DNA from: a virus
Virus record (IMG/VR): IMGVR_UViG_3300037466_003065
Span: 1 to 64,000 of that record
Reading direction: 5' to 3' (one strand)
Length of the DNA: 64,000 nucleotides
A program made the translations under genes and the position numbers. Below, piece after piece: positions 1 through 64,000 of the stretch (position 1 is the stretch's first letter; every line of letters begins with the position of its first letter). A model generated the notes under the pieces. The model saw nothing but the letters and a program-made list of their open reading frames with translations. It did not search any database and had not been told where the DNA came from.

Positions 1-42
1 GCCACCGACCCCGCGACGCAGGAGAGCCAGGCGGCGGCCTGA
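1..42 (+). CDS. 3' end of an upstream gene (partial)
   Basis: Frame 1 reads ATDPATQESQAAA then TGA at 40-42, with GC3-rich codons like the neighbouring genes. Only 13 codons are visible. Confidence 0.5.
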   Translation, partial: ATDPATQESQAAA

Positions 43-64
43 ACTTGACGCCTCGCCGAAAACT

Positions 65-101
65 GCGACCGCAGGGCCCGAGGGGGAGGCCCTGCGGTCG
101 C
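65..101 (+). terminator. Perfect 14-bp stem-loop (terminator/attenuator-like)
   Basis: GCGACCGCAGGGCC (65-78) pairs perfectly with GGCCCTGCGGTCGC (88-101) around a 9-nt loop. Only a weak T tract follows (CTCGTTTGT). It lies 7 nt before the GTG at 109. Confidence 0.55.
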
Positions 102-108
102 CTCGTTT

Positions 109-1125
109 GTGGAGATTGACGTGACCTACAACGCCTTCCGCCACTGGATGACGCCGGACGGCCGCCTCCGGCCCGAAAAGGTCGAAGACCTGATCTACGA
201 GGTGTCCAGCGGCAAGCACGTCTTCCAGTCCGCCGAGCCGCCGTTCGCCCTCTACGCCTCCCGGACGCCGACGATCCGCGAGGCCGAGGCGGCCCGCCTG
301 GTGTACATCAAGAAGTTCCACGAGGCCCTGCAGGCGGGGCTGATGACCAAGGAAGACCTCGAGCGCGTCGCCATCCAGAGCGGCGTGTTCAGCCAGAAGG
401 ATCGCAAGGAGAAGGTCGCCCTGACCTCCCAGCTCGACGACCTCGCGAGGGCGAGGGAGATGACCCGGGACGCCCAGCAGAAGTTGGAGTTCGACGCCCA
501 GATCCTCAACCTCCAGAAGCGGCTCGGGGTGATCCTGGACGTCGAGCAGGAGGTGTTCCGCCACTCCGCGGAGGCCGACGCCGAGACGTGGCGGCAGCTC
601 TACTTCGTCAGCCAGTGCACGATGGGAGGGGAGACGCTGGAGGAGCGGGTCTGGGCGACGTGGGACGAGCTCCTCGACGCCCCGCACGACCCGCTGGTCA
701 AGGACGCCCGCATGGGCTTTCACCGGGTGCAGGCCGGGCTGCCGATAACCCTGATCCGGGCCCTAGCCCGCTGCGGGCACTGGCGTCAGGTCTGGAAGGG
801 TGCCCGGGAGGCCGGGTCGCCCCTGTTCGAGGGGCCGAGCGTCAGTTGGGACACGAATAAGAAGAACCTGGTTTGGTGGTCGGACTTTTACGAGTCGATT
901 TTCCAACACCAAGAGCGGCCGCCCGAAGAGACGATAAACAATGACGAGGCCCTCCAGACGTGGATGAATCAGATGGTCGCCCGCGCCCAGGAGGCCAAGG
1001 CCCGTGCCGGCGCCCATAGTGGCCGCGGGCCGAATTACAAAGACGGTAGGGGTCGATCGATCGGCTCGGTGCAGGTTGGCAGCGAGAACCGTAAGGTCGG
1101 CCAGAGCTTCAAGATCAGGAGATAG
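109..1125 (+). CDS. Hypothetical protein, probable tail assembly chaperone (pre-tape-measure gene), 338 aa
   Basis: Long ORF with GTG start and GC3 bias, directly upstream of the tape measure gene. Function is by synteny only. Confidence 0.6.
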   Translation: MEIDVTYNAFRHWMTPDGRLRPEKVEDLIYEVSSGKHVFQSAEPPFALYASRTPTIREAEAARLVYIKKFHEALQAGLMTKEDLERVAIQSGVFSQKDRKEKVALTSQLDDLARAREMTRDAQQKLEFDAQILNLQKRLGVILDVEQEVFRHSAEADAETWRQLYFVSQCTMGGETLEERVWATWDELLDAPHDPLVKDARMGFHRVQAGLPITLIRALARCGHWRQVWKGAREAGSPLFEGPSVSWDTNKKNLVWWSDFYESIFQHQERPPEETINNDEALQTWMNQMVARAQEAKARAGAHSGRGPNYKDGRGRSIGSVQVGSENRKVGQSFKIRR

Positions 1126-1127
1126 CC

Positions 1128-4100
1128 GTGGGACTTGGACGCCAGTGGAACTTGACGATCGCGGTTCGCACCCCCCAAGCGAACATGCTCTCGGGGATCC
1201 CTCGCAAGATGCAGGAGGCGACGGCGGGCATCAAGACCGTCGCCGAGACCGCCCACAAGGCGACCGCGAGCGTCGGCAAGTCGCTCGGCGGCGAACTGGA
1301 CTCCATCAAGGAGACCGTCCGCGCCCTCGCCCAGACCGTCCGCGAAGTCCAGCAGATCAGCCGCACGACGGGCGGCGGCATGGTCATCCCGAAGGGCTCC
1401 GGCGACACCCGCCGGTACATGGCCCGCCAGCTCGGCATGACCGACCGTGACTTCGAGACGTACACGCGGCCGGAGGGTAAGCGGGCGACCGGCAAGCCCC
1501 CGGTCGGCGGCTACTTCCCCAACGCGACCGTGGTCGGCAGGGAGCGGTCGTACTCCCAGAACGATGTCACCGCCATGACGCTGGTCGCCCGCGTCACCCG
1601 CCCGCTGGCCGAGAAGCTCGACGAGGTCAGGGACGCGATCCACGACCTCAAGGCCCAACTCGGGAAGGATCAGCTCACGAAGGCCGACTGGGAGCGGATC
1701 ATGACGGGCCTCGCCAAGGGTGCGACCGGCAGCACGCGGGCCTTCTACCAGCAGGAGAGGGCCAACCTCGAGCGGCAGCGGAAGTCGGCGATCAGTGCCG
1801 GCGAGGGGCCCCGCCCGCCCTCCCGCGGCTTCGCGTCGTCGATCGATCCCGCCCACATCTCCTACGACTTCTCGAAGGCCAACAACGCGCTCCGCAAGGG
1901 CCTCGAATACGTCATCCACCAGGTCGAGCAGGTCGCCGACCAGTTCGCCGACTTCAAGGCCGATCCCCAATCCTACCTGAAGGACGTTCTCGCCACGGCG
2001 AAGAAGACGCTGGGGAACAAGGGCAAGTACGTCTACCAGGGCATCGCACAAGGGCTCCTCGACAAGGACTCGATGAAGCCCGAGTACCAGGAAGCCGCCT
2101 TCCTGCGTGCCCACTTCCTCAAGAAACAGCTCCAGGGAACCGCGGTCACCACGTACCTGCAGGGGCGGTTCAAGGATCGCGAGGACGCCGAGAAGGCCGG
2201 TCGCCGGTACTCCCCGTCCGAGATCCGGTCTGCCGACGAGCAGGCGGGCAAGCGTATCGTCGCCAAGGCCGGCTCGCTCGGCGAGTGGAGCATGGCGGCC
2301 GGCGAGGACGCGGGCGACAAGAACGCCTTCGGCACCGGCGCCCTCGCCGCCCTCGTGCGGCAGATCAAGCAGCTCGGCAACATCGACTTCTCCGCGGGCC
2401 ACACCGCGTTCAAGAAGCTCGCCGACAGCGTGGCGTCCGCGAACATCTCGCAGGGCAACAGCTTCCACCCCGAACACCCGCTCTTCAACCTGATCGGCCG
2501 GGGCAGTGGCGTCGCGGCGGCCAAAGGCCCGTCAACCGGCGGCGGAAGCGGCGACCTGGCCATGGCGAAGGTCGCGGACAAGCGCGGCTCCTCGGGCGTG
2601 CAGGCGTTCGAGTCGAAGGAAGACCTCAAGGCCCTCGGCGGCGCGTTCATCAAGTCGCTCGCGATGTCGCTGAACGAGAAGCCGGACGGCACGTACGATG
2701 ACGTCAAGGCCGGCAAGATGGTTCGCCGTTTCCAGAAGCAGGACGGCGGCGACATCATCCAGTCGATCAAGGACGAGTTGTCCGACACGCTCTTCGACCC
2801 GGCCAAGGTCGAGCAGGAGTTGGGTCGCGTTCTGTCGTCGCCCGCAATGCGGAAGTTCAAGCAGACGATGCTTGAAACCCTCGAGGTCAACGAGGACAGT
2901 TTCGACGAGGCCCTGAAGGGGAAGTATCAGAAGCCCAAGCCGTCGCAGATCCTCGAGCTACTCGGCAACACCGCGCTTCAGACGACCTTCCCCGGGATCA
3001 CCCCGGAAACGATCCGCGAGTCGATGGGGGTGAAGAAGGCCAAGCGGGCCATGGCGAAGGCGGACACGATCCGCAGCGACGACTACGCACAGCACGACGC
3101 CGACGCGTTCAATTTCGCCATGCAGCGGTTCGCGTGGCAGCACTACGACAAGGGCGTACTCGACCCGTTCAAGCAGGGCAAGCAGAAGAGCGACCGCTTC
3201 TCCCCGATGCAGCTCGTCGACGAGAAGTTTGATGAGATCATCGACATCGCCAAGGAAACGATTGGCCCGAAGGGCGGGGACAGGGATTACGTCCGGCGGA
3301 TCCTGGCCGACTCGTTCCCGGCCATGGTGCGGATGATGCACGAGAACCCCTTGCTGCTGGGCGGCAAGGAGTCCGAGCGGGAGCAGCCCCAGCTCCGGCT
3401 GGCGGCCGAGGAGCAGGGGCAGCCCCGCGGCCAGATCGGCGCCCTGCCCCGACTGCTCGACGTCATCCACGAAGAGCTCAAGCTCCACACCAGCTACCTG
3501 AAGACGATCAGTGAGATCCACGCCCAGCAGCCCTCGGTCACCGGCGGTGCCAAGAAGCCCAAGGGACTCGCGGAGCGGGGCTCGTTCCTGCTCGACCCCG
3601 GCGCCCGCACGCCGCATGACAACCGCGTGACGCAGCCCCAGCGGTTCGCGTCGGCGATCGACCGCGTCTCCGCGTTCGGCGGGGCCGCCGCGATCCTGTA
3701 CGGCGGGGCCAGTGAGCTGAAGACCGGCTTCAAGCTCATGGTCGACTTCGAGAAGGGCGTAACGAACGTCCGGAAGGTCATGAACCCGCTGGGTGCCGAC
3801 TTCCGCGACCTCGGCAAGAACGCCCGCGAGATGGGCCAGGATCTGGGCAAAGACCTGGTCGAGGTGACCAGCGGCATGGCCGCCTTCGCCTCGCAGGGCC
3901 AGTCCATGAAGGACGTCCTGACGAACACCCGCACGGCCCTCATGGCGACCAACGTCACCACGATGGAGCTGGGCGAGGCCGTCGACTTCCTGACGTCGGC
4001 CCAGAAGCAGTACCAGATGACCGCGTCGCAGGGGATGCGGATCCTCGACGCGTGGAACGAGATCGAGAACACCACGGGCGTGAGCGTCAAGGTGCTGGGC

Positions 4101-7100
4101 GACGCGATGAAGCGTGCCGGCACCGCCAGCCGCCTCGCCGGCGTGGACTTCGACACGTTCACCGGGCTGACGGCCGCCCTGGCCGAGTCGACCCGCAAGA
4201 ACGGCGAGATGATCGGTACCTCGCTGAAGTTCATGTTCCAGCACGTCAAGGATCCGAAGGCGATCGAGTCGCTCGAGCGCGTCGGCGTCTACATCCAGGA
4301 CTCGGCCGGGAACATGAAGAACGCCCGGCAGTCGCTGGGCGAGCTGGCCAAGATGTGGCCGAAGCTGACCGACGCGCAGCGGGAGAACGTCGCGATCAGC
4401 GTGGCCGGCACCGAGCACCTGAACGACTTCATGGTCGCGATGGAGCAGTGGGATCGGGCCATGGATCTCACGGTCACGTCGCTGACCTCGCAGGGGTCGG
4501 CGCAGCGTGAGAACAACATCCTGATGGAGACCACCGCCAAGAAGGTGGATCAGGTCAAGGCCGCATGGCAGGGCCTGTGGGCCACGTTCGGCGAGACGGG
4601 CGCCCTCGACGTCGTCCGCACGCTGATCACGCAGGTCGACATGCTCCTCAAGGGCGTCGCCAAGGTCAACACGATGACCGGCGGCCTGGCCGGCGGCATG
4701 GTCGGCACGTTCGGGGCCGCGGGCATCGCCCTCGGCGGCGTCAGCATGCTGTCCGGCGGCGTGATCCCCGGCATCCACGGCTGGGCGACCGGCAAGTGGG
4801 GCGGGACGCCGGGCCTGAACAAGCCCGGCGCGATGGATCCGCTGACGCGGCACGTCTTGGAGAACGCCGCCCTCGAGCCCATTGCCCTCGGTGCCGGCCG
4901 CGCCGAGCGGAGCTCTGGGGCGTCGGGCTCGATGGTCTCCCCGATGCAGGGCATGTTCCGTGGGGCACGCCGGTACGGCCTCCTCGGCATGATGGTCGGG
5001 GCGGGGGGCAAGGCCCTCTACGACTCGACGATCCGCCAGCAGAAGGACGGCGAGATGCCCTCGGCCCGCGACACCGCGGTCGACATGGGCAGCAGCGCCC
5101 TGACGACGGCGTCGCTGATCGCGATGATCGCCAAGCCCGGCGCCGGCATCGGCGGGCAGGGCAAGGGGCGGCTGGCAGCCATGCTCCTGGCCGGCCTCGG
5201 CGGCGCCGCAACGATGGCGTCACAGTACGGTGCCCACGCCGACCCGACGCGGGAGAAGGCCAACGCCCAGAGCCTCGACGCGATCCGGCAGATGTCCGAC
5301 CGCGTGCAGGCGGCCCGCACCGGCGTCCGCGACATCATGAAGGCTGACGGGAGCGGCACGCTCCGCGAAGACCTCGACGCCTCCAAGATGCAGGAGGTCG
5401 GCGACATGGTCGCCGCCCTCGCCCCGGGCATCGTGAAGTTCAATGAGGCGGGCGAGGTCATGGTGGACAACGTCGGCGACTGGGCCAAGGCCCTCGACGA
5501 CGTCACCGGCTCACTCCGCACCAGTCGCACCGAGACCCTCAAGGCCCGCCTCTCGCTCGAGATGAACTCGAAGGAGGTCGAGGAGGCCGTCGAGAAGCGG
5601 TCGAAGCTCGTCTCCGAGCGGTACGCCAAGATCCAGTCCGGGTCGATGACCAAGGAGGGTGGGCTCGACTACGCCGCCCGCATCGGCGCCCAGAACTCGA
5701 TCCTCCGCGACCGCCTGACCAACCCGCTCCGCGCCGCGGCCCTCAGCTCCGGCATGGAGGGGGGCGGGTACGTCTTGCAGGGGTCGGGCCTGAAGAATCT
5801 TGCCAGGCAGACCGGCATGCCGGCCCGCACGCTGCAATCGCTGCAGCTCCAGGGCATCCTGCAGGGCGCCACGGGCTCGAACATGAACGTCGACGCCCAG
5901 CTCAAGGCGGCCGGCGTCGACGCGATGTCCGTCCGCTACGCCCAGTACGAGCGGGGCGGGGCGATCCACGACCTGACCAACAACGGCGCGGTCGCCGCCA
6001 AGGGCGGCAAGGACGCCGAGGCGTTCCGCAAGAACAACTTCGTCCTGAGCGGGTTCGACCAGCAGTTCATGGGCGGCGTGTCCGTGACCGCGGCCGAGAA
6101 GCTGAACAAGCTCGTCTCGCGGTACGAGGACGCCGTCGAGCGGCTGACCGCCAAGAACGACGACATGGTGCGGTCGCTCGAGTTCCTGAACAAGAGCTAC
6201 GAGCAGTCGGCCTACGCCCACAGCCTCGAGGGTCTCGCCGGCTCCGCGGCCTCGATGGGCAACCTCCAGCGAACGCTGGGCACGCTGGCCACGATCCGCG
6301 GCAACGGCGGCGGGGCGCTCGAGCTCCCGTCGAAGTTCAGCGGCCCGTACCAGTTCCAGCGGCAGTTGGAGATGATGATCGGCCAGGTGACGGCCCGGGC
6401 GAACACGTCCGGGGCGATCTCGCCGACCGAGCAGATCTCGATCGCCAAGAACTCCATGTTGGCGACCCGCAAGTTCAGCCAGGAGTTCTCCAAGAACGTT
6501 GACCGCCTGATCCAGTCGGGCGGGTCGAGTGTTGATCGGGCTGCCGGCGCCGACGAGTCGGGCATGACGGCCGCCGACTACAACCTGAACTACAAGGCGA
6601 TCGTCGAGGCGGTCGGCCAGCGTGACGCCGAGTTGCTCCAGAGCATGGCCACCCGTCGCGGGGAGCTCGTCCGGGACGGTGGCTCCGCGGACGAGATCGC
6701 CACGCTGACGAAGCAGATCCGGGACATCGCCAACGGCACGTTCTCGCAGAACTCCGACCGCAGCGTGCGGCGGATCGCCGACTCGTTCCGGGGTGAGCTC
6801 GACCAGTACACGGGCGCGGCCCGCCAGGGCGTGAGCACGCTGGGTGCCGGCTACCGGTTCGCCCGCGCGGTCGGTTCGGCCGGCAGCGTCGACCAGTACC
6901 TGCAGCAGCCCGAGGTGGCCAAGCAGGTGTCCGGCCTCCGCGAGACGTACGAGGCGATGAAGCAGTTCTCGAAGCAGGCCCAGGATGCAGCCGACGAGGT
7001 CGGCCGGGCGTCCGGGCTCCAGAGCAACGAGTACCGCACGATGTCGGAGATGGCCAAGCAGGCCGCCGCCGCGACCCACGAGATGGGCGCGGGCCTCAAC

Positions 7101-10100
7101 AACCTGAGCGAACAGGTGAACATGTCCGTCGAGGGCATGGTCAAGTTCCAGCAGCGGGTCGACCGGATCGCCAGCATCTCCGGCATGGGCGGCGCGTTCG
7201 GGCAGACCGGCATCGCGTCCGACCAGCACGCGATCGACTACCTGACCGGGGCGATCGAGAAGCTGTACAAGGAGATGCAGGGCGCCCCGGACGAGCAGCA
7301 GGCCAAGTACCGCGAGCGGATCGAGGAACTGAACCGGAAGCGGGAGGCGGCCCAGCAGGACATCGCCGGCCGGCAGGACGAGCGGGGTCAGCTCAGCGAA
7401 GGGCTGATGTCGTCGATCCTGTCCCGCACGATGGCCCTCCGCATGGGCATGGACGGCGGCGCCGGCGGCAAGCCGTACATCGACTCCCAGCTCCAGGGCG
7501 TACAGGAGATGCTCCAGCGGGTGATCCGGCAGGTGAACCCGAAGGACTTCAAGTCGTTCGACGACGTCCAGGGCTTCGCCAAGAAGCTCGAGGACGCCAT
7601 GGGCGACGCGGGCAAGAAGTTCCGCGACATCGCCCTCCGGAGCGACACCGAGTACCAGAAGAACTACCTGCTCGCCAGCCCGTCCAGCAAGGCCCTCATG
7701 GACAACGTTCGTGAGATGATGCGGTCGGGTGCGTCGGCCCAGGAGATCATGAGCGACCCGTACCTCGCCGCGGCCGCGCGGCAGGAGCCGGGCATCCAGT
7801 CACTGCTCGACAAGGCCCTGCAGGGCGAGCAGGATCGGGCCGCGTTCGACCTCCAGAAGCAGATGGTCGACATCTCGAAGCAGGGCAACGGTTACCTGAA
7901 GGGCCTGTACGACGTCTTCAGCGACTACGTGAAGCAGCACGGCGGCACGCCCGCCGACTTTAACACGTTCCAGAAGAACGTCCTCCCGCCCACGTCGCAG
8001 GATCCGACCGAGAAGTTCGCCTCGGGCACGATGGCCAAGGCCGGCAACCACGCCGTCGACGCGCAGGGCCGCATCCGCCACGACGAGACGTACGCCACCC
8101 TGCACAAGGGCGAGGTCGTCCTGAACAAGCAGGAGGCCGACGCCCTGCTCGGCAACGCGTACGCCAAGGGCACGATGCCCCGCTCGACGTCCCGCAAGGT
8201 CTTCAACGCGACGCAGGGCATCGTCTCCGACACGGAGAAGATGTTGGCCGACCTTCCGGACGCGACCGCCCGGAAGTACGCGAAAATGACGGCAGCGATG
8301 TCCAGTCGGCCGACCGAGATCCCGGTCAAGCCGCTCCAGCTCGCGTCCTTCAACCGTCGAGATCCGCGACCGATCATCTCGACCACGTTCGATGAGCTGC
8401 GGGAGAACGAGCTGCGGTTCGCCACGGACACCCCGCGGGTGCCCAAGCATGGCATTCCGCTCGTAACGCCCTACTACGACCTGGCCCCCACGAACGCCCC
8501 GACGTTCCAGACGCCTTCGCTGCCCGCGCACCGCGAGCCGATCGAGCTGTACGACCTGGCCCCCTCGAACGCCAGCCGTCGCCCCAGTCTGTCGACGCTG
8601 TCGCTGGCCGACATGGGCGAGGTGAATCCCTACGAACTGGCCGCCCAGAACGGGAAGGCGTCGCCCGCCTCCCAGTTGCCGTTGTCCAAGCAGGCGATCG
8701 CAGAGTACGACCTCGCGTTCCAGAAGAGCTTCAAGCAGCTCGAACTGGCCGACATCGACGACTCGATCTATGGCCTGAAGAAGTACAAGCCCGACTCGAC
8801 CTCGCTCCCCCTGTGGATGGAGGAGGCCAAGTACAGCAAGATCCCCGTCGCCCACACCGCGGCGATCGAAGATCTGGCGACCCTCGACCCGCACGGGCCG
8901 ATCCCCCTGTCGGATCTCCCCGCACGCAGTGGCGCATCGCCCATCGCCCTCGCCGGCGACGGCGGCCACGCCGCGGGGTCGCTGCCACTGTCGGGCGTCG
9001 ACCCGTACGCCCTCAAGAGCCGCCGGCCGCCGTACCCGCCCGGCGTGGCCGTCCGGCAGCCGACGCCGAAGGTCACCGTCCCAATGGTCGATCCGTACGA
9101 CCTTCGACCGGCCGGCGACTACGCATACAACATCAACCCGCTGGAGAACGCCGACTTCGGCCCCCGTGCGGCCACCGCCCCCTCGTTCAGTCGGAGGCAG
9201 TTCCTGCGGGCCGCCAGGGAGATGAAGTGGGCCAAGTCCTACTGGCAGTCCGTGGTCGACGGGGGCAAGAACACCTTCGGCCTCGTCGACGAGGCCGGCA
9301 AGGGCACCGCCCTCGGCAAGAAGGCCACGAGTGCGATGCGGAAGATGCTCGGCCGCAACGGTCTCGGCCTGTCGGCCGAGCAGATGGCGTCCGTGCTCGC
9401 CATGACCGGCGGCAACCTCGGGGCCCTGCCGGGCAACATCCGGGCGTTCACGACTGAGACGAGCGTGACCCGCGGCCTGCTGGGTGAACTGAAGCTCACC
9501 GGCCCGCAGATCACGTTCGGCAACACGGCGGCCGGATCCCGTGGCGGCCTGGCCGGGCGACTGGTGGGCACCGCGAGCCACGAGGCATCGCACGCCCTGA
9601 TGTCGCTCTTGTCGAACGACATGATGGCGGCCGGCGGCTTGCGTGGCGGCAACCGCAAGTTGCAGAGCCAGCTCTGGCAGGCGATCCTGGCCGACCAGTC
9701 CGTTGAGGGCCGCGCGACGCGAGCCTACGTGGCGGGCCGGTACGGCGACCTCCGCAAGGCGGCCATGCAGGGCAAGTCGGAAGGTCTCCTGATGGAGATG
9801 CTCGCCCACCGCGCCCAGCTCGCGTCGGTGACCGGCGAAGTCCCCGAGTACCTGCGGATCGCCCACGCGGGGAACGCCAACGTCATGTCGGGGCTCGGCA
9901 AGGCGTCCGAGGCGGGCACCCTCACCCAGGAGCACCTGGGCCGCGTCCTGTCTTCCGTGGCCGAGAGCAAGTCGGCACAGCTCGCCAAGGCCGGGTTCCG
10001 CGGGCTCAAGGCCGCCCCCACGATGGAGCAGTTGGTGCTCGGCGTCGGCGGCCGGGGATTTGGCGCCCGCGCACTCGAGCGCATGGCCAACCCGTTCGGC

Positions 10101-13100
10101 AGCGGAAAGCTGGCCTCGGCGGGCAACCTTGCCATGCTGGGCATGCAGGTGTTCGGCCAGTCCATCGCCAACAAGATGGGGGTGGGCAAGCAGTACGAGA
10201 CGTACGCCCAGCCCGTTCTCGACGTCTACAATACCGCACAGGTGATGAATAACCTGTACGAGGGCAAGGGGCTGATCGGCCTGAATACGTCCGGCTGGGC
10301 GACTTCGATGGAGTCGCGGGCGGCGATGGCTGGCGGCCGCATGGGTCAGCTCTACGAGGGGCTGGGTACCGCGTTCCGGGTCGGCGACAAGGTCGGCAAG
10401 TTCGCCGGCGAAGTCGCGGCCCCGATCATGGCGTACCAGATCGCCCGCAGCGGCGTCGGCGCCGGCGCCTACCTGTTGAACAAGGCGGGCGGGATCAGCG
10501 ACCAGACGTACAAGAACACGAAGGGCGGCCTGGAGGTGCTCGACGAGCACATGACCAGCCCCCTCGCGTTCGCCGGCCGCCAGATCTCCAACGCCGGGAA
10601 CTTCTTCACCGGCAAGGGCTGGACGAGCGAGGCCCAGAAGATCCAGGACGCGGTCGACAAGGGCCGCGAGATGATCGAGGCCCAGGCCATCCAGATGGGC
10701 ACTGGCTGGTTCACGAAGAACATCGCCACCAACGGCAACGGCTCGATCGCCCTCGACCTGGTCAACGCACAGGCGAAGATGGCCGAGGCCCGGTCGAACT
10801 TCGTCCTCAAGTCCGCGATCGACACGCCCCTGCTGGTGTGGTCGGGCGGGTTCGACGAGGAGATGAAGAAGCTGGGCGTCGGCGGCGAGGGTGGCCAGGG
10901 CGGCGTGTCGGCCAAGGATCTCCTCGCCAAGCAGATCGCGAACTACGAGACGGGCGCCGACCAGATGGCGGCCCTCGCCAAGCGGTTCGACGACCAGGTC
11001 GGCCACTTCGGGATGACCGACGATCAGAAGCAGATCGCGGCCAGCCTCGGCGACCGCGTGGCGGCCCTGCGGCAGAAGGCGGCCGACCTCCGCAAGTCGC
11101 AGGATCGCGAGAATAGCTGGTACGGCATGCAGAACATCTACGCCGCCCTCACCCAGTCCGAGGGACTGGAGAAGACGGCGGCGGGGATGCGGCAGGGCGG
11201 CACGGCCGGCAGCGGCTCGGGCGGCATGGGCTGGGCCGGGTTCGCCAACCTCGCCGGCCTGATCCCGGACAGCGACAAGGGCCCGCTCCTCAGTCAGGGT
11301 GCGGTCGCCGCCTTCAAGTTCATCCAGGCCCAGACGGGCAAGGGCGACGAGGCGACCGCGAACCTGTGGGGCGACGCCGCGTCCAAGCTGACCAACCCAG
11401 CGTCGACGCTGGGCGACCTGCTCAACGTCCTCGGGTCGTCTAGCACGTCCGACCTGGTCGAGCAGATCAAGAAGGGCGGCGACTTCGCGGGCAACGCGAA
11501 GATGGCACAGGCGACCAAGGACAAGCTGGAGGCGGCCAAGAAGGCCGAGGCCGCCCTCGCCGGCACGTCCCCCAAGGACGCCGAGAAGATGATCAACGCC
11601 TACGCGTCGTTCGACCAGGCGGTCGCCGCCCTGAAGAACGGCGGGGCGTACGACGACTACCAGAAGCGGGCCAAGGGCTTCCTCGACCACGGTCAGGCGT
11701 TCCTGCAGTCCCTGCAGCTCACCTACAAGACCGGGATGTCCGACGCGGACGTGAAGAAGCTCCGCGAGAAGTGGTACGCCGAGCGGGGCCAGTACGAGTC
11801 CGAGTACGACGGTGTCCGCGGCGTCCGCTCCCAGCTCGACGCGGCCAGCCAGTCGATCGCCGACCTGTGGCCGAGCCTCTCGCCGTCCGCGCAGGCGTTC
11901 TACCGGCAGACCGCCGGCATGAGCGACAAGGACACCTTCAGCCCGTGGCGTATCGCGGGCCGCAAGGATCCCATGCCCATGTCCCGGCTCGACGCCCTGA
12001 TGTCGTCGATCGAGTCGTGGGACGACAACGCCGCCCAGCAGGAGGCCCTGTGGGGCCAGGCGGCGACCGCGATCGACGCGAAGAAGAAGGCCGAGAAGAT
12101 GCTGCTGGAGACCAAGTCGGCCCCGGGCATGCGGTACGGCCTCGCCCGGACGCTGGTCGACGGCAACTCGAAGATGATGCAGGTGCTGTTCACCGGCGAG
12201 AAGGTGAACGGCCTCGACGAGGCGACGGCCAACCCCGAGCGGATCGCCCAGGTGGCGGCCCGCATCCAGAAGCAGAAGGAGGCGTTCTGGGATAAGCAGA
12301 ACCGGGGCGACGCCGACGTCACCGCCCTGCGGCGACTCGCCCTCGGCGGGAAACTGGACAGCGTCGACGCCTTCTGGGACGCCGCCTCGCAGCAGAACAA
12401 GAAGCTGACGGGCGACGCCAAGCAGCTCGCGGCCCTGAACACGGCGATCGACGCCGCGCGGCAGGGCCAGGGGGCCCAGGCCGACATCTCGGTGGCCGAC
12501 CTCGAGAAGCAGCGGGCCCAGTTCCTGACCGGCAGCGAGTACACCGAGTCGATGCTGAACCAGGTGAACCGTCTCGCGACCGGCGTCGAGACGTCCGTGC
12601 GGGAGACCAACCGCCGGGCGGGCGTCCGGGACGAGATCCTGTCGAACAGCATGCCGCTCACCCCCACCCCGGAGGAGATCGCGGCCGAGAACGCCCGCCG
12701 CGGGCTGGTGCTGACCGACTCCGTGATCCCCCAGCGGGACGCGGGCGGGCCGACCGGCAGCCAGTGGACGACGATTCAGACGGGCGGCCCCCAGCCGGAG
12801 TCCGTGATCGTCGGCAGCACGATCCAGAAGTTCAACGACGCCATGCAGACGGTTCCCGACTTCATGGCCAGCGTGAGCAACATGGACACGATGCGGCAGG
12901 ACGCCCAGGCTTTCCGGTCAGAAGTTGGAGGCGTTCAGTCGATGAATGGTAGCGTGACCCACACGGGCCACGTGGTTTTGGATATGTCTGCCGGTTTCGA
13001 AGGGATGATGCGGCAACTGTTCGATCTGCTCCAGAAGCAGACCGGGCAACAGACCGGCTTCCGTGAGGGAGATTCCATCCCCCAGTTCTTCGAACAGCAG

Positions 13101-13103
13101 TAA
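1128..13103 (+). CDS. Giant tail tape measure protein (TP901-like core) with appended domains, 3991 aa
   Basis: GGAG SD then GTG. TP901-family tape-measure signature at about nt 3640-4600 (DFEKGVTNVRKV...AVDFLTSAQKQY...LDAWNEIENTTGVSVKVLGDAMKRAG...GEMIGTSLKFMF). Ala/Gly/Gln-rich helical composition. FASGT...LHKGEVVLN motif at about 8017-8130, typical of TMP distal regions. Confidence 0.9.
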   Translation: MGLGRQWNLTIAVRTPQANMLSGIPRKMQEATAGIKTVAETAHKATASVGKSLGGELDSIKETVRALAQTVREVQQISRTTGGGMVIPKGSGDTRRYMARQLGMTDRDFETYTRPEGKRATGKPPVGGYFPNATVVGRERSYSQNDVTAMTLVARVTRPLAEKLDEVRDAIHDLKAQLGKDQLTKADWERIMTGLAKGATGSTRAFYQQERANLERQRKSAISAGEGPRPPSRGFASSIDPAHISYDFSKANNALRKGLEYVIHQVEQVADQFADFKADPQSYLKDVLATAKKTLGNKGKYVYQGIAQGLLDKDSMKPEYQEAAFLRAHFLKKQLQGTAVTTYLQGRFKDREDAEKAGRRYSPSEIRSADEQAGKRIVAKAGSLGEWSMAAGEDAGDKNAFGTGALAALVRQIKQLGNIDFSAGHTAFKKLADSVASANISQGNSFHPEHPLFNLIGRGSGVAAAKGPSTGGGSGDLAMAKVADKRGSSGVQAFESKEDLKALGGAFIKSLAMSLNEKPDGTYDDVKAGKMVRRFQKQDGGDIIQSIKDELSDTLFDPAKVEQELGRVLSSPAMRKFKQTMLETLEVNEDSFDEALKGKYQKPKPSQILELLGNTALQTTFPGITPETIRESMGVKKAKRAMAKADTIRSDDYAQHDADAFNFAMQRFAWQHYDKGVLDPFKQGKQKSDRFSPMQLVDEKFDEIIDIAKETIGPKGGDRDYVRRILADSFPAMVRMMHENPLLLGGKESEREQPQLRLAAEEQGQPRGQIGALPRLLDVIHEELKLHTSYLKTISEIHAQQPSVTGGAKKPKGLAERGSFLLDPGARTPHDNRVTQPQRFASAIDRVSAFGGAAAILYGGASELKTGFKLMVDFEKGVTNVRKVMNPLGADFRDLGKNAREMGQDLGKDLVEVTSGMAAFASQGQSMKDVLTNTRTALMATNVTTMELGEAVDFLTSAQKQYQMTASQGMRILDAWNEIENTTGVSVKVLGDAMKRAGTASRLAGVDFDTFTGLTAALAESTRKNGEMIGTSLKFMFQHVKDPKAIESLERVGVYIQDSAGNMKNARQSLGELAKMWPKLTDAQRENVAISVAGTEHLNDFMVAMEQWDRAMDLTVTSLTSQGSAQRENNILMETTAKKVDQVKAAWQGLWATFGETGALDVVRTLITQVDMLLKGVAKVNTMTGGLAGGMVGTFGAAGIALGGVSMLSGGVIPGIHGWATGKWGGTPGLNKPGAMDPLTRHVLENAALEPIALGAGRAERSSGASGSMVSPMQGMFRGARRYGLLGMMVGAGGKALYDSTIRQQKDGEMPSARDTAVDMGSSALTTASLIAMIAKPGAGIGGQGKGRLAAMLLAGLGGAATMASQYGAHADPTREKANAQSLDAIRQMSDRVQAARTGVRDIMKADGSGTLREDLDASKMQEVGDMVAALAPGIVKFNEAGEVMVDNVGDWAKALDDVTGSLRTSRTETLKARLSLEMNSKEVEEAVEKRSKLVSERYAKIQSGSMTKEGGLDYAARIGAQNSILRDRLTNPLRAAALSSGMEGGGYVLQGSGLKNLARQTGMPARTLQSLQLQGILQGATGSNMNVDAQLKAAGVDAMSVRYAQYERGGAIHDLTNNGAVAAKGGKDAEAFRKNNFVLSGFDQQFMGGVSVTAAEKLNKLVSRYEDAVERLTAKNDDMVRSLEFLNKSYEQSAYAHSLEGLAGSAASMGNLQRTLGTLATIRGNGGGALELPSKFSGPYQFQRQLEMMIGQVTARANTSGAISPTEQISIAKNSMLATRKFSQEFSKNVDRLIQSGGSSVDRAAGADESGMTAADYNLNYKAIVEAVGQRDAELLQSMATRRGELVRDGGSADEIATLTKQIRDIANGTFSQNSDRSVRRIADSFRGELDQYTGAARQGVSTLGAGYRFARAVGSAGSVDQYLQQPEVAKQVSGLRETYEAMKQFSKQAQDAADEVGRASGLQSNEYRTMSEMAKQAAAATHEMGAGLNNLSEQVNMSVEGMVKFQQRVDRIASISGMGGAFGQTGIASDQHAIDYLTGAIEKLYKEMQGAPDEQQAKYRERIEELNRKREAAQQDIAGRQDERGQLSEGLMSSILSRTMALRMGMDGGAGGKPYIDSQLQGVQEMLQRVIRQVNPKDFKSFDDVQGFAKKLEDAMGDAGKKFRDIALRSDTEYQKNYLLASPSSKALMDNVREMMRSGASAQEIMSDPYLAAAARQEPGIQSLLDKALQGEQDRAAFDLQKQMVDISKQGNGYLKGLYDVFSDYVKQHGGTPADFNTFQKNVLPPTSQDPTEKFASGTMAKAGNHAVDAQGRIRHDETYATLHKGEVVLNKQEADALLGNAYAKGTMPRSTSRKVFNATQGIVSDTEKMLADLPDATARKYAKMTAAMSSRPTEIPVKPLQLASFNRRDPRPIISTTFDELRENELRFATDTPRVPKHGIPLVTPYYDLAPTNAPTFQTPSLPAHREPIELYDLAPSNASRRPSLSTLSLADMGEVNPYELAAQNGKASPASQLPLSKQAIAEYDLAFQKSFKQLELADIDDSIYGLKKYKPDSTSLPLWMEEAKYSKIPVAHTAAIEDLATLDPHGPIPLSDLPARSGASPIALAGDGGHAAGSLPLSGVDPYALKSRRPPYPPGVAVRQPTPKVTVPMVDPYDLRPAGDYAYNINPLENADFGPRAATAPSFSRRQFLRAAREMKWAKSYWQSVVDGGKNTFGLVDEAGKGTALGKKATSAMRKMLGRNGLGLSAEQMASVLAMTGGNLGALPGNIRAFTTETSVTRGLLGELKLTGPQITFGNTAAGSRGGLAGRLVGTASHEASHALMSLLSNDMMAAGGLRGGNRKLQSQLWQAILADQSVEGRATRAYVAGRYGDLRKAAMQGKSEGLLMEMLAHRAQLASVTGEVPEYLRIAHAGNANVMSGLGKASEAGTLTQEHLGRVLSSVAESKSAQLAKAGFRGLKAAPTMEQLVLGVGGRGFGARALERMANPFGSGKLASAGNLAMLGMQVFGQSIANKMGVGKQYETYAQPVLDVYNTAQVMNNLYEGKGLIGLNTSGWATSMESRAAMAGGRMGQLYEGLGTAFRVGDKVGKFAGEVAAPIMAYQIARSGVGAGAYLLNKAGGISDQTYKNTKGGLEVLDEHMTSPLAFAGRQISNAGNFFTGKGWTSEAQKIQDAVDKGREMIEAQAIQMGTGWFTKNIATNGNGSIALDLVNAQAKMAEARSNFVLKSAIDTPLLVWSGGFDEEMKKLGVGGEGGQGGVSAKDLLAKQIANYETGADQMAALAKRFDDQVGHFGMTDDQKQIAASLGDRVAALRQKAADLRKSQDRENSWYGMQNIYAALTQSEGLEKTAAGMRQGGTAGSGSGGMGWAGFANLAGLIPDSDKGPLLSQGAVAAFKFIQAQTGKGDEATANLWGDAASKLTNPASTLGDLLNVLGSSSTSDLVEQIKKGGDFAGNAKMAQATKDKLEAAKKAEAALAGTSPKDAEKMINAYASFDQAVAALKNGGAYDDYQKRAKGFLDHGQAFLQSLQLTYKTGMSDADVKKLREKWYAERGQYESEYDGVRGVRSQLDAASQSIADLWPSLSPSAQAFYRQTAGMSDKDTFSPWRIAGRKDPMPMSRLDALMSSIESWDDNAAQQEALWGQAATAIDAKKKAEKMLLETKSAPGMRYGLARTLVDGNSKMMQVLFTGEKVNGLDEATANPERIAQVAARIQKQKEAFWDKQNRGDADVTALRRLALGGKLDSVDAFWDAASQQNKKLTGDAKQLAALNTAIDAARQGQGAQADISVADLEKQRAQFLTGSEYTESMLNQVNRLATGVETSVRETNRRAGVRDEILSNSMPLTPTPEEIAAENARRGLVLTDSVIPQRDAGGPTGSQWTTIQTGGPQPESVIVGSTIQKFNDAMQTVPDFMASVSNMDTMRQDAQAFRSEVGGVQSMNGSVTHTGHVVLDMSAGFEGMMRQLFDLLQKQTGQQTGFREGDSIPQFFEQQ

Positions 13104-13112
13104 GGATTTGAC

Positions 13113-13925
13113 ATGGCCTTGCCGGACATTAGCTGGACGAACAACCTGGGTACGATTTCGTTCCGCCGTGCCCTGCTCTCTGTCGCCGATGCGTGGCAGT
13201 GGGCAGGGCGCGGCGTGGTCACGACGAAGCAGATCCAGGTCGACGGCCACGTCAAGCAGGATTTCATCACCCCGGAGGGGAACGAGGCCGTCCTGAATGG
13301 CCCCGTTCTCGACAAGATGCGGGGCACCCGGGGCACGCTCGTGCTCCCGTGGGCCTCGATCCCCAACGTGAAGCTGACCGGCTTGGATTACCCGGTCGGC
13401 GTGTGGCTCGACTACCAGCCGGTCAGTGCGACGTTCGCCGACGATCATCCCGCCGGCGCCGCGTACACCCTCACCTACTTCGGCCTCCCCCTACTTAACC
13501 CCCGGATCGGCCAACCGATCCCGGCCCGCCCCCTCCGGGACGAGTACCTGCAGATGCCCCGCCAGCCGATCGGGCAGGTGTTCCTCCCCTCGTCGGCGGC
13601 CGGCGTGATGCGGACGAAGGGCGGGCACAAGCTGATGGCGATCTCGATCACGGGGGCGATCTCGGTGCCCAACGGCGTCCTGCCGACCAACCTCATCGAG
13701 ACGCTGATTCACCGCGCGAGCATGACCCCGGACTCGCTCGACCCGAACGTGCCCGCCGGCTACCCGGCCCCGTTCAACTTGGGCGACGCGATCCCGGAAC
13801 TGGCGAGCGACCTGAACTTTGCCAACTGCATTGTGGCGGAATCGAGGTTCTCATGGAAGGTTGAGCAGAACGTCGTGCAGGTGTCCCTCTCCCTGCTGTC
13901 GCAACCCCAGTTGGTGGAGGTGTAA
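13113..13925 (+). CDS. Putative tail/baseplate protein (distal-tail or tube-initiator position), 270 aa
   Basis: SD TAAGGA. First gene after the TMP, beta-strand-like sequence. Role by synteny. Confidence 0.55.
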   Translation: MALPDISWTNNLGTISFRRALLSVADAWQWAGRGVVTTKQIQVDGHVKQDFITPEGNEAVLNGPVLDKMRGTRGTLVLPWASIPNVKLTGLDYPVGVWLDYQPVSATFADDHPAGAAYTLTYFGLPLLNPRIGQPIPARPLRDEYLQMPRQPIGQVFLPSSAAGVMRTKGGHKLMAISITGAISVPNGVLPTNLIETLIHRASMTPDSLDPNVPAGYPAPFNLGDAIPELASDLNFANCIVAESRFSWKVEQNVVQVSLSLLSQPQLVEV

Positions 13926-13926
13926 C

Positions 13927-14856
13927 GTGTCGATCGTCAGCTTCGAAGCCATCAAGAAGGTCAACCCCGGTGAGGCGTCCGAGATCGCCGGGATCTCCGG
14001 CGCCCCGGTCGGGCCAACTACGGGGCATGCGGAGCGGCCGACCCTGTACGACGCAGACTGGGGTTATTTCAAGTTCGGCCAGTCGGTCGGTTTCACCTTC
14101 GACGAGGACGAGACGTACGAGACGGCGGCCGAGTTTACGATCGAGGGTGCCTTCACCCCAGAGGCCGAGAAGGCCCTCCATCCCGATCTCGACGACGCGA
14201 CCGAGGAGGAGATGTTCAACGCCCTCACAGCCCGATATGCGGCCCTGAAGGCATTGCTGGAGGCGGCCAAGAATGCGACCGCCCCGTCCGATTACGCCCA
14301 GTGGGGGACGGCTGCCGACCCCCGCCGCATCCTCCTGCCCCTCCCCTTGGTCGACAAGGACGGCCAGCGGATCGCGACGTTGCCGACGAGCCTCGCCCTG
14401 CAGCCCGGCCAGTACCCGCGGGTCGTCGAGTACCGGGCAACCCTCAAGGAGATCAAGCTCCCGGCCGCCAAGCTGGTGATCAACGGAAAGATCATCGACG
14501 ACGCCGTCGTGAACGTGACCTGTCCCCATCCGATCCTCTACCGCCACTCGCTGGTCGGCTGCTCGGGCGAAGTGATCCAGGTCGGCAACTACACGGTCGC
14601 CGAGTACGACATCAGCGGCACGACGCCCAACCCGGTTGCCACGGACGACCTACTGACGGACGACAACAAGACCCTCCTGAAGGAGCTGGGCAACAACCAA
14701 CTCACGGTCGGCGTCGTCCGGCTGGCGGCGGCCGGCGGCCAGGTGGTGGGCAACAACGACCTGTGGACGAACCTTGACGTCGACGAGGGCTCCGGGGCCG
14801 ACCTGTCGCTCCACGAGCCGGTATTGAACTGGGCCATTAAGGCCAAGGCACGGTAA
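13927..14856 (+). CDS. Putative tail/baseplate protein, 309 aa (start corrected to GTG 13927)
   Basis: GTG 1 nt after the upstream TAA gives MSIVSFEAIKKV. The track's 5' extension overlaps the previous gene. Its TAA overlaps the next ATG. Confidence 0.6.
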   Translation: MSIVSFEAIKKVNPGEASEIAGISGAPVGPTTGHAERPTLYDADWGYFKFGQSVGFTFDEDETYETAAEFTIEGAFTPEAEKALHPDLDDATEEEMFNALTARYAALKALLEAAKNATAPSDYAQWGTAADPRRILLPLPLVDKDGQRIATLPTSLALQPGQYPRVVEYRATLKEIKLPAAKLVINGKIIDDAVVNVTCPHPILYRHSLVGCSGEVIQVGNYTVAEYDISGTTPNPVATDDLLTDDNKTLLKELGNNQLTVGVVRLAAAGGQVVGNNDLWTNLDVDEGSGADLSLHEPVLNWAIKAKAR

Positions 14857-17800
14857 TGCTCCAGACCCCCACACAACAGCGTGCGACCCCCGCCTCCCAC
14901 GGTATCCGCAACTTCGGGTACCGGGTGGAGTTCGCCAAGGACATCGACCCCCTCTCGTTCGGCAACCCGTGGGGGCCGTGGGAGGAGCGCGTCGCCGTCC
15001 TGATCTCGTTCGAGGAGGGGTACGGCGCCCAGCAGTATTGTGCCCGGTTCAAGATGTTCGACTCCAAGTCGACGCAGGCCCCGCACATCGTCGCCAACCG
15101 CGACAAGCTGATGGCCACGCCCCGCAACGGGGACATGGTGCAGATCTGGCTGTACGACGACGAGCACCCGACCGGCATCCTGAAGTTCAAGGGGGCGATC
15201 CGCAGCGTCCACAACTCACGCGGCGAGTCCGGCGTCGAGTACGTCTGCGAGGCCATCAGCGACGTGACCCGGCTGAACGAGCTGCACGTCACGTTCGTCG
15301 CGAACCTGAAGAACAACCCGATCAACCCCGTGCCGAAGTTCGACCCCGACCTCGGCTACCTCGTGCACGCCAGGCAGTTCACGGTCGCCGAGCTGATCGA
15401 GCAGGTGCTGGCGTTCCCCGACGCCTTCGGCCGCCCGCAGTTCTGGCGGTACGAGGACATCGACTGGAGCGACCTAGAGACCGACCCCCGGTGCGGCGGG
15501 TTCGTCCCGACCAACGTCACGTTCAACAACACCAAGAAGGGCGACGCGATCGAGCAGCTCCTGCAGATGGCCGGCAACTACACGTTCGTGTACGTGCCGC
15601 GGAGCGACGGGTGGGACTACATCAAGGTCGTCGAGATCAACCTCGCCTGCAACCGGTGCGGCGACCCGTACGACATCACGTTCGTGAACACGGACACGAC
15701 CGTCGCCGACTACCTGACGCCGATGGCGTCGCAATTCACGGTGAAGCAGGACGAGACGGAGTGGACGTCGAAGCAGACGGCCAACGTGTGCCGCGTGATC
15801 GGCGGCCCGATCAAGTTCTTCTCCGGCTTCTACATGATCCCGGAGATCCTCAACAACTGGACGGGCGACGCCCAGGCCGATACCCGCCACATCTTCCCCA
15901 TTTACAACGACACGGGCGAGAAGCAGCGGGCCCGCGCGGTCAGCCCGGACGGGGCCAACTACCGGTTCACCTTCAAGTTCAAGACGACCGAGGACAAGCG
16001 GAAGCGGAAGCAGTACCCCGTGGGCCTGCCACTGTTCCCGGACTGGAACGTCCACGAGGACTATCTTCCCCAGCTCATCGAGTTCCACAACGTCCACCTG
16101 CCCACGCCGGCGCCCGTCGACAAGAACGGGCACACGATGACGGCGGCCGACTACACGCACCTGGTCGAGTGGGGGCCGATGACGATCGGCGACCTGCTGA
16201 CGCGGCCGGGGCCGGGGCGGCTCAACCACCTCGACAACCTCCGCACGTATCAGGCGTGGATGACCCGAGAGTCGTGCCCCGCGTGCAACGGGACGGGCAA
16301 TGTCAAGAAGGTCTACAACAACGACGCGAACGAGCCCCAAGTGGCGTTCTACGCCGTCAAGCCGGACGGCACGGAGCGACTGCTGGAAAACGCGATGGCC
16401 GCCGGGTTCACGCTGAACGACGGCGAGCGGATCATCCCGCGCGTCACCAACTACCTCTTCGACCCCAAGAAGTTCGGCGAGGTGCAGCCGGGGACGACCA
16501 CGCTCTGGCCGTCGACCGGCCTGACGCCGTTCGACCCCACGGACGCCAGCGACCCCGTCGTGCAGGCCACGGGCGGATACCCGCTCCCGTGGAAGAACCT
16601 CTGCCCGTACTGCCGCGGGGTCGGGATGAAGCCCGAGTACAAGATCCGGAACATCTCCCCCGAGCTGTACTCGGGCCGCAACAACAAGGCGGTCTCGCCG
16701 GGCGGCGACAAGTTCGAGATCTCGATCGACCCCGACGCGACGGCCGGCGACCCGGAGACGTGGGAGCAGAGCAACAACCGCGTCGTCCTGAGCTCGGGGC
16801 CGTTCCTCCAGGTCGAGCAGGCCCTCGACTTCATCTACCTGCCGACCTACGCCCACCGGAACGAGGCGTTCGACGTGATCGGCGGCCTGTCGCCCGAGCT
16901 GCGGACGAAGAGGTTTCCGCACCCGCTCCAGTTCACGACCATCACGAGCATGCTGGCTGGCCGGTTCAACGTGTCGAGCGACCAGTCCAAGCTCGTGCCC
17001 TCCGACTGGAGCAGCCTCGTCTCGCACACGACGGTAATGATGGCCCACCCGCCCCACCAGATCGACCACAAGATGGGCCGCGTGCTCTTCCAGAGCCCCG
17101 TGTTCATTCCGTGCCGCAAGCAGTTCAAGACGATCGCCATGTTCAACGACCGGAAGACCGGGCCGCAGATGGTGATCACGTCGGACGGCCTGGTCTCGTA
17201 CCGGCCGACCCACGCCGACACGTCGGACTCGGCCGCCCGCCCGACCGGGTACTGGCGCCCGGCCCGGGTGTGGATGACGTTCTGCTACGAGAAGGATCTC
17301 TGGTACAAGCAGCTCCTGACCGACCCGGACGGGAACGAGATCCCGTCCACGCTGGTCGACGCGACCACGCCGGACGGCGACGTCGCCACCTACGAATGCC
17401 GGGGCATGGTGATCGACGGCCGGCTCGCGCTCGAGGTGCAGAAGGTGACCGTCGAGACCACGCCGGAGGGGGACGTCCTCACGTACGGCACGGGCAACCG
17501 CACGCTGCAGACGTGCATCGAGGACGCCTCGGCCTACATTCAGACCGCCGAGACCGACCTGTACAAGATGGTCGTGCCGCCCTCGATCGACCTGACGAGC
17601 GAGGAGTACGTGCAGGCCAAGATCGACGCCGGCCTCGACTTCCCGCAGGGCCGCCTGCTCAAGTTCGAGCGGACGACGCCGGGCGAGGAGATCTACGAGA
17701 TGGCGGGGTACGGGAGCAGCGACTACTTCAACAGCACGTCGCGGCCCAAGCCCTACGTGTGGACGCTGAAGGACGACCGGATGAAGCTCCTCGCACTGGG

Positions 17801-18200
17801 CATCCGTACGTTGGAGTCGACCAACGACATCCTGGTCTCGGGCTCCTTGTCGCTGGTCAGCAAGTCGGTGCACGACACGTCGCTCGGCCTCGGGTTCGTC
17901 GACTACCCCGACCGGGGCAAGGCGGCCGTGAAGCGGGTCACGTACCGCTTCGACTCGGGCTTCGTGACCGTGCTGGAGCTGGCCCGGGAGAAGGCCCGGT
18001 TCGGCCAGCTCCCACCGAACGAGAAGGAGCTCGTCCAGCAGGTGATCAAGGACGTCACGGATCTCAAGCGACAGAGCGTCCTGCTCGCCCAGATCAACGC
18101 GAACGGGCTGAACACGAATACGCTGCCCGGGCGTGACGATAATGGGAGGGGCGGGGGCGACGTTGGTGGAATTGGCTCGAACCGGTTCTTCGTCCGGTAG
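14856..18200 (+). CDS. Putative baseplate hub-like protein with a split DnaJ-type zinc finger, 1114 aa
   Basis: The N-terminal pattern (FKGAIRSV...VEYVCEA...FTVAELIEQVL...TKKGDAIEQLLQMAGNYTF) recalls GpD/gp27-like hubs. CPACNGTG at 16275-16298 and CPYCRGVG at 16602-16625. Confidence 0.6.
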   Translation: MLQTPTQQRATPASHGIRNFGYRVEFAKDIDPLSFGNPWGPWEERVAVLISFEEGYGAQQYCARFKMFDSKSTQAPHIVANRDKLMATPRNGDMVQIWLYDDEHPTGILKFKGAIRSVHNSRGESGVEYVCEAISDVTRLNELHVTFVANLKNNPINPVPKFDPDLGYLVHARQFTVAELIEQVLAFPDAFGRPQFWRYEDIDWSDLETDPRCGGFVPTNVTFNNTKKGDAIEQLLQMAGNYTFVYVPRSDGWDYIKVVEINLACNRCGDPYDITFVNTDTTVADYLTPMASQFTVKQDETEWTSKQTANVCRVIGGPIKFFSGFYMIPEILNNWTGDAQADTRHIFPIYNDTGEKQRARAVSPDGANYRFTFKFKTTEDKRKRKQYPVGLPLFPDWNVHEDYLPQLIEFHNVHLPTPAPVDKNGHTMTAADYTHLVEWGPMTIGDLLTRPGPGRLNHLDNLRTYQAWMTRESCPACNGTGNVKKVYNNDANEPQVAFYAVKPDGTERLLENAMAAGFTLNDGERIIPRVTNYLFDPKKFGEVQPGTTTLWPSTGLTPFDPTDASDPVVQATGGYPLPWKNLCPYCRGVGMKPEYKIRNISPELYSGRNNKAVSPGGDKFEISIDPDATAGDPETWEQSNNRVVLSSGPFLQVEQALDFIYLPTYAHRNEAFDVIGGLSPELRTKRFPHPLQFTTITSMLAGRFNVSSDQSKLVPSDWSSLVSHTTVMMAHPPHQIDHKMGRVLFQSPVFIPCRKQFKTIAMFNDRKTGPQMVITSDGLVSYRPTHADTSDSAARPTGYWRPARVWMTFCYEKDLWYKQLLTDPDGNEIPSTLVDATTPDGDVATYECRGMVIDGRLALEVQKVTVETTPEGDVLTYGTGNRTLQTCIEDASAYIQTAETDLYKMVVPPSIDLTSEEYVQAKIDAGLDFPQGRLLKFERTTPGEEIYEMAGYGSSDYFNSTSRPKPYVWTLKDDRMKLLALGIRTLESTNDILVSGSLSLVSKSVHDTSLGLGFVDYPDRGKAAVKRVTYRFDSGFVTVLELAREKARFGQLPPNEKELVQQVIKDVTDLKRQSVLLAQINANGLNTNTLPGRDDNGRGGGDVGGIGSNRFFVR

Positions 18201-18217
18201 ATTTTTGGAGGTGTGCG

Positions 18218-18613
18218 ATGACCGAGGGTGAACTGATCGATTTGACAGCCCGGCAGCTCGCCAGTGGCCTGATCCGGGCGATCTGTGCGGCCCAAGGGGT
18301 CAGCAGCGAGGATGCAAAGACGGCGTTCCGGATCCCGTGGCACAAAATGCACTTTCACGACGCCTCGCAGGCCGAGATCGCGTGGAACGACGTGCAGGCG
18401 ATCAAGTCCTACAACGAGGTCACCGGTGAAAATATTCCGGTGCCATTAGTTGCAACTGAAGGTTACAACCGGCACTATCATCGCTCTGAAACCGATGGTG
18501 GTTACATCGCCGGTATGGGGCCGCATGACCATCGCGACAATTTCAATGGTGGAATCTGCTTTGCGGCATTTCACCCCGGGACTGCACTCCCACAAATGCC
18601 GTTCTCTGTATAA
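18218..18613 (+). CDS. Small His-rich protein with two HxH motifs, candidate spike tip, 131 aa
   Basis: SD GGAGGT. HYH at 18473-18481 and HDH at 18524-18532. Follows the hub-like gene. Confidence 0.55.
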   Translation: MTEGELIDLTARQLASGLIRAICAAQGVSSEDAKTAFRIPWHKMHFHDASQAEIAWNDVQAIKSYNEVTGENIPVPLVATEGYNRHYHRSETDGGYIAGMGPHDHRDNFNGGICFAAFHPGTALPQMPFSV

Positions 18614-18648
18614 CTTATGAACAATCCCGCGAATGGAACACGTCAAAG

Positions 18649-18678
18649 CTAAGCATTCGCGTGCTTACATGCCGATAC
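18649..18678 (+). promoter_or_regulatory. Sigma-28/WhiG-type promoter candidate (CTAAG...GCCGATAC)
   Basis: CTAAG at 18649-18653, a 17-nt spacer, GCCGATAC at 18671-18678, then exactly 7 nt to ATG 18686 with no SD. Confidence 0.6.
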
Positions 18679-18685
18679 AACCGGC

Positions 18686-19636
18686 ATGACCCGAGAAGAA
18701 AAACGAAAGGCTGCCGAGCTTCGGCGACGCGAGAGGCTCCAGCGTGAGAAGGGTGTGGTCGAGCAGTACAGGCAAGGCGTGCCCGTTCGTGAAATCACGG
18801 GTGCGGACATGGTCAATTTGTATCGCATACTGCGGCGGCACGGGGTTCCTGTTGCAAGAAAAGTAAGGCCCGACCTTTCCGTTGCTCGCATGGTGCCCAT
18901 GTACAAGTCCGGCATGGGCATCGAAGAGATAGCCACAGATCTCCAATGCAGCAGCTCGACCGTGTGGAAGCGGCTCAAGGGTCATGTGACCTTTCGCTCA
19001 TCCCACAAATCCGGCCCCGAGCACTGGAACTGGAAGGGCGGCTGCAACACAGGATGGGATGACCTGCGAGCCTCGCCCGCGTACCAGGCGTGGAAGGCTG
19101 CCGTTCATGCTCGCGACGGCGACGTGTGTCAGCTTTGCTCAGAACAGACTCTGGCGCCACATGCCCACCACATCATCATGAAGGTGGTGTCGCCAGAGCT
19201 GGTGTTCGAAGTGTCCAACGGCATCACGCTTTGCCCGCGGTGCCATAACTCGATCGTCAATACCCGCGAGGGCATCTTTGAGCCCTTCTTTCAGGACGCT
19301 GTCTCGACTGGTGGGCCGCTCCCGACGAGTATCTTCCGCTGGTTCGCCGAGGTACTCCTCGACATCCAACCTGCCCCTTGTGCCTGCGGCTGTGGTGATC
19401 TGACTCGGATCTTTCACGGGAAGCCCAACAAGTACATAGTTGGGCATCACGCTCGCGGCCGCAGGATGAGCGAGGGTCAGCGGGCGGCCATGCAGCGTCA
19501 CTGGTTCAAATCATTTCCGCAGGATCTGGTCGACAAGGTGCTCGCCCGCCGCGGAACGCCTCAGCGGAAGATTGCCAAGGAACTCAATGTGTCGCAGGGG
19601 TGGGTGTCCAAGATTCTGCTGCAGAACCCCGCCTAA
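18686..19636 (+). CDS. Free-standing HNH homing endonuclease with HTH and CxCGC/NUMOD-like modules, 316 aa
   Basis: CQLC...HAHH...NGITLCPRCHN HNH core, HWNWKGG motif, HTH-like MGIEEIATDLQCSSSTVWKRL and QRKIAKELNVSQGWVSKIL, and CACGCG. Lower GC than the flanks. Confidence 0.85.
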   Translation: MTREEKRKAAELRRRERLQREKGVVEQYRQGVPVREITGADMVNLYRILRRHGVPVARKVRPDLSVARMVPMYKSGMGIEEIATDLQCSSSTVWKRLKGHVTFRSSHKSGPEHWNWKGGCNTGWDDLRASPAYQAWKAAVHARDGDVCQLCSEQTLAPHAHHIIMKVVSPELVFEVSNGITLCPRCHNSIVNTREGIFEPFFQDAVSTGGPLPTSIFRWFAEVLLDIQPAPCACGCGDLTRIFHGKPNKYIVGHHARGRRMSEGQRAAMQRHWFKSFPQDLVDKVLARRGTPQRKIAKELNVSQGWVSKILLQNPA

Positions 19637-19640
19637 CTCG

Positions 19641-19670
19641 CGAAAGCCCAACCCCTCATCCAGCCGATCC
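19641..19670 (+). promoter_or_regulatory. Sigma-28/WhiG-type promoter candidate (CGAAAG...GCCGATCC)
   Basis: CGAAAG at 19641-19646, GCCGATCC at 19663-19670, then 7 nt to ATG 19678 with no SD. Confidence 0.5.
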
Positions 19671-19677
19671 TAATCCC

Positions 19678-20127
19678 ATGCGTTATTTCCGCGTCACCAA
19701 GGACGTCCTGCTTGACGAAGACGAGGATCAGACCCTGAAGGTCGGGGCGATCGGTGAGTTCGACGACACTACCGAATACTGCGAGTTCAAGGCCGACGAC
19801 ATCACCAACCTGCCGGAAAACACCCGCGCGGTGGTTAGCCAGGACGCGATGCTGCTTCACAAGGGCAGCTTCGTCGAGGTCGACGAGGACGGCGACCCCT
19901 TGGCTGACCCGATCCCGTTCTTCCAAACGCACATGGTCTCGGCGCCGCTGACCCACGTCGAGAAGGGTCGCCGCGTGCTCGCCGACATGGGCCGGGCTGA
20001 GGCGGTCAAGGAGCTGGGCGGCGAGACCGACCTGACCCTCGCCGACGCCGAGGTCGACCGCGTCGCCGGCAGGGTCTTCTTCATCTGGGCCCGAAAGGTG
20101 CACTTTACGGGCAAGCTGAACCGATAG
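19678..20127 (+). CDS. Hypothetical acidic protein, 149 aa (start corrected to ATG 19678)
   Basis: GC3 bias begins at MRYFRVTKD. The track's TTG/upstream extension overlaps the HNH gene. Confidence 0.7.
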   Translation: MRYFRVTKDVLLDEDEDQTLKVGAIGEFDDTTEYCEFKADDITNLPENTRAVVSQDAMLLHKGSFVEVDEDGDPLADPIPFFQTHMVSAPLTHVEKGRRVLADMGRAEAVKELGGETDLTLADAEVDRVAGRVFFIWARKVHFTGKLNR

Positions 20128-20133
20128 TTCAGC

Positions 20134-20694
20134 ATGCAGATTCGTACGAAGCAGCAGTTCTACCGCCTGTACGAACAGGGTGCGTTCGGCAACAAGCTCC
20201 GGACGTGGATGGGTGTCAACGCACTGGTTGACAGCGTGGCTAATGGCGGGTTCCACGGCACCGTCTCGGTGCGGGCCACCACGTTCGGGGGCGACAAGCT
20301 CGCCTCGTACAACGTCCCGGCGAGCGAAGCCTACCGCTTCCTCCGCAGTCGTGACGTCCACGACATGCAGCGGGTCGCCTTTAACGAATCTGCCCCCGAC
20401 CAACTACTCGTCCTGCAGGGCGAGATCCAGAACCTCGACGGTGTCCTGCACCTCCGCTACTCCCGCGTCCGGGGCAAGAAGATGCGGGACGCCATGAAGA
20501 CTGCCCTCCACAAGCGGGGCCTGGCTGCCCTCCACCTCCTCCGGGCCGTCATGGATCCCAGCAGCTTCGCCGACCTCGAGGCCCTGTGGGAGCTCTATCC
20601 CACGGCCGTCGTCGAGTTCGGCACCTACAGTCAGCCGGTGGGCTGCCTCGGCGGCGGGAGGAACAGCGTCTTCTGGGAAGTTCGGAACTACTAA
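20134..20694 (+). CDS. Hypothetical protein, 186 aa
   Basis: Clean ORF with phage codon usage, ending VFWEVRNY. No function recognised. Confidence 0.75.
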   Translation: MQIRTKQQFYRLYEQGAFGNKLRTWMGVNALVDSVANGGFHGTVSVRATTFGGDKLASYNVPASEAYRFLRSRDVHDMQRVAFNESAPDQLLVLQGEIQNLDGVLHLRYSRVRGKKMRDAMKTALHKRGLAALHLLRAVMDPSSFADLEALWELYPTAVVEFGTYSQPVGCLGGGRNSVFWEVRNY

Positions 20695-20703
20695 GGAACA
20701 CAC

Positions 20704-20904
20704 ATGCAAGAAGAACGAATGATGAAGTGGTTCGAGTTCTCCCACCTGCCGCCCCACCTCCAAGAGACGTCGGCGAGATTCCACGACCTCGCCACCCAAC
20801 TCGTGACCACGATCGCGCCGGGGCCGGAACGAACCGTCGCACTCCGCAAGCTGCTGGAGGCGAAGGACGCCGCCGTGCGGGCCAAGTTAAATCCGGGCTG
20901 CTAA
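20704..20904 (+). CDS. Small helical-hairpin protein, Acb2/Tad1-like candidate, 66 aa
   Basis: SD TAAGGA. WFEFSHLPPHLQ...PGPERTVALRKLLEAKDAAVRA is a widespread small phage protein pattern. The hairpin resembles the E-x3-A-x2-KL-x-EA motif recalled from Tad1/Acb2-hairpin proteins. Confidence 0.6.
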   Translation: MQEERMMKWFEFSHLPPHLQETSARFHDLATQLVTTIAPGPERTVALRKLLEAKDAAVRAKLNPGC

Positions 20905-20919
20905 TCCCCCCTTGATTAC
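20901..20919. promoter_or_regulatory. Palindromic operator copy CTAATC-N7-GATTAC
   Basis: CTAATC at 20901-20906 and GATTAC at 20914-20919. Overlaps the -35 of a sigma-70-like promoter. Confidence 0.65.
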
Positions 20920-20939
20920 TTTCACGTCTCCGCTAAGAT
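20912..20939 (+). promoter_or_regulatory. Sigma-70-like promoter TTGATT-N16-TAAGAT
   Basis: Near-consensus hexamers in the AT-richer gap upstream of the gene at 20967. The spacer is one base short of optimal. Confidence 0.5.
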
Positions 20940-20966
20940 GCTGCCTCCTATTCACAGGAGGATCAC

Positions 20967-21437
20967 ATGCCACTCACCCCCAAAGACGGCGCCATCGCCG
21001 TGTGCTCGGACGGCCATCTCGGCCTGGTCATCAGCGACGACCGCCACAACATGGGCTTTCCGGACGGGACGATGGGTCTCGCCTACGTCGGCATCCACCT
21101 GGGCGGGGCCCCGAAGGTCGACGGCAAGCCCACCGGACACCCCGAGAAGCAGCCCGGCAGCCCGTGGGCCAGCCGCAACCCTCGCGTCCTCGGCTACGTG
21201 GGCAGTATCGAGGACGCCTTCAAAGCCTTCTCGAAGGGCCAGAAGAAGACGACCTGGCAGGACGAACTGAAGGATCTGGTCGACTTCAGGGACATGGAGC
21301 CGGGGTGGGAGGCCGACTTCGTCAGTGCGATGGCCGACCGCCTGATCGCCAAGGGCCCGTTCAGCGATAACATGATCTCGAAGATCCACGAGCTCTGGAA
21401 CCGCTACTTCGGCGGCAACCGATCTTTCGTTTCCTAA
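20967..21437 (+). CDS. Hypothetical two-domain protein, 156 aa
   Basis: SD AGGAGG. N-terminal beta-rich part (CSDGHLGLVI...AYVGIHL...PWASRNP) and a C-terminal helical part (WEADFVSAM...KIHELWNRYF). Confidence 0.75.
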   Translation: MPLTPKDGAIAVCSDGHLGLVISDDRHNMGFPDGTMGLAYVGIHLGGAPKVDGKPTGHPEKQPGSPWASRNPRVLGYVGSIEDAFKAFSKGQKKTTWQDELKDLVDFRDMEPGWEADFVSAMADRLIAKGPFSDNMISKIHELWNRYFGGNRSFVS

Positions 21438-21462
21438 AGTTCGAATCCGGGCCGGCCGACCT
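21434..21462 (+). promoter_or_regulatory. Sigma-28/WhiG-type promoter candidate CTAAAGTT...GCCGACCT (TAAA-N16-GCCGA)
   Basis: TAAA at 21435-21438 (extended TAAAGTT), a 16-nt spacer, GCCGACCT at 21455-21462. The predicted +1 near 21470 falls just ahead of SD AAGGAG (21471-21476). Confidence 0.65.
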
Positions 21463-21483
21463 CATACGAAAAGGAGTCTTCGT

Positions 21484-21735
21484 ATGAGCGATCAACAGCA
21501 GCCCCAGATCCACCCGCCCGCGCCCGCGGTGAATCCCCTGATCAAGCCCGGCGCCCTTGCCGCCCAGTTCAAGGTCACCCTGACGACCCTCCGCAACTGG
21601 GAGAATCGCGGGCTGATTCCGCCGGCCATTCGTAAGGATGGCGGGCATCGCCGATACACCAATGATCACGTGGTGGCGATCCAGAAGTACCTCGGCCAGG
21701 CGGTTGAGGAGGCCGCCCCGTCCGAACCGAGGTAA
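21484..21735 (+). CDS. Stand-alone MerR-family HTH DNA-binding protein, 83 aa
   Basis: IKPGALAAQFKVTLTTLRNWENRGLIPPAIRKDGGHRRYT is a MerR-type winged HTH. There is no effector domain. Strong SD. Confidence 0.85.
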   Translation: MSDQQQPQIHPPAPAVNPLIKPGALAAQFKVTLTTLRNWENRGLIPPAIRKDGGHRRYTNDHVVAIQKYLGQAVEEAAPSEPR

Positions 21736-21738
21736 ACC

Positions 21739-24700
21739 GTGTCCGACAGCTACCCGCCGGCCCCGCAGCACAACAGCTTCAAGCTCCCCAACGCGTTCTG
21801 GCCGGACGGGTCTGCGTTCCAGTACGACCTGCCCCCGATGACCGTGATCCGCATGGACACGGTGATCGGGGAGTTTGGCGTTGGTAGCGAGGACGAGGAC
21901 GGCATCTACACCCTTCCCCGCCTGCCCCGCAACCAGTGGAACGGTGTATTCAACGGGTGGTCGAACTGGGCCCAGAAGTTCCAGAAGGACTGGCGGTTCG
22001 GCGCCATGTCCGACGAGAACGCCCTCGCCCAGCTCTTCCCCGAGACCTACGACCCGTGGATGTTCACGGAGTACGTGTTCAACGGGGCGGCCCGCGACAG
22101 CGATCTCCCCACCCAGTCCGCACAGGACGTCTCGATCGTCGCCCCGCCCCTGATCGTGCCGGCCGTGACCCGCACGTACACCGTCGTCGACGGCGCCAAG
22201 GTGCTCGACTCGACGACGCCCGCCTTCTACAACGACCCGTCCACCACCGTCGTCCCCAGCGAGCACGAGGTAGTGTGGGAACTGGAGGAGGAGTGGGTCT
22301 CGACCGCCTCCGGCAAGCACTACTGGACGAGCGAGCTCGCGGCCATGAGCTGGCTGGAGCCGGAGACGGAGAACCGGGACTTCACCAAGTTCCCGTCCCC
22401 CGAGAGCCCCAACAAGCGGCGGGTCATCAAGCAGGCCGTCGAGAAGGTCAACTCGGGCGTCCGGCTCTACCGGCTGCCGGTGTGGTCGGAGTCGACGCGG
22501 TGGGGCGAGAGCCAGAACATCCCCGAGCGGATCGTGAACATGACCGCCCCGCGGGAGTACGTCCGGCCGGACGGCCTCTTCACCGGCCGCATCGTTCCGC
22601 ACGTCACGATCGAGTGGGGCATCCCGCTCTATGACAACCTCACGAAGTCGCAGGTCGGCCAACAGCGGGTCATCAAGTACGACTTCTACGCCGAGGGTTT
22701 CGGCTCCAAGAACACCCGCATCGCCCTGTGGGACACCGCCGTCTCCGGCGTGAACGGCCAGCCCGACGCCGTGTTCACCTACGCCCCGCTCCCGCCCGCC
22801 GACACGAGCACGGGCGACCAGATCCTGCTCCCCAAGAACTCGCTCGAGCAGGTTCGCCTCGGCGCCGCCCCGTACGGCGACGGCGACCTGATCCACCGCG
22901 GGTGCCAGTTCTGGAAGGGGAGCGTCGAGGGCGGGGTCGGCAAGTGCCAGTGCACGTACTTCACCCAGTTCCAGTCGCAGTTCCAAGTCCAAGCGAGCCA
23001 AGATGAGGTCTATAACGCCGACGTCGAAGTCCCCACGATTCCCGTTGCACCCTTCCTGGATAGTCAGGAGGAACTGGAGGTTGTGTACGAGACTGGGTCT
23101 GTGCAGGTCAACGTCTTGGACGCCGGGAAGGCGGTATCTTACGTCAAGAGCGGCCAGCAGGTAACCGCGATCCGCATCACGCAGGCGAACGGGTCACCGG
23201 CCTACACGCTCCGGCCCCTCGGCAGCGGCGGGTTCGTCGCCAGCCCCGGATCGAGCGCGACGCTCCACATCCGCCGCTGGCGGATCGCCCGCCCGATGCC
23301 GCACAAGACGCTGTGCGCGATGTACGACGGCCCCACCGAGGCCCAGCCGAACGTCGACCCCAAGCAGCGGTACTTCGCGGCCGGCGGCAAGTGCTCGTTC
23401 TACACCCCGGTCGGCCGCCGCGTCGTCGCGTCCTACTCGATGCAGGCCAGCAACGGCGCCGAGTGGGCGAACATGCAGCGGAACGTGCCGCCCGGGTACA
23501 AGAAGGCGTGGTACGAGACCGGCACCGGCCAGTCCATGATGGACATGGCGGGCCTCGGCGGCGGGTTCGGCGTCGTGACCGGCCTCGGGTTCGCCTACGG
23601 CCAGAACGTCCAGACGCCCGACGCGTTCACCGGCGGCCTCCCACAGGAAGACTTCCAGCGGGTCAGTGTCGAGTACGTGCCCGAGATCGTCAGCCTCGCC
23701 GGCAAGTCGACCTACTACGCCACGTCGGACGGCAAGCCGCACGGCCAAGACCCGGAGAACGACATCCGCGTCCGGCCGGCGAGCGGCTTCAACATGATCG
23801 ACTTCAAGGAGCAGCAGCCGTACCCGGGGGTGGACACCGTCTTCTTCGCGATGGTGAACCAGAACAACTACCGACTCACCCGCAACGTGATGCACTGCTA
23901 CAACCAGTCGCGGTGCAACAAGATCATCAACTCGCCCGGCTCCAACGTCGGCTGGTCGCGGGGCCGCTACTCGGCCGTCAACTTCACGAACCACGAGCTG
24001 CGGATGCCCGGATACCCGGGCGTCGACGGCACCGACAGCCAGTGCCACTACGGCGACCACCAGTGCCCGTTCATGCGGGTCGACCGCCGCGGGGTCGAAT
24101 ACAACGAGAACTACAAGGTGCTCCGGCTCGAGATCCTGATCCCGTTCCGGATCAACGGCATCGCCGGCTTCGAGCAGCAGAGCATCCAGGAGGCGTTCAT
24201 CCACCCGACGACCGGCAAGGTCGTGTCGGTCACCCAGGCCCAGATGGAGGCGGGCGGCGTGCTCGCCGGCGCGATCTGTGTCGGCGTCCGTCCGGAGCCC
24301 GGCACGCCGCCCGCCGCGGTGCCCGTCCTCGGCCACTGGCAGCCCGTCCTCACCGACGACAACGGCCAGAAGTGGCGGGTCTACTTCTACTACGACCGCC
24401 CGAGCTGGGATCCCAAGCACACGCAGTCCCGCGTGTCGGCCCACATCGTGCAGTTCGACGACAAGGATCAGCCCGTCTACACGAAGATCCCCGCCGCCCT
24501 GCAGGCGTTCGCGCTCGCCGCGTACGGGCAGACGAACAAGATCCCGTGGAACGTCGAGATCCTCGACGACTACAAGGAGCCGGCGGGCAACGCGGTCTAC
24601 CCGACCAACAACGCGGCGTTCGCGGGCGGTCGCCACCCCGAGTACAAGGATCACTCCAAGCGGGGCCGCCAGATCATCGGCAAGGACGGCGGGTACACCG

Positions 24701-27700
24701 ACATGAGCTTCCGCGAGGGGGCGACGCCGACCAATCAGTTCGGCGGCCCGGGGTGGAACACGGCGCCGGTGGCCGGCGTCATGAAGCGGGGGTACTGGAC
24801 GCAGCGGTACGGCGAGTGGATCCTCGACGGCCGCCCGATCGACACGACGGGCAACTACGTCCCCGCCCGCCCGCGGATGCGGAACAAGCCCGCCTCGTAC
24901 GCCGACCGCACGCCGATCGACGGCGAGCCGCGGGACACGATCGTCAAGGACGGGGCGGCGGCCGGCGACCCGGGCGACTGGGCCCTGGTCGGGCACACCT
25001 ACTCGAACGACACCAAGGCGTACCTCGCGTTCCTGGAGACGGTCTGGGACAACGACCTCCCCGACGACCCGAACAGTGACGAGCCGGGGACGAAGCTGCG
25101 GATCATCCCGCCCAACCCCGCCCAGCAGTGGCTCCCGCGCGAGCGGTTCTGGTTCCAGTGCGACAAGTGCGGCATCGACTTCTCCGAGGAGGAGGTCAAT
25201 GTCATGGCCGACCTGAAGTACGCGGACAACTCGCCCGTGTACCCACTCCCGGCCGGCACGACCGGCCCGACCGGCAAGGCCGCCGGCGCCGCGGCGTGCG
25301 GCTGCCCCCGTCGCGATGGCGGTGTCGTGCGGATGGTCGGCCCCTACGACCACTTCATGAAGTGCTACTCGCGGGGCACCGTCGACATTTGGGCGCCGCC
25401 CGGCACCACGGTCAAGCACGACGCCTTCTTCTGGAAGGCCCCGGCCATGGTCACGCGGGTGGAGCACGACCAGCTCCTCCGCAAGCTCGGCATGTACCAC
25501 GCCACGGGCGGCGGCTACAGCTTCGCCGGCCTCACCCCGTCCCTCGACCAGTTGGGTCGCCTGCCCACGACCTACGCCCGCGGCTACCAGCCCGGCATTG
25601 ACCGCCAGTTGGTCGCCCCGTGGGCCGGCCCGGGCGACACGGTGGCGACCGTCCGCACACGACTGACGCCCGTGTACGGCCTCACGCCGGCCGACAAGGC
25701 GATCCTTCAGCGGGCCGACCAATCCGCCCCCGCGATCGTCGTCGACGAGGCTGGCACCACCATGGCGACCGGGGACATCTTGAACTTCTGGCGAACCGTC
25801 GAGGGCGACCAGGGATACCGGATCGGCCTCCCGATCGGCGCCACCACCCCCGCCCCGGACGCCGTGCTCGCCGAGACGCTCGTGACGGCCGACGAAGTCC
25901 GCCCGGTGCGGTCGGACTTCGCCGCCGGCTACCTCGGCGAGCGGCAGTTCCAGGATCGCCTGCAGTCGTGGCTGATCGGCGTCGTCCTCGGCAGCCTCCA
26001 GAACTGGAGCAGCTCGATCTACGCCCAGAAGAACCTGCTCGCCGACTCGCTGTCGGCCCGCGGCATCAACCCCGACGCCGCCCGGCCGATCGACCCCAAG
26101 ACGGGCGACCTGATCGACATCGACGAGCGGCTGCTGTCGCCGTACAGCGTCAGCGAGTCGACCGGCCTGCACATGGTCACGGCCCCGCACATGAAGCGGC
26201 TCCGCAACCGCGTGCTGCCGATGCTGGCGTACGACCTGACGATAGAGACGTACAAGGCCGGCGGCGACTTCACCGACCGCGCCCATCTCGGCAACCTCAA
26301 GCGGTTCGGCGAGCAGAAGAAGCCGTTCGCCTACCCCAAGCTCGGCACGATCATCCCGCAGGTGATGGCCGCCACCGAGACCGGCAAGGACTCCTACTTC
26401 GAGTGGGAGGTCGGCGACGTCGAGGGCACGAAGGCCCGGGCGTACAACCCGACCGGCACGACCTGGTGGCGGATGAACCAGCGGGCCGGCCAGATCAAGC
26501 GGAGCGGCGGCACCAACCAGCTCCACCTCGACGACGCGACCAAGAACCCGGACGGGACGTACGCGTGGGACGGGTACACGGGCGACACGATCACGTCGTG
26601 CGTGACCTACTTCATCCACGGCCGCCTGCCCATGGACAAGGAGATCGTCCGTGCCTTCCTCGTCTACGAAGCCCAAGACCCGCCCTCCTACGAAGCGATC
26701 GGCTGCCAGGGGCAGTACACCGGGTTCGTCGGGACGCGGGACTTCTACGACCCGAGCCAGATCAATAACCTCGAGTACGCGGGGCACAGCTTCTGCTTCT
26801 GGCAGCACTATCACCCTTTTACTACGAACCATGAGGGTGACGATCCTCGCCCGTACTACGGGTTCTTCGCGTACAAGCACGTCACGTACGGGCACTCGCA
26901 CCCGGACTGGTTCAAAGACCACGGGACGATGACCAATACGGAGACGCCGTGGCTCATGAGCGAGCCGGACGACATGGTCGTCTTCACGCAGGCGTTCACG
27001 GGCATCGACCTGAAGGACTATGCGCCGTTCGTGGCCGACGACTCGGACGCCACCTACGCCAAGCAGGTGGCCCTCCTCGGCCACAACTACGCCGACAGCT
27101 CGCTCGGGTGGAACGTCCAGCAGGACGCCCTCAAGCCGTGGGCATGGGGCCAGCCGCTCCAGCAGAACAAGACCGAGTACCAGAACTGGAAGGAGGTCAG
27201 CTACCAGACGTTCGGCACGCTGGAGGATCGGTACGCGGTTCGGATCCGTGCGGCCGTCAACACGATCGAGGCGGTGCAGACCGGCAGCTACGTCGGTGCC
27301 GATTTCCGGGGCCTGATCAACGAACGGCTCCGGCAGCCGATCTCGGGCTGGCTGAACATGACTGGGTACGACACGTCCGGCATGTTCAACAAGTACGTCC
27401 CGCTGGTCGAAAAGACGTCGGACTTCTCCCCGCCCGAGCCGCAGGAGGAGAACCCGCACAGCACCACGGCGACCGGCGGCAACGGCAAGAACCAGGCCGG
27501 CCAGACGAAGCGGGTCATCGACATCACGAAGATCTTACAGAAGGTCTATAACGACCGCGTCGACCGCTTCTACACCGTCCAGTTCGGGGCCAGGTACGAC
27601 GACCTCTTCAACCTCGTCAAGGGCCGCACGGACACCAACCTCGGCCTCATCTCCCGCTTCCACCAGGACGCCGGCGACGAGATCCCGTGGTACGACTGGA

Positions 27701-30060
27701 ACTACCGGTACATGAAGCTCGGCGCCGGCATGTGGCTGAGCGACCCGTTCCACCACCCGCCGCTCGTCAACGGGGCCCCGGCCACCGGCAACGCGGACGG
27801 CGACCCGATCATCCAGGCCGCGGAGGATCGCCAGGCCCGGGTGGAGGCCGTCACGGACTGGGACAAGCAGGGGAAGTCCGAGGGCGACCCGGAGTACCTC
27901 CGGTACCACCCGTTCTCACTGTGCCGTACGCTGCCGGCCCCCGACACCTTCATGATCGACCCCGGCTCGTCCGGCACCACCGGCAGCTCCACGTCGGTCA
28001 AGCCCGTGCCGGCCGACGATTCCAGCTATTACTGGCGGGTGGTCGACGACCAGTTCTTCCCGCAGTCGTTCGCCGTTGACCTGCTCCAGACGCCGTACGA
28101 GAACACCCGCCGGCCGTGGCGGTACAACCCGCCGTCGATCGACGCGTCGAACGCGATCTGCACCAACAAGACCGGGTGCTTCGTCGCCCAGAACAACTGG
28201 ACGGTCGCCCAGTTCTACGCCCAGGCCACGACGACATGGGGGCTCGGCGTGATCCCGAGCATCCACTCGAAGACGTGTGCGATGTGCCACACGCCGCTGC
28301 CGGTCGACCAGATCCAGTTCGTCGACGGCGACAGTATCCTGACCGTGTACTACGATGACAACTTCGTCGCCGACTCCCTGGTCAACGCCGTCGAGGTCGA
28401 CGTTGTGCACGCGACGTGGAACCCGACCGTGCGGCACGGGTTCGAGGTCGAATACTGGAACTCGCAGGTGCAGCAGTGGCGGTCGCTGTTCGCGGTCACC
28501 TACGACAACGCGCAGGCCAAGTTCGTCTGGCAGGAATGGAACGGCTCTGCGTGGGCGTCCGTCTCGTCCACCGTCCTGCCCACCATCTTCAAGGGGTGCG
28601 AGGGCATCAATGGCAATCCACGTAATACCGCTACAGCGATCGGGTCACACTTCACGCTCGTGGCAGCCCAAAAGCTACGACTACGGGTCAACCGCCCTGC
28701 GGTCGTGTCGCGGCTTGACCCACTTCTCGGTTTCGGAGCCTGCACTCCCAACCCCGCCACCCGCTCCGTGGCAGTCGTCAACCTCACCGAGGTTGCCTCC
28801 ACTTACGTCAATCGCCCCATCACTCTCAAGACCGCGACGGGGCAGACGTTCGACACGACGATCACTTCCGTGGCAGGGAGCGCGGGCAACTACACGCTGA
28901 CCGTACAGGGCGAGGTGTCGGCCGACCACACCCAGTACCAGATCGTGTGGAAGGACTACGTCAGTCGCGTCACCAAGTTCCGCGTCTACGGCTACCCGTA
29001 CCGCCCGGGCGAGGTCGTGATCACGCCGCCGGGCCAGGTGCAGGCGTCGATCCTCACGCAGGGCCTCGACGGCGTCCGGCTCGACTCGAATCCGTCGCAG
29101 ATCAGCCGCGTCACCGTCCTGGTCGGCGACTCGGAGCCCGTGACGATGACCGAGGTCGACTACGGGAACACCACCTTCGTCTGGACGATTACGCAGGACA
29201 CCTACGACGGGCGTACGTACAAGCGGATCACCGCCGGGAAGTGGTACTACGACTTCGACCAGAATCGCGTCGTCCTGCCGACACAGTTCGTCGACCAGTA
29301 CGACGGGAACAAGCTGAAGAACATCTGGGATCTGAACCTGGAGCTGTACAACACGGCCACCAACCCGCTTCCGGTCAAGACGCTTCCCTCATCGCTCTTC
29401 GTCGAGTACCTCGTCGGCCTCGGGGTTCCCGTGGACGTCGACGCCGCCGCCTTCGGCCCCGGCCCGAGCTATCAGCTCGAGCGCGAGGCGATCCGGTTCA
29501 TCGCCGGCCACAGCGACAACGACACGGTCAACGCCCCGGGCCCGTTCGACCCCATGCCCTCCATGGGCGACTCGGTGCGGCTGAAGAACAACGACGGCAA
29601 CCGGATCCCGATGAAGTGGCACGTCTACAACCACGACCCGATGACGTGGCAAACGTCCGTGGCGTGGCTGGTCGGCGACGAGCTGGGTGCCGGCGAGTGG
29701 GATGATAACTCCATGCTGGGCGTCTTCAGCGGCAAGCGCGGGCCCGACATGTCGAACCTCGGCCCCGGTGCCGCCCTCGGCGGCAAGGCGGCGGGTACGG
29801 TGACCTTCTACGGGTCGTCCAGCACGATTCTGTCAGGACAGGCGATGGTGTACGCGAAAGCAAACACCACGACCACCTACAACCTGCCTACGGGCGAGTC
29901 GGTGACGATCCGGGAGCGAACCGGCGGGTACCGGGGAGGGGCCTTTGTCTTTCGGCTCGAAGTTGCCGATGTAGTCACAGGCAAGCGGACGGGCATCTCC
30001 TGTCCCGTGCCGAAGGTTCTCGTCTACGCACGGGAACGGAACTTTGACGAGCTGATTTAG
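21739..30060 (+). CDS. Giant putative virion (baseplate/tail) protein with multiple Cys clusters, 2773 aa
   Basis: GTG 3 nt after the upstream stop, SD GAGGT. Rich in W/Y/G/P/T. Cys pairs include CQC, CYNQSRC, CHYGDHQC, CDKCG (25159), CGCP (25297), CTNKTGC (28159) and CAMCH (28276). Structural role by synteny. Confidence 0.75.
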   Translation: MSDSYPPAPQHNSFKLPNAFWPDGSAFQYDLPPMTVIRMDTVIGEFGVGSEDEDGIYTLPRLPRNQWNGVFNGWSNWAQKFQKDWRFGAMSDENALAQLFPETYDPWMFTEYVFNGAARDSDLPTQSAQDVSIVAPPLIVPAVTRTYTVVDGAKVLDSTTPAFYNDPSTTVVPSEHEVVWELEEEWVSTASGKHYWTSELAAMSWLEPETENRDFTKFPSPESPNKRRVIKQAVEKVNSGVRLYRLPVWSESTRWGESQNIPERIVNMTAPREYVRPDGLFTGRIVPHVTIEWGIPLYDNLTKSQVGQQRVIKYDFYAEGFGSKNTRIALWDTAVSGVNGQPDAVFTYAPLPPADTSTGDQILLPKNSLEQVRLGAAPYGDGDLIHRGCQFWKGSVEGGVGKCQCTYFTQFQSQFQVQASQDEVYNADVEVPTIPVAPFLDSQEELEVVYETGSVQVNVLDAGKAVSYVKSGQQVTAIRITQANGSPAYTLRPLGSGGFVASPGSSATLHIRRWRIARPMPHKTLCAMYDGPTEAQPNVDPKQRYFAAGGKCSFYTPVGRRVVASYSMQASNGAEWANMQRNVPPGYKKAWYETGTGQSMMDMAGLGGGFGVVTGLGFAYGQNVQTPDAFTGGLPQEDFQRVSVEYVPEIVSLAGKSTYYATSDGKPHGQDPENDIRVRPASGFNMIDFKEQQPYPGVDTVFFAMVNQNNYRLTRNVMHCYNQSRCNKIINSPGSNVGWSRGRYSAVNFTNHELRMPGYPGVDGTDSQCHYGDHQCPFMRVDRRGVEYNENYKVLRLEILIPFRINGIAGFEQQSIQEAFIHPTTGKVVSVTQAQMEAGGVLAGAICVGVRPEPGTPPAAVPVLGHWQPVLTDDNGQKWRVYFYYDRPSWDPKHTQSRVSAHIVQFDDKDQPVYTKIPAALQAFALAAYGQTNKIPWNVEILDDYKEPAGNAVYPTNNAAFAGGRHPEYKDHSKRGRQIIGKDGGYTDMSFREGATPTNQFGGPGWNTAPVAGVMKRGYWTQRYGEWILDGRPIDTTGNYVPARPRMRNKPASYADRTPIDGEPRDTIVKDGAAAGDPGDWALVGHTYSNDTKAYLAFLETVWDNDLPDDPNSDEPGTKLRIIPPNPAQQWLPRERFWFQCDKCGIDFSEEEVNVMADLKYADNSPVYPLPAGTTGPTGKAAGAAACGCPRRDGGVVRMVGPYDHFMKCYSRGTVDIWAPPGTTVKHDAFFWKAPAMVTRVEHDQLLRKLGMYHATGGGYSFAGLTPSLDQLGRLPTTYARGYQPGIDRQLVAPWAGPGDTVATVRTRLTPVYGLTPADKAILQRADQSAPAIVVDEAGTTMATGDILNFWRTVEGDQGYRIGLPIGATTPAPDAVLAETLVTADEVRPVRSDFAAGYLGERQFQDRLQSWLIGVVLGSLQNWSSSIYAQKNLLADSLSARGINPDAARPIDPKTGDLIDIDERLLSPYSVSESTGLHMVTAPHMKRLRNRVLPMLAYDLTIETYKAGGDFTDRAHLGNLKRFGEQKKPFAYPKLGTIIPQVMAATETGKDSYFEWEVGDVEGTKARAYNPTGTTWWRMNQRAGQIKRSGGTNQLHLDDATKNPDGTYAWDGYTGDTITSCVTYFIHGRLPMDKEIVRAFLVYEAQDPPSYEAIGCQGQYTGFVGTRDFYDPSQINNLEYAGHSFCFWQHYHPFTTNHEGDDPRPYYGFFAYKHVTYGHSHPDWFKDHGTMTNTETPWLMSEPDDMVVFTQAFTGIDLKDYAPFVADDSDATYAKQVALLGHNYADSSLGWNVQQDALKPWAWGQPLQQNKTEYQNWKEVSYQTFGTLEDRYAVRIRAAVNTIEAVQTGSYVGADFRGLINERLRQPISGWLNMTGYDTSGMFNKYVPLVEKTSDFSPPEPQEENPHSTTATGGNGKNQAGQTKRVIDITKILQKVYNDRVDRFYTVQFGARYDDLFNLVKGRTDTNLGLISRFHQDAGDEIPWYDWNYRYMKLGAGMWLSDPFHHPPLVNGAPATGNADGDPIIQAAEDRQARVEAVTDWDKQGKSEGDPEYLRYHPFSLCRTLPAPDTFMIDPGSSGTTGSSTSVKPVPADDSSYYWRVVDDQFFPQSFAVDLLQTPYENTRRPWRYNPPSIDASNAICTNKTGCFVAQNNWTVAQFYAQATTTWGLGVIPSIHSKTCAMCHTPLPVDQIQFVDGDSILTVYYDDNFVADSLVNAVEVDVVHATWNPTVRHGFEVEYWNSQVQQWRSLFAVTYDNAQAKFVWQEWNGSAWASVSSTVLPTIFKGCEGINGNPRNTATAIGSHFTLVAAQKLRLRVNRPAVVSRLDPLLGFGACTPNPATRSVAVVNLTEVASTYVNRPITLKTATGQTFDTTITSVAGSAGNYTLTVQGEVSADHTQYQIVWKDYVSRVTKFRVYGYPYRPGEVVITPPGQVQASILTQGLDGVRLDSNPSQISRVTVLVGDSEPVTMTEVDYGNTTFVWTITQDTYDGRTYKRITAGKWYYDFDQNRVVLPTQFVDQYDGNKLKNIWDLNLELYNTATNPLPVKTLPSSLFVEYLVGLGVPVDVDAAAFGPGPSYQLEREAIRFIAGHSDNDTVNAPGPFDPMPSMGDSVRLKNNDGNRIPMKWHVYNHDPMTWQTSVAWLVGDELGAGEWDDNSMLGVFSGKRGPDMSNLGPGAALGGKAAGTVTFYGSSSTILSGQAMVYAKANTTTTYNLPTGESVTIRERTGGYRGGAFVFRLEVADVVTGKRTGISCPVPKVLVYARERNFDELI

Positions 30061-30069
30061 GAGTTTGGA

Positions 30070-30363
30070 ATGACACGGCGTCGCGTTATCTGGAAGTATC
30101 CCCTGCCCGGCCACTGCGGCGACCACCAGCTCGTGCGAATGCCCGCGGGCGCGATCGTTCGCAAGGTGGCCGCCCAGGATCATATCCCCACCGTCTGGGT
30201 CGAAGTCGACCCCAACGCACCGGTCGAGCCTCGCACTTTCGTTGCTGTGATGACCGGGGTCGCCTTCGACGTGGCCGACCTCGAATACTTGGACACCATT
30301 CTGTTGGATGGTGGCGGTTTCGTTATCCACGTCTACGAGGTGAAGGCACATGGGCGCTCCTAA
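30070..30363 (+). CDS. Small conserved phage protein (IWKYPL...MPxGA...VWVEVD...TG...HVYE pattern), 97 aa
   Basis: SD AGGAG. The motif layout matches a widespread phage family of unknown function, recalled as DUF7352-like. Confidence 0.75.
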   Translation: MTRRRVIWKYPLPGHCGDHQLVRMPAGAIVRKVAAQDHIPTVWVEVDPNAPVEPRTFVAVMTGVAFDVADLEYLDTILLDGGGFVIHVYEVKAHGRS

Positions 30364-31498
30364 AATCAAGATCCACCGCCTCCCCAAGGGGTACAACCCC
30401 AGCAACGACCAGGACGTGCAGTTCGCCACCGGCGACGAGCTCCTGCCGTTCGTCGACAAGCCCGACCTCCTGCAGGACGCGTACACGCTGACCTGCGTGG
30501 TGCCGGTCGTCATGGGCGACTGCTACCCGTTCGACAAGGCCGCCGGCCGGTCGTCCTACAACCTCGGCACGGGCGGGGCCGTCGACCAGACCCCTACCGG
30601 CATCACACTCCCCGAGCTGCTGATCGGCCCCGTGGGTGACCTCGAGCTGCGGGTGCTCGACGCGTCCAACGCCCCGATCGACCCCGCGACCTGGTCGGTC
30701 GCCTACACGGGGAGCACGCCGACCTCGATCCGCTTCACGGGCACCCCTCCGACCGGCGCCAAGGTGTCCGCGTGGAAGCTCGTCGCCACACCCACCGTCA
30801 ACTGGGCCCTGCCCGGCAGCGGCGTCTACGCCGGCCCCAACTCGGCCTGCAGCCTCCTGCTCGCCTACGCCAACGGCGGCACGACGGCCGTGAAGATGAC
30901 GGCCACCGCGATCTCCTCCGGCCCCACCTCCCACCTCGTCTTCGGGTCGGCCCAGAACAGCGTCAAGGTCAGCTACTACTACACGGCGACCAAGGGCACG
31001 CACTTCTGCGGCGACCACGTGAACTGGGTCGGCGACCACTACATGACCTGGCCCGACGTGTTCGTCGGCACCAACGACTACCCGGGCGACTCGACGATCG
31101 ACCCCAACACCAGCCTCCCCATCGACCCGGGCCGCGTCCCCGCCGAGCGGAGCCCGAGCACGTACTCGATCAACTACCGCGACGGCGTCGTGATCTTCCC
31201 CGACACGATCGACACGACCGCCCAAGACCTGCAGGGGAACGACATGGGCACGGTCAAGGCCAGCTACGCCTACCTGCAGGGCATCGACAACGTGACCGGC
31301 ATGCAGCTCGACCTGGTCGCCAGCACGGGCGGCAAGCGGTTCCGGGCGTCCACCGAGACGATTTTCACCGCGGCCCACGGCAAGCGGTGGATCACCCGGA
31401 ACAACCAGTACACCCCGCTGAACGTGTACGTGAACGGCGTGAAAACGCCGGCCACGCTGACCGCCCTGAACGAGACGTTGACCGTCAAGACTTCGTAA
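30350..31498 (+). CDS. Putative structural (baseplate/fibre) protein, 382 aa
   Basis: T/G/Y-rich beta-type sequence overlapping the upstream stop. YSINYRDGVVIF resembles phage tail-protein turns. Confidence 0.65.
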   Translation: MGAPKIKIHRLPKGYNPSNDQDVQFATGDELLPFVDKPDLLQDAYTLTCVVPVVMGDCYPFDKAAGRSSYNLGTGGAVDQTPTGITLPELLIGPVGDLELRVLDASNAPIDPATWSVAYTGSTPTSIRFTGTPPTGAKVSAWKLVATPTVNWALPGSGVYAGPNSACSLLLAYANGGTTAVKMTATAISSGPTSHLVFGSAQNSVKVSYYYTATKGTHFCGDHVNWVGDHYMTWPDVFVGTNDYPGDSTIDPNTSLPIDPGRVPAERSPSTYSINYRDGVVIFPDTIDTTAQDLQGNDMGTVKASYAYLQGIDNVTGMQLDLVASTGGKRFRASTETIFTAAHGKRWITRNNQYTPLNVYVNGVKTPATLTALNETLTVKTS

Positions 31499-31509
31499 GG
31501 ATTTGACCC

Positions 31510-33780
31510 ATGTCCGCCCCCTCGAACACCATCGTGAACATCGTCGGCAGTGCCGGCAACGGCCAGTACACCGGCATCAAGATCAACGCGGACGGGACGC
31601 TGACGCCCGACCGCAAGGTCACGCTGCAGCTCGCCGCGCAGGGCGACCACCCCCTGCAGTACCGGATCGAGACGACCGGCGACGTCGAGTCGACCACGAA
31701 CACCGACGCCACGCTCGCCGCCAACGTCGGCGTCTGGATCAACTTCACCGACGCCTCGGGCAACCTGCTGGGCAACGAGACCAAGCAGGTCAAGTTGCGG
31801 AAGACGAGTGCCACGCCGGCCGCCGACGACTTCAACCTCGACGCCAACGCCTCGGTCACCGTCACGTTCAAGGACACCAACGGCCTGACGACCGCGGCGA
31901 CCGCCACGATCCGCCTGAACACCCGCATCTACCAGACGGCCCACAAGCCGCTCCGGCCCTCGTCGTCCGGGTACGATGTCCTCCTCCGCGAGATCTACAG
32001 CGGCAGCGACCGCCCGATCCCCCACACCGAGCAGTTGAGCAACAGCTTCGTGCGGGCTTGGCCCGACATCTTCTACCCCACCACTCACTCCTACCCGACG
32101 CTCGCCAACGGCGACATCGACGAGGCGGCCGCGATCGCCATGAACGGCATTTCCGACGCCAGTCACGACGCCGTCCAGCTCGTCAACCGACAGGTGTCGC
32201 CGTTCGACCTGATCGTCTCCTACGACTCGGAGGGCCGCCCGGTCACTACGAACTGGACGACGAACGGGACGAAGGACTACGGGCACATGCTCAGCTCGAA
32301 CGCCACGCAGCTCACGAGCTGGGCCCTGAACAACGACGGGTACGGGGACATCAAGCTGGAGTTCGAATACTTCTACCTCGACGGCGGGGTGTGGGGGCCG
32401 CCGTACAACCCGGTGGCACCGCGCCGCGGCGACTACCTAGGCGTGTACGACGCGACCGATCCGGACGCGATGGAGACCTACGTCGACTCGCTCGGCCGCA
32501 CGCGGTGGCGGCTGAAGAACGCGGCCGTCCTGCGGGAGTTGGCCGCCTACGCCGGCTCCGGGCACGACGTGTATGACCTCAAGACGGGCGCCCGAATGAA
32601 CTCCGGGGCGACCGGCTCGTTCACCACGCCGACGTTCACGGCCGTCGACCGGATCGTCCTGATCCTGTACACCGACGCCGCCGGCGCCGCGAGCGGGTTC
32701 AAACTCAAGTCGGGCCCCCGGCACCCCCTGGTGTGGACGAACTTCGACGTCGACCCGGCCAACGGACAGCTCTGGATCCACAAGAGCACCAACTACGCGA
32801 CGACGGCGGGCAGTGCGGACACGACCCAGAAGATCATGATTTACGACTACTTCGACGCCGTCCTCTCGTACGACTACGAGACCGGCGACGTGATCTTCGA
32901 CACCGACAAGACGGGGAGCACGGTCACCGTCGACGTGTCCTACTGGGCCAGCGACACGCCGACGTCCCGCACGTGGCTCGCGGGCAACGACGACCTGATC
33001 GACTACGAGGACGCCAGCGTCTTCGTCGCCCCGACCGGCACGTCCACGATCACCGCCGGCATGCGGACGGACACCTACGAGACGGACGGCGACGGCCGCG
33101 TCGTCCAGCACGGCACGTGGGACAAGGATCGCGGCGTGTTCGAGTTCGACGCCGGCTACGTTCCGGGCACCGGCAAGCGGGTGTTCAGCGAGTACAACTT
33201 CCACACCTACCTCCGACTCACCCCCGACGACCACGGCGACCTCGAGTGGGAAGACCCGGTGATCGTCGCCGACAACACGCCCGCGTACCGCGACTACACG
33301 TTCGCCGACGTGAAGATCACGAACGAAGGGTCGGCGATGCTGGAGAACGGGTTCCTGAAGTTCGTCGCCCGCGGGTACAAGAGCACGAACGACGGCCAGG
33401 CCATCCCGGGCGCCGACGGGATCATCGACTCCGTGCTCGACATCAACCGCCCGTGGGACGTGCAGAAGGGGACGGCCGACGAGACGTACAACAAGATGGC
33501 CATGGCCATCCTGCCCGACTACATCTGGCCCCCGAGCCTCGCCAAGAACAACGACGGCGGCGGGTACAGCGGCGACGACTACTACAACAAGACCGCGCAG
33601 GGCATCCTGAGCCAGTGGAAGACGAAGAGCTTCGGCACGCTCGCGGCACGCACGTTCATGTTCGGCCGGGCGGTCTGGGTGCTCGGCGGCGAGGGCGGCA
33701 CGAACTACCCGGCCACTACGGCCGGCGAGAAGCGGTGCTCGATCGAGGTCAGCGGCCAGTTCTACAACCAGACGATCTAG
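31510..33780 (+). CDS. Putative structural protein with a CUB-like domain, 756 aa
   Basis: SD TAAGGA. IKLEFEYFYLD...GDYLGVYDA...IVLILYTDAAGAASGFKL at about 32347-32710 follows the CUB consensus with an insertion. Confidence 0.65.
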   Translation: MSAPSNTIVNIVGSAGNGQYTGIKINADGTLTPDRKVTLQLAAQGDHPLQYRIETTGDVESTTNTDATLAANVGVWINFTDASGNLLGNETKQVKLRKTSATPAADDFNLDANASVTVTFKDTNGLTTAATATIRLNTRIYQTAHKPLRPSSSGYDVLLREIYSGSDRPIPHTEQLSNSFVRAWPDIFYPTTHSYPTLANGDIDEAAAIAMNGISDASHDAVQLVNRQVSPFDLIVSYDSEGRPVTTNWTTNGTKDYGHMLSSNATQLTSWALNNDGYGDIKLEFEYFYLDGGVWGPPYNPVAPRRGDYLGVYDATDPDAMETYVDSLGRTRWRLKNAAVLRELAAYAGSGHDVYDLKTGARMNSGATGSFTTPTFTAVDRIVLILYTDAAGAASGFKLKSGPRHPLVWTNFDVDPANGQLWIHKSTNYATTAGSADTTQKIMIYDYFDAVLSYDYETGDVIFDTDKTGSTVTVDVSYWASDTPTSRTWLAGNDDLIDYEDASVFVAPTGTSTITAGMRTDTYETDGDGRVVQHGTWDKDRGVFEFDAGYVPGTGKRVFSEYNFHTYLRLTPDDHGDLEWEDPVIVADNTPAYRDYTFADVKITNEGSAMLENGFLKFVARGYKSTNDGQAIPGADGIIDSVLDINRPWDVQKGTADETYNKMAMAILPDYIWPPSLAKNNDGGGYSGDDYYNKTAQGILSQWKTKSFGTLAARTFMFGRAVWVLGGEGGTNYPATTAGEKRCSIEVSGQFYNQTI

Positions 33781-33789
33781 GAGTAGGAC

Positions 33790-36700
33790 ATGGGCCTCAC
33801 CATCGACAGTGTCGCTCCCTCGACGAGCGGCACGCTGGGCGACTACGACATCACGTTCACGGTGTCCGGGCCGGCGTCGAGTCTGTACTCGCTCGGCCTC
33901 TCGTTCACGACCAGCGTCAACTTCTCGAAGACGCCGTTGTTCCTGACCGACTCGGCCGCCAAGGTGCCGCCGGGCACCCATGTCGTGACATGGCGAACGG
34001 TCGCCCTCGCCGGCGTCGACGCGGTCATCCCGACGCCCGACCAGATCGGCCGCAACACGGCCGACGTCCTGATCTACGGGTCGCTCAACATCGACGGCGT
34101 CACGCAGGCCGACGTCACGTTCGGGCCGTACCACGTCGACAACACCGCGTCCCCGACCCCCACGGGCGGGGGCAGCAACAACACGTTCAAGTTCCCGGTC
34201 GGCGGCTGGGCCCACCCGGCCGTCCTGCCCGTCGCGTTCGACGAGAAGAACCCGCCAGTCGCCGGCGAGATCACGATCGTCATTCCCGACAAGGTCAGCG
34301 ACCTCTCGCCGGTGCGGTGCGAGCCGTTCGTCTACTGGCGGGCGTACAGCGAGGGCATCATCGAGCCGTCGTCAGGCAGCGGCGTCCGACCCGGATCCGA
34401 CGCGGGGTACGGCCAGTACCCGGCACAGGGGCCGAACAACACCAACGTCCGCGGCCTGTCCTGGCCCGCCCCGATCGCGAAGGACAACGTCGCCAACGGG
34501 AAGCGGTGGGACGACTGGGTGTTCGACCTCGACGGCGCCTACGAGCTCGCCATCCTGACTACCAACCAGCGGTGGATGTTTCGCGTGCCCCGCGACGACG
34601 GCCGCGACACCACGCTGCCGATCCCACTGACCAGCCACGAGCTGATGCGGGGGCAGTATCTGAAGGGGTACGTCGACAAGGACGGCACGACCAAGGAGTA
34701 CCCGGACGGATACGACTGGAACCTGCGGCCCGCCTGGCACCGCGGCCGCGAGGTGTGGGACACGGGCGACGCGTGGATCCAGGTCGCCACGTTCGAGCTC
34801 GTCGACTACATGGTCTGCGACACGTGCCACGGCCGCGGGTGGGTGGTGTCCGGCACGTCGGCCCCGTACGACCGCGTCGGGTGCCCCAACCCCACGTGCG
34901 ACAACGGGAGCGACAAGGGCAAGCCGTACCGCGAGCAGGTCTGGAACCCGAACATCCTGCAGTACGTGTGGTACATGCGGACGCGGCACATCCTGCGGCC
35001 CGTGTGGCACCGCCTGAGCCGGTGGATGGACGACAACCCGCTGTCGCCCCGCCGCCGGGACGGCTTCCCGATCACCGGCCAATTCGCGCTCGACCGAACG
35101 CAGTTCATCATGGGCGACAAGGTCAGCGACCTCGACGCCGTCCTCGCCGGCAACGGCGACATCTCCTACTACCTGCTCCAGACGCGGCACGGCACGACCC
35201 GGCGACTGCCGGCCGACACCGAGGTGGACTGGCCGATCGTCCGCTCCAACAACACGCCGGCGCCGGTGCGTCAGGCGGGCCAGTGGGCGGGCGTGGCGGG
35301 CGACACGTTCGTTTCGCCGACGCTGGTGCAGGAGGACTTCGACCTCGCCTGGCCGGTCGCCGGCGAGCTGGCCGGCAACGTGAAGTTTAAGGACGTCGGG
35401 CCGGTCTCGGGGGAGGTCGGGCCGTCCAAGTCGCAGTTCCTCATGGGGCAGGCAGACCCCGACTCGCACCCGCTCATGGCCAACCGCATGCGGCCGACAC
35501 AGCCGGGGAGCCTGATGGTGGGCGGGGCCATCCCCAAGCTGGCCCTGACCCGCGACCTGTTGTTCCGGTTCTTGCAGGGGGTGTGGGACGCGTACAACAC
35601 GATCCATTTCCAGTACACCGAGAGCGACACGACCTGGCTGCACATGCAGTTCGCCCAGTTCTTCCCGGACAACTCGCACACCGACTGGCAGGACGTGCGG
35701 GCCGACAACGCCGTCTTCGACAAGGTCGCCGGCGTGTGGCTGGTTCCGCCCCACCAGTTCTGGGCCTACTGGGATACGCGGGACGCCGCCCAGTTCCCCG
35801 AGGGCGGCACGTTCCGCCTCCGCATGCGGCAGTACAGCAAGCCGGCCGACGAGCCGGCGTCGTTCGGGCAGTTCGTCGTCTCGACCCCGTTCGTGCTCGC
35901 GCACGGCGTGGCCAACCCGATCAGCATTCTGAAGGTCGAGTACGAGAAGTGGAGCCACACGGTCGGCATTACGTACCGGGCCGACGATTCTCAGGCCGAC
36001 GCCTACACACTTACCCGCTTCTGGTACAGCGTCGACGACGGCGCGACGTGGCAGGAGATCTCCAAGGGCGACATCGCCGGCGAGACCGTCTACGTTTCTG
36101 CCGCCCCCGGATCGAACCTACACCAGATCACGTGGTTCGCGGGCCACTACCCGGTCACCGCGGGCAACGACTACCGGATCAAGATCGAGGCGGTGCCGAG
36201 CAAGTTCCTCGACGACATGGTGATCCCGTTCCTGAAGTGGCTGGCGCCGCGGAACCCGTACATCGACGACGCCGAGCAGGAGCTGACGACGTACCTCGGG
36301 ACGGTGCACACCCAGACGTTCAACGCCACGACGGGCCGGTGGGAGGCGTCGCCACCGTACCGCACCCCGGGCCAGATCGACACGCTGGAGGCCGAGCTGC
36401 TGCGGGTCAAGAACCACCCGGACGGCGGGCCGAACTGGTTCAACTTCTTCACCCTCTCCGGCGGCGTGTACACGCTGACCGACCCGGCCGGCTACAACGC
36501 GTGGCTGCTGACAGCGTACGCCTCCGGCGAGACGCACGGCAACGCGATGGCCCGGGTGAACACCCAGCTCGCGGACATCCTGAACAACAAGCTCCCGGCC
36601 GCACAGGACACGATCGCGGCCGGCGAGCGGGCGATCCGCAAGCGGCTGATCGACCAGGGGTACTACGCCGAGGATCACTTCGTCAACGGGCACGAGGCCG

Positions 36701-38631
36701 TGTTCGCCCCCGTCGTCGCCAACCGGTCGGGTGAGGCGTTCCCCAACCAGAACATCGAGCGGTGGTGGAACTTCCGCGTCCAGAACGCGGCCACCGGGGG
36801 GACGCGGGTGTTCAACGACTCCGGCCTGTACGACCCGCAGGAGATTACGACGCTGGAGCAGGTCTTCTACCGCGTCCAGATGGATCGCCTGCCGACGTTC
36901 GACTCCCAGACGGACGGACGGCCGCTCCGCGACTTCTTCTACGACCACACTGGCGCCCGCATCGGGCAGGCGACGTTCTTCGGCGGCCAGTCCACCCCGC
37001 CCCCGGCCACGGCCGACGCGACCCAGGCGGCCCGTGACCAGGCCAACGCCCCGGCGAACCAGCAGCAGGCTGGCGACGCGTCGACCCCGACCGCCCCGTC
37101 CGACCCCGAGCAGCCCGTCGTCGTCGGCGGGGCCCTGAAGATCCTGCCCCAACTCCTGCCGGGCGAGCAGGGCGGCGACCAGCTCGCGGCCGGCGACACC
37201 GAGTTCGACGGCGACTACCAGTGGCGAGTGGCGGCGTACAACTACATCTTCGACGCCATGCCGTTCCTGCCCCGGCCCACGGTCGACGCCCTCGCGTGGA
37301 GCGCGGACGGCCTCACGCTGACCGTGAACTATACGGCCAAGGCCCACGCCGGCGTCCAGACCTCGTCGATCGCCAACGACGGCGCCGGCAACGTCTACGG
37401 CGTGCGGGTCAGCAAGGCGTTCCTCGACACCCCGACGTGGGACGGCCCCTGGTTCGTCAACTTCGTCTCGGACAACCGGGCGGCCATCACCGAGCCGTCC
37501 CGGCAGCAGAACGGCATCCCGTGGACGCCCACGGGCAAGGATCGCCCCCAGCCCTTCTGTATGTACGACGAGCGGATCCAGCAGTACGTGATCATGACGA
37601 CGAAGAAGAGCTTCGACGGCACGTTCCGGCTGGTCACCTCGCGGGCCGCCTCGCTCCCCAAGGCGTGCGAGTACGACACGCTCTTCACGGGCGAGCAGGC
37701 GGCCGGCATCTTCGGGGCCATGATGCTGGTCGTGAACGGCACGTACCTCCTGTTCGCGACCGTCGCCCCCACGAGCGGCCCCGCCTACGTCGCGGTCAGC
37801 TCGAGCGCGGACGGGGAGACCTGGGGCCCGCTCGTCCCGTGCGCCGGTATCGTCGGAAGCCTCCCGTGGGTTTGCTACGACGGCGGCGTTTACCACATGT
37901 GGTACCAGCGGACGGCGGGCAACACCGCCGTGTACTATGCGACCTCAACGGACACCCAGACGTGGACGCCCCAGAACAGCGACGCCCCCGTTTACCAGCA
38001 GGCGGGCGACGTCGGCCGGCCCAGCGTGGTCAGGGTCAACGGGTCGTGGGCGATGTACCTGAACGACTTCGCGATCAACTCGATCATCAGCCTCGTCTCC
38101 GCGGACGGCGTCACCTGGAGCGGCCGCCGCGTCGAGCTGGGCGCCGTGTCCTACCTCGACGGCATTGGGTTCACGACCGCCCACCCGGTCAACGCCGCCG
38201 CCTACGTCGACGTGTACCAGGGCAACCCCGAGGTGTTCCTGATCCTCAACTATGTCCTGCCGGACAACAGCAGCGCCGTGTTCACGGCCCGGCTGGAGTC
38301 GCGAGACTGGCTCCCCCTGCGGTTCGGCGTCGTGCAGGCGGGGGCGAACCAACTCTTCTTCGTCCCCTTCTCGTCGGCCGGATCGACGCGGACGTTCACG
38401 GTCAACGCCGACCTCTACGGGTTCCAACAGACCGACCCGGTCAAGGTGCGGATCGACTTCCCGAAAACCGCCACGACGCCGGACAAGATGGAGTTTTATC
38501 GCCAGAGCGACTGGGTGACGATTACCAACAAGGAGGAGCTCGGGGCGTACATGAGTCCCCAGCCCTACCACTATTCCAGCAACCTTTTGAACTACCCCTA
38601 CCTGCGTCTGGGCACCAATGGCAACTCTTAA
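33790..38631 (+). CDS. Multi-domain adhesin/receptor-binding candidate (Ig/FN3-like domains, Zn finger, Asp-boxes, GH-like 5-blade propeller), 1613 aa
   Basis: SD AGGA. CDTCHGRG at 34816-34839 and CPNPTCDNG at 34882-34908. Asp-boxes SVDDGATW, SSADGETW, STDTQTW and SADGVTW. FN3-like YQWRVAAYN. Blade motifs PWVCYDGGVYHMWY and RPSVVRVNGSWAMY. Confidence 0.75.
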   Translation: MGLTIDSVAPSTSGTLGDYDITFTVSGPASSLYSLGLSFTTSVNFSKTPLFLTDSAAKVPPGTHVVTWRTVALAGVDAVIPTPDQIGRNTADVLIYGSLNIDGVTQADVTFGPYHVDNTASPTPTGGGSNNTFKFPVGGWAHPAVLPVAFDEKNPPVAGEITIVIPDKVSDLSPVRCEPFVYWRAYSEGIIEPSSGSGVRPGSDAGYGQYPAQGPNNTNVRGLSWPAPIAKDNVANGKRWDDWVFDLDGAYELAILTTNQRWMFRVPRDDGRDTTLPIPLTSHELMRGQYLKGYVDKDGTTKEYPDGYDWNLRPAWHRGREVWDTGDAWIQVATFELVDYMVCDTCHGRGWVVSGTSAPYDRVGCPNPTCDNGSDKGKPYREQVWNPNILQYVWYMRTRHILRPVWHRLSRWMDDNPLSPRRRDGFPITGQFALDRTQFIMGDKVSDLDAVLAGNGDISYYLLQTRHGTTRRLPADTEVDWPIVRSNNTPAPVRQAGQWAGVAGDTFVSPTLVQEDFDLAWPVAGELAGNVKFKDVGPVSGEVGPSKSQFLMGQADPDSHPLMANRMRPTQPGSLMVGGAIPKLALTRDLLFRFLQGVWDAYNTIHFQYTESDTTWLHMQFAQFFPDNSHTDWQDVRADNAVFDKVAGVWLVPPHQFWAYWDTRDAAQFPEGGTFRLRMRQYSKPADEPASFGQFVVSTPFVLAHGVANPISILKVEYEKWSHTVGITYRADDSQADAYTLTRFWYSVDDGATWQEISKGDIAGETVYVSAAPGSNLHQITWFAGHYPVTAGNDYRIKIEAVPSKFLDDMVIPFLKWLAPRNPYIDDAEQELTTYLGTVHTQTFNATTGRWEASPPYRTPGQIDTLEAELLRVKNHPDGGPNWFNFFTLSGGVYTLTDPAGYNAWLLTAYASGETHGNAMARVNTQLADILNNKLPAAQDTIAAGERAIRKRLIDQGYYAEDHFVNGHEAVFAPVVANRSGEAFPNQNIERWWNFRVQNAATGGTRVFNDSGLYDPQEITTLEQVFYRVQMDRLPTFDSQTDGRPLRDFFYDHTGARIGQATFFGGQSTPPPATADATQAARDQANAPANQQQAGDASTPTAPSDPEQPVVVGGALKILPQLLPGEQGGDQLAAGDTEFDGDYQWRVAAYNYIFDAMPFLPRPTVDALAWSADGLTLTVNYTAKAHAGVQTSSIANDGAGNVYGVRVSKAFLDTPTWDGPWFVNFVSDNRAAITEPSRQQNGIPWTPTGKDRPQPFCMYDERIQQYVIMTTKKSFDGTFRLVTSRAASLPKACEYDTLFTGEQAAGIFGAMMLVVNGTYLLFATVAPTSGPAYVAVSSSADGETWGPLVPCAGIVGSLPWVCYDGGVYHMWYQRTAGNTAVYYATSTDTQTWTPQNSDAPVYQQAGDVGRPSVVRVNGSWAMYLNDFAINSIISLVSADGVTWSGRRVELGAVSYLDGIGFTTAHPVNAAAYVDVYQGNPEVFLILNYVLPDNSSAVFTARLESRDWLPLRFGVVQAGANQLFFVPFSSAGSTRTFTVNADLYGFQQTDPVKVRIDFPKTATTPDKMEFYRQSDWVTITNKEELGAYMSPQPYHYSSNLLNYPYLRLGTNGNS
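34287..35133 (+). repeat. 19-bp exact direct repeat CGACAAGGTCAGCGACCTC (34287-34305 and 35115-35133)
   Basis: Both copies were read directly. They are 828 nt (276 codons) apart, in frame, and both encode DKVSDL. Confidence 0.7.
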
Positions 38632-39010
38632 CGCGACGGCGACCGGCATCAGCCCCACGTTCCCGATCACGAACGAGGAGCTGCAGCTCGACTACAACAC
38701 GAGCGTTACGAAGATCGACATCGACGGCGTGCAGCCGCCCACGTTCGGCCCGGACGGCGGGTACAGCCGCGCGATGGATCTGAGAAATCTATGGTTTCCT
38801 TGGATTGACGAACCGATTGTGCCGGCCCGGTTCGACGGCGTGTGCTTTTACCTCGGCGCCGTGTCAAATCGTCCGACCTTCATCAAGGATTACCTCTCCA
38901 TCTCCCTGATGCGTGCCACGGATTACATTCTGGAACCCGTGTATCAGGGGATGCTTAGGGCTACGGTCGATGGGGTAATACCTATTCCTCCCCCCAGCGA
39001 TTCCGAGTGA
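38618..39010 (+). CDS. Hypothetical protein, 130 aa
   Basis: Overlaps the upstream stop. The 5' half has the usual GC3 bias and the 3' half is AT-richer. Confidence 0.65.
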   Translation: MATLNATATGISPTFPITNEELQLDYNTSVTKIDIDGVQPPTFGPDGGYSRAMDLRNLWFPWIDEPIVPARFDGVCFYLGAVSNRPTFIKDYLSISLMRATDYILEPVYQGMLRATVDGVIPIPPPSDSE

Positions 39011-39045
39011 CAAATTAGCCGAAGATATGCGCGGAGGCTGTCACT

Positions 39046-39522
39046 ATGGCTGAGCGTGTATCCACTGCGAATCGCGTGCTGACCTGGCTCAGTATCTCCA
39101 TTGGTGCGATCGGCTTGCTGGCCACCATGGGGAACATCTGGATCTACAAGGATCGGCAGGACACTTTGCGGACGGACTTCGATAAGCTGAAGGCCGACCA
39201 CGACACCAAGAACCAGACCTTCTCGATGAACGACACGATCTTCGCGTCGTTCATGGAACAACAGCGGGCCCTGAACGGCAAGGTCGAACGCCACCTCGAG
39301 GACAAGAACATCCACGTCACCGAGGAGCAGATGCGGAACCTGGTCACCGCCCAGCTCGGCCCCATCACCAGCAGCGTGGGCAAGGTGGAGGCGACCGTCT
39401 CGGCGCAGGGTGAAGCCATCAAGCGGATCGAGGGCACGACCGACAAGGTACTGCAGCTCCTGCAGCAGCAGATCCTCCAGCCGCCCACCCGCAAGACCGC
39501 GGTCGAGCAGGCTTCGAACTAG
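39046..39522 (+). CDS. Membrane-anchored coiled-coil protein (holin/lysis-accessory-like), 158 aa
   Basis: SD GGAGG. N-terminal hydrophobic helix VLTWLSISIGAIGLLATMGNIWIY followed by heptad-like sequence. Confidence 0.65.
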   Translation: MAERVSTANRVLTWLSISIGAIGLLATMGNIWIYKDRQDTLRTDFDKLKADHDTKNQTFSMNDTIFASFMEQQRALNGKVERHLEDKNIHVTEEQMRNLVTAQLGPITSSVGKVEATVSAQGEAIKRIEGTTDKVLQLLQQQILQPPTRKTAVEQASN

Positions 39523-39548
39523 CGGCCCGTCCAACCCAAAGCCGATAA
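39519..39548 (+). promoter_or_regulatory. Sigma-28/WhiG-type promoter candidate with perfect -10 GCCGATAA
   Basis: GCCGATAA at 39541-39548, a weak -35 (CTAGC at 39519-39523), and exactly 7 nt to ATG 39556 with no SD. Confidence 0.6.
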
Positions 39549-39555
39549 GAGCCCC

Positions 39556-40881
39556 ATGGCAGCGATTAAAGGCCAGGGGCTTTCTTATTTCCCCCTCTAC
39601 TGGTGCCACCATGACCAGTGGATGTTCTATGTCCCGAATCCCTTCGGTAACCTGAACTACCACCACCACGGCCACACGCACTTCTTCATGCTGGGCCTGG
39701 ACTTCAACGCCCCGGGCGCCGACGCCTTCTCCGGACACCAGACGTACGACTTCCGCCTCGATGACATCTGGGGCCCGCGGAGCGGCGATCCGAACCAGGC
39801 CGAGCCGTACCGCGTGATCGGCACCCCGAAGTGGAAGTTCCACATCCAGGAGGTGTGGCGGCGGGTGTACGTGCAGCCGTGGGATCTGAAGGTGGGCAAC
39901 GCCTCCAGCTTCCTACAGCAGCGTGGCGTAAAGTGGGACGCCTCGCCCGCGGACAAGATCCTCGGCCCGTTCCGCGAGACGCTGGGGTACGCCCCGGTGT
40001 ACGTGCAGAACGCCCGCACGCTCCCGCTCGAATACTTCAACCGCGAGACCAAGGGTCGCAAGGAGCGGGACAACTACGTGATGTCCAAGGCCCAGCAGAT
40101 GATCGCCGAGTGGAACGCCAGCCCGCTGGGTGCCCGCTTCCCCAAGACGTTCGACCCGCAGACCTGGAACCTCGACCACGGAAACTACGTCGACTACAAC
40201 ACGCCGCCCGGCCGCCCCTCGTTCCCCGACGCCCTGTACATCTACCCGATCATCGAGTACCAGACGGTCACCCAGCTCGACTGGGAGCGGCTGCCCGGCT
40301 ACGAGGCGGCCCACGACATCGACGCTGACAACTTCGGCGACGGCTGGACGCAGCAGATCCAGATCCCCTTCAAGAACCCGGTCACCGGCAAGTACAACAG
40401 CCCGTTCGGCCCCCAGCCCGGCGTCTGCAAGCCGGTCGGGGAATACTTCGGGGTCAAGACCAACGGCGACCCGCTCGTCCCGCTGGCCAGCCGGCCGAAG
40501 CATCGAAAGCGAAACGGGCCGCCGCCCGACCCCGACCACGTCCCGCCCTACTACCCGGAAGGGAACGACTTCCACTGCGAGCCGTTCAGCCTGCCCGCCT
40601 TCGACCCCGCCGACCCGGCATGGCAGGGTGTGGACGGCGGGCCGGTCACCGGAGACACGCGGGACAACCTCTCGGAGCAGCCCGTCACGTTCCACGATCC
40701 GCACGGCGTGAACGACGGGAAATGGGTTCAGCAGTGCCTCGGCGGCATCGTGCAGGCCCAGGCGATCGTCACGATCGAGCACAAGCTGGGCGGCCGGCGG
40801 GACGTGGTGGTTTCGGCTACGCAGTACCTGCCCACGACGGCTTTCGAAGGCGCCGACCAACTCATGCCGGCAAACCCGTAG
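39556..40881 (+). CDS. Hypothetical Pro/aromatic-rich protein with His-rich N-terminus, 441 aa
   Basis: Long ORF with phage codon usage. CHHDQW...YHHHGHTHFF near the N-terminus. Confidence 0.75.
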   Translation: MAAIKGQGLSYFPLYWCHHDQWMFYVPNPFGNLNYHHHGHTHFFMLGLDFNAPGADAFSGHQTYDFRLDDIWGPRSGDPNQAEPYRVIGTPKWKFHIQEVWRRVYVQPWDLKVGNASSFLQQRGVKWDASPADKILGPFRETLGYAPVYVQNARTLPLEYFNRETKGRKERDNYVMSKAQQMIAEWNASPLGARFPKTFDPQTWNLDHGNYVDYNTPPGRPSFPDALYIYPIIEYQTVTQLDWERLPGYEAAHDIDADNFGDGWTQQIQIPFKNPVTGKYNSPFGPQPGVCKPVGEYFGVKTNGDPLVPLASRPKHRKRNGPPPDPDHVPPYYPEGNDFHCEPFSLPAFDPADPAWQGVDGGPVTGDTRDNLSEQPVTFHDPHGVNDGKWVQQCLGGIVQAQAIVTIEHKLGGRRDVVVSATQYLPTTAFEGADQLMPANP

Positions 40882-40905
40882 GTCGATTGAAGGAAGGGAG
40901 TACCC

Positions 40906-41379
40906 ATGATTCGAATCGGATCCCCAGTCACGCAGACGAACCAAGACCTGACCGTCTCGTCGGTGGTTCTCGCAACGGTGGCCGCCCCGGCAACGGGCAC
41001 CATGCGGTACCTCGTCCGCGCGGTGCTCTCCAACCTTCCCTCCAACTACAGCCTCCTGATCACGGAGGGGTACGCCGCCGGCACCTACGTGAACCCGCCG
41101 CTGATCGGCGGTGGCGGGATCCGCCTGGTGCAGATCGAGGTCGTGCTGACGGCGGGGGACGCCAGCGTCCCGATTACGATCATCGACCAGGACGGCGCGG
41201 CGAACGCCGTCTCGTGGACGGTCGAGGTGTTCACGGACGACTCCTCGGCGTCCAACGTGCCCGCCGACCTGGGCGCCCGCCTCGACACGATCGACAAGCG
41301 GCTGTTCGCCACCATGATGCGTTCGTACGGCGTCTCCTCGAAGGCCGACCTGATCGCAATTGCCAACCTGCTGCCCTAA
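40906..41379 (+). CDS. Hypothetical beta-rich protein, 157 aa
   Basis: SD AAGGAAGGGAG. Its TAA overlaps the next ATG. Confidence 0.7.
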   Translation: MIRIGSPVTQTNQDLTVSSVVLATVAAPATGTMRYLVRAVLSNLPSNYSLLITEGYAAGTYVNPPLIGGGGIRLVQIEVVLTAGDASVPITIIDQDGAANAVSWTVEVFTDDSSASNVPADLGARLDTIDKRLFATMMRSYGVSSKADLIAIANLLP

Positions 41380-42029
41380 TGCCGACCCCTCCGGACAACT
41401 GGATGGACACGCTGGGGGACGGGGTCAAGGTCTTCGTCCTCGACGCCGGCCTGATCGCCACCCCCTTCGTGTCGCCGGCCGAGGTCAAGACGTTCACGGC
41501 GACCGACACCACCGACCTCCGCGGGCACGGCACCCGGATGGCCGAGATCATCGCGTCGCGAGACCCCGGCGACTTGGGCATCGCCCCGGAGTGCGACCTG
41601 TACATCGCCAAGGTCGTTGAGGTCGGGCAGGGTACGTCGCCGATCGTCCGGGCCCTGCGGTGGGCCAAGAACGCCGGCGCCCAGGTCGTCTCCATGTCGT
41701 TCGCCTACCGAACGCCCGACCCCGACGTCGACCAAGCCCTCGCCGAGCTGGATGCCGCCGGCTGCATCTGCCTTGCCGCCTACAACGCCGCCCTGCCGTA
41801 TCCGGCCGCCTGCGAACACGTCGTCTCGTGCGGCACGCTGGAGAGCGATGCGGACGCCGACGCGCTCACGGTCGGCGAGGTGACGAAAAGAACCCCGGCT
41901 GGGCCGCTCAGGCCCTACCGGGGTTCCTCCATCTCCACCGCCGTCCTTGCCGGGATCGCGGCCTGCGCCAAGTCGTTTCAGCCGTCGCTCACGCGGTCGC
42001 AGTTCCTCGCCGCCCTAGCCGCAGGCTGA
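41379..42029 (+). CDS. Minimal subtilisin-like (S8) serine peptidase, 216 aa (true start 41379, buried in track ORF 40620)
   Basis: TAATG coupling. Catalytic triad motifs VFVLDAG (D22), GHGTRMAEII (H50) and RGSSISTAVLAG (S184), plus GIAPECDLYIAKV, VVSMSF and AAYN...YPAA. Confidence 0.88.
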   Translation: MPTPPDNWMDTLGDGVKVFVLDAGLIATPFVSPAEVKTFTATDTTDLRGHGTRMAEIIASRDPGDLGIAPECDLYIAKVVEVGQGTSPIVRALRWAKNAGAQVVSMSFAYRTPDPDVDQALAELDAAGCICLAAYNAALPYPAACEHVVSCGTLESDADADALTVGEVTKRTPAGPLRPYRGSSISTAVLAGIAACAKSFQPSLTRSQFLAALAAG

Positions 42030-42864
42030 CGCTCTGCTCGAGCTCGGCCCGCATGTCGGGGTCGTCGGTGAACCGCACCTTGAGCTGGTTGAGGATGCTG
42101 CTGTGCATCTGGCTGACGCGGGACTCGGACAGGTCGAGGGCGGCGCCGATCTCCTTCATGGTCAGGTTCTCGCAGTAGTACAGCGAGACGATCATCCGCT
42201 CGGCGCGGTTACTGCCCCGCAGGATCCGATCCCAGAAGTCTCGCTGCATGACCCGCTCGAGGGAGCGGGGCGCCTGCTTGTCCTCCAGGACGTCGATCTC
42301 GCGGACGTCCTTGTTGGAGTCGGTCTCGAACCACTTGCGGGAGAGGGACACCTTGCCGGTCACGAGGGCGTCGCGGGCCATCCGCTCGGCCTCCTTCACC
42401 GGCACCTGCATGTGCCTGGACAGCTCCTCGATCGTCGGCACCTGGCCGCTCTCGGCCTCGAGCGCCTTGACCGCCGCGTCGACCTTGGCCGCCCGGGCGC
42501 GGACGAGGCGGGGAACCCAGTCCATGTTCCGCAGCTCGTCGAGGATCGAGCCGCGGATCCGCGGGGCACAGTAGGTCTCGAACTTCACCCCGCGGGTCGG
42601 GTCGTACGCGTCGATCGCGTCCATCAGGCCGAACAGGCCGGCCGAGACCAGGTCGTCCAGCTCCACCTCGCTGGGCAGCTTGACGTGGATCCGCTCGGCG
42701 TTGTAGCGAACGATCGGCAGGTAGTTCTCCATCAGGCGATTGCGAAGGTGGCCGGTGGGCACCCGCTTGTAGGTGGCCCACTCCTCCTTCATGCACTTCA
42801 CCACCCTTGAGGCCCCCAGGCCGATCGCCCGGGCCGGGGGTCGCTTGATTGTGTTCGAAACCAT
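41989..42864 (-). CDS. fliA: FliA/WhiG-family (sigma-28) RNA polymerase sigma factor, 291 aa
   Basis: SD AAGGAG. Region 2 (VELDDLVSAGLFGLMDAIDAYDPTRGVKFETYCAPRIRGSILDELRNMDWVPR), region 3, and region 4 HTH (YYCENLTMKEIGAALDLSESRVSQMHS). Confidence 0.95.
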   Translation of the reverse strand: MVSNTIKRPPARAIGLGASRVVKCMKEEWATYKRVPTGHLRNRLMENYLPIVRYNAERIHVKLPSEVELDDLVSAGLFGLMDAIDAYDPTRGVKFETYCAPRIRGSILDELRNMDWVPRLVRARAAKVDAAVKALEAESGQVPTIEELSRHMQVPVKEAERMARDALVTGKVSLSRKWFETDSNKDVREIDVLEDKQAPRSLERVMQRDFWDRILRGSNRAERMIVSLYYCENLTMKEIGAALDLSESRVSQMHSSILNQLKVRFTDDPDMRAELEQSVSLRLGRRGTATA

Positions 42865-42889
42865 GGTGCTCCTTGAAGGGTCGCTTCCC

Positions 42890-43405
42890 TTACAGGTTGT
42901 TGTCCCAGAGGCCGGTTAGATTCATTTCTTTCATCAGCTCGATCCACCGTGCTGTGGGCGTTTGTTGTCGCCCCATGTTGGCCCATGAGCAGCACAGCAC
43001 GATGTTGTCAAGTACGTACCCCTTTGAGCAGTCGAGCCGGTCTACACTCACCGACTTCGGGTTGGCCCACCGCCCGTGGACGAGCGACATATCCATCCCG
43101 CTCCAGTAGCACTTGCCTGCCTGAGACTCCCAAAGGTGCCGCAGGTCGCCCTGCTTGATGGTGAAGGGCCACCCTCTTTTGCGGCACGTCTTCTTGATGT
43201 TCTTGCAGGTAGTCGCGAAGGGGTGCTTCTCGTGGTACTCCTTCGAGTAATCCCGGTAGTGCTTAGGCTTGTTTTGGCGGCAACGCTTGCCCGCCTCCGA
43301 AGTGCAGGCACGACACCATGAGGCCCGACCCAGCTTTGCTTTCTTATTGAGTGCAAAGAGGATCAGCTCCTTGTCGTGCCCACACTTCGGACACCTCTTC
43401 TTCAC
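42890..43405 (-). CDS. HNH-type (His-Me finger) endonuclease with N-terminal Zn ribbon, 171 aa
   Basis: CPKCG...WCRAC and CYWSG...SVDRLDCSKGYVLDNIVLCCSWANMG. GTGA overlap with the thyX stop. Lower GC. Confidence 0.85.
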   Translation of the reverse strand: MKKRCPKCGHDKELILFALNKKAKLGRASWCRACTSEAGKRCRQNKPKHYRDYSKEYHEKHPFATTCKNIKKTCRKRGWPFTIKQGDLRHLWESQAGKCYWSGMDMSLVHGRWANPKSVSVDRLDCSKGYVLDNIVLCCSWANMGRQQTPTARWIELMKEMNLTGLWDNNL

Positions 43406-44256
43406 AGGCCATTCTCCTGTTCGTATCGCTCGAGAAGGGCCTTGAGGTCACAGCGTCGGCGTTCGCCAGGAAAATGCTTACGGTAGGATTTCCAACCGAT
43501 GAAGTTCCCCGAGCGGCCCGGTTCGGCGACCGCGGGGTGCTCGAACGGCGACCAGTGGCCATCGGTAGCCAGGTCGTCGTGCATCGCGTAGTCCTTCTCC
43601 ACACTGATCTCCCCCTCGTGGTTGAGGTAGGAGACGCGGGCGCACCGGGCGGCGGACACCTTGCGGATCTGCTCGACGGTCAGGCCGGCGGGCATGCGAT
43701 CCATGTAGGGCAGGTGCCAGTCGCCCCAGTAGAGCTGCTTGGGGTCGGACGCGACGTACGCCTTGAGGGCGAGGTAGGCCAGCCACTGGAACTCGGGCTG
43801 GGCCGCCCTGTGCACGCGGAGGGCGAAGAAGTTCTCCCACTCCGTCGCCGACACGAGGACGGTCATCCACGCGAACGGCTCGAGGACGCGGTTGGCGATC
43901 TGCTTGTGACAGCCGATGTTTTCCAGCGTCGTCGCGTACTCGGCAGCCACCCTTGACGCGGTGAACCAGTCCGCCTGGGCCATCGCCGTCCGATGGTCGT
44001 CGAGCACGCCGTGATCTTGCATGCCCTTGCCGTTCGAGCCCCAACGGATCGGGCCGGCCGGGTTTTCCCGCACAGCCTTGATCATCTTCGCGATGGGGAT
44101 CGCGCGGCTGCTGGCGGCGTTACGGGAGAAGTCCCGGTGGGTCATCAGTTCGCTGTGAATGAAGCGGGGGTACTTCAGCTCCATCGTCGTCAGGCGGTTA
44201 CCGTCCGGGTTGACGGAGTCCGCGATGACCCTCGCGCTGAACAGTTCCTTCTTCAC
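43402..44256 (-). CDS. thyX: FAD-dependent thymidylate synthase (ThyX-like), 284 aa (start corrected to GTG 44256)
   Basis: SD GGAGGT with GTGA overlap. YPRFIHSELMTHRDFSRNAASSRAIP, HKQIANRVLEPF, SAARCARVSYL and HWSPFEH motifs. Confidence 0.85.
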   Translation of the reverse strand: MKKELFSARVIADSVNPDGNRLTTMELKYPRFIHSELMTHRDFSRNAASSRAIPIAKMIKAVRENPAGPIRWGSNGKGMQDHGVLDDHRTAMAQADWFTASRVAAEYATTLENIGCHKQIANRVLEPFAWMTVLVSATEWENFFALRVHRAAQPEFQWLAYLALKAYVASDPKQLYWGDWHLPYMDRMPAGLTVEQIRKVSAARCARVSYLNHEGEISVEKDYAMHDDLATDGHWSPFEHPAVAEPGRSGNFIGWKSYRKHFPGERRRCDLKALLERYEQENGL

Positions 44257-45446
44257 GCCGTCACCTCCGTCATCTTCCGCACCGACCACTCGCGGATGTC
44301 GTTGGTCACCACCGCCCACATCCCGTGGTCGCGGCGGATCCCCAGGAACGCCTTGAACAGCGACTCCATGGCCTTGGTGAGGTTGGCGAGGGAGGCGATG
44401 CGGGCGTCGATCACGGCCCGCTCGGTCTCCGCGTTGTCGACGGCCGGGAGCCGCACGCCGCTGTACTTGAACAGCTCGGGGTCGAACGTGAACTCGAACT
44501 GCTCGCCGTCGACGTGGACGGCCAGGTACGCCTTGCGGGGCACCTTGCCGCGGGTCAGGGCCTGGCGGGCCTCCGGCGACTTGGACGGGCCGGCGCCGCG
44601 GGCCGCGGTGCGACCGCCCTGGCCGTACGAGCACTCCAGCTCCAGCACCTTGTCGAACATGAAGGTGAGCTCGGTCTTGCGGCCGCCCGGCAGGTTGATC
44701 TTGACCTCGCCGTCGTGCGCGTCGGCGACGTACCAGAGCCAGACGAGGAACTCGTTCCCGAGGAACGCCTTGGGGTACGCGTTGCGGGCGACCCACGGGT
44801 ACTCGGGGCTGGTCTTCTCGTCGCCGGACGGGTTGTCGGCGAACGCGGTCGGGCGCAGGTCTTCGTACGTCGTGGTCGGCAGGTACGCCTGGGCGATCGA
44901 GCTGGCGTTGACGGGCTGCAGCTCGGCCTTGGTCGTCCGCTCGAAGATCTCGGCCAGCTTCTCGAACGTGGCGCCGGAGGCCGGGGAGTAGAGCGAGCCG
45001 TTGGCCAGATCCCAGAGCACCTCGGTGATCTTGCTCCGGCGGTGCTTGCCCGTCCGAAGGTCCTCGTCGGCCTTCCGCTCGACGGTCTCCCTGACCTCCT
45101 TCTTCTGCAGCTTCGAGAGGAAGCCGCTCGGATTCTGCTTGGCGAGGATCTCGGACTCGATCTCCTTCCACGCCTTCTTCAGCTCCGTGGGCACCTTGTT
45201 GCGGTCGACCTGGAGGCCGAACAGCATCGCCTCGTTGAAGACGTTGCTGCCGAACGTGAACTCCTTGTCGAGGACGTGGCGGCCGCCGCCCCACCCGTAC
45301 TCGATCTCCTCGACCCCGCCGCCCAGCTCGGCCGGCTGCAGGACGTGCTCGTGGAACTGGGCGACCAGTTCCTCGGTCGGCGTGGCGGGCACCGTGCCCA
45401 GCGTCGTGTACCGACGAAACGCAATTGACCCTGTCTTGAAACCCAT
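44253..45446 (-). CDS. rdgC: RdgC-like recombination-associated protein, 397 aa (start corrected to ATG 45446)
   Basis: SD AAGGAG. MGFKTGSIAFRRY...YGW...LQVDRNKVP...LSKLQKKEVRE...VLWD...FLGNEFLVWLWY is the RdgC-like layout. Confidence 0.65.
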   Translation of the reverse strand: MGFKTGSIAFRRYTTLGTVPATPTEELVAQFHEHVLQPAELGGGVEEIEYGWGGGRHVLDKEFTFGSNVFNEAMLFGLQVDRNKVPTELKKAWKEIESEILAKQNPSGFLSKLQKKEVRETVERKADEDLRTGKHRRSKITEVLWDLANGSLYSPASGATFEKLAEIFERTTKAELQPVNASSIAQAYLPTTTYEDLRPTAFADNPSGDEKTSPEYPWVARNAYPKAFLGNEFLVWLWYVADAHDGEVKINLPGGRKTELTFMFDKVLELECSYGQGGRTAARGAGPSKSPEARQALTRGKVPRKAYLAVHVDGEQFEFTFDPELFKYSGVRLPAVDNAETERAVIDARIASLANLTKAMESLFKAFLGIRRDHGMWAVVTNDIREWSVRKMTEVTA

Positions 45447-45469
45447 GCGTGATGCTCCTTGAAATGGGG

Positions 45470-45961
45470 TTAGTGGTTGATGATGACGTCGAGCGCGAGC
45501 TCGGCGGGAATGACGTTGTCGAAGCCCTCGTCGTCGATGACGGGCTGCCACAGCTTCTCGTGGGCCCGGGCGACGCCCAGCCAGTAGTCGAAGTCCTTCC
45601 CGCGGGCGTCGCTGGTCGTGCGGCGGCCGGCGTGTATCTCCGGCTTCTCGCGGGGGAACTCGACGGCGATCGCGGGGACGTCGATCGACCGGGCCAGCTC
45701 GACGTAGCGGCGGCGGGTCGACCGGCAGTGGAGCGGGCGGTCGACGACGACGTCGAAGCCGGTGGCCAGGCCGGGCAGGAGGACGGCGTTCTCCACGCCC
45801 TTGTAGATGTGCTTGGCCCGCTCCTCGTACAGGCCGTACTGGCCGGCGTGCAGCGAGAGGACGAAGTCGTCGTCGTTGATGATCAGGGCCCCGTTCTGGG
45901 CGAGCTGCCGGGCGAGTGTGGACTTCCCGGAGGCGATGGGGCCGACGAGTAAGATGAGCAT
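45470..45961 (-). CDS. P-loop kinase (AAA_33 / polynucleotide-kinase-like), 163 aa
   Basis: Walker A GPIASGKS, then IINDD, VVVD and R-x3-R lid motifs. Confidence 0.8.
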   Translation of the reverse strand: MLILLVGPIASGKSTLARQLAQNGALIINDDDFVLSLHAGQYGLYEERAKHIYKGVENAVLLPGLATGFDVVVDRPLHCRSTRRRYVELARSIDVPAIAVEFPREKPEIHAGRRTTSDARGKDFDYWLGVARAHEKLWQPVIDDEGFDNVIPAELALDVIINH

Positions 45962-45978
45962 GTGGTTACGTCTTTCCT

Positions 45979-46293
45979 TTAGGTCGGGAGGCGTTGGGTG
46001 CCGGACAGCATGGCCTTGGCCCGCATCTGGCGGGCGATGGAGACCGCGTTCACGACGCCGGTGTTGTGCTGGTTCAGTGTGTCGGCCTCGACGGCGCGGA
46101 TGTACCCCTCGAGCGCGTGCGTGGCGTACTGATCCTTCATGTTGAGGACGAAGAACTGTTCGTCGGGGGCGTGCTTCGCGGCCTTCTCGGCCGCGATCTT
46201 GCCGATCAGCTCGGCGAGCTGGCTCCGCTCCTGCGGGGTCAGGTACCGGCTCAAGTCCGACGCCTTGATCACGGTGTACTTGCTACTGGACAT
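45979..46293 (-). CDS. Small hypothetical protein (KYxVIK...FVLNxKDxYA pattern), 104 aa
   Basis: SD AGGAG. Overlaps the recD2 stop. Confidence 0.7.
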   Translation of the reverse strand: MSSSKYTVIKASDLSRYLTPQERSQLAELIGKIAAEKAAKHAPDEQFFVLNMKDQYATHALEGYIRAVEADTLNQHNTGVVNAVSIARQMRAKAMLSGTQRLPT

Positions 46294-48589
46294 TGGTGAT
46301 GGCTCCTGTCTGGGTGAGTGCCTTGTGGGCCTCGCGGAGCTTCTCGGCGAGGCGGGTGTTCCGTTGGGCGACCTTGTTGTTGCGGATCGCCATCTCGAGC
46401 GCGTTGGGGTGTGCGATCAGGTGGGCGTGCCTCTTGCCGCGGGTCAGGCCGGTGTAGACCAGGTTCCGCTGCAGGAGCGTGAAGTGGCTCGTGTGCAGTA
46501 CCATGATCAGGAGCGGCGCCTCGGAGCCCTGCACCTTGTGGATCGTGCTGGCGTACGCGAGGATCAGGTTCGACCACTCGTCACCGTTCTCGAACTTGAC
46601 GATGCGGCCGTCGAAGTCGACGTGGATGCCGGACAAGTCCTTGCCGTTGATCCCGAACTCGATGTCGGTGATCACGCCCATGTCGCCGTTCGACAGGTTC
46701 AGCTTGAGGCTGTTGGCCGTGTGCATGACCTTGTCGCCGACGCCCCACCGGATGCCGGGGCCCCGCATGACCGACTTGGGCGGGTTCGGGTTCAGGGCCT
46801 CCTGCAACTTCGCGTTCAGCATGTCGACGCCGCACGCGTTCTTCCGCTGGGGGCTGAGCACCATCACGTCGCGGATCGGGTCGAACCCCAGCCGCTGGGC
46901 CATGAACGTCGCCGCCCAGACGGCCATCTGCGTCTGCTGCTCGGCGTCGGTGATCAGGGACGCGAACATGTCCGTGCCCTGCGGGATGCCGGTCTGCCGG
47001 CTCAGGATGTTCAGCTTGGGCATCTCGCCGCGGTTGATCGCGTGGGCGGCGACGCAGATGTCGCTCCCCTGTGCCTGGCGGAAGATGTGGGTCAGGACGG
47101 TCGTGCCGACCACGCCGGACGCGATCAGGTCGCGGAGCACGGCGCCGGGGCCGACGCTCGGGAGCTGGTCGCGGTCGCCGATGACGACCAGGATCGTCTC
47201 GTCGGTGCAGAACCGGAGGAACCAGTCCATCAGCTTGATGTCGACCATCGACGACTCGTCGAGGAACACCACGCTGTGCCCGAACGTGTTGGCTCCCGGG
47301 TCGGCGTCGTACTCGACGTCGTTCGCGGCCTCCCGCTGATCCTTGCCCAACTGGAACAGCTTGCGGTGCATCGTCGACGCTTCGAGGCCGATCACCTGCC
47401 CCATCCGCTTGGCCGCCCGCCCGGTCGGGGCGAGGAGGGTGACGCCGAGGCCCGACTTCAGCCAGCCGTTCACGACGGCCTTGGTGATCGTCGTCTTGCC
47501 GGTGCCGGGGCCGCCGGTCAGGACGGACACTCGGTTAGCCAGACAGCGGAGTACGGCCTCCATCTGGGTGGGGTGGAGCTCGACGCCGGCCGCCTTCTTG
47601 GCCGCGCCGATGATCTCGGCGATCCGGTCTCGGTCGCGGGGTGGCGTCTTCATCGAGGCCATCCGGGCGAGCCGGCGGGCGACGCGGTTCTCGCAGGCGA
47701 GGATGTCGGGCAGGTACACCCGATCCTCCTCGACGACCAGGATCTGCTTGTCGATCGCCTGCTGGACGACCTGGGTGACCATCTGGTGGGTCACCTGCGG
47801 CGTGATCGTCTGCAGGAACTCCGTGGTCAGGTTGATCAGCTCGATGCGGGGGAGGAAGCAGTGCCCCTCGTTCTGCATCTTCTCTTCGAGGATGTGCTCG
47901 CACGCCGCGCGGAGCCGGAGGTCGGACATCTCGACGACGCCCAGGTGGCGGGCGATCTCGTCGGCCTTCTTGAAGCCGATGCCGGCGATGTCGCGGGCGA
48001 GCTTGTACGGGTCGGCCTTGATCGTGTCGATCGCGGCGTCCTCGTACTTCTTGTAGATCTTGTTCAGGAAGACGGTCGAGATCCCGGCCGTCGTGCAGAA
48101 CATCAGGAGCTTGCGGTATTCCTGCTTGGCCTGCCACTCCTTCAGGATGGACTTGTACCGGTCGGCGCCGATGCCCTTGACCTCGAGCAGTCGCTCGGGG
48201 TTGTTGTCGATGACCTTGATCGTGTCCTCGCCGAACATCTCGACGATCCGGCGGGCGTTCTTCGGGCCGATGTTCTTGACGTTCTCCTCCAAGAACTTGG
48301 CGATCTCCACCGTCCCCCGCGGTTCCAGCCGCTGGATCGTGTCGATCTGGATCTGGAGGCCGAAGGACGAGTTCTTGACCTTGCCGGCGACCTTCACCCG
48401 CTCTCCCACCTTGGACTCGGCACAGGGGCCGACGATCGTGCAGATGCCCTTGCGGTTCACGAACGGCCAGTCGCCGTACTGCTTGAGATCGACCTTCAGG
48501 CGGCGGACGCCCCAGCCCGACTCGGGCTTGTCGCACGTGACCGTCTCGATCACGCCCTCGATCTCTACCATGTTTCCGGTGTTATTCAT
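46283..48589 (-). CDS. recD2: RecD2-like ATP-dependent SF1B helicase, 768 aa
   Basis: N-terminal OB/HhH region (IGPKNARRIVEMFG, VKGIG, NPY-like DPYKL...GIGFKKAD). Motifs GGPGTGKTT, LDESSM, GDRDQLPSVGPG, IFRQ, YASTIHKVQGSE and YTGLTRGK. Confidence 0.95.
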   Translation of the reverse strand: MNNTGNMVEIEGVIETVTCDKPESGWGVRRLKVDLKQYGDWPFVNRKGICTIVGPCAESKVGERVKVAGKVKNSSFGLQIQIDTIQRLEPRGTVEIAKFLEENVKNIGPKNARRIVEMFGEDTIKVIDNNPERLLEVKGIGADRYKSILKEWQAKQEYRKLLMFCTTAGISTVFLNKIYKKYEDAAIDTIKADPYKLARDIAGIGFKKADEIARHLGVVEMSDLRLRAACEHILEEKMQNEGHCFLPRIELINLTTEFLQTITPQVTHQMVTQVVQQAIDKQILVVEEDRVYLPDILACENRVARRLARMASMKTPPRDRDRIAEIIGAAKKAAGVELHPTQMEAVLRCLANRVSVLTGGPGTGKTTITKAVVNGWLKSGLGVTLLAPTGRAAKRMGQVIGLEASTMHRKLFQLGKDQREAANDVEYDADPGANTFGHSVVFLDESSMVDIKLMDWFLRFCTDETILVVIGDRDQLPSVGPGAVLRDLIASGVVGTTVLTHIFRQAQGSDICVAAHAINRGEMPKLNILSRQTGIPQGTDMFASLITDAEQQTQMAVWAATFMAQRLGFDPIRDVMVLSPQRKNACGVDMLNAKLQEALNPNPPKSVMRGPGIRWGVGDKVMHTANSLKLNLSNGDMGVITDIEFGINGKDLSGIHVDFDGRIVKFENGDEWSNLILAYASTIHKVQGSEAPLLIMVLHTSHFTLLQRNLVYTGLTRGKRHAHLIAHPNALEMAIRNNKVAQRNTRLAEKLREAHKALTQTGAITNVQ

Positions 48590-48625
48590 GCGGGGATTAC
48601 TGGGAGAGGCCCAGTTGTGCAGTGG

Positions 48626-48654
48626 AGTGTAATCCCTTGGGGATTATTTCGCAA
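48626..48654 (-). promoter_or_regulatory. Sigma-70 promoter TTGCGA-N17-TACACT for the recD2...fliA operon
   Basis: On the minus strand: TTGCGA at 48654-48649, a 17-nt spacer, TACACT at 48631-48626, about 36 nt before the ATG. Confidence 0.75.
48629..48647. promoter_or_regulatory. Palindromic operator copy GTAATC-N7-GATTAT
   Basis: Fills the spacer of the recD2 promoter and overlaps its -10. An extra half-site GATTAC lies at 48595-48600. Confidence 0.7.
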
Positions 48655-48683
48655 GGGATGGGAAAGAAAATTTTGTATTCCCC

Positions 48684-48714
48684 CAAAGAAAACGGCCCGG
48701 CACACGCCGGGCCG
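48684..48714 (-). terminator. Rho-independent terminator
   Basis: 9-bp stem CGGCCCGGC/GCCGGGCCG (48693-48714) with a 4-nt loop, followed on the minus strand by TTTTCTTTG. Confidence 0.85.
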
Positions 48715-48741
48715 CCCACCGCGACCGCGATCGCGGCCCGC

Positions 48742-50133
48742 TTACGCGGTCACGTTGTGTACTAGCATCCCGGCGAACCCGCCCTCTTCCCACAGGTACG
48801 CCTCGGCCGAGCGGGGGCCGTCCGTGTAGCCGTTCTGGGCGTGCCAGGCGTCGGCGGGACAGAGCGACGGGAGGACTCGAACGTGCACGCCGTGGTCGAC
48901 GTGGAGCGTGGTGTCGCCGCGCATCTTCTTGCTCTTGAAGATCGTGTGCTTCCGCGTGTGCAGGTGCCCCAGGTGCAGCTCGCGGTGGGTCGCGCGGGCG
49001 AACGACAGGGGTGCCGCGTTCGCGAAGAACATGGGCAGGTCGGCCGGCGACATCTTGTCCCCGTGCAGGAAGCCGACCAGCGTTTGGCCGTACTCGACCC
49101 ACTTGAAGAGGTTGGGGCGGTTGTCCACCCGAACGTCCTTGCAGCGATGGAAGCGGGCCTCGACGACGTCGCCCAGGTAGAAGGTGCGTTCGTAGTCGTG
49201 GTTGCCGGGGACGATCAGGGCCTCGACGGGCGCCACTCCGCGGCACATCTCGATCGCCCGGATGACGGCCTGCGTGGCCACCCGGAACGACTTCTGCCAC
49301 CGGCCGTCCACGTCCTGCGGCGTGCCCGCCGCGGTCGCGTTCTCCTTGCCGTCCGTGTGGAGCAGGTCGTTGCCCACGGGGAGCAGGATCTTGGAGACGT
49401 GGTAGGGCTGGAGCTTGGTGAGCATGTCCTCGACGGCCTTGAGGTAGGCGCTCTCGGTGATCTTCAGATCCCAGTTGTCGCCCCCGGTCTCCTCGGCCCA
49501 GCACAGCTTTCCGAAGTGGGGGTCGGGGATCGACAGTTCGGCCATGATCCCGCCCAGCGAGGGTCGGCGGCGAACGGGTTTGTAGGTTGGGCTGTTCCGC
49601 CGCATGTCGGCGACCAGATCCTCCCGGAGCTGGTTGTTCAGGGCGATCTCCGGCGACTTCCGCTTCAGGTTGGCCTTGACCTGGAAGAGCTGGACGGCGG
49701 CGAGCTGCCGCTCGTACCGGGTGTCACTGACCTTCTCGGACGACACGCGGGCGAAGCCGTCCCACTTGTTGACCTTGTACTCCGCGACCTCCCAGACGTT
49801 CAGGTCGACCTTCATGTAGGCGAGCAGGTCTTCGAGCGTGCGGATCGTATCGGTGATCGCCGAGACGCACCGGACATCCCCCTTCACGTGATCCTCGTAC
49901 TGGTTCTTGCCGTCCTTGGGTGTCGCGTCGGCCCTGACCCCCTCGCCCCCGACCTTCCCCTGGCCCCTGCTGCGACGCTCCTTCTTGAGCTCCAGGTGCC
50001 GGTTGCGGCACGCGTCCTTGGTGATCCCGAGCTGCCTGGCGATGTGTGAATAGGTGAACCCGTTCGCCCGTCCTTCGACGATTGCCCGATCCATCTCGGG
50101 CGTGTACTTCGACGGTTTCGATCCTGATGCCAT
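48742..50133 (-). CDS. Calcineurin-like metallophosphoesterase with N-terminal HTH, 463 aa
   Basis: DPHFG, GNDLLHTD, PGNHD, HGD and GHLH motifs. N-terminal YTPEMD...YSHIARQLGITKDACRNR HTH. Confidence 0.88.
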   Translation of the reverse strand: MASGSKPSKYTPEMDRAIVEGRANGFTYSHIARQLGITKDACRNRHLELKKERRSRGQGKVGGEGVRADATPKDGKNQYEDHVKGDVRCVSAITDTIRTLEDLLAYMKVDLNVWEVAEYKVNKWDGFARVSSEKVSDTRYERQLAAVQLFQVKANLKRKSPEIALNNQLREDLVADMRRNSPTYKPVRRRPSLGGIMAELSIPDPHFGKLCWAEETGGDNWDLKITESAYLKAVEDMLTKLQPYHVSKILLPVGNDLLHTDGKENATAAGTPQDVDGRWQKSFRVATQAVIRAIEMCRGVAPVEALIVPGNHDYERTFYLGDVVEARFHRCKDVRVDNRPNLFKWVEYGQTLVGFLHGDKMSPADLPMFFANAAPLSFARATHRELHLGHLHTRKHTIFKSKKMRGDTTLHVDHGVHVRVLPSLCPADAWHAQNGYTDGPRSAEAYLWEEGGFAGMLVHNVTA

Positions 50134-50210
50134 AGTGCAAACCCTTGGTGAGACTACTTCCCCTTGTGTTTGGATTTAGATGTGATCGGCAATATTTGCC
50201 CTGTAATCCC

Positions 50211-50243
50211 CAAAAGAAAACAGCCCCGGCTTGTGGCCGGGGC
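50211..50243 (-). terminator. Rho-independent terminator after nrdJ
   Basis: 8-bp stem GCCCCGGC/GCCGGGGC (50223-50243) followed on the minus strand by TGTTTTCTTTTG. An operator half-site GTAATC lies at 50203-50208. Confidence 0.85.
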
Positions 50244-50271
50244 CGTTCTGTAATGTGGGATGGATCAGAAC

Positions 50272-53200
50272 TTAGTTTCCGCAGCTACCGCCGTGGCCGC
50301 AGTTCTGGCACTTCTTACACGTGCCGTTCGGGATCATCGTGTTCCGCTTGCACTGCGGGCACTTCTCCCCGAACTCCACCAGCTCGTCGTGGGGGCGAAA
50401 GCCGGTGTCGATCGCGCCGGGCGGCACACCCACGGCCTTGGTGTAGCCCTCGGGGCCCACCAGCCCGCCCTTCGCGGGGCTGGGGATCTGGCTGCCGGTC
50501 GCTGAGTCGACGTACAGCGTCTCGCCCACCGGCACGTCGGCGGACAGGGCGTAGGTCGGAGCGACGAACCGGATCTCGTCCAGCTTGGGTGCCGGCTTCA
50601 CCTCGCACACGCTGGCGTCGCCCAGTTCGTGGAACCGGATCAGCTTAGCGATCAGGTTGAGCGGGCTGGCCGCGCTCTTGATGTTGGGGTGTCCGACCAG
50701 GCCGTGGGGCTCGAAGTCCGAGTCCATCCAGCTCTTGAGGATCGCGTCGAGCGGGACGCCGAACTGCAGGGCGACGTTGGCGGTTTTGCAGGCCATGTCG
50801 AGCATGGCTTGGAACTCGCCTTGGTCGCGGCTGTAGGTCGCCCAGATCTCCCCGATCGTGCCGTCCGCGTACCGGGTCGTTCGCACGTAGAGCCGGCCGG
50901 CGCCGAGCTCGGCGTAGACGTCGATGCCCGCGGTGCGGACGTGGGGCAACTTGAACCGGTCGACCTTGGGGTCGAGCCGCTTCGGGCTGCTCAGCTTCGG
51001 GGCCAGGCCGAAGTCGGCCGCCAGACGGGTCAGGTCGAGCTTGTCGACGTTGAACTTGAGTTCTTTCAGCGGCTTGTCGTCCACCACTGCGAACCCGACC
51101 TGCGTGGGGTTGCTCTTCACGCCGAACACGTACTCGGCGTGCCGCTCGGCCGACGCCGCGGTGGCCACCTTCTCCACGTCCAGCCCCTCGGCCGTCAGGA
51201 TCGGGGTCTTGGCCGCCTCCTCGACGATCGCCTCCAGGTGCTCGAGCTTCTTGCGGACGAGGTTCAGGGGCTGTGACAGCTTGCACCCGTCGCGGTAGAG
51301 GGCGACCGCCTTGAGGCTGCAGTCGTGACCCATCCGGTACGCCCGCTTGACGTCGTCGACGCTGGCCGAGGCCGGCATGTTGATCGTCTTCGAGATCGCG
51401 CCGGACAGGAACGCCTGGGCCGCCGCCATCATCTTGATGTGGGCCTCCCACGGGATGACCAGCGAGGGGTCGTCCGAGTTGGCCGTCTGGAAGATCTTGC
51501 GATCCTGCGGGCGAATGAAGGGGACGTCCTTCCCGACCCGCTTCCACTCGACCAACTGGTTGATGTTGATGTCGTGGACGCCCCGAGCACGCATCGCCTC
51601 GACCCACTCCGGGTCGCCCTTCCAGTCGGGGCCCACGGTGCCGCACAGGGCATAGACCTCATCGCCGTAGTCGGGCGGCATGATGCCCGTCTTCGTGATC
51701 CACTCGCAGGTCGCGTCGACCTCCCACTTCGCGTAGTCCAGCTTCTCGAGTGCGGCCGGGATGCACTTGGGCACCGGGAACGTCATGCCGGCGCCGCCGA
51801 CGAGCTGCTTGAACGTCTTGAGGCCGAACAGGGGCTCGACGCCGGTCGTGTCGACGTCCATCAGGATGCCGATCGTGCCGGTCGGGGCGAGCAGTGTGGC
51901 CTGGGCGGTGCGGAAGCCGTACTCGGTGGCAAGGTTGTACGCCTGCGAGAGCTTGGCCAGTGTGTGGTCGAGCCACCGGGCGTCGAACTTCTTGACGCCA
52001 CCATTCGCCATGCACAGGGCTCGCTCGAGCGCGTTCCAGTCGAGTCGCTTGGGTTCGACGGTCAGCCCCTTGAAATTCAGCCGGTCGTTCAGGACGGCCA
52101 TGTGGTTGTGGACGACGCGGAGGTGCTCCTCCTTGTTCGCCCAGAACCGCGGGTACGCGCCCAACTCCTTGGCCAGCAGGGCCGACGTGAGCAGGCACTC
52201 CGCGTGCATCGCGGCGGTGATCGCCCCGCACAACGCGACGGCCTCCTCCGAGTCGTACGGGAGCAGGTGGATCATCAGCAGGGCGCCGAGGTCGGCGTAC
52301 CCGAGGCCGATGTCGCGGTAGTTGTACACGCCCATGGCGGTCTGCCGGTCGGGCAGGTGGGCCATGCAGTTCGTGATGTCGAGAATGATCGTCCAGAGGC
52401 GGGTGAAGTGGGCGAACGCGTCGAGGTCGAAGTGGCCGTCCGCGTCAAGGTATGTGGCAAGGCGGCCGCTCGCGAGGTTGCACCCCGAGCCGTTGGGCCG
52501 GAGGAACTCGGAGCACGGGTTGCTGGCGACGATCGGGGCGTCGTTCGGGGTGACGTTCCAGTCGTTGATGATCGTGCCGTAGTGCGTGCCGGGGTCGGCA
52601 CAGAAGTAGGCGGCGAGGGCGATCTCGTGCTCGAGCTCGCGGGCCGGCTTCTTCCACGCCACCTGGCCCGACGTACGCCACGTCGACTCCCAGTCGCCGC
52701 CCGCGTCGACCAGCTCGTAGAACCGGGTGGGGATCTGGACGGTGTGGTTGGCATTCTGGAACGGGACGGTCTCGTACGCCTTGCCCTCGAAGTTGGTGTC
52801 GTAGTTGACGCCCGGCCACTTGTTCTCGCCCTGTGCGGCGAGCTGCTTGGCCTTATGGATGTACTCCTCGGGGACGCCGGCCTCGCGGGCCTCCTGCTCG
52901 CGGAGCTCGACGTAATCCGGCTCCGTCCGCTCGGCGTCGACCGCGTACTGGGCGGCCATGATCCGCTGGCAGTGTTCGTTCACGAGCTTCGACCCGGCGA
53001 CCATCGAGGCGACCTGGATCTCGCTCTCGACCTTGCAGTTGATGAACTCCAGCACGTCCGGGTGGTCGAGGTCGACGACGACCATCTTGGCCGCGCGGCG
53101 GGTCGTGCCCCCACTCTTGATCGCGCCGGCGTTGTAGTCGGCCGTCTTCAGCCACGACATCAGGCCGCTGCTCGTGCCGCCGCCGGAGAGCTTTTCGCTC

Positions 53201-54075
53201 TTGCCGCGGAGCTTCGACACGTTGGCGCCGCTGCCCGAGCCGTACTTGAAGATGCGGCCCTCGCGGGTGTACCAGTCGAGGATGCCGCCCTCCTTACACA
53301 TGCTGTCCTCGACGCCGAGGATGAAGCAGGCGTGACCCTGCACCGTCTTGAATGCCGTCGCCGACTCCTTGACGGCCTTCTTCAGGATCGTGTTGTGCAG
53401 CCCGATGTCGGTGGGCTTGTCGGTCTTGTAGCCGGTGGTTTGGTGTGGGGCGTCGACCAGGTAGTGCCCGGCGCCACGCCCCTCGATGCCGTAGGCCCAC
53501 CAGAGGCCCGTGTTGAAGAACTGCGGACTGTTCGGGGCGGCCATCTGGGCGAGGAGCATGTAGCAGACCTCGTCGTAGAAGGCACGGGCGTTCTGTTCAC
53601 GAAGGTATGCTGACGCGCGACTGTAGCCCGCGTCGTCGTGGTCTTTCGACTTGAAAACGCTGTCGTCTTCGGCTGAGAACGTTAGTTTGTTGATCTGATC
53701 TTCACTCGGCTCGAAGTAGCCGTTCCGCCACCCGTAGTACGTCCACTGGCCGGCGAGGCGACGGACGACCTGCTTGACGCTGCGCTCGCCGGTGGTCGGA
53801 TGGTCGGTGCTCCCCCGCATCGGCTGCAGCCAGAACGGGACGTCCGGCTCGTTCGCTGCCGTGCCCACGGTCGGCACCCCCGCCTTGCGGAAATATTTCG
53901 TGATCAGGATGTTCCGGGCGTTCTTCGACCAGTGCTTGGGCACCTCGCACCCGAGCTGCTGGAAGACGACCTTGCTCTGATCCTTCCAGTCGCGCTGGAC
54001 GAGGTCGTAATTCTCATATTCGAACATTGCGAACGGATCCTGTCCGGGCGCAACGAACCTGCGTTGGATCTCCAT
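50272..54075 (-). CDS. nrdJ: Class II (adenosylcobalamin-dependent) ribonucleotide reductase with C-terminal TSCPD-like and Zn-ribbon domains, 1267 aa
   Basis: SD AAGGAGG. APNSPQFFN, HACFI, SGSGAN, KSGGTTRRAAKM, SNPCSE (thiyl Cys), CNLAS, APTGTIG, AISKTIN and YRDGCK. C-terminal CPQC...CQNCG. Confidence 0.95.
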   Translation of the reverse strand: MEIQRRFVAPGQDPFAMFEYENYDLVQRDWKDQSKVVFQQLGCEVPKHWSKNARNILITKYFRKAGVPTVGTAANEPDVPFWLQPMRGSTDHPTTGERSVKQVVRRLAGQWTYYGWRNGYFEPSEDQINKLTFSAEDDSVFKSKDHDDAGYSRASAYLREQNARAFYDEVCYMLLAQMAAPNSPQFFNTGLWWAYGIEGRGAGHYLVDAPHQTTGYKTDKPTDIGLHNTILKKAVKESATAFKTVQGHACFILGVEDSMCKEGGILDWYTREGRIFKYGSGSGANVSKLRGKSEKLSGGGTSSGLMSWLKTADYNAGAIKSGGTTRRAAKMVVVDLDHPDVLEFINCKVESEIQVASMVAGSKLVNEHCQRIMAAQYAVDAERTEPDYVELREQEAREAGVPEEYIHKAKQLAAQGENKWPGVNYDTNFEGKAYETVPFQNANHTVQIPTRFYELVDAGGDWESTWRTSGQVAWKKPARELEHEIALAAYFCADPGTHYGTIINDWNVTPNDAPIVASNPCSEFLRPNGSGCNLASGRLATYLDADGHFDLDAFAHFTRLWTIILDITNCMAHLPDRQTAMGVYNYRDIGLGYADLGALLMIHLLPYDSEEAVALCGAITAAMHAECLLTSALLAKELGAYPRFWANKEEHLRVVHNHMAVLNDRLNFKGLTVEPKRLDWNALERALCMANGGVKKFDARWLDHTLAKLSQAYNLATEYGFRTAQATLLAPTGTIGILMDVDTTGVEPLFGLKTFKQLVGGAGMTFPVPKCIPAALEKLDYAKWEVDATCEWITKTGIMPPDYGDEVYALCGTVGPDWKGDPEWVEAMRARGVHDININQLVEWKRVGKDVPFIRPQDRKIFQTANSDDPSLVIPWEAHIKMMAAAQAFLSGAISKTINMPASASVDDVKRAYRMGHDCSLKAVALYRDGCKLSQPLNLVRKKLEHLEAIVEEAAKTPILTAEGLDVEKVATAASAERHAEYVFGVKSNPTQVGFAVVDDKPLKELKFNVDKLDLTRLAADFGLAPKLSSPKRLDPKVDRFKLPHVRTAGIDVYAELGAGRLYVRTTRYADGTIGEIWATYSRDQGEFQAMLDMACKTANVALQFGVPLDAILKSWMDSDFEPHGLVGHPNIKSAASPLNLIAKLIRFHELGDASVCEVKPAPKLDEIRFVAPTYALSADVPVGETLYVDSATGSQIPSPAKGGLVGPEGYTKAVGVPPGAIDTGFRPHDELVEFGEKCPQCKRNTMIPNGTCKKCQNCGHGGSCGN

Positions 54076-54123
54076 TTCGGAGTCCTCCTTGAAGAGTTAA
54101 GGGATTGTCTGAAGGAGTTGGTC

Positions 54124-54153
54124 TGGCCGACTCGCGAGAGTCTCTATCGGCCA
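54124..54153. other. Inverted repeat TGGCCGA/TCGGCCA in the nrdJ leader
   Basis: 7-bp arms at 54124-54130 and 54147-54153. The minus strand also contains GCCGATAG (54151-54144) without a clear -35. Confidence 0.35.
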
Positions 54154-54154
54154 A

Positions 54155-54664
54155 TCAGTGAGGCTTGGCCACTGCCGGAACCCGCCTGAGAAGTTCCTGC
54201 AATTTCGCCCCCGCGTTGGGGTCGAACTGGCCAATAAGATCGCTCGGCGTGGCGCCCGTCTTGTCGTTTGCTTTCTTCCAGGCCGAGCTGAAGTCGTCGA
54301 CCTGTTTCGCCTTCTCGCCGAACCAGACTTGAAGGGGCCCCTGTTGGTCGTACAGGTAGGCGCCGACCGTGGCCGTGGTCATTGCCCGGGACAGGAGGTA
54401 CTGGGTTCGACAGTCCTCGATCGCGTCGCGGAACTGCCACCCCGCCCGCACGGCCACCTGAACGGCCGCGGGGTCATCCTTGTGGAGCTGGATGTACTGC
54501 GACAGGGCCTGGTAGCTCTGCTCCTTGGCGATCCGCAGCGTGTTGTCGAACGCGAGCTGCTTGTGCTCTTCGGTCAGGCGGTAGTTGTCGATCGCCTGCC
54601 GGGTAGCGGTGGAGGTGCAGCCGGCAAGTACGAGTCCGGCAACGACGAGTGCGATGTTCTTCAT
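54155..54664 (-). CDS. Lipoprotein, 169 aa (start corrected to ATG 54664)
   Basis: MKNIALVVAGLVLAG|C is a classic signal peptidase II lipobox. ATGA overlap with the upstream gene. Confidence 0.85.
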   Translation of the reverse strand: MKNIALVVAGLVLAGCTSTATRQAIDNYRLTEEHKQLAFDNTLRIAKEQSYQALSQYIQLHKDDPAAVQVAVRAGWQFRDAIEDCRTQYLLSRAMTTATVGAYLYDQQGPLQVWFGEKAKQVDDFSSAWKKANDKTGATPSDLIGQFDPNAGAKLQELLRRVPAVAKPH

Positions 54665-54951
54665 GTTGGTTTGATTCCTCTCCGGTACATGGAAATGCGA
54701 AGGGCCGCCCACGTCCGCGGGGGCTTGGGTTTGTTCCACCCGTAGAAGCCCTTGCGGCCGATCAGGATTAGCCCGTCGCAGAGAAGCCAGACACCGACGC
54801 GTTTGTATTCGGCGTGTTTGGCGGGTAGGGGGCGGAACAGGACGAGCATGAAGCCCTTACAGTGCCGGTACGCGTCGACGGCGCCCGAGCCGTAGGTGAC
54901 CCGCATCCGCTTCGTCACCCGCACCTGTGTCCAGATCACGCCGCGTGGCAT
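54661..54951 (-). CDS. Small basic hypothetical protein, 96 aa
   Basis: Translationally coupled at both ends (TAATG and ATGA overlaps). Confidence 0.55.
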   Translation of the reverse strand: MPRGVIWTQVRVTKRMRVTYGSGAVDAYRHCKGFMLVLFRPLPAKHAEYKRVGVWLLCDGLILIGRKGFYGWNKPKPPRTWAALRISMYRRGIKPT

Positions 54952-55538
54952 TAGGCACCCGCCATGCCCGACGACAGCTTGATCGCGGCGAGGACGGCGT
55001 CCTCGAAGTTCTGGGCCTTGATCGCCTTCGCGATCGCGTTGGCGGCCTGCTCGACGTCCTCAAAGTTGAGCCGCAGGCCCTCGTACCGCGTACCCTTGGT
55101 GAGCGAGAGGTAGTCGGCCTCGTAGTCGGCCAATCCGGCATCCTTGTCGCCGACGTGGGGCCACTGGATCTGGTTCAGGTCTTCGATGAAGGTCGTCGAC
55201 CAGACGGCCATCTTCTTGACGACCTCGCCGTCGAGGCCCTTGAGCAGGATGGGGACGAAGTCCTTGGGCAGCAGGCCCAGGACTGTGTAGATCTGCGACA
55301 CCTGCCCGGCGTGGGGCACGTAGTTTCGCAGCATGTCGAGCAGTTCGGTGATCATGTGATTGTCCTCCCGACACACGTCACACGCGGTGACCTGGCCGGA
55401 GATAAGGTGGTAGGGGAATGCGTCGTGAAAATTACCGCACCAACAGCGGCAGACCCATTTGGCGAGTCTGCCGCCGTGGCACGGCCCGAGTGCGGTGAGC
55501 CTGCCGAAGGTACGACTGGTCAGGCGTTCCGGGGTCAT
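54951..55538 (-). CDS. Hypothetical protein with N-terminal homing-endonuclease-type FGRLT...CxCxCG module (195 aa); internal SD start at 55355 gives 134 aa
   Basis: TGATG coupling to the dCMP deaminase stop. RTFGRLTALG...WVCRCWCGN...LISGQVTACDVC. A second start GGAGG-N-ATG at 55355, where GC3 bias becomes typical. Confidence 0.6.
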   Translation of the reverse strand: MTPERLTSRTFGRLTALGPCHGGRLAKWVCRCWCGNFHDAFPYHLISGQVTACDVCREDNHMITELLDMLRNYVPHAGQVSQIYTVLGLLPKDFVPILLKGLDGEVVKKMAVWSTTFIEDLNQIQWPHVGDKDAGLADYEADYLSLTKGTRYEGLRLNFEDVEQAANAIAKAIKAQNFEDAVLAAIKLSSGMAGA

Positions 55539-56131
55539 CAGGAAAAGACTTCGTCGGGGTGGACTTGGACGAGCTCGACCCCGGCCTCTTGGAAGAGGTA
55601 GCGACTGGACGGGCTGTAGTCGGGGTGGCTGGTCTTGAGGCAAACAACCCGCTTCACGCCGGCCTGAATGATCTGAATGGCACAATCATGACACGGGACG
55701 CCGCAGGCACAAAACATCTCGGAGCCCAGTGTCACGAGTCCGGCCCGGTTCGCGTTCGCCAAGGCGTTGCGCTCGGCATGGGCACAGTTGCACAGATCGA
55801 GCCCCTGCCCACTGGGGATATCCAGCAGCTTCCGAGGGCACGTCTGGCAACCCGCGTGCTTCGCGGCAAAGTCGGTAGCCGTAGCAACCCCGTACTTCGC
55901 GAGGGCCGTCGCCTTCTGCTCGGGCGTCATCACCTCCTTGAAGATGTGGAACAGTCGGTTGAAACTGTCGTTCGCCTCACCTTTGCGAATCGATCCGTTC
56001 CACCCACCGCACGTCGCACTGTTCCCCGCGGTGACCAGGATGACCCCGATCTTCCGCGAGTAGCACGACTCGTTGTCGTCGGCCAGGGTCTTGGCCAGCT
56101 TCATGTACTTGCGAGTCCACTTATCGATCAT
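55538..56131 (-). CDS. dCMP deaminase, 197 aa (start corrected to ATG 56131)
   Basis: YMKLA...SRKIGVILV...GGWNG, CAHAERNAL (HAE) and PCHDCAIQIIQAGVKRVV (PCxxC). Confidence 0.9.
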   Translation of the reverse strand: MIDKWTRKYMKLAKTLADDNESCYSRKIGVILVTAGNSATCGGWNGSIRKGEANDSFNRLFHIFKEVMTPEQKATALAKYGVATATDFAAKHAGCQTCPRKLLDIPSGQGLDLCNCAHAERNALANANRAGLVTLGSEMFCACGVPCHDCAIQIIQAGVKRVVCLKTSHPDYSPSSRYLFQEAGVELVQVHPDEVFS

Positions 56132-56273
56132 GACTGACCCCCTGCTGGCTGGGCCAGCCGCGTTCGCTGATGCAGCAGCCGCCAATGACGAGGGCGACCA
56201 CGATGACGATGCAGGTGTAGGCGACGACGGTCTGCAGAAAGTCCCAGCCGTTCGTCTGCTTCTTTTCGGGCAT
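56121..56273 (-). CDS. Small single-pass membrane protein, 50 aa (absent from ORF track)
   Basis: SD AAGGAG 7 nt upstream. My translation is MPEKKQTNGWDFLQTVVAYTCIVIVVALVIGGCCISERGWPSQQGVSHDR*. It overlaps the deaminase start. Confidence 0.7.
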   Translation of the reverse strand: MPEKKQTNGWDFLQTVVAYTCIVIVVALVIGGCCISERGWPSQQGVSHDR

Positions 56274-56308
56274 GATGCGATCTCCTTGAGGGGTGTGGTT
56301 GTTTTGAG

Positions 56309-56860
56309 TTAGGGGATGATGATCCCGCCGGCCTCGCCCTTGGCCTTGGCCTTGACATCTCGCGACGCGTTTTCCTTGGCGTGCTTGCCGCGGACGTCGG
56401 CGTCCAACTTGTCCATCGGCTTGACGGCGTTCTTAAACGCGACGTTGGCGCCGTGGATCGTGGTGAACAGGTCGAGCAGGAGCTTCACGTCGTTGTCGGC
56501 GTGCTGCAGGCCCTTCGTGCTGAGCAGGCACTCCGACTTGCCGACCGCACGGCCGACCTGGCCTTGCCCGTTCTTGACGAGGGCAGGGTAGATCATGGTG
56601 GCCTTGTTCAGGAGGCACGCGGCGTACGCCGCCTGCCCGAGCTGGATGGCGGTCTGAAGCATGGTCTCCTCGATCGCCTCGGGGACGAGGAGGCTGACCC
56701 GCTTGAAGCCCACGGGGATCTCGCCCTCCGGCGTGACCTCGACCGGGGTATCGGGGGTGACGGCCTGGGCGCCGGCGTCGACCGGCAGGTACTGGTTCTC
56801 GTCGACGACGCCGACTTCTTCGATCGGGGCAACGGACTTCTTCTCGTGCTCGTGGTACAT
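56309..56860 (-). CDS. Hypothetical protein, 183 aa
   Basis: SD AGGAG and phage codon usage. Confidence 0.75.
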   Translation of the reverse strand: MYHEHEKKSVAPIEEVGVVDENQYLPVDAGAQAVTPDTPVEVTPEGEIPVGFKRVSLLVPEAIEETMLQTAIQLGQAAYAACLLNKATMIYPALVKNGQGQVGRAVGKSECLLSTKGLQHADNDVKLLLDLFTTIHGANVAFKNAVKPMDKLDADVRGKHAKENASRDVKAKAKGEAGGIIIP

Positions 56861-56866
56861 GGGCTC

Positions 56867-57190
56867 CTACTTTTCGAACATGCGGATGTAAAAGGCGTGA
56901 TCCAGCAGCTCCCGCCAGGACACGCCGAACTCTTTCGACACGGCGGTGAGCAGGGCCTTGCCGTACTCCTCGCTCGCCCCCTCGCTACGGAGGTGGGCCT
57001 TCAGGGACTTGGTTAGGACGCGACCGGTGCGGCCGGCGTTCATCTCCTCGACGGACGTGGCCCGCCGGCACTCGGGCAGGTCGATCAGCTCAACCATCGC
57101 CAGCTTGTCGGACGGCGTCTCGGGCAACCACACGAACCCCTTAGACCGGGGCGACGTGCCGGTGTAGTCGGTGAAGAAACTGATCTTCAT
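56867..57190 (-). CDS. Hypothetical protein, 107 aa
   Basis: SD GGAG and phage codon usage. Confidence 0.7.
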   Translation of the reverse strand: MKISFFTDYTGTSPRSKGFVWLPETPSDKLAMVELIDLPECRRATSVEEMNAGRTGRVLTKSLKAHLRSEGASEEYGKALLTAVSKEFGVSWRELLDHAFYIRMFEK

Positions 57191-57198
57191 GTCACTCC

Positions 57199-57236
57199 AA
57201 TAAAGAGCCCCGATCCCGTGCAGCAGGATCGGGGCT
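57199..57236 (-). terminator. Terminator/attenuator after the lipoprotein gene
   Basis: 11-bp stem AGCCCCGATCC/GGATCGGGGCT (57206-57236) followed on the minus strand by CTTTATT. Confidence 0.7.
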
Positions 57237-57262
57237 GGGGACGTGTTCGTCGGGTCGGGTTG

Positions 57263-57838
57263 TTACGGCTGCGTCGTGGGCGGCGCGAACTCGAACGGCG
57301 TCACCATCGGCACGCTGCCCGGGGCCGGCTTGAAACTCGCCGTCGCCTCCTTGACGCCGTCCGTTATCGCCAGCAAGAGCACCGACGCCGCCTTCTTCCT
57401 CACGTCGGCCGGCTGCCCCGCCAGATACGTGTCCAGCTTCGACTCGACCACCGTTGACAGCTCGTCGAGCAGCGTCCCGACGATTATCCGGTACTTGGGC
57501 TGCACCTTCGTGACCTGCGACGCCACGTACCGCTTCACCAGCGACAGGTCGACCGCGTTGTTCAGGACGGCCTGCTCCACCGTGTCCGCGACCTGGTAGG
57601 CGAACGCGCCCACCTTGGCCTGCGAGTCGGCGTCGACCGAGACCAGCACGGTCGCCGTGGTCAGGGAGCTGACCAGCTTGATCTCGCCCTGGTGAGCCAG
57701 GATCTGCGTGTCCAGCCCCGCGGGCTGGGTGGTGGCCACCCCCGACGACGGCGACGACGCGCAACCGGTCAGGCACAACACAGCGACGGCGACCAACGCG
57801 GCCGCACCTCTCGTAACGAACGCACGAAACGGAGTCAT
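57263..57838 (-). CDS. Lipoprotein, 191 aa
   Basis: SD GAGGAG. MTPFRAFVTRGAAALVAVAVLCLTG|C lipobox, helical body. Confidence 0.85.
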   Translation of the reverse strand: MTPFRAFVTRGAAALVAVAVLCLTGCASSPSSGVATTQPAGLDTQILAHQGEIKLVSSLTTATVLVSVDADSQAKVGAFAYQVADTVEQAVLNNAVDLSLVKRYVASQVTKVQPKYRIIVGTLLDELSTVVESKLDTYLAGQPADVRKKAASVLLLAITDGVKEATASFKPAPGSVPMVTPFEFAPPTTQP

Positions 57839-57956
57839 GGGACTCTCCTCGAAAGAACCGAAGACCGAGAGCCCGACGCGGGCCCTTCGCTTTCGAGATC
57901 GGCATTTCGGGGATGGGTGGCATGATCAGAATCGTGGGAATCGCGAAGCGGGGGTA

Positions 57957-57985
57957 AGTGTACCCGGAGGGATTACTCGGTGCAA
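57957..57985 (-). promoter_or_regulatory. Sigma-70 promoter TTGCAC-N17-TACACT (leftward block)
   Basis: On the minus strand: TTGCAC at 57985-57980, 17 nt, TACACT at 57962-57957. Same -10 as the recD2 promoter. An operator half-site lies in the spacer (57971-57976). Confidence 0.75.
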
Positions 57986-58004
57986 GGGCGGGGAAAGATT
58001 TAAT

Positions 58005-58023
58005 TTAATCCCCCCGAGATTAC
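58005..58023. promoter_or_regulatory. Palindromic operator copy TTAATC-N7-GATTAC
   Basis: TTAATC at 58005-58010 and GATTAC at 58018-58023, next to the AT-rich AAAGATTTAATTTAAT. Confidence 0.65.
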
Positions 58024-58031
58024 TGCGGCAC

Positions 58032-58128
58032 TGTCCCAGTTTTGCGACAGTCCCAATTCTGCGATATGTCGCAGTTCTGCGACACCGCCGCGTTTTTGAC
58101 ACCGCCAGCGTGTCGCAATTCTGCAACA
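58032..58128. repeat. Four 18-bp quasi-palindromic repeats, consensus TGTC(G/C)CA(G/A)TT(C/T)TGC(G/A)ACA (iteron-like)
   Basis: TGTCCCAGTTTTGCGACA at 58032-58049, AGTCCCAATTCTGCGATA at 58049-58066, TGTCGCAGTTCTGCGACA at 58067-58084 (perfect 8-bp arms), TGTCGCAATTCTGCAACA at 58111-58128. Confidence 0.85.
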
Positions 58129-58168
58129 CCCCACCCCCTCTACGCGCGGGCGCCCGCGCGAATAAGGA

Positions 58169-58187
58169 ATACCCCCTTCGGGGGTAT
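58169..58187. other. Hairpin ATACCCCC-TTC-GGGGGTAT
   Basis: Perfect 8-bp stem with a 3-nt loop in the divergent intergenic region. Confidence 0.5.
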
Positions 58188-58283
58188 ACCCAGTTCTTAC
58201 TTACTCCCCCTACCCCCCTCTTGAGTTTTCCACCCCCCTAGCGAGGCGCCCGGCGCGGTGCGCGGAAAATTCTGATTCTGATC

Positions 58284-58311
58284 TTGCAGGCCAAACTGCC
58301 GATGGTATGCT
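58284..58311 (+). promoter_or_regulatory. Sigma-70-like promoter TTGCAG-N16-TATGCT with extended TG
   Basis: TTGCAG at 58284-58289 and TGG-TATGCT at 58303-58311, upstream of the replication block. Confidence 0.6.
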
Positions 58312-58324
58312 TCGCGAGTCGTTG

Positions 58325-58343
58325 GTAATCACCCAGAGATTAC
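58325..58343. promoter_or_regulatory. Perfect operator GTAATC-N7-GATTAC (copy A)
   Basis: Read directly. Preceded by GTTG. Lies in the predicted 5' leader of the gene at 58403. Confidence 0.75.
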
Positions 58344-58370
58344 TTCCCGGCTTCGCAGTGCAGAGCGTTG

Positions 58371-58389
58371 GTAATCCCCCGCGGATTAC
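58371..58389. promoter_or_regulatory. Perfect operator GTAATC-N7-GATTAC (copy B)
   Basis: Read directly. Also preceded by GTTG. 46 bp from copy A and 13 nt before ATG 58403. Confidence 0.75.
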
Positions 58390-58402
58390 CTCGCGAGAAC
58401 CG

Positions 58403-59458
58403 ATGACTGACACCACTACCCCACCCAGTGACATCCGGCTCACGCCGGCCGAACGGCTCATGCTGGCCGTGTCCGACCCGGCTCACGCCGGGATCTCCGG
58501 CCAGCTCTACGCCTGGTTGGCCGCCCACTTCGGCCCGGAGGGCTCGGGCGACTACCCGGGCACCGGGCCGCTGGCCCGGGCGTTCTCCGCACACCGGCAC
58601 ACCGTGCTGCGGGCCGAGGAGACGCTGACGGCCATGGGGTGGCTCACGCTCACCGGCGGCCCCGACCGGAAGAAGCTCACGCTGGCGACGCCGGCCAACT
58701 TCCCGGAGGCGAGGGTGGCCGCCCTCCGGGACGCGATGCAGGGCAAGCCGGTGGCCAAGCCGTCGCCCGCACCGCGACCCCCACGCAAGCCCCGCAAACC
58801 TCGCGAGCCCCGCAAGCCGCAAGTCGAGAAGGTCGAGGTGGCGGTGGAGCGGGCCCCCGAGCCGCCCGCGGCCGACGACGTCCTGAGCGAACCGCCGACA
58901 CCCCCACCAGCCGACCCCAAGCCCGCGAAGAAGGCGACGTCGGCAGGGCTCACGGACGAGGAGAAGGCAGCGATCCTCACCGACGTCAACGTGATGGAGC
59001 GATACCTGCTCTGGGGCAAGGCGGCAATCCCAGCCGACGTCGACATCAGCACGCTTGAGCCGGTGGCGACCAACTGGCGCAAGCACCTCGTCGACAGGGA
59101 TCCGAACGTCGACAAGTGGGGCATCCCCGAGTTTATGGGCTTCTACTGGTATTCCGTAAGTCGGTGGCGTACGGCACGCCAGATCCAGCTCACGCTCCCG
59201 ATGTGGAAGCGGATGGCGGGGGACTTCAAGAACCTTCTGGCCACGATGACGAAGGCGGACTTCCACATGTTCATCCGCAACGTCGTCATGCACTTCGACC
59301 TGATCCGGTTTCAACTCCGGAACCTGTCGGCCCAGGTCGCCCTGAATGAGACGTCGCTGAGCACGAAGCTGATCAAGGACACCGCGTTCAACATCGGGCA
59401 GATGGACGAGGCCGGCCTGAACGAGGCGTACGAACAACTGAAAAAGGTCTGGGGCTAA
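58403..59458 (+). CDS. Winged-helix DNA-binding protein, candidate replication initiator/regulator, 351 aa (start corrected to ATG 58403)
   Basis: QLYAWLAAHF...YPGTGPLARAFSAHRHTVLRAEETLTAMGWLTL is a wHTH, followed by a Pro/Lys-rich linker and a helical C-terminal domain. First gene of the recA-dnaB block. Confidence 0.65.
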   Translation: MTDTTTPPSDIRLTPAERLMLAVSDPAHAGISGQLYAWLAAHFGPEGSGDYPGTGPLARAFSAHRHTVLRAEETLTAMGWLTLTGGPDRKKLTLATPANFPEARVAALRDAMQGKPVAKPSPAPRPPRKPRKPREPRKPQVEKVEVAVERAPEPPAADDVLSEPPTPPPADPKPAKKATSAGLTDEEKAAILTDVNVMERYLLWGKAAIPADVDISTLEPVATNWRKHLVDRDPNVDKWGIPEFMGFYWYSVSRWRTARQIQLTLPMWKRMAGDFKNLLATMTKADFHMFIRNVVMHFDLIRFQLRNLSAQVALNETSLSTKLIKDTAFNIGQMDEAGLNEAYEQLKKVWG

Positions 59459-59485
59459 CCGAACAAACTTCAACAGGAGAGCATC

Positions 59486-60805
59486 ATGGCATTGGCATCG
59501 AAGAAGAACGACAAGAAGGGCGGCAAGAAGGAGAAGGCCACCAAGGCGAAGGTGGTCACCGCGGGCAAACCGCTCGCCCGCGTCTCGGACACGGCCCGCA
59601 AGCTCGTCCAGGAGGCGATGGACAACCGGTTCGGCGAAGGCACCGTGATCGCCGGCGGCCGGATGGGCACGGGGATCTACCCGTACCAGCTCGAGTCCGG
59701 GTCGCTCGGCCTCGACGGCATCCTCGCCCCCGTCCGCAAGATCGTCGAGACGGACAAGAAGGGCAGCCCGATCGGCGCCAAGTGGCAGCACGGCATCACG
59801 CCGGGCCGTATCGTCGAGATCTACGGCCCCGAGTCCACCGGCAAGACGACGCTCGCCCTCCACTTCATCGCCGCCACCCAGCGGGCCGGCGGCTCGGCCG
59901 CGTTCATCGACATGGAGCACGCGCTCGATCCGGCCTACGCCAAGCAGCTCGGCGTCAACCTCGAAGAGTTGGAGTTCACCCAGCCCGACTACGGCGAGCA
60001 GGCGCTCGAGCAGTGCGAGATGTTCATCCGCTCCGGCTACGCCTGCATCGTCGTCGACTCCGCGGCGGCCCTCGTCCCGAAGGCCGAACTGGAGGGCGAG
60101 ATGGGCGACTCGGCGGTCGGCCTGCAGGCCCGCCTGATGTCGCAGGCCCTGCGGAAGATCTCGTCGCTCCTGGGCCCGCACAAGGCCAACTGCACCGTGA
60201 TCTTCATCAACCAGCTCCGCGAGAAGATCGGCGTGATGTTCGGCAACCCGGAGACGACGCCGGGCGGCCGCGCCCTCCGCTTCTACTCGGGCACCCGGAT
60301 CGAGGTGCGTCGCGGCGACGCGATCAAGCTGAAGGTCAACGACGTCGAGAAGCAGGTCGGTCACCGCTTCCGGATGAAGACGATCAAGAACAAGACCCGC
60401 CCGCCGTACCAGGACGCGGAGTCGAGCCTGATCTACGGCCACGGCCTGCACGTCGTCGAGGAGCTCTACGACCTCGCCGAGGGCCTGGGCCTGTTCACGG
60501 CGAGCGGCCACTTCCGCAAGTTCAGCGGCACCTCGCTGGGTAATGGGCGGGCCGCCTGCGTCGCCACCCTCCAGAGCAACCCCCAGCTCCGATGGGCCGT
60601 CTACGACGCGTACTGGACGAAGTTCAACGCGATCCAGGGCCTCCACCCGGACGGCAGCCCGATCGAGGGGTTCGTCCACAAGAACGTCCCGACGCTCAAC
60701 ACCACGTTCGACAGCAATGCCGCCGCTGCTGCCGATCCCGAGCCGACCGCCGGGGAGTTCGAGGAGGACGGTGACGACGTCGAGAGTATCGAGGGGGCCG
60801 AGTGA
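59486..60805 (+). CDS. recA: RecA recombinase, 439 aa
   Basis: SD AGGAG. GRIVEIYGPESTGKTT, AFIDMEHALDP, IVVDSAAALVP, GEMGDSAVGLQARLMSQALRK, FINQLREKIGVMFGNPETTPGGRALRFY and KNK. Confidence 0.97.
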   Translation: MALASKKNDKKGGKKEKATKAKVVTAGKPLARVSDTARKLVQEAMDNRFGEGTVIAGGRMGTGIYPYQLESGSLGLDGILAPVRKIVETDKKGSPIGAKWQHGITPGRIVEIYGPESTGKTTLALHFIAATQRAGGSAAFIDMEHALDPAYAKQLGVNLEELEFTQPDYGEQALEQCEMFIRSGYACIVVDSAAALVPKAELEGEMGDSAVGLQARLMSQALRKISSLLGPHKANCTVIFINQLREKIGVMFGNPETTPGGRALRFYSGTRIEVRRGDAIKLKVNDVEKQVGHRFRMKTIKNKTRPPYQDAESSLIYGHGLHVVEELYDLAEGLGLFTASGHFRKFSGTSLGNGRAACVATLQSNPQLRWAVYDAYWTKFNAIQGLHPDGSPIEGFVHKNVPTLNTTFDSNAAAAADPEPTAGEFEEDGDDVESIEGAE

Positions 60806-61221
60806 GCTTCGGCAAGAAGAAGAACCTTCACCCCGCGCGTCGGGAGACCGCCTCCGAGCTACACCGCTTCACCCTCGGCCTGGCTCGGGAGGCGTTCCCG
60901 ATGTTCACGCTGCTCGAAGAGCAGACGATTGAAGTTCGGCAGAACGGCAAGCCGAAGACCCTGTTCGTCGACATCGTGATCAGGGAGCTATGCGTCTGCA
61001 TCGAGTGCCAGGGTCGTCAGCACGACGAGCACGTCCCCTACTTCCACAAGACGCAGGCCGACTTCAACCGGGCCAAGGAACGCGACGCCCTGAAGACCGA
61101 AGCCATCTACGAGTGCGGCATGGTGGTGGTCTACGTCTACGAGAACGAGAAGAACAAACTCACCAAGGCCCAGTTGGAACGCCGCATCCTGCAGGCCCTG
61201 AAGGCGAAGAAGGCACAATGA
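60802..61221 (+). CDS. PD-(D/E)XK / Vsr-like (DUF559-type) endonuclease, 139 aa
   Basis: GTGA overlap. LFVDIVI...IECQGRQH...FH...RDALK motif. Confidence 0.8.
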   Translation: MSFGKKKNLHPARRETASELHRFTLGLAREAFPMFTLLEEQTIEVRQNGKPKTLFVDIVIRELCVCIECQGRQHDEHVPYFHKTQADFNRAKERDALKTEAIYECGMVVVYVYENEKNKLTKAQLERRILQALKAKKAQ

Positions 61222-62489
61222 ACGCGACGGACAGTGAGATCGGATCATTCATCGAGATGACGCAGGGAGGGGCCGGCACCCAGGCCACGTTTGCCCCGCC
61301 CGTTCCGCAGGAGAACCCTCCGGCGGCCAAGGCGGCACAGCAACAGCCCGCTGCACCGCAGCAGCCGGCCCCTCCCGCGGCCGCGCCCCAGAAGCCGATC
61401 ACGGGCAACGGGCTCCTGCCCCCGCTCGTGCCGGGCGGCTCGGTCTCGGTGACGTCGCTGGGGGCGACGCCCAATTCGCCACCCTCGACCGGCCAGACCA
61501 CGTTCCAGACCCAGCCGCCCAAGCCGGCCGGCCCGCTCGTCCACGACGTGCTGAAGGCCAGCGGGACTCCGGCCGGGCACGTCCCGCCCCAGCAACAGCT
61601 CACGCCGGGGCAGGCCGCCGACATCACGCAGGCGTTCGCCGAGCAGCAGAACGGCACCATGGCGGCCCTGCCGCACATGGATCCGGACGACCCCATGGTG
61701 CCCGGCGCCGGCGAGGTCGTGGAGGAGGGTGACTTCGAGTACGACGACGCCCCCAGCCAGATCGCGGAGCTCGCCCGGCGTCAGGCCACGCAAGCCGTCG
61801 CCAAGCAGGAGGATCAGCGGGCGACCACGGCCATTCAGCAGGTCGCCGGCACGCCGCTCCGCACCCCGGGCGGCACCGTACCGCCCGCCCCGACCGCGGG
61901 CAACCTGCCCGACCGGCCACTGTTCGAGCCGCAGGCCGTCACCGTGGGCAACGGCACCGAGTCGGTCGCCGACACGGACGGCACGCTCAAGCGGGTGGCC
62001 CGTGACATCAAGCAGCTCCGGTTGGCGATCGGCCTGGCCCTGCTCGACGACCCGGACGCCTACGACCCGGCGAACGCCGTGCACGTCGCACTCCACACGA
62101 TCCGCTGGAACACCGAGGGGCTGTTCGAAATGACGCCCCACGACCTGTGCAAGATCGAGGTGCTGCTCGCCGGCCACCACGTCTACATGCAGGGGCTGGA
62201 GAAGGAGTGGGCCGCCCACAACCGGACGTACACCGAGGAGCTGGAGAAGTGCCTGCGTAACGCCCGCGATGGCTATCCGGGCGGCACGAAGCAGGAGAAG
62301 GAGGACGCGGCCGTGCTGGCCGACAAGAACCTCTCCAACCTCCGGCTCCAGACCGTGCGAGCCCGCGCGATCGCCACCGTGCTCGAGGGGGCCGGCGAGG
62401 CGTTCAGCCAGTACGAGAACAGCCTCAAGCGTGCGATCTCCCTCTCGATCCACGAGTACACCCAGAACCCGAACCGTCGCGTTAGCTGA
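61218..62489 (+). CDS. Pro/Gln-rich protein with C-terminal UvsY-like coiled coil, 423 aa (start corrected to ATG 61218)
   Basis: ATGA overlap. About 250 aa of low-complexity N-terminus. The C-terminus TKQEKEDAAVLADKNL...VLEGAGEAFSQYENSLKRAI resembles UvsY-type mediators. Confidence 0.55.
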   Translation: MNATDSEIGSFIEMTQGGAGTQATFAPPVPQENPPAAKAAQQQPAAPQQPAPPAAAPQKPITGNGLLPPLVPGGSVSVTSLGATPNSPPSTGQTTFQTQPPKPAGPLVHDVLKASGTPAGHVPPQQQLTPGQAADITQAFAEQQNGTMAALPHMDPDDPMVPGAGEVVEEGDFEYDDAPSQIAELARRQATQAVAKQEDQRATTAIQQVAGTPLRTPGGTVPPAPTAGNLPDRPLFEPQAVTVGNGTESVADTDGTLKRVARDIKQLRLAIGLALLDDPDAYDPANAVHVALHTIRWNTEGLFEMTPHDLCKIEVLLAGHHVYMQGLEKEWAAHNRTYTEELEKCLRNARDGYPGGTKQEKEDAAVLADKNLSNLRLQTVRARAIATVLEGAGEAFSQYENSLKRAISLSIHEYTQNPNRRVS

Positions 62490-64000
62490 TGTCACAACTC
62501 GCTCACGTCATTCAGAAGAACCAACTCCAGCAGGAGGAGTTCGTTCTTTACGACCACTCGACCGAGCGGGCGTTCCTCTGCTGCCTCATGGTCAAGCCCG
62601 ACCTGATCATCGAGGCGGAACGGACACTGCAGCCCGAAGCGGTCTACCAACCCCTCAACCGGTACGTGTACCAGGTCATGCTGTACATCTACCGGAACGC
62701 GGCCCAGCACGGGTGGCCGCTGCAGTTCGACCCGATGTCCATGATGAGCGTGGCCCAGTACATGGGCCAGAACTTCGTCCGCAACTTCCTTGAGAAGACG
62801 GACGGGATGCAGCAGGTGCGGGACATTGAGGCCCTGAAGCACCACATCCGCATCGAGCAGTTCCAGCACTACGTCCAGATCCTGATCGACCGTTCGACCC
62901 GGGTCGAGATCTACCGCAGGGCCCGGCAGATGCAGGAGGCGGCCCTGAACTTCGCCCAGTACCCGCTAGCCGAGCAGATCGCGTCGGAGGCCGGGTCGGA
63001 GCTGGGGAAGCTGGCCTTCCGCGGCGGGAACGAGACCGACTCGCGGATCACGAAGATGTCCGACGCCGAGGCCGGCTACATCGGCAAGGTCACGGTCAAC
63101 CACGACAACCCCGACAAGGGCCTGTTCAGCGTCACCTGCAACCTGTTCCCGTTCCTGATGAACAAGATGAACGGCGGGTATCGCCGCCGGGGCCTGACCA
63201 TGGTCTGCGCCCGGCCGAAGGTCGGCAAGTCGAGCTGGCTCTTGGCCAACGCGGTTCAGATGGCCGTCGTGCAGCAGATCCCCGTGCTGTACATCGACAC
63301 GGAAATGAGCCGCGAGGAAATGTTCGGACGCGGGATCGCCCACGTGTCGGGCATCCAGGAGTTCGACATCATGCGGGGCATCTTCCTCGACGAGGGGAAC
63401 GGTGAGATGGCCACCCATCTTGAGGCCGGCCTCGGGTTGATGCGTCGGTCGCCCCTGTATTACGTGAACATCGCGGGCAAGCCGATCCACTTCGTCCAGT
63501 CGGTCATGCGGCAGTTCCGCAACCAGCACGTCGGGACGACCGAGGTGACGTCCCGCGACGGCCAGACGCTGACGTTCTCGAACCGGGCGGCCGTGATCTA
63601 CGACTGGCTCAAGCTGCCCGACCCCGGGTCGTTGAAGCAGGCGGCCGAACACCAGATGCTCGGGTTCGCGGCGTCGGCGATCAAAGACGCTGCGAACGAA
63701 CTGGATCTTCCGGTCATCGCCGGCGCCCAGAACAACCGCGGGGCTATCGGTATGGATACCGACGAGTGGGAGGAGATGGGCGAGGGCGTCGTCGCCGGCT
63801 CCGACCGGATCGCCCAGTTCTGCACCATGCTCTGCGTGTTGCGGAACGTCGTCCCTGCCGAAGAGCAACTGATCCGGGCCAACCTCGCCAAGTACCTGCG
63901 GAAGGATGGGGAGCGGAAGTTCGAGGCCGAGACCGGACTTTGGACGTACGAGGGCAAGGAGCTGGAGGGCCACGCGGCCCTGCCCTACAACCAGATGCTG
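62489..64000 (+). CDS. dnaB: DnaB-like replicative helicase (partial, runs off window; absent from ORF track)
   Basis: TGATG coupling. My translation is MSQLAHVIQ...STERAFLCCL, Walker A ARPKVGKS at 63209-63232, VLYIDTEMS, VIYDWLKL and LDLPVIAGAQNNR. No in-frame stop seen up to 64000. Confidence 0.92.
   Translation, partial: MSQLAHVIQKNQLQQEEFVLYDHSTERAFLCCLMVKPDLIIEAERTLQPEAVYQPLNRYVYQVMLYIYRNAAQHGWPLQFDPMSMMSVAQYMGQNFVRNFLEKTDGMQQVRDIEALKHHIRIEQFQHYVQILIDRSTRVEIYRRARQMQEAALNFAQYPLAEQIASEAGSELGKLAFRGGNETDSRITKMSDAEAGYIGKVTVNHDNPDKGLFSVTCNLFPFLMNKMNGGYRRRGLTMVCARPKVGKSSWLLANAVQMAVVQQIPVLYIDTEMSREEMFGRGIAHVSGIQEFDIMRGIFLDEGNGEMATHLEAGLGLMRRSPLYYVNIAGKPIHFVQSVMRQFRNQHVGTTEVTSRDGQTLTFSNRAAVIYDWLKLPDPGSLKQAAEHQMLGFAASAIKDAANELDLPVIAGAQNNRGAIGMDTDEWEEMGEGVVAGSDRIAQFCTMLCVLRNVVPAEEQLIRANLAKYLRKDGERKFEAETGLWTYEGKELEGHAALPYNQML

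Follow-up and report, generated by a model that had tools for sequence, protein, structure and literature searches.

Phage late genes may be switched on by a phage-encoded sigma factor, and the window (the whole stretch of 64,000 nt analysed here, part of a phage genome of 184,787 bp) raises the question whether such a sigma factor and the promoters that it would serve can be recognised side by side. An earlier note on this DNA had described four plus-strand intergenic sites, each with a GCCGA(T/C) box and a CTAAAG-like element upstream, and had proposed them to be the late promoters of a phage sigma-28, confined to the late structural strand. Our preferred answer, which we hold with a probability of roughly two in three, is that a narrower word, GCCGATA, constitutes the -10 element of sigma-28-type promoters to which the phage FliA redirects RNA polymerase, mainly in the virion block. 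The features of the window on which this reading draws are collected in Table 1.

Table 1. Candidate promoters, boxes and the sigma factor gene in the window.
Feature	Coordinates	Strand	Description
Site 1	18649-18678	+	CTAAG at 18649; -10 GCCGATAC at 18671-18678; enriched heptamer
Site 2	19641-19670	+	CGAAAG at 19641; variant box GCCGATCC at 19663-19670
Site 3	21434-21462	+	best -35 CTAAAGTT at 21434-21441; weak -10 GCCGACCT at 21455-21462
Site 4	39519-39548	+	CTAGC at 39519; perfect 8/8 -10 box GCCGATAA at 39541-39548
Phage fliA (FliA/WhiG family, sigma-28)	41989-42864	-	Pfam r2/r3/r4; TIGR02479; conserved DNA-reading segments
Sigma-70-type promoter	48626-48654	-	TTGCGA-N17-TACACT; heads leftward recD2-thyX-fliA run
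Box not listed earlier	54144-54151	-	GCCGATAG; directly after the stop of the upstream gene
Second sigma-70-type promoter	57957-57985	-	TTGCAC-N17-TACACT; head of leftward block

Distribution of the GCCGATA box

The four sites all exist as described, but their definition was too loose, as GCCGA(T/C) occurs 288 times in the window; its abundance reflects Ala-Asp codon pairs, and between genes it is depleted rather than enriched. The two-part pattern in its original loose form has 27 matches genome-wide, of which five fall in sense intergenic DNA where 1.4 would be expected, and the strict consensus TAAA-N15/16-GCCGATAA has none in the 184,787-bp genome. A clear signal emerges with the heptamer GCCGATA, for which 10 of the 17 genomic copies lie in intergenic DNA in sense orientation (0.9-1.0 expected, p ~7e-8) and none in intergenic DNA in antisense orientation. 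GCCGATA, not GCCGA(T/C), is thus the real signal. The ten intergenic sense copies comprise three perfect octamers GCCGATAA, out of six such octamers in the genome, and seven that match it at 7/8 positions; all ten carry the -10 that sigma-28 promoters require, with its CGA core and GC extended -10.

The genome-wide check for enrichment before virion genes that the earlier note had proposed came out in its favour. The virion block, with the terminase, portal, major head and tape-measure genes, spans 164-185 kb of the genome and continues into positions 1-42 kb of the window; it makes up 10.3% of the sense intergenic DNA and holds seven of the ten boxes (p = 1e-5). Two boxes, at genome positions 168555 and 177834, lie immediately 3' of terminator hairpins, one of them following the major head gene, which has no box directly upstream of itself. 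The designation of the sites as late-gene promoters fits the concentration of heptamers in this block, but not the genes directly behind the window boxes, which encode an HTH-HNH endonuclease, a MerR-like regulator and two proteins without assignment, and no recognisable virion protein; a PHROGs search with ten window proteins assigned no function. Nor are the boxes confined to the late structural strand. Three are found outside the virion block, including a minus-strand box at 111153 and the one at 54151, which precedes a leftward nucleotide-metabolism gene, that of the class II ribonucleotide reductase (54075-50272, minus strand; Pfam Ribonuc_red_lgC, Ribonuc_red_2_N), by about 70 nt and for which a -35-like element was not found.

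The phage sigma factor, its hosts and its relatives

The presence of a phage sigma-28 in the window is borne out by its domain content. Pfam detects regions 2, 3 and 4 in the product of 41989-42864, its TIGR02479 score of 228 bits exceeds the curated cut-off of 189.6, and it can be aligned end to end with the solved WhiG and with the FliA of E. coli and P. aeruginosa; it is a true FliA/WhiG member. Its nearest relatives are the FliA proteins of Tepidisphaeraceae/Phycisphaerae (58-67% identity), from which it derives, and this ancestry points to a planctomycete host. In an alignment with 11 host FliA the segments that read DNA are kept almost intact: 31 of 35 residues of the region 2.4-3.0 segment and 25 of 28 of the 4.2 helix are identical to the host majority (89% each), and the arginines of 2.4/3.0 and the SRVSQ of helix 4.2 are conserved. 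The S and Q of this motif touch the -35 in P. aeruginosa FliA (PMC12784957). The linker/4.1 segment, on the other hand, has lost 18 of 29 host-invariant residues, and the phage protein forms a very long branch relative to host FliA.

The phage fliA has a strong Shine-Dalgarno sequence (SD), occupies the last position of its leftward operon and has no box of its own upstream. In other viral contigs with fliA, boxes lie immediately upstream of that gene. A search with DNA and with the sigma protein found no related cultured phage. As had been claimed, leftward operons carry a separate class of promoter: TTG-N16-18-TAnAnT has seven matches in the genome, six of them intergenic (0.4 expected), including those at 48654 and 57985, the former with a TAATCCC/GGGATTA palindrome inside its spacer. 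A scan with the standard sigma-70 consensus found no promoter in 42-58.6 kb, and those of the leftward block were recovered with the looser, class-specific pattern. The order of events that we propose is that host sigma-70 RNA polymerase would first use the TTG-N17-TAnAnT promoters to transcribe the leftward early operons, of which one has fliA as its last gene, and that the phage FliA, keeping the DNA-reading surfaces of host FliA, would then redirect RNA polymerase to the boxes, mainly at the operon heads of the virion/packaging block. We infer that transcription starts at the boxes, that they are read by the phage sigma and not by that of the host, and that expression from them is late.

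The comparison with relatives complicates this assignment. When used singly as queries against IMG/VR, the 441-aa protein encoded behind site 4 and the major head protein gave no matches, and the IMG/VR relatives were instead found by head-protein alignment; two of them, of low GC content (G008 and G009), were compared in gene content only. The close relatives are without the fliA sigma. One that is syntenic with the phage and lacks fliA (G006) nevertheless has six intergenic boxes, with 1.06 expected, two or three of which stand 7 nt from an ATG. The phage boxes are not kept at the orthologous upstream regions of this genome, in which one box directly adjoins a tRNA gene at its 5' end, a poor fit to a start 8 nt downstream. 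In another relative (L195), boxes are found at positions orthologous to 177834 and 182887. Since a fliA-less relative also has boxes, there is no strict link between the set of boxes and the sigma of the phage itself, and the proposal that the sites are late promoters of the phage sigma-28 stands as regards a genuine FliA/WhiG protein and the enrichment in the virion block, but has to be qualified as regards which sigma reads them.

The boxes could accordingly be real sigma-28-type promoters served mainly by host FliA, with another or an additional role for the phage protein, such as topping up or replacing host FliA held by an anti-sigma factor, or reprogramming flagellar or cell-cycle genes of the host. 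The enrichment and the 7-nt spacing in the fliA-less relative are consistent with this, as are the near-identical DNA-reading segments, by which phage and host FliA should read the same boxes, and the long branch and lost linker/4.1 residues, which suggest changed partner contacts. In about 50 of 80 host fliA loci, (A/G)CCGATAA is conserved as a block lying 75-230 nt ahead of the gene, from which it follows that the box is in use in the host clade. No clear box was seen in the upstream regions of host flagellin genes, and TAAA-N14-17-box in five Phycisphaerae genomes gave no more hits than a reversed-pattern control, with downstream genes that are not flagellar. We nevertheless regard service mainly by the host protein as unlikely, as enrichment is stronger in the phage (10 against 0.9 expected) than in the relative (6 against 1.06), and as a perfect box follows the major head gene in the phage, in a place taken by a different type of promoter in G006 and in several more of the relatives. 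Reading by phage FliA and reading by host FliA are compatible and not mutually exclusive.

Most relatives have promoters of this other type, GAATC-N13-CCGTAnnAT, for example after the major head gene, and a small family-specific sigma adjoining the packaging genes; no orthologue of that sigma was detectable in the phage. At several of the corresponding operon heads the phage has sigma-28 boxes, namely behind the major head gene, where the accessory hot spot begins and in front of a fibre-like gene. Tentatively, this may reflect sigma capture with promoter turnover, by which the late regulon would have been rewired onto a host-derived FliA and the fliA-less relative would be an intermediate borrowing the FliA of its host; we consider such a history possible rather than probable.

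Start-codon spacing and the -35 region

In four cases GCCGAT precedes an ATG without SD by exactly 15 nt. The boxes concerned, at 18671, 19663, 39541 and genome position 166037, are each separated from the ATG by exactly 7 nt, and no SD-like 4-mer precedes the starts at 18686, 19678, 39556 and 166052, while such a 4-mer is present in 149 of 217 genes. In P. aeruginosa fliC the -10 box spans -15 to -8 (PMC12784957); the spacing thus matches published sigma-28 geometry and predicts leaderless messages, in that the +1, 7 nt past the box, would fall on the A of the start codon at these boxes, among them three of the four sites of the earlier note. The remaining boxes would give rise to short leaders with an SD. 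A rigid spacing of this kind could also belong to a start-associated or RNA-level signal, acting in translation initiation, in processing or as a protein-binding site, and the box that abuts a tRNA 5' end in the fliA-less relative and the lack of a conserved -35 could be accommodated by it. However, at six other boxes the start is 16-124 nt away and an SD intervenes, an arrangement that suits promoters but not a signal tied to the start; moreover, the 7-nt spacing equals the published distance from box to +1, and two boxes directly follow terminators, so that we find a signal of this sort quite improbable.

The -35 region is far less regular. A C(T/G)A-type element does begin 21-22 nt upstream at each of the four original sites, as had been noted, but most boxes have a weak TAAA or none: the TCTAAAG that sigma-28 promoters require some 15 nt upstream is not in place, no heptamer box in the genome has a 4/4 TAAA at canonical spacing, and a good -35, TAAAGTT, is found at site 21455 alone. 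What signal there is consists of a weak CT/A-rich patch, shifted upstream by 1-2 bp relative to model promoters. In the phage and G006 together, a -35-like CT 20-22 nt upstream is present at 9 of 16 intergenic boxes versus 3 of 23 non-intergenic copies (Fisher p = 0.006, or ~0.07 if treated as a de novo discovery). Point mutations in the -35 abolish the E. coli aer promoter (PMC2859248). With so weak a -35 contribution, the phage promoters would be essentially -10-driven. The departure from model sigma-28 promoters could mean that the likeness is coincidental and that the boxes are read by one of two other sigma-like proteins, members of the sigma-70 family encoded at 160.1-161.5 kb and 162.0-162.7 kb of the genome. 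Both are two-domain, ECF-like proteins that match TIGR02937 only, and ECF-like sigma proteins generally read quite different -10 motifs. With 7-8 of 8 positions of the sigma-28 -10 reproduced in the box, and with a cognate sigma encoded by the phage whose reading residues are conserved, such a coincidence is highly unlikely.

The individual sites differ in strength. The match to GCCGATAA declines from 8/8 at 39541 over 7/8 at 18671 and 6/8 at 19663 to 5/8 at 21455, and the enriched heptamer is present in two of the four only, 18671 and 39541. These two are strong promoter-like sites. Behind site 4 the predicted +1 coincides with ATG 39556 of a conserved 441-aa protein without assigned function, a start codon confirmed by the N-terminus of the G006 orthologue, and behind site 1 it is the A of ATG 18686, where the HTH-HNH endonuclease gene (18686-19636; Pfam HTH_23/HNH) begins. 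Site 2 is a moderate candidate: its box lacks the A at position 7, its predicted +1 is ATG 19678 of a 149-aa protein of unassigned function, and a 16-mer of the site is found again at genome position 167695. Site 3 is uncertain. It is followed by a leader with an SD, a MerR-like gene (21484-21735) and a gene for a 2773-aa protein, its -10 is GCCGAC only, a word not enriched in intergenic DNA, and the orthologous place in G006 is taken by a promoter of another type. In the E. coli aer promoter, GCCGAC is functional with an intact TAAA and an activator (PMC2859248). At this site alone chance is a possible explanation; that the whole set is ordinary GC-rich sequence picked by eye, as the commonness of GCCGA(T/C), the degenerate -35 definition and the reliance of 21455 on GCCGAC might suggest, is extremely improbable and for the heptamers largely refuted, as these far exceed expectation in every one of four respects (enrichment, strand bias, block bias and the fixed spacing) and two positions are conserved in one relative.

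Likeness to known systems and meaning

With bacterial sigma-28 (FliA/SigD/WhiG) promoters, such as P. aeruginosa fliC and the class 3 flagellar promoters of E. coli (PMC12784957, PMC2859248), the phage boxes share the -10 octamer, and the phage likewise encodes a cognate sigma in which the reading residues are conserved. The distance from box to start is also the same, provided that the ATGs are the +1. They differ in that TAAA is mostly absent and the upstream signal displaced by 1-2 bp, in that the last position of the box is often G, T or C, and in that the targets are virion and accessory genes, several of them with predicted leaderless messages. The late sigmas of other phages, T4 gp55 and SPO1 gp34, are expressed early and recognise a short word of the -10 type, accompanied by a minimal -35 or none. 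The likeness lies in a phage sigma that redirects the host core polymerase to late genes, as is proposed here; the difference is that those two are highly diverged and phage-specific, whereas the phage FliA is a full three-domain cellular sigma, captured from the host lineage, and would read a promoter class of the host itself. Cluster K mycobacteriophages have start-associated sequences, in which a short word is conserved at a constant, small distance in front of several start codons. These include the ribosome-binding region, in contrast to the phage boxes, which lack an SD where the distance is fixed and stand at variable distances with an SD elsewhere. A literature search found no paper on phage late regulons of the FliA/WhiG type.

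If confirmed, the sequence would reveal both the sigma factor and the promoters of one switch in an uncultured phage whose host phylum has been little studied, yielding a ready transcription map of the late operons and, for a planctomycete system, a set of mRNAs predicted to be leaderless. The relatives with fliA, without it and with another promoter type would then offer a natural comparison of how a viral regulon changes its sigma. Should the capture of a host sigma prove true, this virus would have been caught in the act of rewiring its late regulon onto a host-derived sigma.

Gene blocks and the GCCGATA box

The IMG/VR virus record is 184,787 bp long and rated complete; the window is its first 64 kb and has a G+C content of ~65%. 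The plus-strand genes of window 1-42 kb, among them that of a tape-measure-like protein of 3991 aa, continue a block that begins near 164 kb and carries the large terminase, portal and major head genes (the virion block). A leftward block at 42-58 kb encodes ThyX, RecD2 and a class II ribonucleotide reductase, with a sigma factor gene last. An accessory hot spot of lower G+C (0.59), flanked by tail genes, occupies window 18201-21437 and combines an HTH-HNH endonuclease gene with small genes of no known function. The related phage genome G006 has an array of 36 tRNA genes in place of window 18.2-21.4 kb, and no tRNA gene is present in our phage.

The four sites that an earlier note had proposed as sigma-28-type promoters were all found in the sequence, but their definition by GCCGA(T/C) proved too permissive, with 288 copies in the window and no intergenic enrichment. 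Of 27 genomic matches to a loose two-part pattern, 5 were intergenic, and the textbook sigma-28 pattern had none in the whole genome. Of four motif families that an unbiased k-mer count recovered from sense-oriented intergenic DNA, one was the heptamer GCCGATA; the ribosome site, an 18-bp iteron and a TAATCCC palindrome made up the rest. This heptamer occurred 10 times where ~1 was expected (p about 7e-8), with no antisense copies, and these 10 are drawn from 17 genomic copies in total. Seven of the boxes fall within the virion block, whose share of the sense intergenic DNA is just 10.3% (p = 1e-5). The idea of a promoter set is statistically supported; only two of the four proposed sites have the enriched heptamer. 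Confinement of the set to the late structural strand was mistaken: one box (54151) precedes ribonucleotide reductase and another lies at 111153. Immediately downstream of the boxes in the window are genes for the HNH endonuclease, a MerR-like regulator and unknowns.

Coordinates of boxes, genes and other motifs
Feature	Position	Strand	Remark
Intergenic GCCGATA boxes	18671, 39541	+	
Intergenic GCCGATA boxes	54151, 111153	-	
Intergenic GCCGATA boxes	89003, 164199, 166037, 168555, 177834, 182887		
HTH-HNH endonuclease gene	18686-19636		accessory hot spot
Sigma factor gene	41989-42864	-	regions 2, 3 and 4 present
TAATCCC-type palindromes, window	48593-48654, 57969-58006, 58372; also 20902		
GAATC(C)-N13-CCGTAnnAT, G006	e.g. 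129527, 119989, 94936, 89972, 82386	-	

Leaders and upstream element

Boxes 18671, 19663, 39541 and 166037 each stand exactly 7 nt before an ATG that lacks a Shine-Dalgarno sequence, an arrangement for which we estimate a chance expectation of ~0.07 from base composition; an orthologue's N-terminus confirms the start codon at 39556. The octamer of the P. aeruginosa fliC promoter covers -15 to -8, and its -35 element covers -36 to -30 (PMC12784957). The 7-nt spacing therefore places the predicted +1 on the A of the start codon. At the remaining boxes the leader is 16-124 nt long and includes a ribosome site. Terminator hairpins immediately precede the boxes at 168555 and 177834, and one of the two lies behind the major head gene.

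The upstream element described in the earlier note is well placed but weak, because true TAAA is rare at the boxes and the A-rich patch and CT signal are slight; compared with model promoters it is also shifted upstream by 1-2 bp. A CT 20-22 nt upstream accompanies 9 of 16 intergenic boxes (our phage and G006) versus 3 of 23 non-intergenic ones (Fisher p = 0.006, or only about 0.07 if the signal is treated as a de novo finding). Site 21455 has a very good TAAAGTT at -35 and merely GCCGAC at -10; in the E. coli aer promoter a -10 of this type works given an intact -35 and an activator (PMC2859248).

Several local structures were observed. A 16-mer, GCCGATCC then TAATCCCA, is identical at window 19663-19678 and genome 167695-167710, the latter copy being the left arm of a palindrome with 8-bp arms that shares bases with the ribosome site of the following gene. 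A perfect palindrome with 7-bp arms (GAGAGTG ... CACTCTC, 164207-164224) lies between box 164199 and the ATG at 164225, and the predicted transcript would thus begin with a hairpin. At genome 89003-89090, in a 300-nt gap before a Gp80-like fibre gene, a GCCGATAT box is followed by 7 nt, GTG-ATG and a 10-codon ORF, with a strong GC hairpin and T run within ~60 nt; together these resemble an independent short transcription unit for a small RNA or micropeptide.

The phage FliA and its probable host clade

The phage sigma factor scores 228 bits against the FliA/WhiG family model (cut-off 189.6) and aligns over its full length with solved WhiG and FliA chains. With 58-67% identity, the FliA of Tepidisphaeraceae and of further Phycisphaerae (Planctomycetota) are its closest relatives, which suggests a host in this clade. 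In a tree it falls among the Phycisphaerae FliA, its position not resolved, on a very long branch (~25x the median host branch). Divergence from host FliA is uneven: two DNA-reading parts, the segment of regions 2.4-3.0 and helix 4.2, have each kept 89% identity with the host majority, and in the 3.2/4.1 linker 11 of 29 host-invariant residues are kept and 18 replaced, changes that may alter contacts with an anti-sigma factor or core polymerase. The SRVSQ motif, whose S and Q touch the -35 in P. aeruginosa (PMC12784957), is unbroken. Two further sigma-70-family ORFs, ECF-like and 24% identical to each other, lie at genome 160138-161517 and 162043-162747; counterparts of both are absent from G006.

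The box is in use within the host clade: a conserved (A/G)CCGATAA block, with AAGTGG behind it, precedes fliA by 75-230 nt at ~50 of 80 Phycisphaerae loci, probably as an autoregulated promoter. The order is an A-rich stretch, GAAA(A/C)C, (A/G)CCGATAA and, 4-5 nt later, AAGTGG. Flagellin upstream regions and whole-genome pattern counts in these hosts were uninformative about the box. The upstream sequence of the phage fliA contains no box; the gene has a strong ribosome site, of the kind usual in our phage, and sits downstream of the sigma-70-type promoter 48654. In other viral contigs that encode FliA-like proteins, boxes stand immediately before the contig's own fliA.

Relatives and a two-step cascade

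Head-protein alignment placed the phage in a family of 110-195-kb phages, and none of four long relative records examined has a FliA/WhiG gene. G006 (193.7 kb, 65% G+C) is syntenic with our phage over most of its length. The boxes are not kept at orthologous positions in G006, which has 6 intergenic boxes against 1.06 expected, mostly inside the tRNA array and in two or three cases 7 nt before an ATG; one abuts a tRNA 5' end and does not fit a promoter. GAATC(C)-N13-CCGTAnnAT is a promoter-like class of G006's own: five of its nine copies are intergenic (0.43 expected), and it is found at spots orthologous or equivalent to boxes 177834, 21455, 18671 and 89003/89100. A CCCCGGAAGTT repeat is also very abundant in G006. 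Next to the packaging genes, G006 and two other relatives, G008 and G009, have a small sigma-like gene in common (150710-151456 in G006); no orthologue was detectable in our phage. After the major head gene, most relatives have a terminator and then the CCGTAnnAT type, and our phage and the related contig FUIF01015750.1 a terminator and then a perfect box. That contig has another box at the place orthologous to 182887 and two extra intergenic boxes in its 21 kb.

Six of the seven genomic matches to the TTG-N16-18-TAnAnT class are intergenic. Across the genome, intergenic TAATCCC-N3-6-GGATTA(C) palindromes number 13 in sense and 8 in antisense orientation, and two of them occupy the spacers of the sigma-70-type promoters 48654 and 57985, an operator-like placement. 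Copies of the 18-bp near-palindrome TGTCGCAGAATTGGGACA lie at window 58040-58100, where the leftward and rightward blocks diverge, and at genome 151.4-151.9 kb and 158.8-158.9 kb.

A literature search found no publication on a phage FliA/WhiG sigma factor with boxes before virion genes. The best-supported account is a two-step cascade, in which host sigma-70 promoters (TTG-N16-18-TAnAnT) would stand in front of the early blocks, the operon with fliA as its last gene among them. FliA would then drive box-led transcription, mainly of operons for the virion and its packaging together with a few accessory genes, with part of these transcripts predicted to be leaderless mRNAs.

Follow-up and report, generated by a model that had tools for sequence, protein, structure and literature searches.

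A phage of planctomycete bacteria encodes a flagellar-type sigma factor of the FliA/WhiG family, and we consider it probable that this captured host FliA now acts as the phage's late sigma factor. The window analyzed here comprises 64,000 nucleotides (positions 1 to 64,000) of the IMG/VR record IMGVR_UViG_3300037466_003065. Phage-made sigma factors are a classic means of timing gene expression, and those studied belong to a few phage-specific or sporulation-type families. A preliminary description of the window had set this sigma apart from the characterized phage sigmas, most of which are not of the sigma-28 type; the family is not unique to this phage, however, as other IMG/VR phages carry such sigmas.

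The gene (41989-42864, minus strand) is an intact open reading frame of 291 amino acids, and its ATG at 42864 is preceded at a distance of 4 nt by the ribosome-binding site AAGGAG (42874-42869). The IMG gene call starts at M25 and yields 267 amino acids. Pfam profiles matched as Sigma70_r2 (residues 44-116), Sigma70_r3 (126-198), and Sigma70_r4 (221-262), which corresponds to the group-3 architecture of regions 2 to 4 without region 1.1. The family model TIGR02479 (FliA_WhiG) was matched over residues 44-264 with 228.3 bits (cut-off 189.6), and the same match was recovered in a whole-genome profile search; the initial assignment as a complete sigma-28 with regions 2-4 was thus confirmed. The equivalog-level models were not reached, neither NF004935 for WhiG (230 bits, cut-off 343) nor NF005413 for FliA (191 bits, cut-off 201). 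Judged by these profiles, the phage sigma is a member of the FliA/WhiG family and not an equivalog of characterized FliA or WhiG. The AlphaFold model had low confidence (mean pLDDT 63.6, sigma2 below 50), and relatives of solved structure were therefore identified by sequence. The closest of these were WhiG (6PFV) and the FliA proteins of E. coli (6PMI) and P. aeruginosa (9WSF), with E-values from 5e-49 to 2e-35. An identical sigma protein is present on four other contigs.

Residue equivalences to P. aeruginosa FliA were taken from a HMMER alignment to 9WSF. In that protein D66, Y76, R80, R82, L86, R90, and R97 contact the -10 and extended -10 elements (PMC12784957). All seven are kept in the phage sigma, as D88, Y98, R102, R104, L108, R112, and R119. 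Regions 2 and 4.2 agree with the host consensus at 82-83% of positions, as opposed to only 17% in the 3.2/4.1 linker. Changes were also found in the groove that binds FlgM (L210F, L224M, I227S, and E233N). The protein ends in a C-terminal tail of 10 amino acids, RLGRRGTATA; its identification with the arginine-rich docking tail of this genome was considered and rejected, since the sequences do not match.

The phylogeny that the preliminary description had called for was built, and it placed the phage sigma inside the Planctomycetota FliA clade (SH-aLRT 96), within a Phycisphaerae-rich subclade (support 91/100). The nearest relatives are FliA proteins of Planctomycetota (Phycisphaerae/Tepidisphaerales), which are 57-67% identical to it. 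Whereas cellular FliA proteins of this phylum show very strong conservation (mean column identity 78%), the phage copy sits on a long end branch of 0.88, about six times the median of 0.15. Among 5.8 billion proteins, no sigma with an identity between 67% and 100% was found. To judge from the tree, the phage sigma was derived from the FliA of its host phylum, and the earlier proposal of a captured host sigma is borne out by its nested position in the Phycisphaerae-rich half of Planctomycetota FliA.

It is hardly credible that the contig is a chimera or a piece of chromosome and the gene simply the host's own fliA. This possibility draws on the 57-67% identity to cellular FliA and on nothing further. 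The record spans 184,787 bp with a CheckV completeness of 100% and ends that overlap by about 190 bp, encodes the phage hallmarks TerL, portal, and major head protein, and contains no flagellin gene; it is a complete phage genome of planctomycete bacteria and not a chromosome, as the preliminary description had presupposed. The GC contents of the sigma gene at the three codon positions (0.65/0.42/0.94) match those of the phage's own genes, and the long branch likewise argues against a resident host gene. Moreover, the nearest cellular homologue lies in a flhA-flhF-flhG-fliA cluster, whereas no flagellar genes flank the phage sigma, the neighbors of which are recD2, thyX, an endonuclease gene, and a ribonucleotide reductase gene; neither the flagellar or developmental neighborhood nor the corresponding regulon accompanies it. 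The sole related phage found (175 kb, 44% GC, TerL 44% identical) lacks the sigma together with the entire leftward block at 42-58 kb. The sigma gene is hence an accessory one in this lineage, and orthologous promoters could not be compared.

The sigma gene closes a leftward transcription unit. Behind a candidate promoter follow, all on the minus strand, a RecD2-type helicase gene (46283-48589; AAA_30, HHH_RecD2, SH3_13, and UvrD_C_2), a gene for a 104-aa phage protein of unknown function (45979-46293; phrog_7810), an AAA_33 P-loop kinase-like gene (45470-45961), a gene for a 397-aa protein of unknown function with no Pfam or PHROG match (44253-45446), thyX for a flavin-dependent thymidylate synthase (43402-44256; PF02511), and an endonuclease VII/HNH-type gene of atypical codon usage (42890-43405; phrog_1035, 96 bits), which is separated from the sigma gene by 25 nt. 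A run through recD2, an rdgC-like gene, and thyX had been described before. While recD2 and thyX were confirmed, no RdgC was detected anywhere in the phage genome, even at E ≤ 1; the 397-aa gene is probably the one that had been meant. The position of the sigma gene as the last of the run holds, as it is followed by an intrinsic-terminator-like hairpin with a UUCUUUU tract (41933-41886, minus strand; dG -38.8 kcal/mol, z -6.05), matched by none of 200 shuffles. This hairpin lies within a convergent subtilase (Peptidase_S8)-like gene (41379-42029, plus strand; PF00082, 64.8 bits), which ends the virion-strand block and overlaps the 3' end of the sigma gene by 41 nt.

The sigma-70-like promoter proposed at the head of this unit (48626-48654, minus strand) was found exactly as described, with TTGCGA at 48654-48649, a 17-nt spacer, and TACACT at 48631-48626. 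As only 8 of the 12 sigma-70 consensus positions match, it was not called by the promoter scan, and it is best regarded as a candidate. Its spacer contains the palindrome TAATCC..GGATTA, a terminator hairpin and an A/T-rich tract lie upstream, and a near-twin of the promoter is located at about 57985. The hairpin, terminator-like and mapped to 48685-48717 (minus strand; dG -27.7, z -2.4), lies between the upstream exonuclease gene and the recD2-sigma unit and separates the two. The sigma gene closes a DNA-metabolism unit of early or middle type behind a host-type promoter.

Candidate target sites were sought through the -10 word of bacterial sigma-28, GCCGATA, which lies near target genes in bacteria and near candidate target genes in this phage. 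It is present in 17 copies in the phage genome, 15 of them on the plus strand. Non-coding sequence harbors ten of the 17 (expected 1.7, P 1e-6), and seven lie within 60 nt upstream of a start codon on the same strand, compared to an expected 0.6. In a set of 4,480 words matched in composition, those that are commoner upstream of starts are nearly all ribosome-binding-site words, and apart from these GCCGATA is the strongest upstream-of-gene word. Of 15 GCCGAT(A/C) sites considered (one of them reading ACCGATA), ten are situated in the virion module, where targets of a late sigma are expected. Of the five outside it, two belong to the sigma gene's own strand block. In several short gaps of the virion module the box is the sole feature, and in five or six cases the ATG follows at a distance of 6-8 nt. 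Plus-strand examples with an ATG 8 nt beyond the box are GCCGATA at 18671-18677 (HNH-like gene, 18686-19636), GCCGATC at 19663-19669 (gene 19678-20127), and GCCGATA at 39541-39547 (gene 39556-40881); in a further one, ACCGATA at 20120-20126 (gene 20134-20694), the distance to the ATG is 7 nt. The box at 18671-18677 is preceded at a distance of 17 nt by TAAG, and that at 19663-19669 at the same distance by GAAA(G). A homologue in a related phage confirms the N-terminus of the product of gene 39556-40881. Minus-strand examples are GCCGATC at 50184-50190, located after a terminator and upstream of the exonuclease gene (48742-50133), and GCCGATA at 54145-54151, upstream of a class II ribonucleotide reductase gene.

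The canonical -35 element (TAAA, 15 nt ahead of GCCGATAA) is absent from the phage sites. A strict search of the phage genome for TAAA-N14-16-NCCGATA gave no matches; the canonical promoter form therefore appears not to be used. A -35-like [GT]AA[AG] was present at four of the 15 sites with a spacing of N17, and at none with N15 or N16. Where present, the phage element is thus 17 nt from the box, in contrast to 15 nt in the bacterial sigma-28 consensus (PMC2859248).

The enrichment of the -10 word ahead of virion genes fits the early-to-late switch that the preliminary description had attributed to the sigma. The absence of TAAA-N15, the five boxes outside the virion module, and the accessory nature of the gene count against it. 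Moreover, two further sigma genes, both ECF-like, head the virion-strand block, so that the FliA-type sigma need not be the only such switch. The first of these genes (positions 160375-161517 of the genome) scored 44.9 bits and the second (162052-162747) 43.8 bits against sigma70-ECF, both above the superfamily cut-off of 42.9; Pfam matched r2 and r4 weakly in the former and r4 alone in the latter. In a sigma cascade, these two would drive the main early-to-late switch and the FliA-type sigma would serve a subset, for instance a final tier or a handful of monocistronic genes. Both genes head their block behind a host-type promoter and might account for late transcription in part or in full, and many gaps of the virion module, including those preceding TerL and the major head gene, are without a GCCGAT box. 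These box-less gaps, on the other hand, share no common ECF-type motif, and the prominence of GCCGATA upstream of genes would be difficult to reconcile with a subordinate sigma. We regard such a cascade as unlikely, yet worth keeping in mind.

The phage protein might also work mainly on the host. By this account it would activate the host's sigma-28 regulon (flagellin, chemotaxis) and alter motility or the cell cycle, and it would not be essential for phage transcription. The identity of its -10-reading residues with those of host FliA and the accessory nature of the gene are in keeping with such a role. A rewiring of host motility or of the swarmer/sessile cycle, which the preliminary description had considered, would follow from the conserved DNA-reading residues. 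A host sigma-28 consensus was attempted from 15 flagellin and four flgM upstream regions of five planctomycete genomes. Clear sigma-28 promoters were seen in only one of the five, where flagellin genes are preceded by TAAG/TAAC-N15-ACCGATAGG, and no settled host consensus could be derived; at least one planctomycete thus possesses flagellin promoters of this kind. The concentration of the cognate box ahead of phage genes speaks against the host as the main target, and so does the strong divergence of the protein from a very conserved host FliA, which would be unexpected if the host regulon alone mattered. We therefore rate this role as improbable if taken by itself, but it is compatible with a late sigma, and the two may coexist.

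Still less plausible, and in our estimation very improbable, is a decoy that titrates the host anti-sigma factor FlgM or occupies the core polymerase and thereby shuts down host transcription without directing any promoters. In its favor, FlgM is encoded by four candidate host genomes but not by the phage, and there are substitutions at positions corresponding to P. aeruginosa FlgM contacts, which are suggestive only. Against it, intact DNA-reading residues would be superfluous in a pure decoy, which would also leave the concentration of the box ahead of genes unexplained.

We therefore favor the late sigma, for which the following course of events is proposed. Host polymerase with its housekeeping sigma would read TTGCGA-N17-TACACT and transcribe recD2, the nucleotide-metabolism genes, and the sigma gene as a single unit, ending at the hairpin just beyond the latter. 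The new phage sigma would then bind host core polymerase and steer it to promoters with a GCCGAT(A/C) -10 element, mainly ahead of virion-module genes. Five or six of the boxes are so near to the ATG that the mRNA would begin at the start codon and be leaderless. Gene order and the host-type promoter suggest that the sigma would be made earlier than the late genes; expression timing, binding to core polymerase, promoter use, and an escape from host FlgM are all predictions from the sequence.

A more specific version is conceivable, although we hold it only tentatively. The sigma may be an insulated sigma-28, in which the changed groove would permit escape from the FlgM checkpoint and the changed linker would favor promoters with a 17-nt spacing or without a -35 element, while -10 reading is kept. 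The outcome would be a private late regulon, largely leaderless and poorly read by host FliA, and an unrelated provirus (L010, see below) may have arrived at the same solution.

With the bacterial sigma-28 factors, i.e. FliA of E. coli (6PMI) and P. aeruginosa (9WSM/9WSF) and WhiG (6PFV), the phage protein shares the sigma2-sigma3-sigma4 architecture and the conserved -10 and extended -10 contacts; it differs in being phage-encoded and in lacking flagellar or developmental genes around it. Its proposed mode of action is that of SPO1 gp28 and gp33/34, T4 gp55, and phiEco32 gp36, phage-made sigmas that shift the host core enzyme from early promoters to later ones, a mode well established for these phages (see also the abstracts of PMC13401047 and PMC12276001). 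Those proteins belong to long-standing phage-only families, whereas the present one, a full group-3 sigma, stems recently from the flagellar sigma of its host. The sporulation-type SigF/SigG-like sigmas of Bacillus phages (PMC9429907) are likewise host-like group-3 sigmas on large phages, and some GenBank records label them "sigma 28 subunit". They fall into the SigB/F/G branch, however, with less than 32% identity to the query, a FliA/WhiG-type phage sigma, and they have been studied for their effect on host dormancy and not as late-gene sigmas.

An alignment-based scan of viral contigs recovered 15 loci; a scan with the single protein gave no match. Two other IMG/VR contigs, with genomes unrelated to this phage, pass TIGR02479 with 219.6 bits (L010) and 226.4 bits (L011). 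The former is a provirus with a planctomycete-type sigma (58% identical, long branch), encoded directly after rusA and upstream of the packaging genes, a second case that speaks for a late sigma. This provirus showed one suggestive site, GAAG-N17-GCCGATC ahead of a terminase-like gene, which is not significant alone. The latter is a complete phage of 147.7 kb, the sigma of which is 34% identical and the genome almost devoid of GCCGATA. Our literature search found no paper on a phage sigma-28.

To our knowledge, almost nothing is known about the biology of phages in Planctomycetota. The present phage combines a flagellar-type sigma from its host phylum with a readable set of candidate promoters. 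A known phage strategy is seen here with an unusual sigma family, an expected variation on a known theme and as such moderately surprising. The sigma offers a direct host prediction for the phage, and with its promoters it forms a simple pair and a natural experiment on a captured sigma uncoupled from host regulators. Should the phage protein have retained the ability to read the sigma-28 promoters of the host, motility genes of the latter would be disturbed during infection as well.

The sigma factor is encoded by an intact minus-strand ORF of 291 residues (41989-42864). Sigma-70 regions 2, 3, and 4 were all recognized by Pfam, in agreement with the preliminary description of a complete sigma-28 factor. 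The NCBIfam model for the FliA/WhiG subfamily (TIGR02479) gave 228.3 bits (cut-off 189.6), while the narrower models remained under their cut-offs (WhiG, 230/343 bits; FliA, 191/201 bits). AAGGAG lies 4 nt before the ATG at 42864; the IMG gene call starts at the internal M25, yielding 267 amino acids. By sequence, the nearest solved structures are actinobacterial WhiG (6PFV) and E. coli FliA (6PMI), with P. aeruginosa FliA (9WSF) and Aquifex sigma-28 (1RP3) also among the nearest solved relatives.

A chromosomal contig carrying the host's own fliA was considered, and this is not the case: the record is a complete phage genome with terminase and portal genes, and flagellin was not found in it. 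The window corresponds to positions 1-64,000 of a 184,787-bp IMG/VR record rated complete by CheckV, the ends of which overlap by ~190 bp (1-190 vs. 184598-184787) with one mismatch. The genome is probably complete, with either circular permutation or terminal redundancy. In IMG/VR, the record is entered as linear and free of end repeats, despite this repeat. Genes for the large terminase and portal and a weak major-head match are located at 169-178 kb of the genome, and the virion strand runs past the record end into window positions 1-42029. This region contains giant virion-type ORFs on the plus strand (1128-13103, 3,991 aa; 21739-30060, 2,773 aa; 33790-38631, 1,613 aa). Weak homologues (23-35%) of all three occur in a related 175-kb phage; the 1,613-aa ORF, the only giant one scanned against PHROG, had no match there. 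The codon-position GC of the sigma gene (0.65/0.42/0.94) is typical for the phage's own genes. Of the cellular relatives examined, the closest is a Tepidisphaerales MAG, in which the homologue lies within a canonical flhA-flhF-flhG-fliA row.

The sigma gene belongs to a leftward block (57739-41989, minus strand) comprising genes for dCMP deaminase, class II ribonucleotide reductase, a DNA-repair exonuclease (463 aa), and RecD2, followed by a small unknown gene, an AAA_33 kinase-like protein, a 397-aa unknown protein, and ThyX, and finally an endonuclease VII/HNH-type gene and the sigma gene itself. An "rdgC-like" member of this run is unsupported, as a search of the whole genome gave no RdgC match even at E ≤ 1. 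The third-position GC of two HNH/endonuclease VII-type genes (18686-19636, plus strand; 42890-43405, minus strand, between thyX and the sigma gene) is 0.71 and 0.77, with neighbors at about 0.9; both are probably mobile homing-endonuclease insertions.

The candidate promoter was found exactly where the preliminary description had placed it, with TTGCGA (48654-48649) and TACACT (48631-48626) on the minus strand separated by a 17-nt spacer and preceded by a U-tract hairpin and an A/T-rich stretch. A near-twin is present at about 57985. As the candidate promoter matches the sigma-70 consensus at only 8 of 12 positions, the promoter scan did not list it; we infer that it works as a promoter. Its spacer holds a TAATCC..GGATTA palindrome; no other intergenic hexamer is as over-represented genome-wide as TAATCC. 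TAATCC-N4-5-GGATTA recurs in host-type promoter spacers (48632-48648 and 57960-57980, minus strand; 58372-58392, plus strand; genome 73952 and 159343) and looks like the operator of a phage regulator. Immediately past the sigma stop codon, a hairpin (-38.8 kcal/mol, z -6.05) is followed by UUCUUUU, and the sigma gene is therefore taken as the last of a ~6.7-kb unit, as previously proposed. This hairpin is embedded in a convergent plus-strand subtilase-like gene that overlaps the sigma 3' end by 41 nt (region 41886-42029); read on the plus strand, it lacks a U-tract.

Sigma factors are well known in phages. GenBank phage matches to the present one were all below 40% identity, and no paper on a phage sigma-28 was found in the literature searched. 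Some records of SigF/G-like genes from Bacillus phages are labelled "sigma 28 subunit". At least two other IMG/VR contigs passed the FliA/WhiG cut-off and five more came close to it. Among 5.8 billion proteins, only the phage's own copies exceeded 67% identity. The remaining top matches were proteins named FliA (60-67%), only one of which bears an organism name (Tepidisphaeraceae), and one of their clusters includes a Tepidisphaeraceae member. When 185,579 species genomes were scanned, members of both Planctomycetota classes were recovered (57-65% identity), a list biased by search patterns derived from the sigma's own family. In the maximum-likelihood phylogeny, which the preliminary description had called for, the phage sigma nests within the Planctomycetota FliA clade (SH-aLRT 96), in a Phycisphaerae-rich subclade (support 91/100), on a long end branch (0.88 vs. 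a median of 0.15).

A second planctomycete-type viral FliA (58% identity, equally long branch) is encoded by the provirus IMGVR_UViG_3300018890_000017 (73% GC; TerL, portal, scaffold, and major head protein), which has nothing else in common with the phage genome. A single clade of both is neither rejected nor shown (AU p 0.57). The provirus gene (5815-7119) immediately follows rusA, the slot in which lambdoid phages keep the late regulator Q. A GAAG-N17-GCCGATC site precedes a terminase-like gene of this provirus at about 12.3 kb. The related 175-kb phage (44% GC), a distant relative, is syntenic in its virion and replication modules, which are only about 3.4 kb apart. Missing from it are the sigma gene and all of the 42-58 kb block (RNR, dCMP deaminase, exonuclease, RecD2, and ThyX), and hence the sigma gene is regarded as an accessory acquisition. 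Host-like sigma factors of jumbo phages may be secondary acquisitions (review PMC7824862).

FliAs of cellular planctomycetes are very conserved. The phage sigma matches their consensus at 83% in region 2, 93% in region 3.2, and 82% in region 4.1-4.2, but at only 17% in the 3.2/4.1 linker (197-219) and 25% at the C-terminus; the provirus linker shows the same pattern (22%). When the residue list of P. aeruginosa sigma-28 (PMC12784957) was transferred via a HMMER alignment, all -10/extended -10 contacts were retained (D88, Y98, R102, R104, L108, R112, and R119). The FlgM-binding groove of sigma4 is changed relative to the host consensus (L210F, L224M, I227S, E233N, and M234L). FlgM is encoded in four candidate host genomes and not by the phage. 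The phage sigma may escape the host anti-sigma factor, a reading with which the groove changes and the FlgM genes of the hosts are consistent.

The sigma-28 -10 word GCCGATA occurs 17 times in the genome, 15 times on the plus strand. Of the 17, ten are in non-coding sequence (1.7 expected, P about 1e-6), and seven are situated no more than 60 nt upstream of a start on their own strand (0.6 expected). Of the 4,480 heptamers with identical base composition, nearly all that exceed GCCGATA in occurrence upstream of starts are ribosome-binding-site words. Fifteen candidate sites were gathered, 14 with GCCGAT(A/C) and one with ACCGATA (at 20120); ten fall in the virion module, about one third of the genome, and five outside. 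In several short gaps the box is the sole feature. At five or six boxes, the ATG of a real gene follows 6-8 nt downstream, and messages from these would be leaderless; the start of the gene at 39556 was confirmed by a related-phage homologue aligning from residue 3. A strict search for the canonical -35 element (TAAA-N14-16) before the box gave zero matches. Four of the 15 sites have a -35-like [GT]AA[AG], which in each case precedes the box by 17 nt, with none at 15 or 16 (P 2.5e-5; about 5e-4 allowing for 20 offsets). The textbook sigma-28 spacing is 15, TAAAGTTT-n11-GCCGATAA (PMC2859248), as also seen in the one planctomycete genome that showed clear flagellin promoters.

The early-to-late switch proposed in the preliminary description is supported in part, by the DNA-metabolism unit and the concentration of boxes in the virion module; against it stand the five boxes outside that module, many virion-module gaps in which the box was not found, those before the terminase and major head genes among them, and two ECF-like sigma genes. 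The latter (genome 160375-161517 and 162052-162747, plus strand) head the virion-strand block. Both passed the sigma70-ECF superfamily cut-off; in Pfam, the first gave weak matches to regions 2 and 4, and the second matched region 4 only. With these, the phage encodes three sigma factors, and a multi-sigma cascade in place of a single FliA-type relay is a serious rival. Judged from the sequence, the single relay is still the simplest account of the phage sigma and its boxes, and we consider it reasonably likely. Host polymerase would transcribe the DNA-metabolism unit, sigma included, and the phage sigma would then send core polymerase to GCCGAT-box promoters ahead of the virion genes. On the basis of the conserved DNA-reading residues, the phage might also rewire host motility, as the preliminary description suggested.
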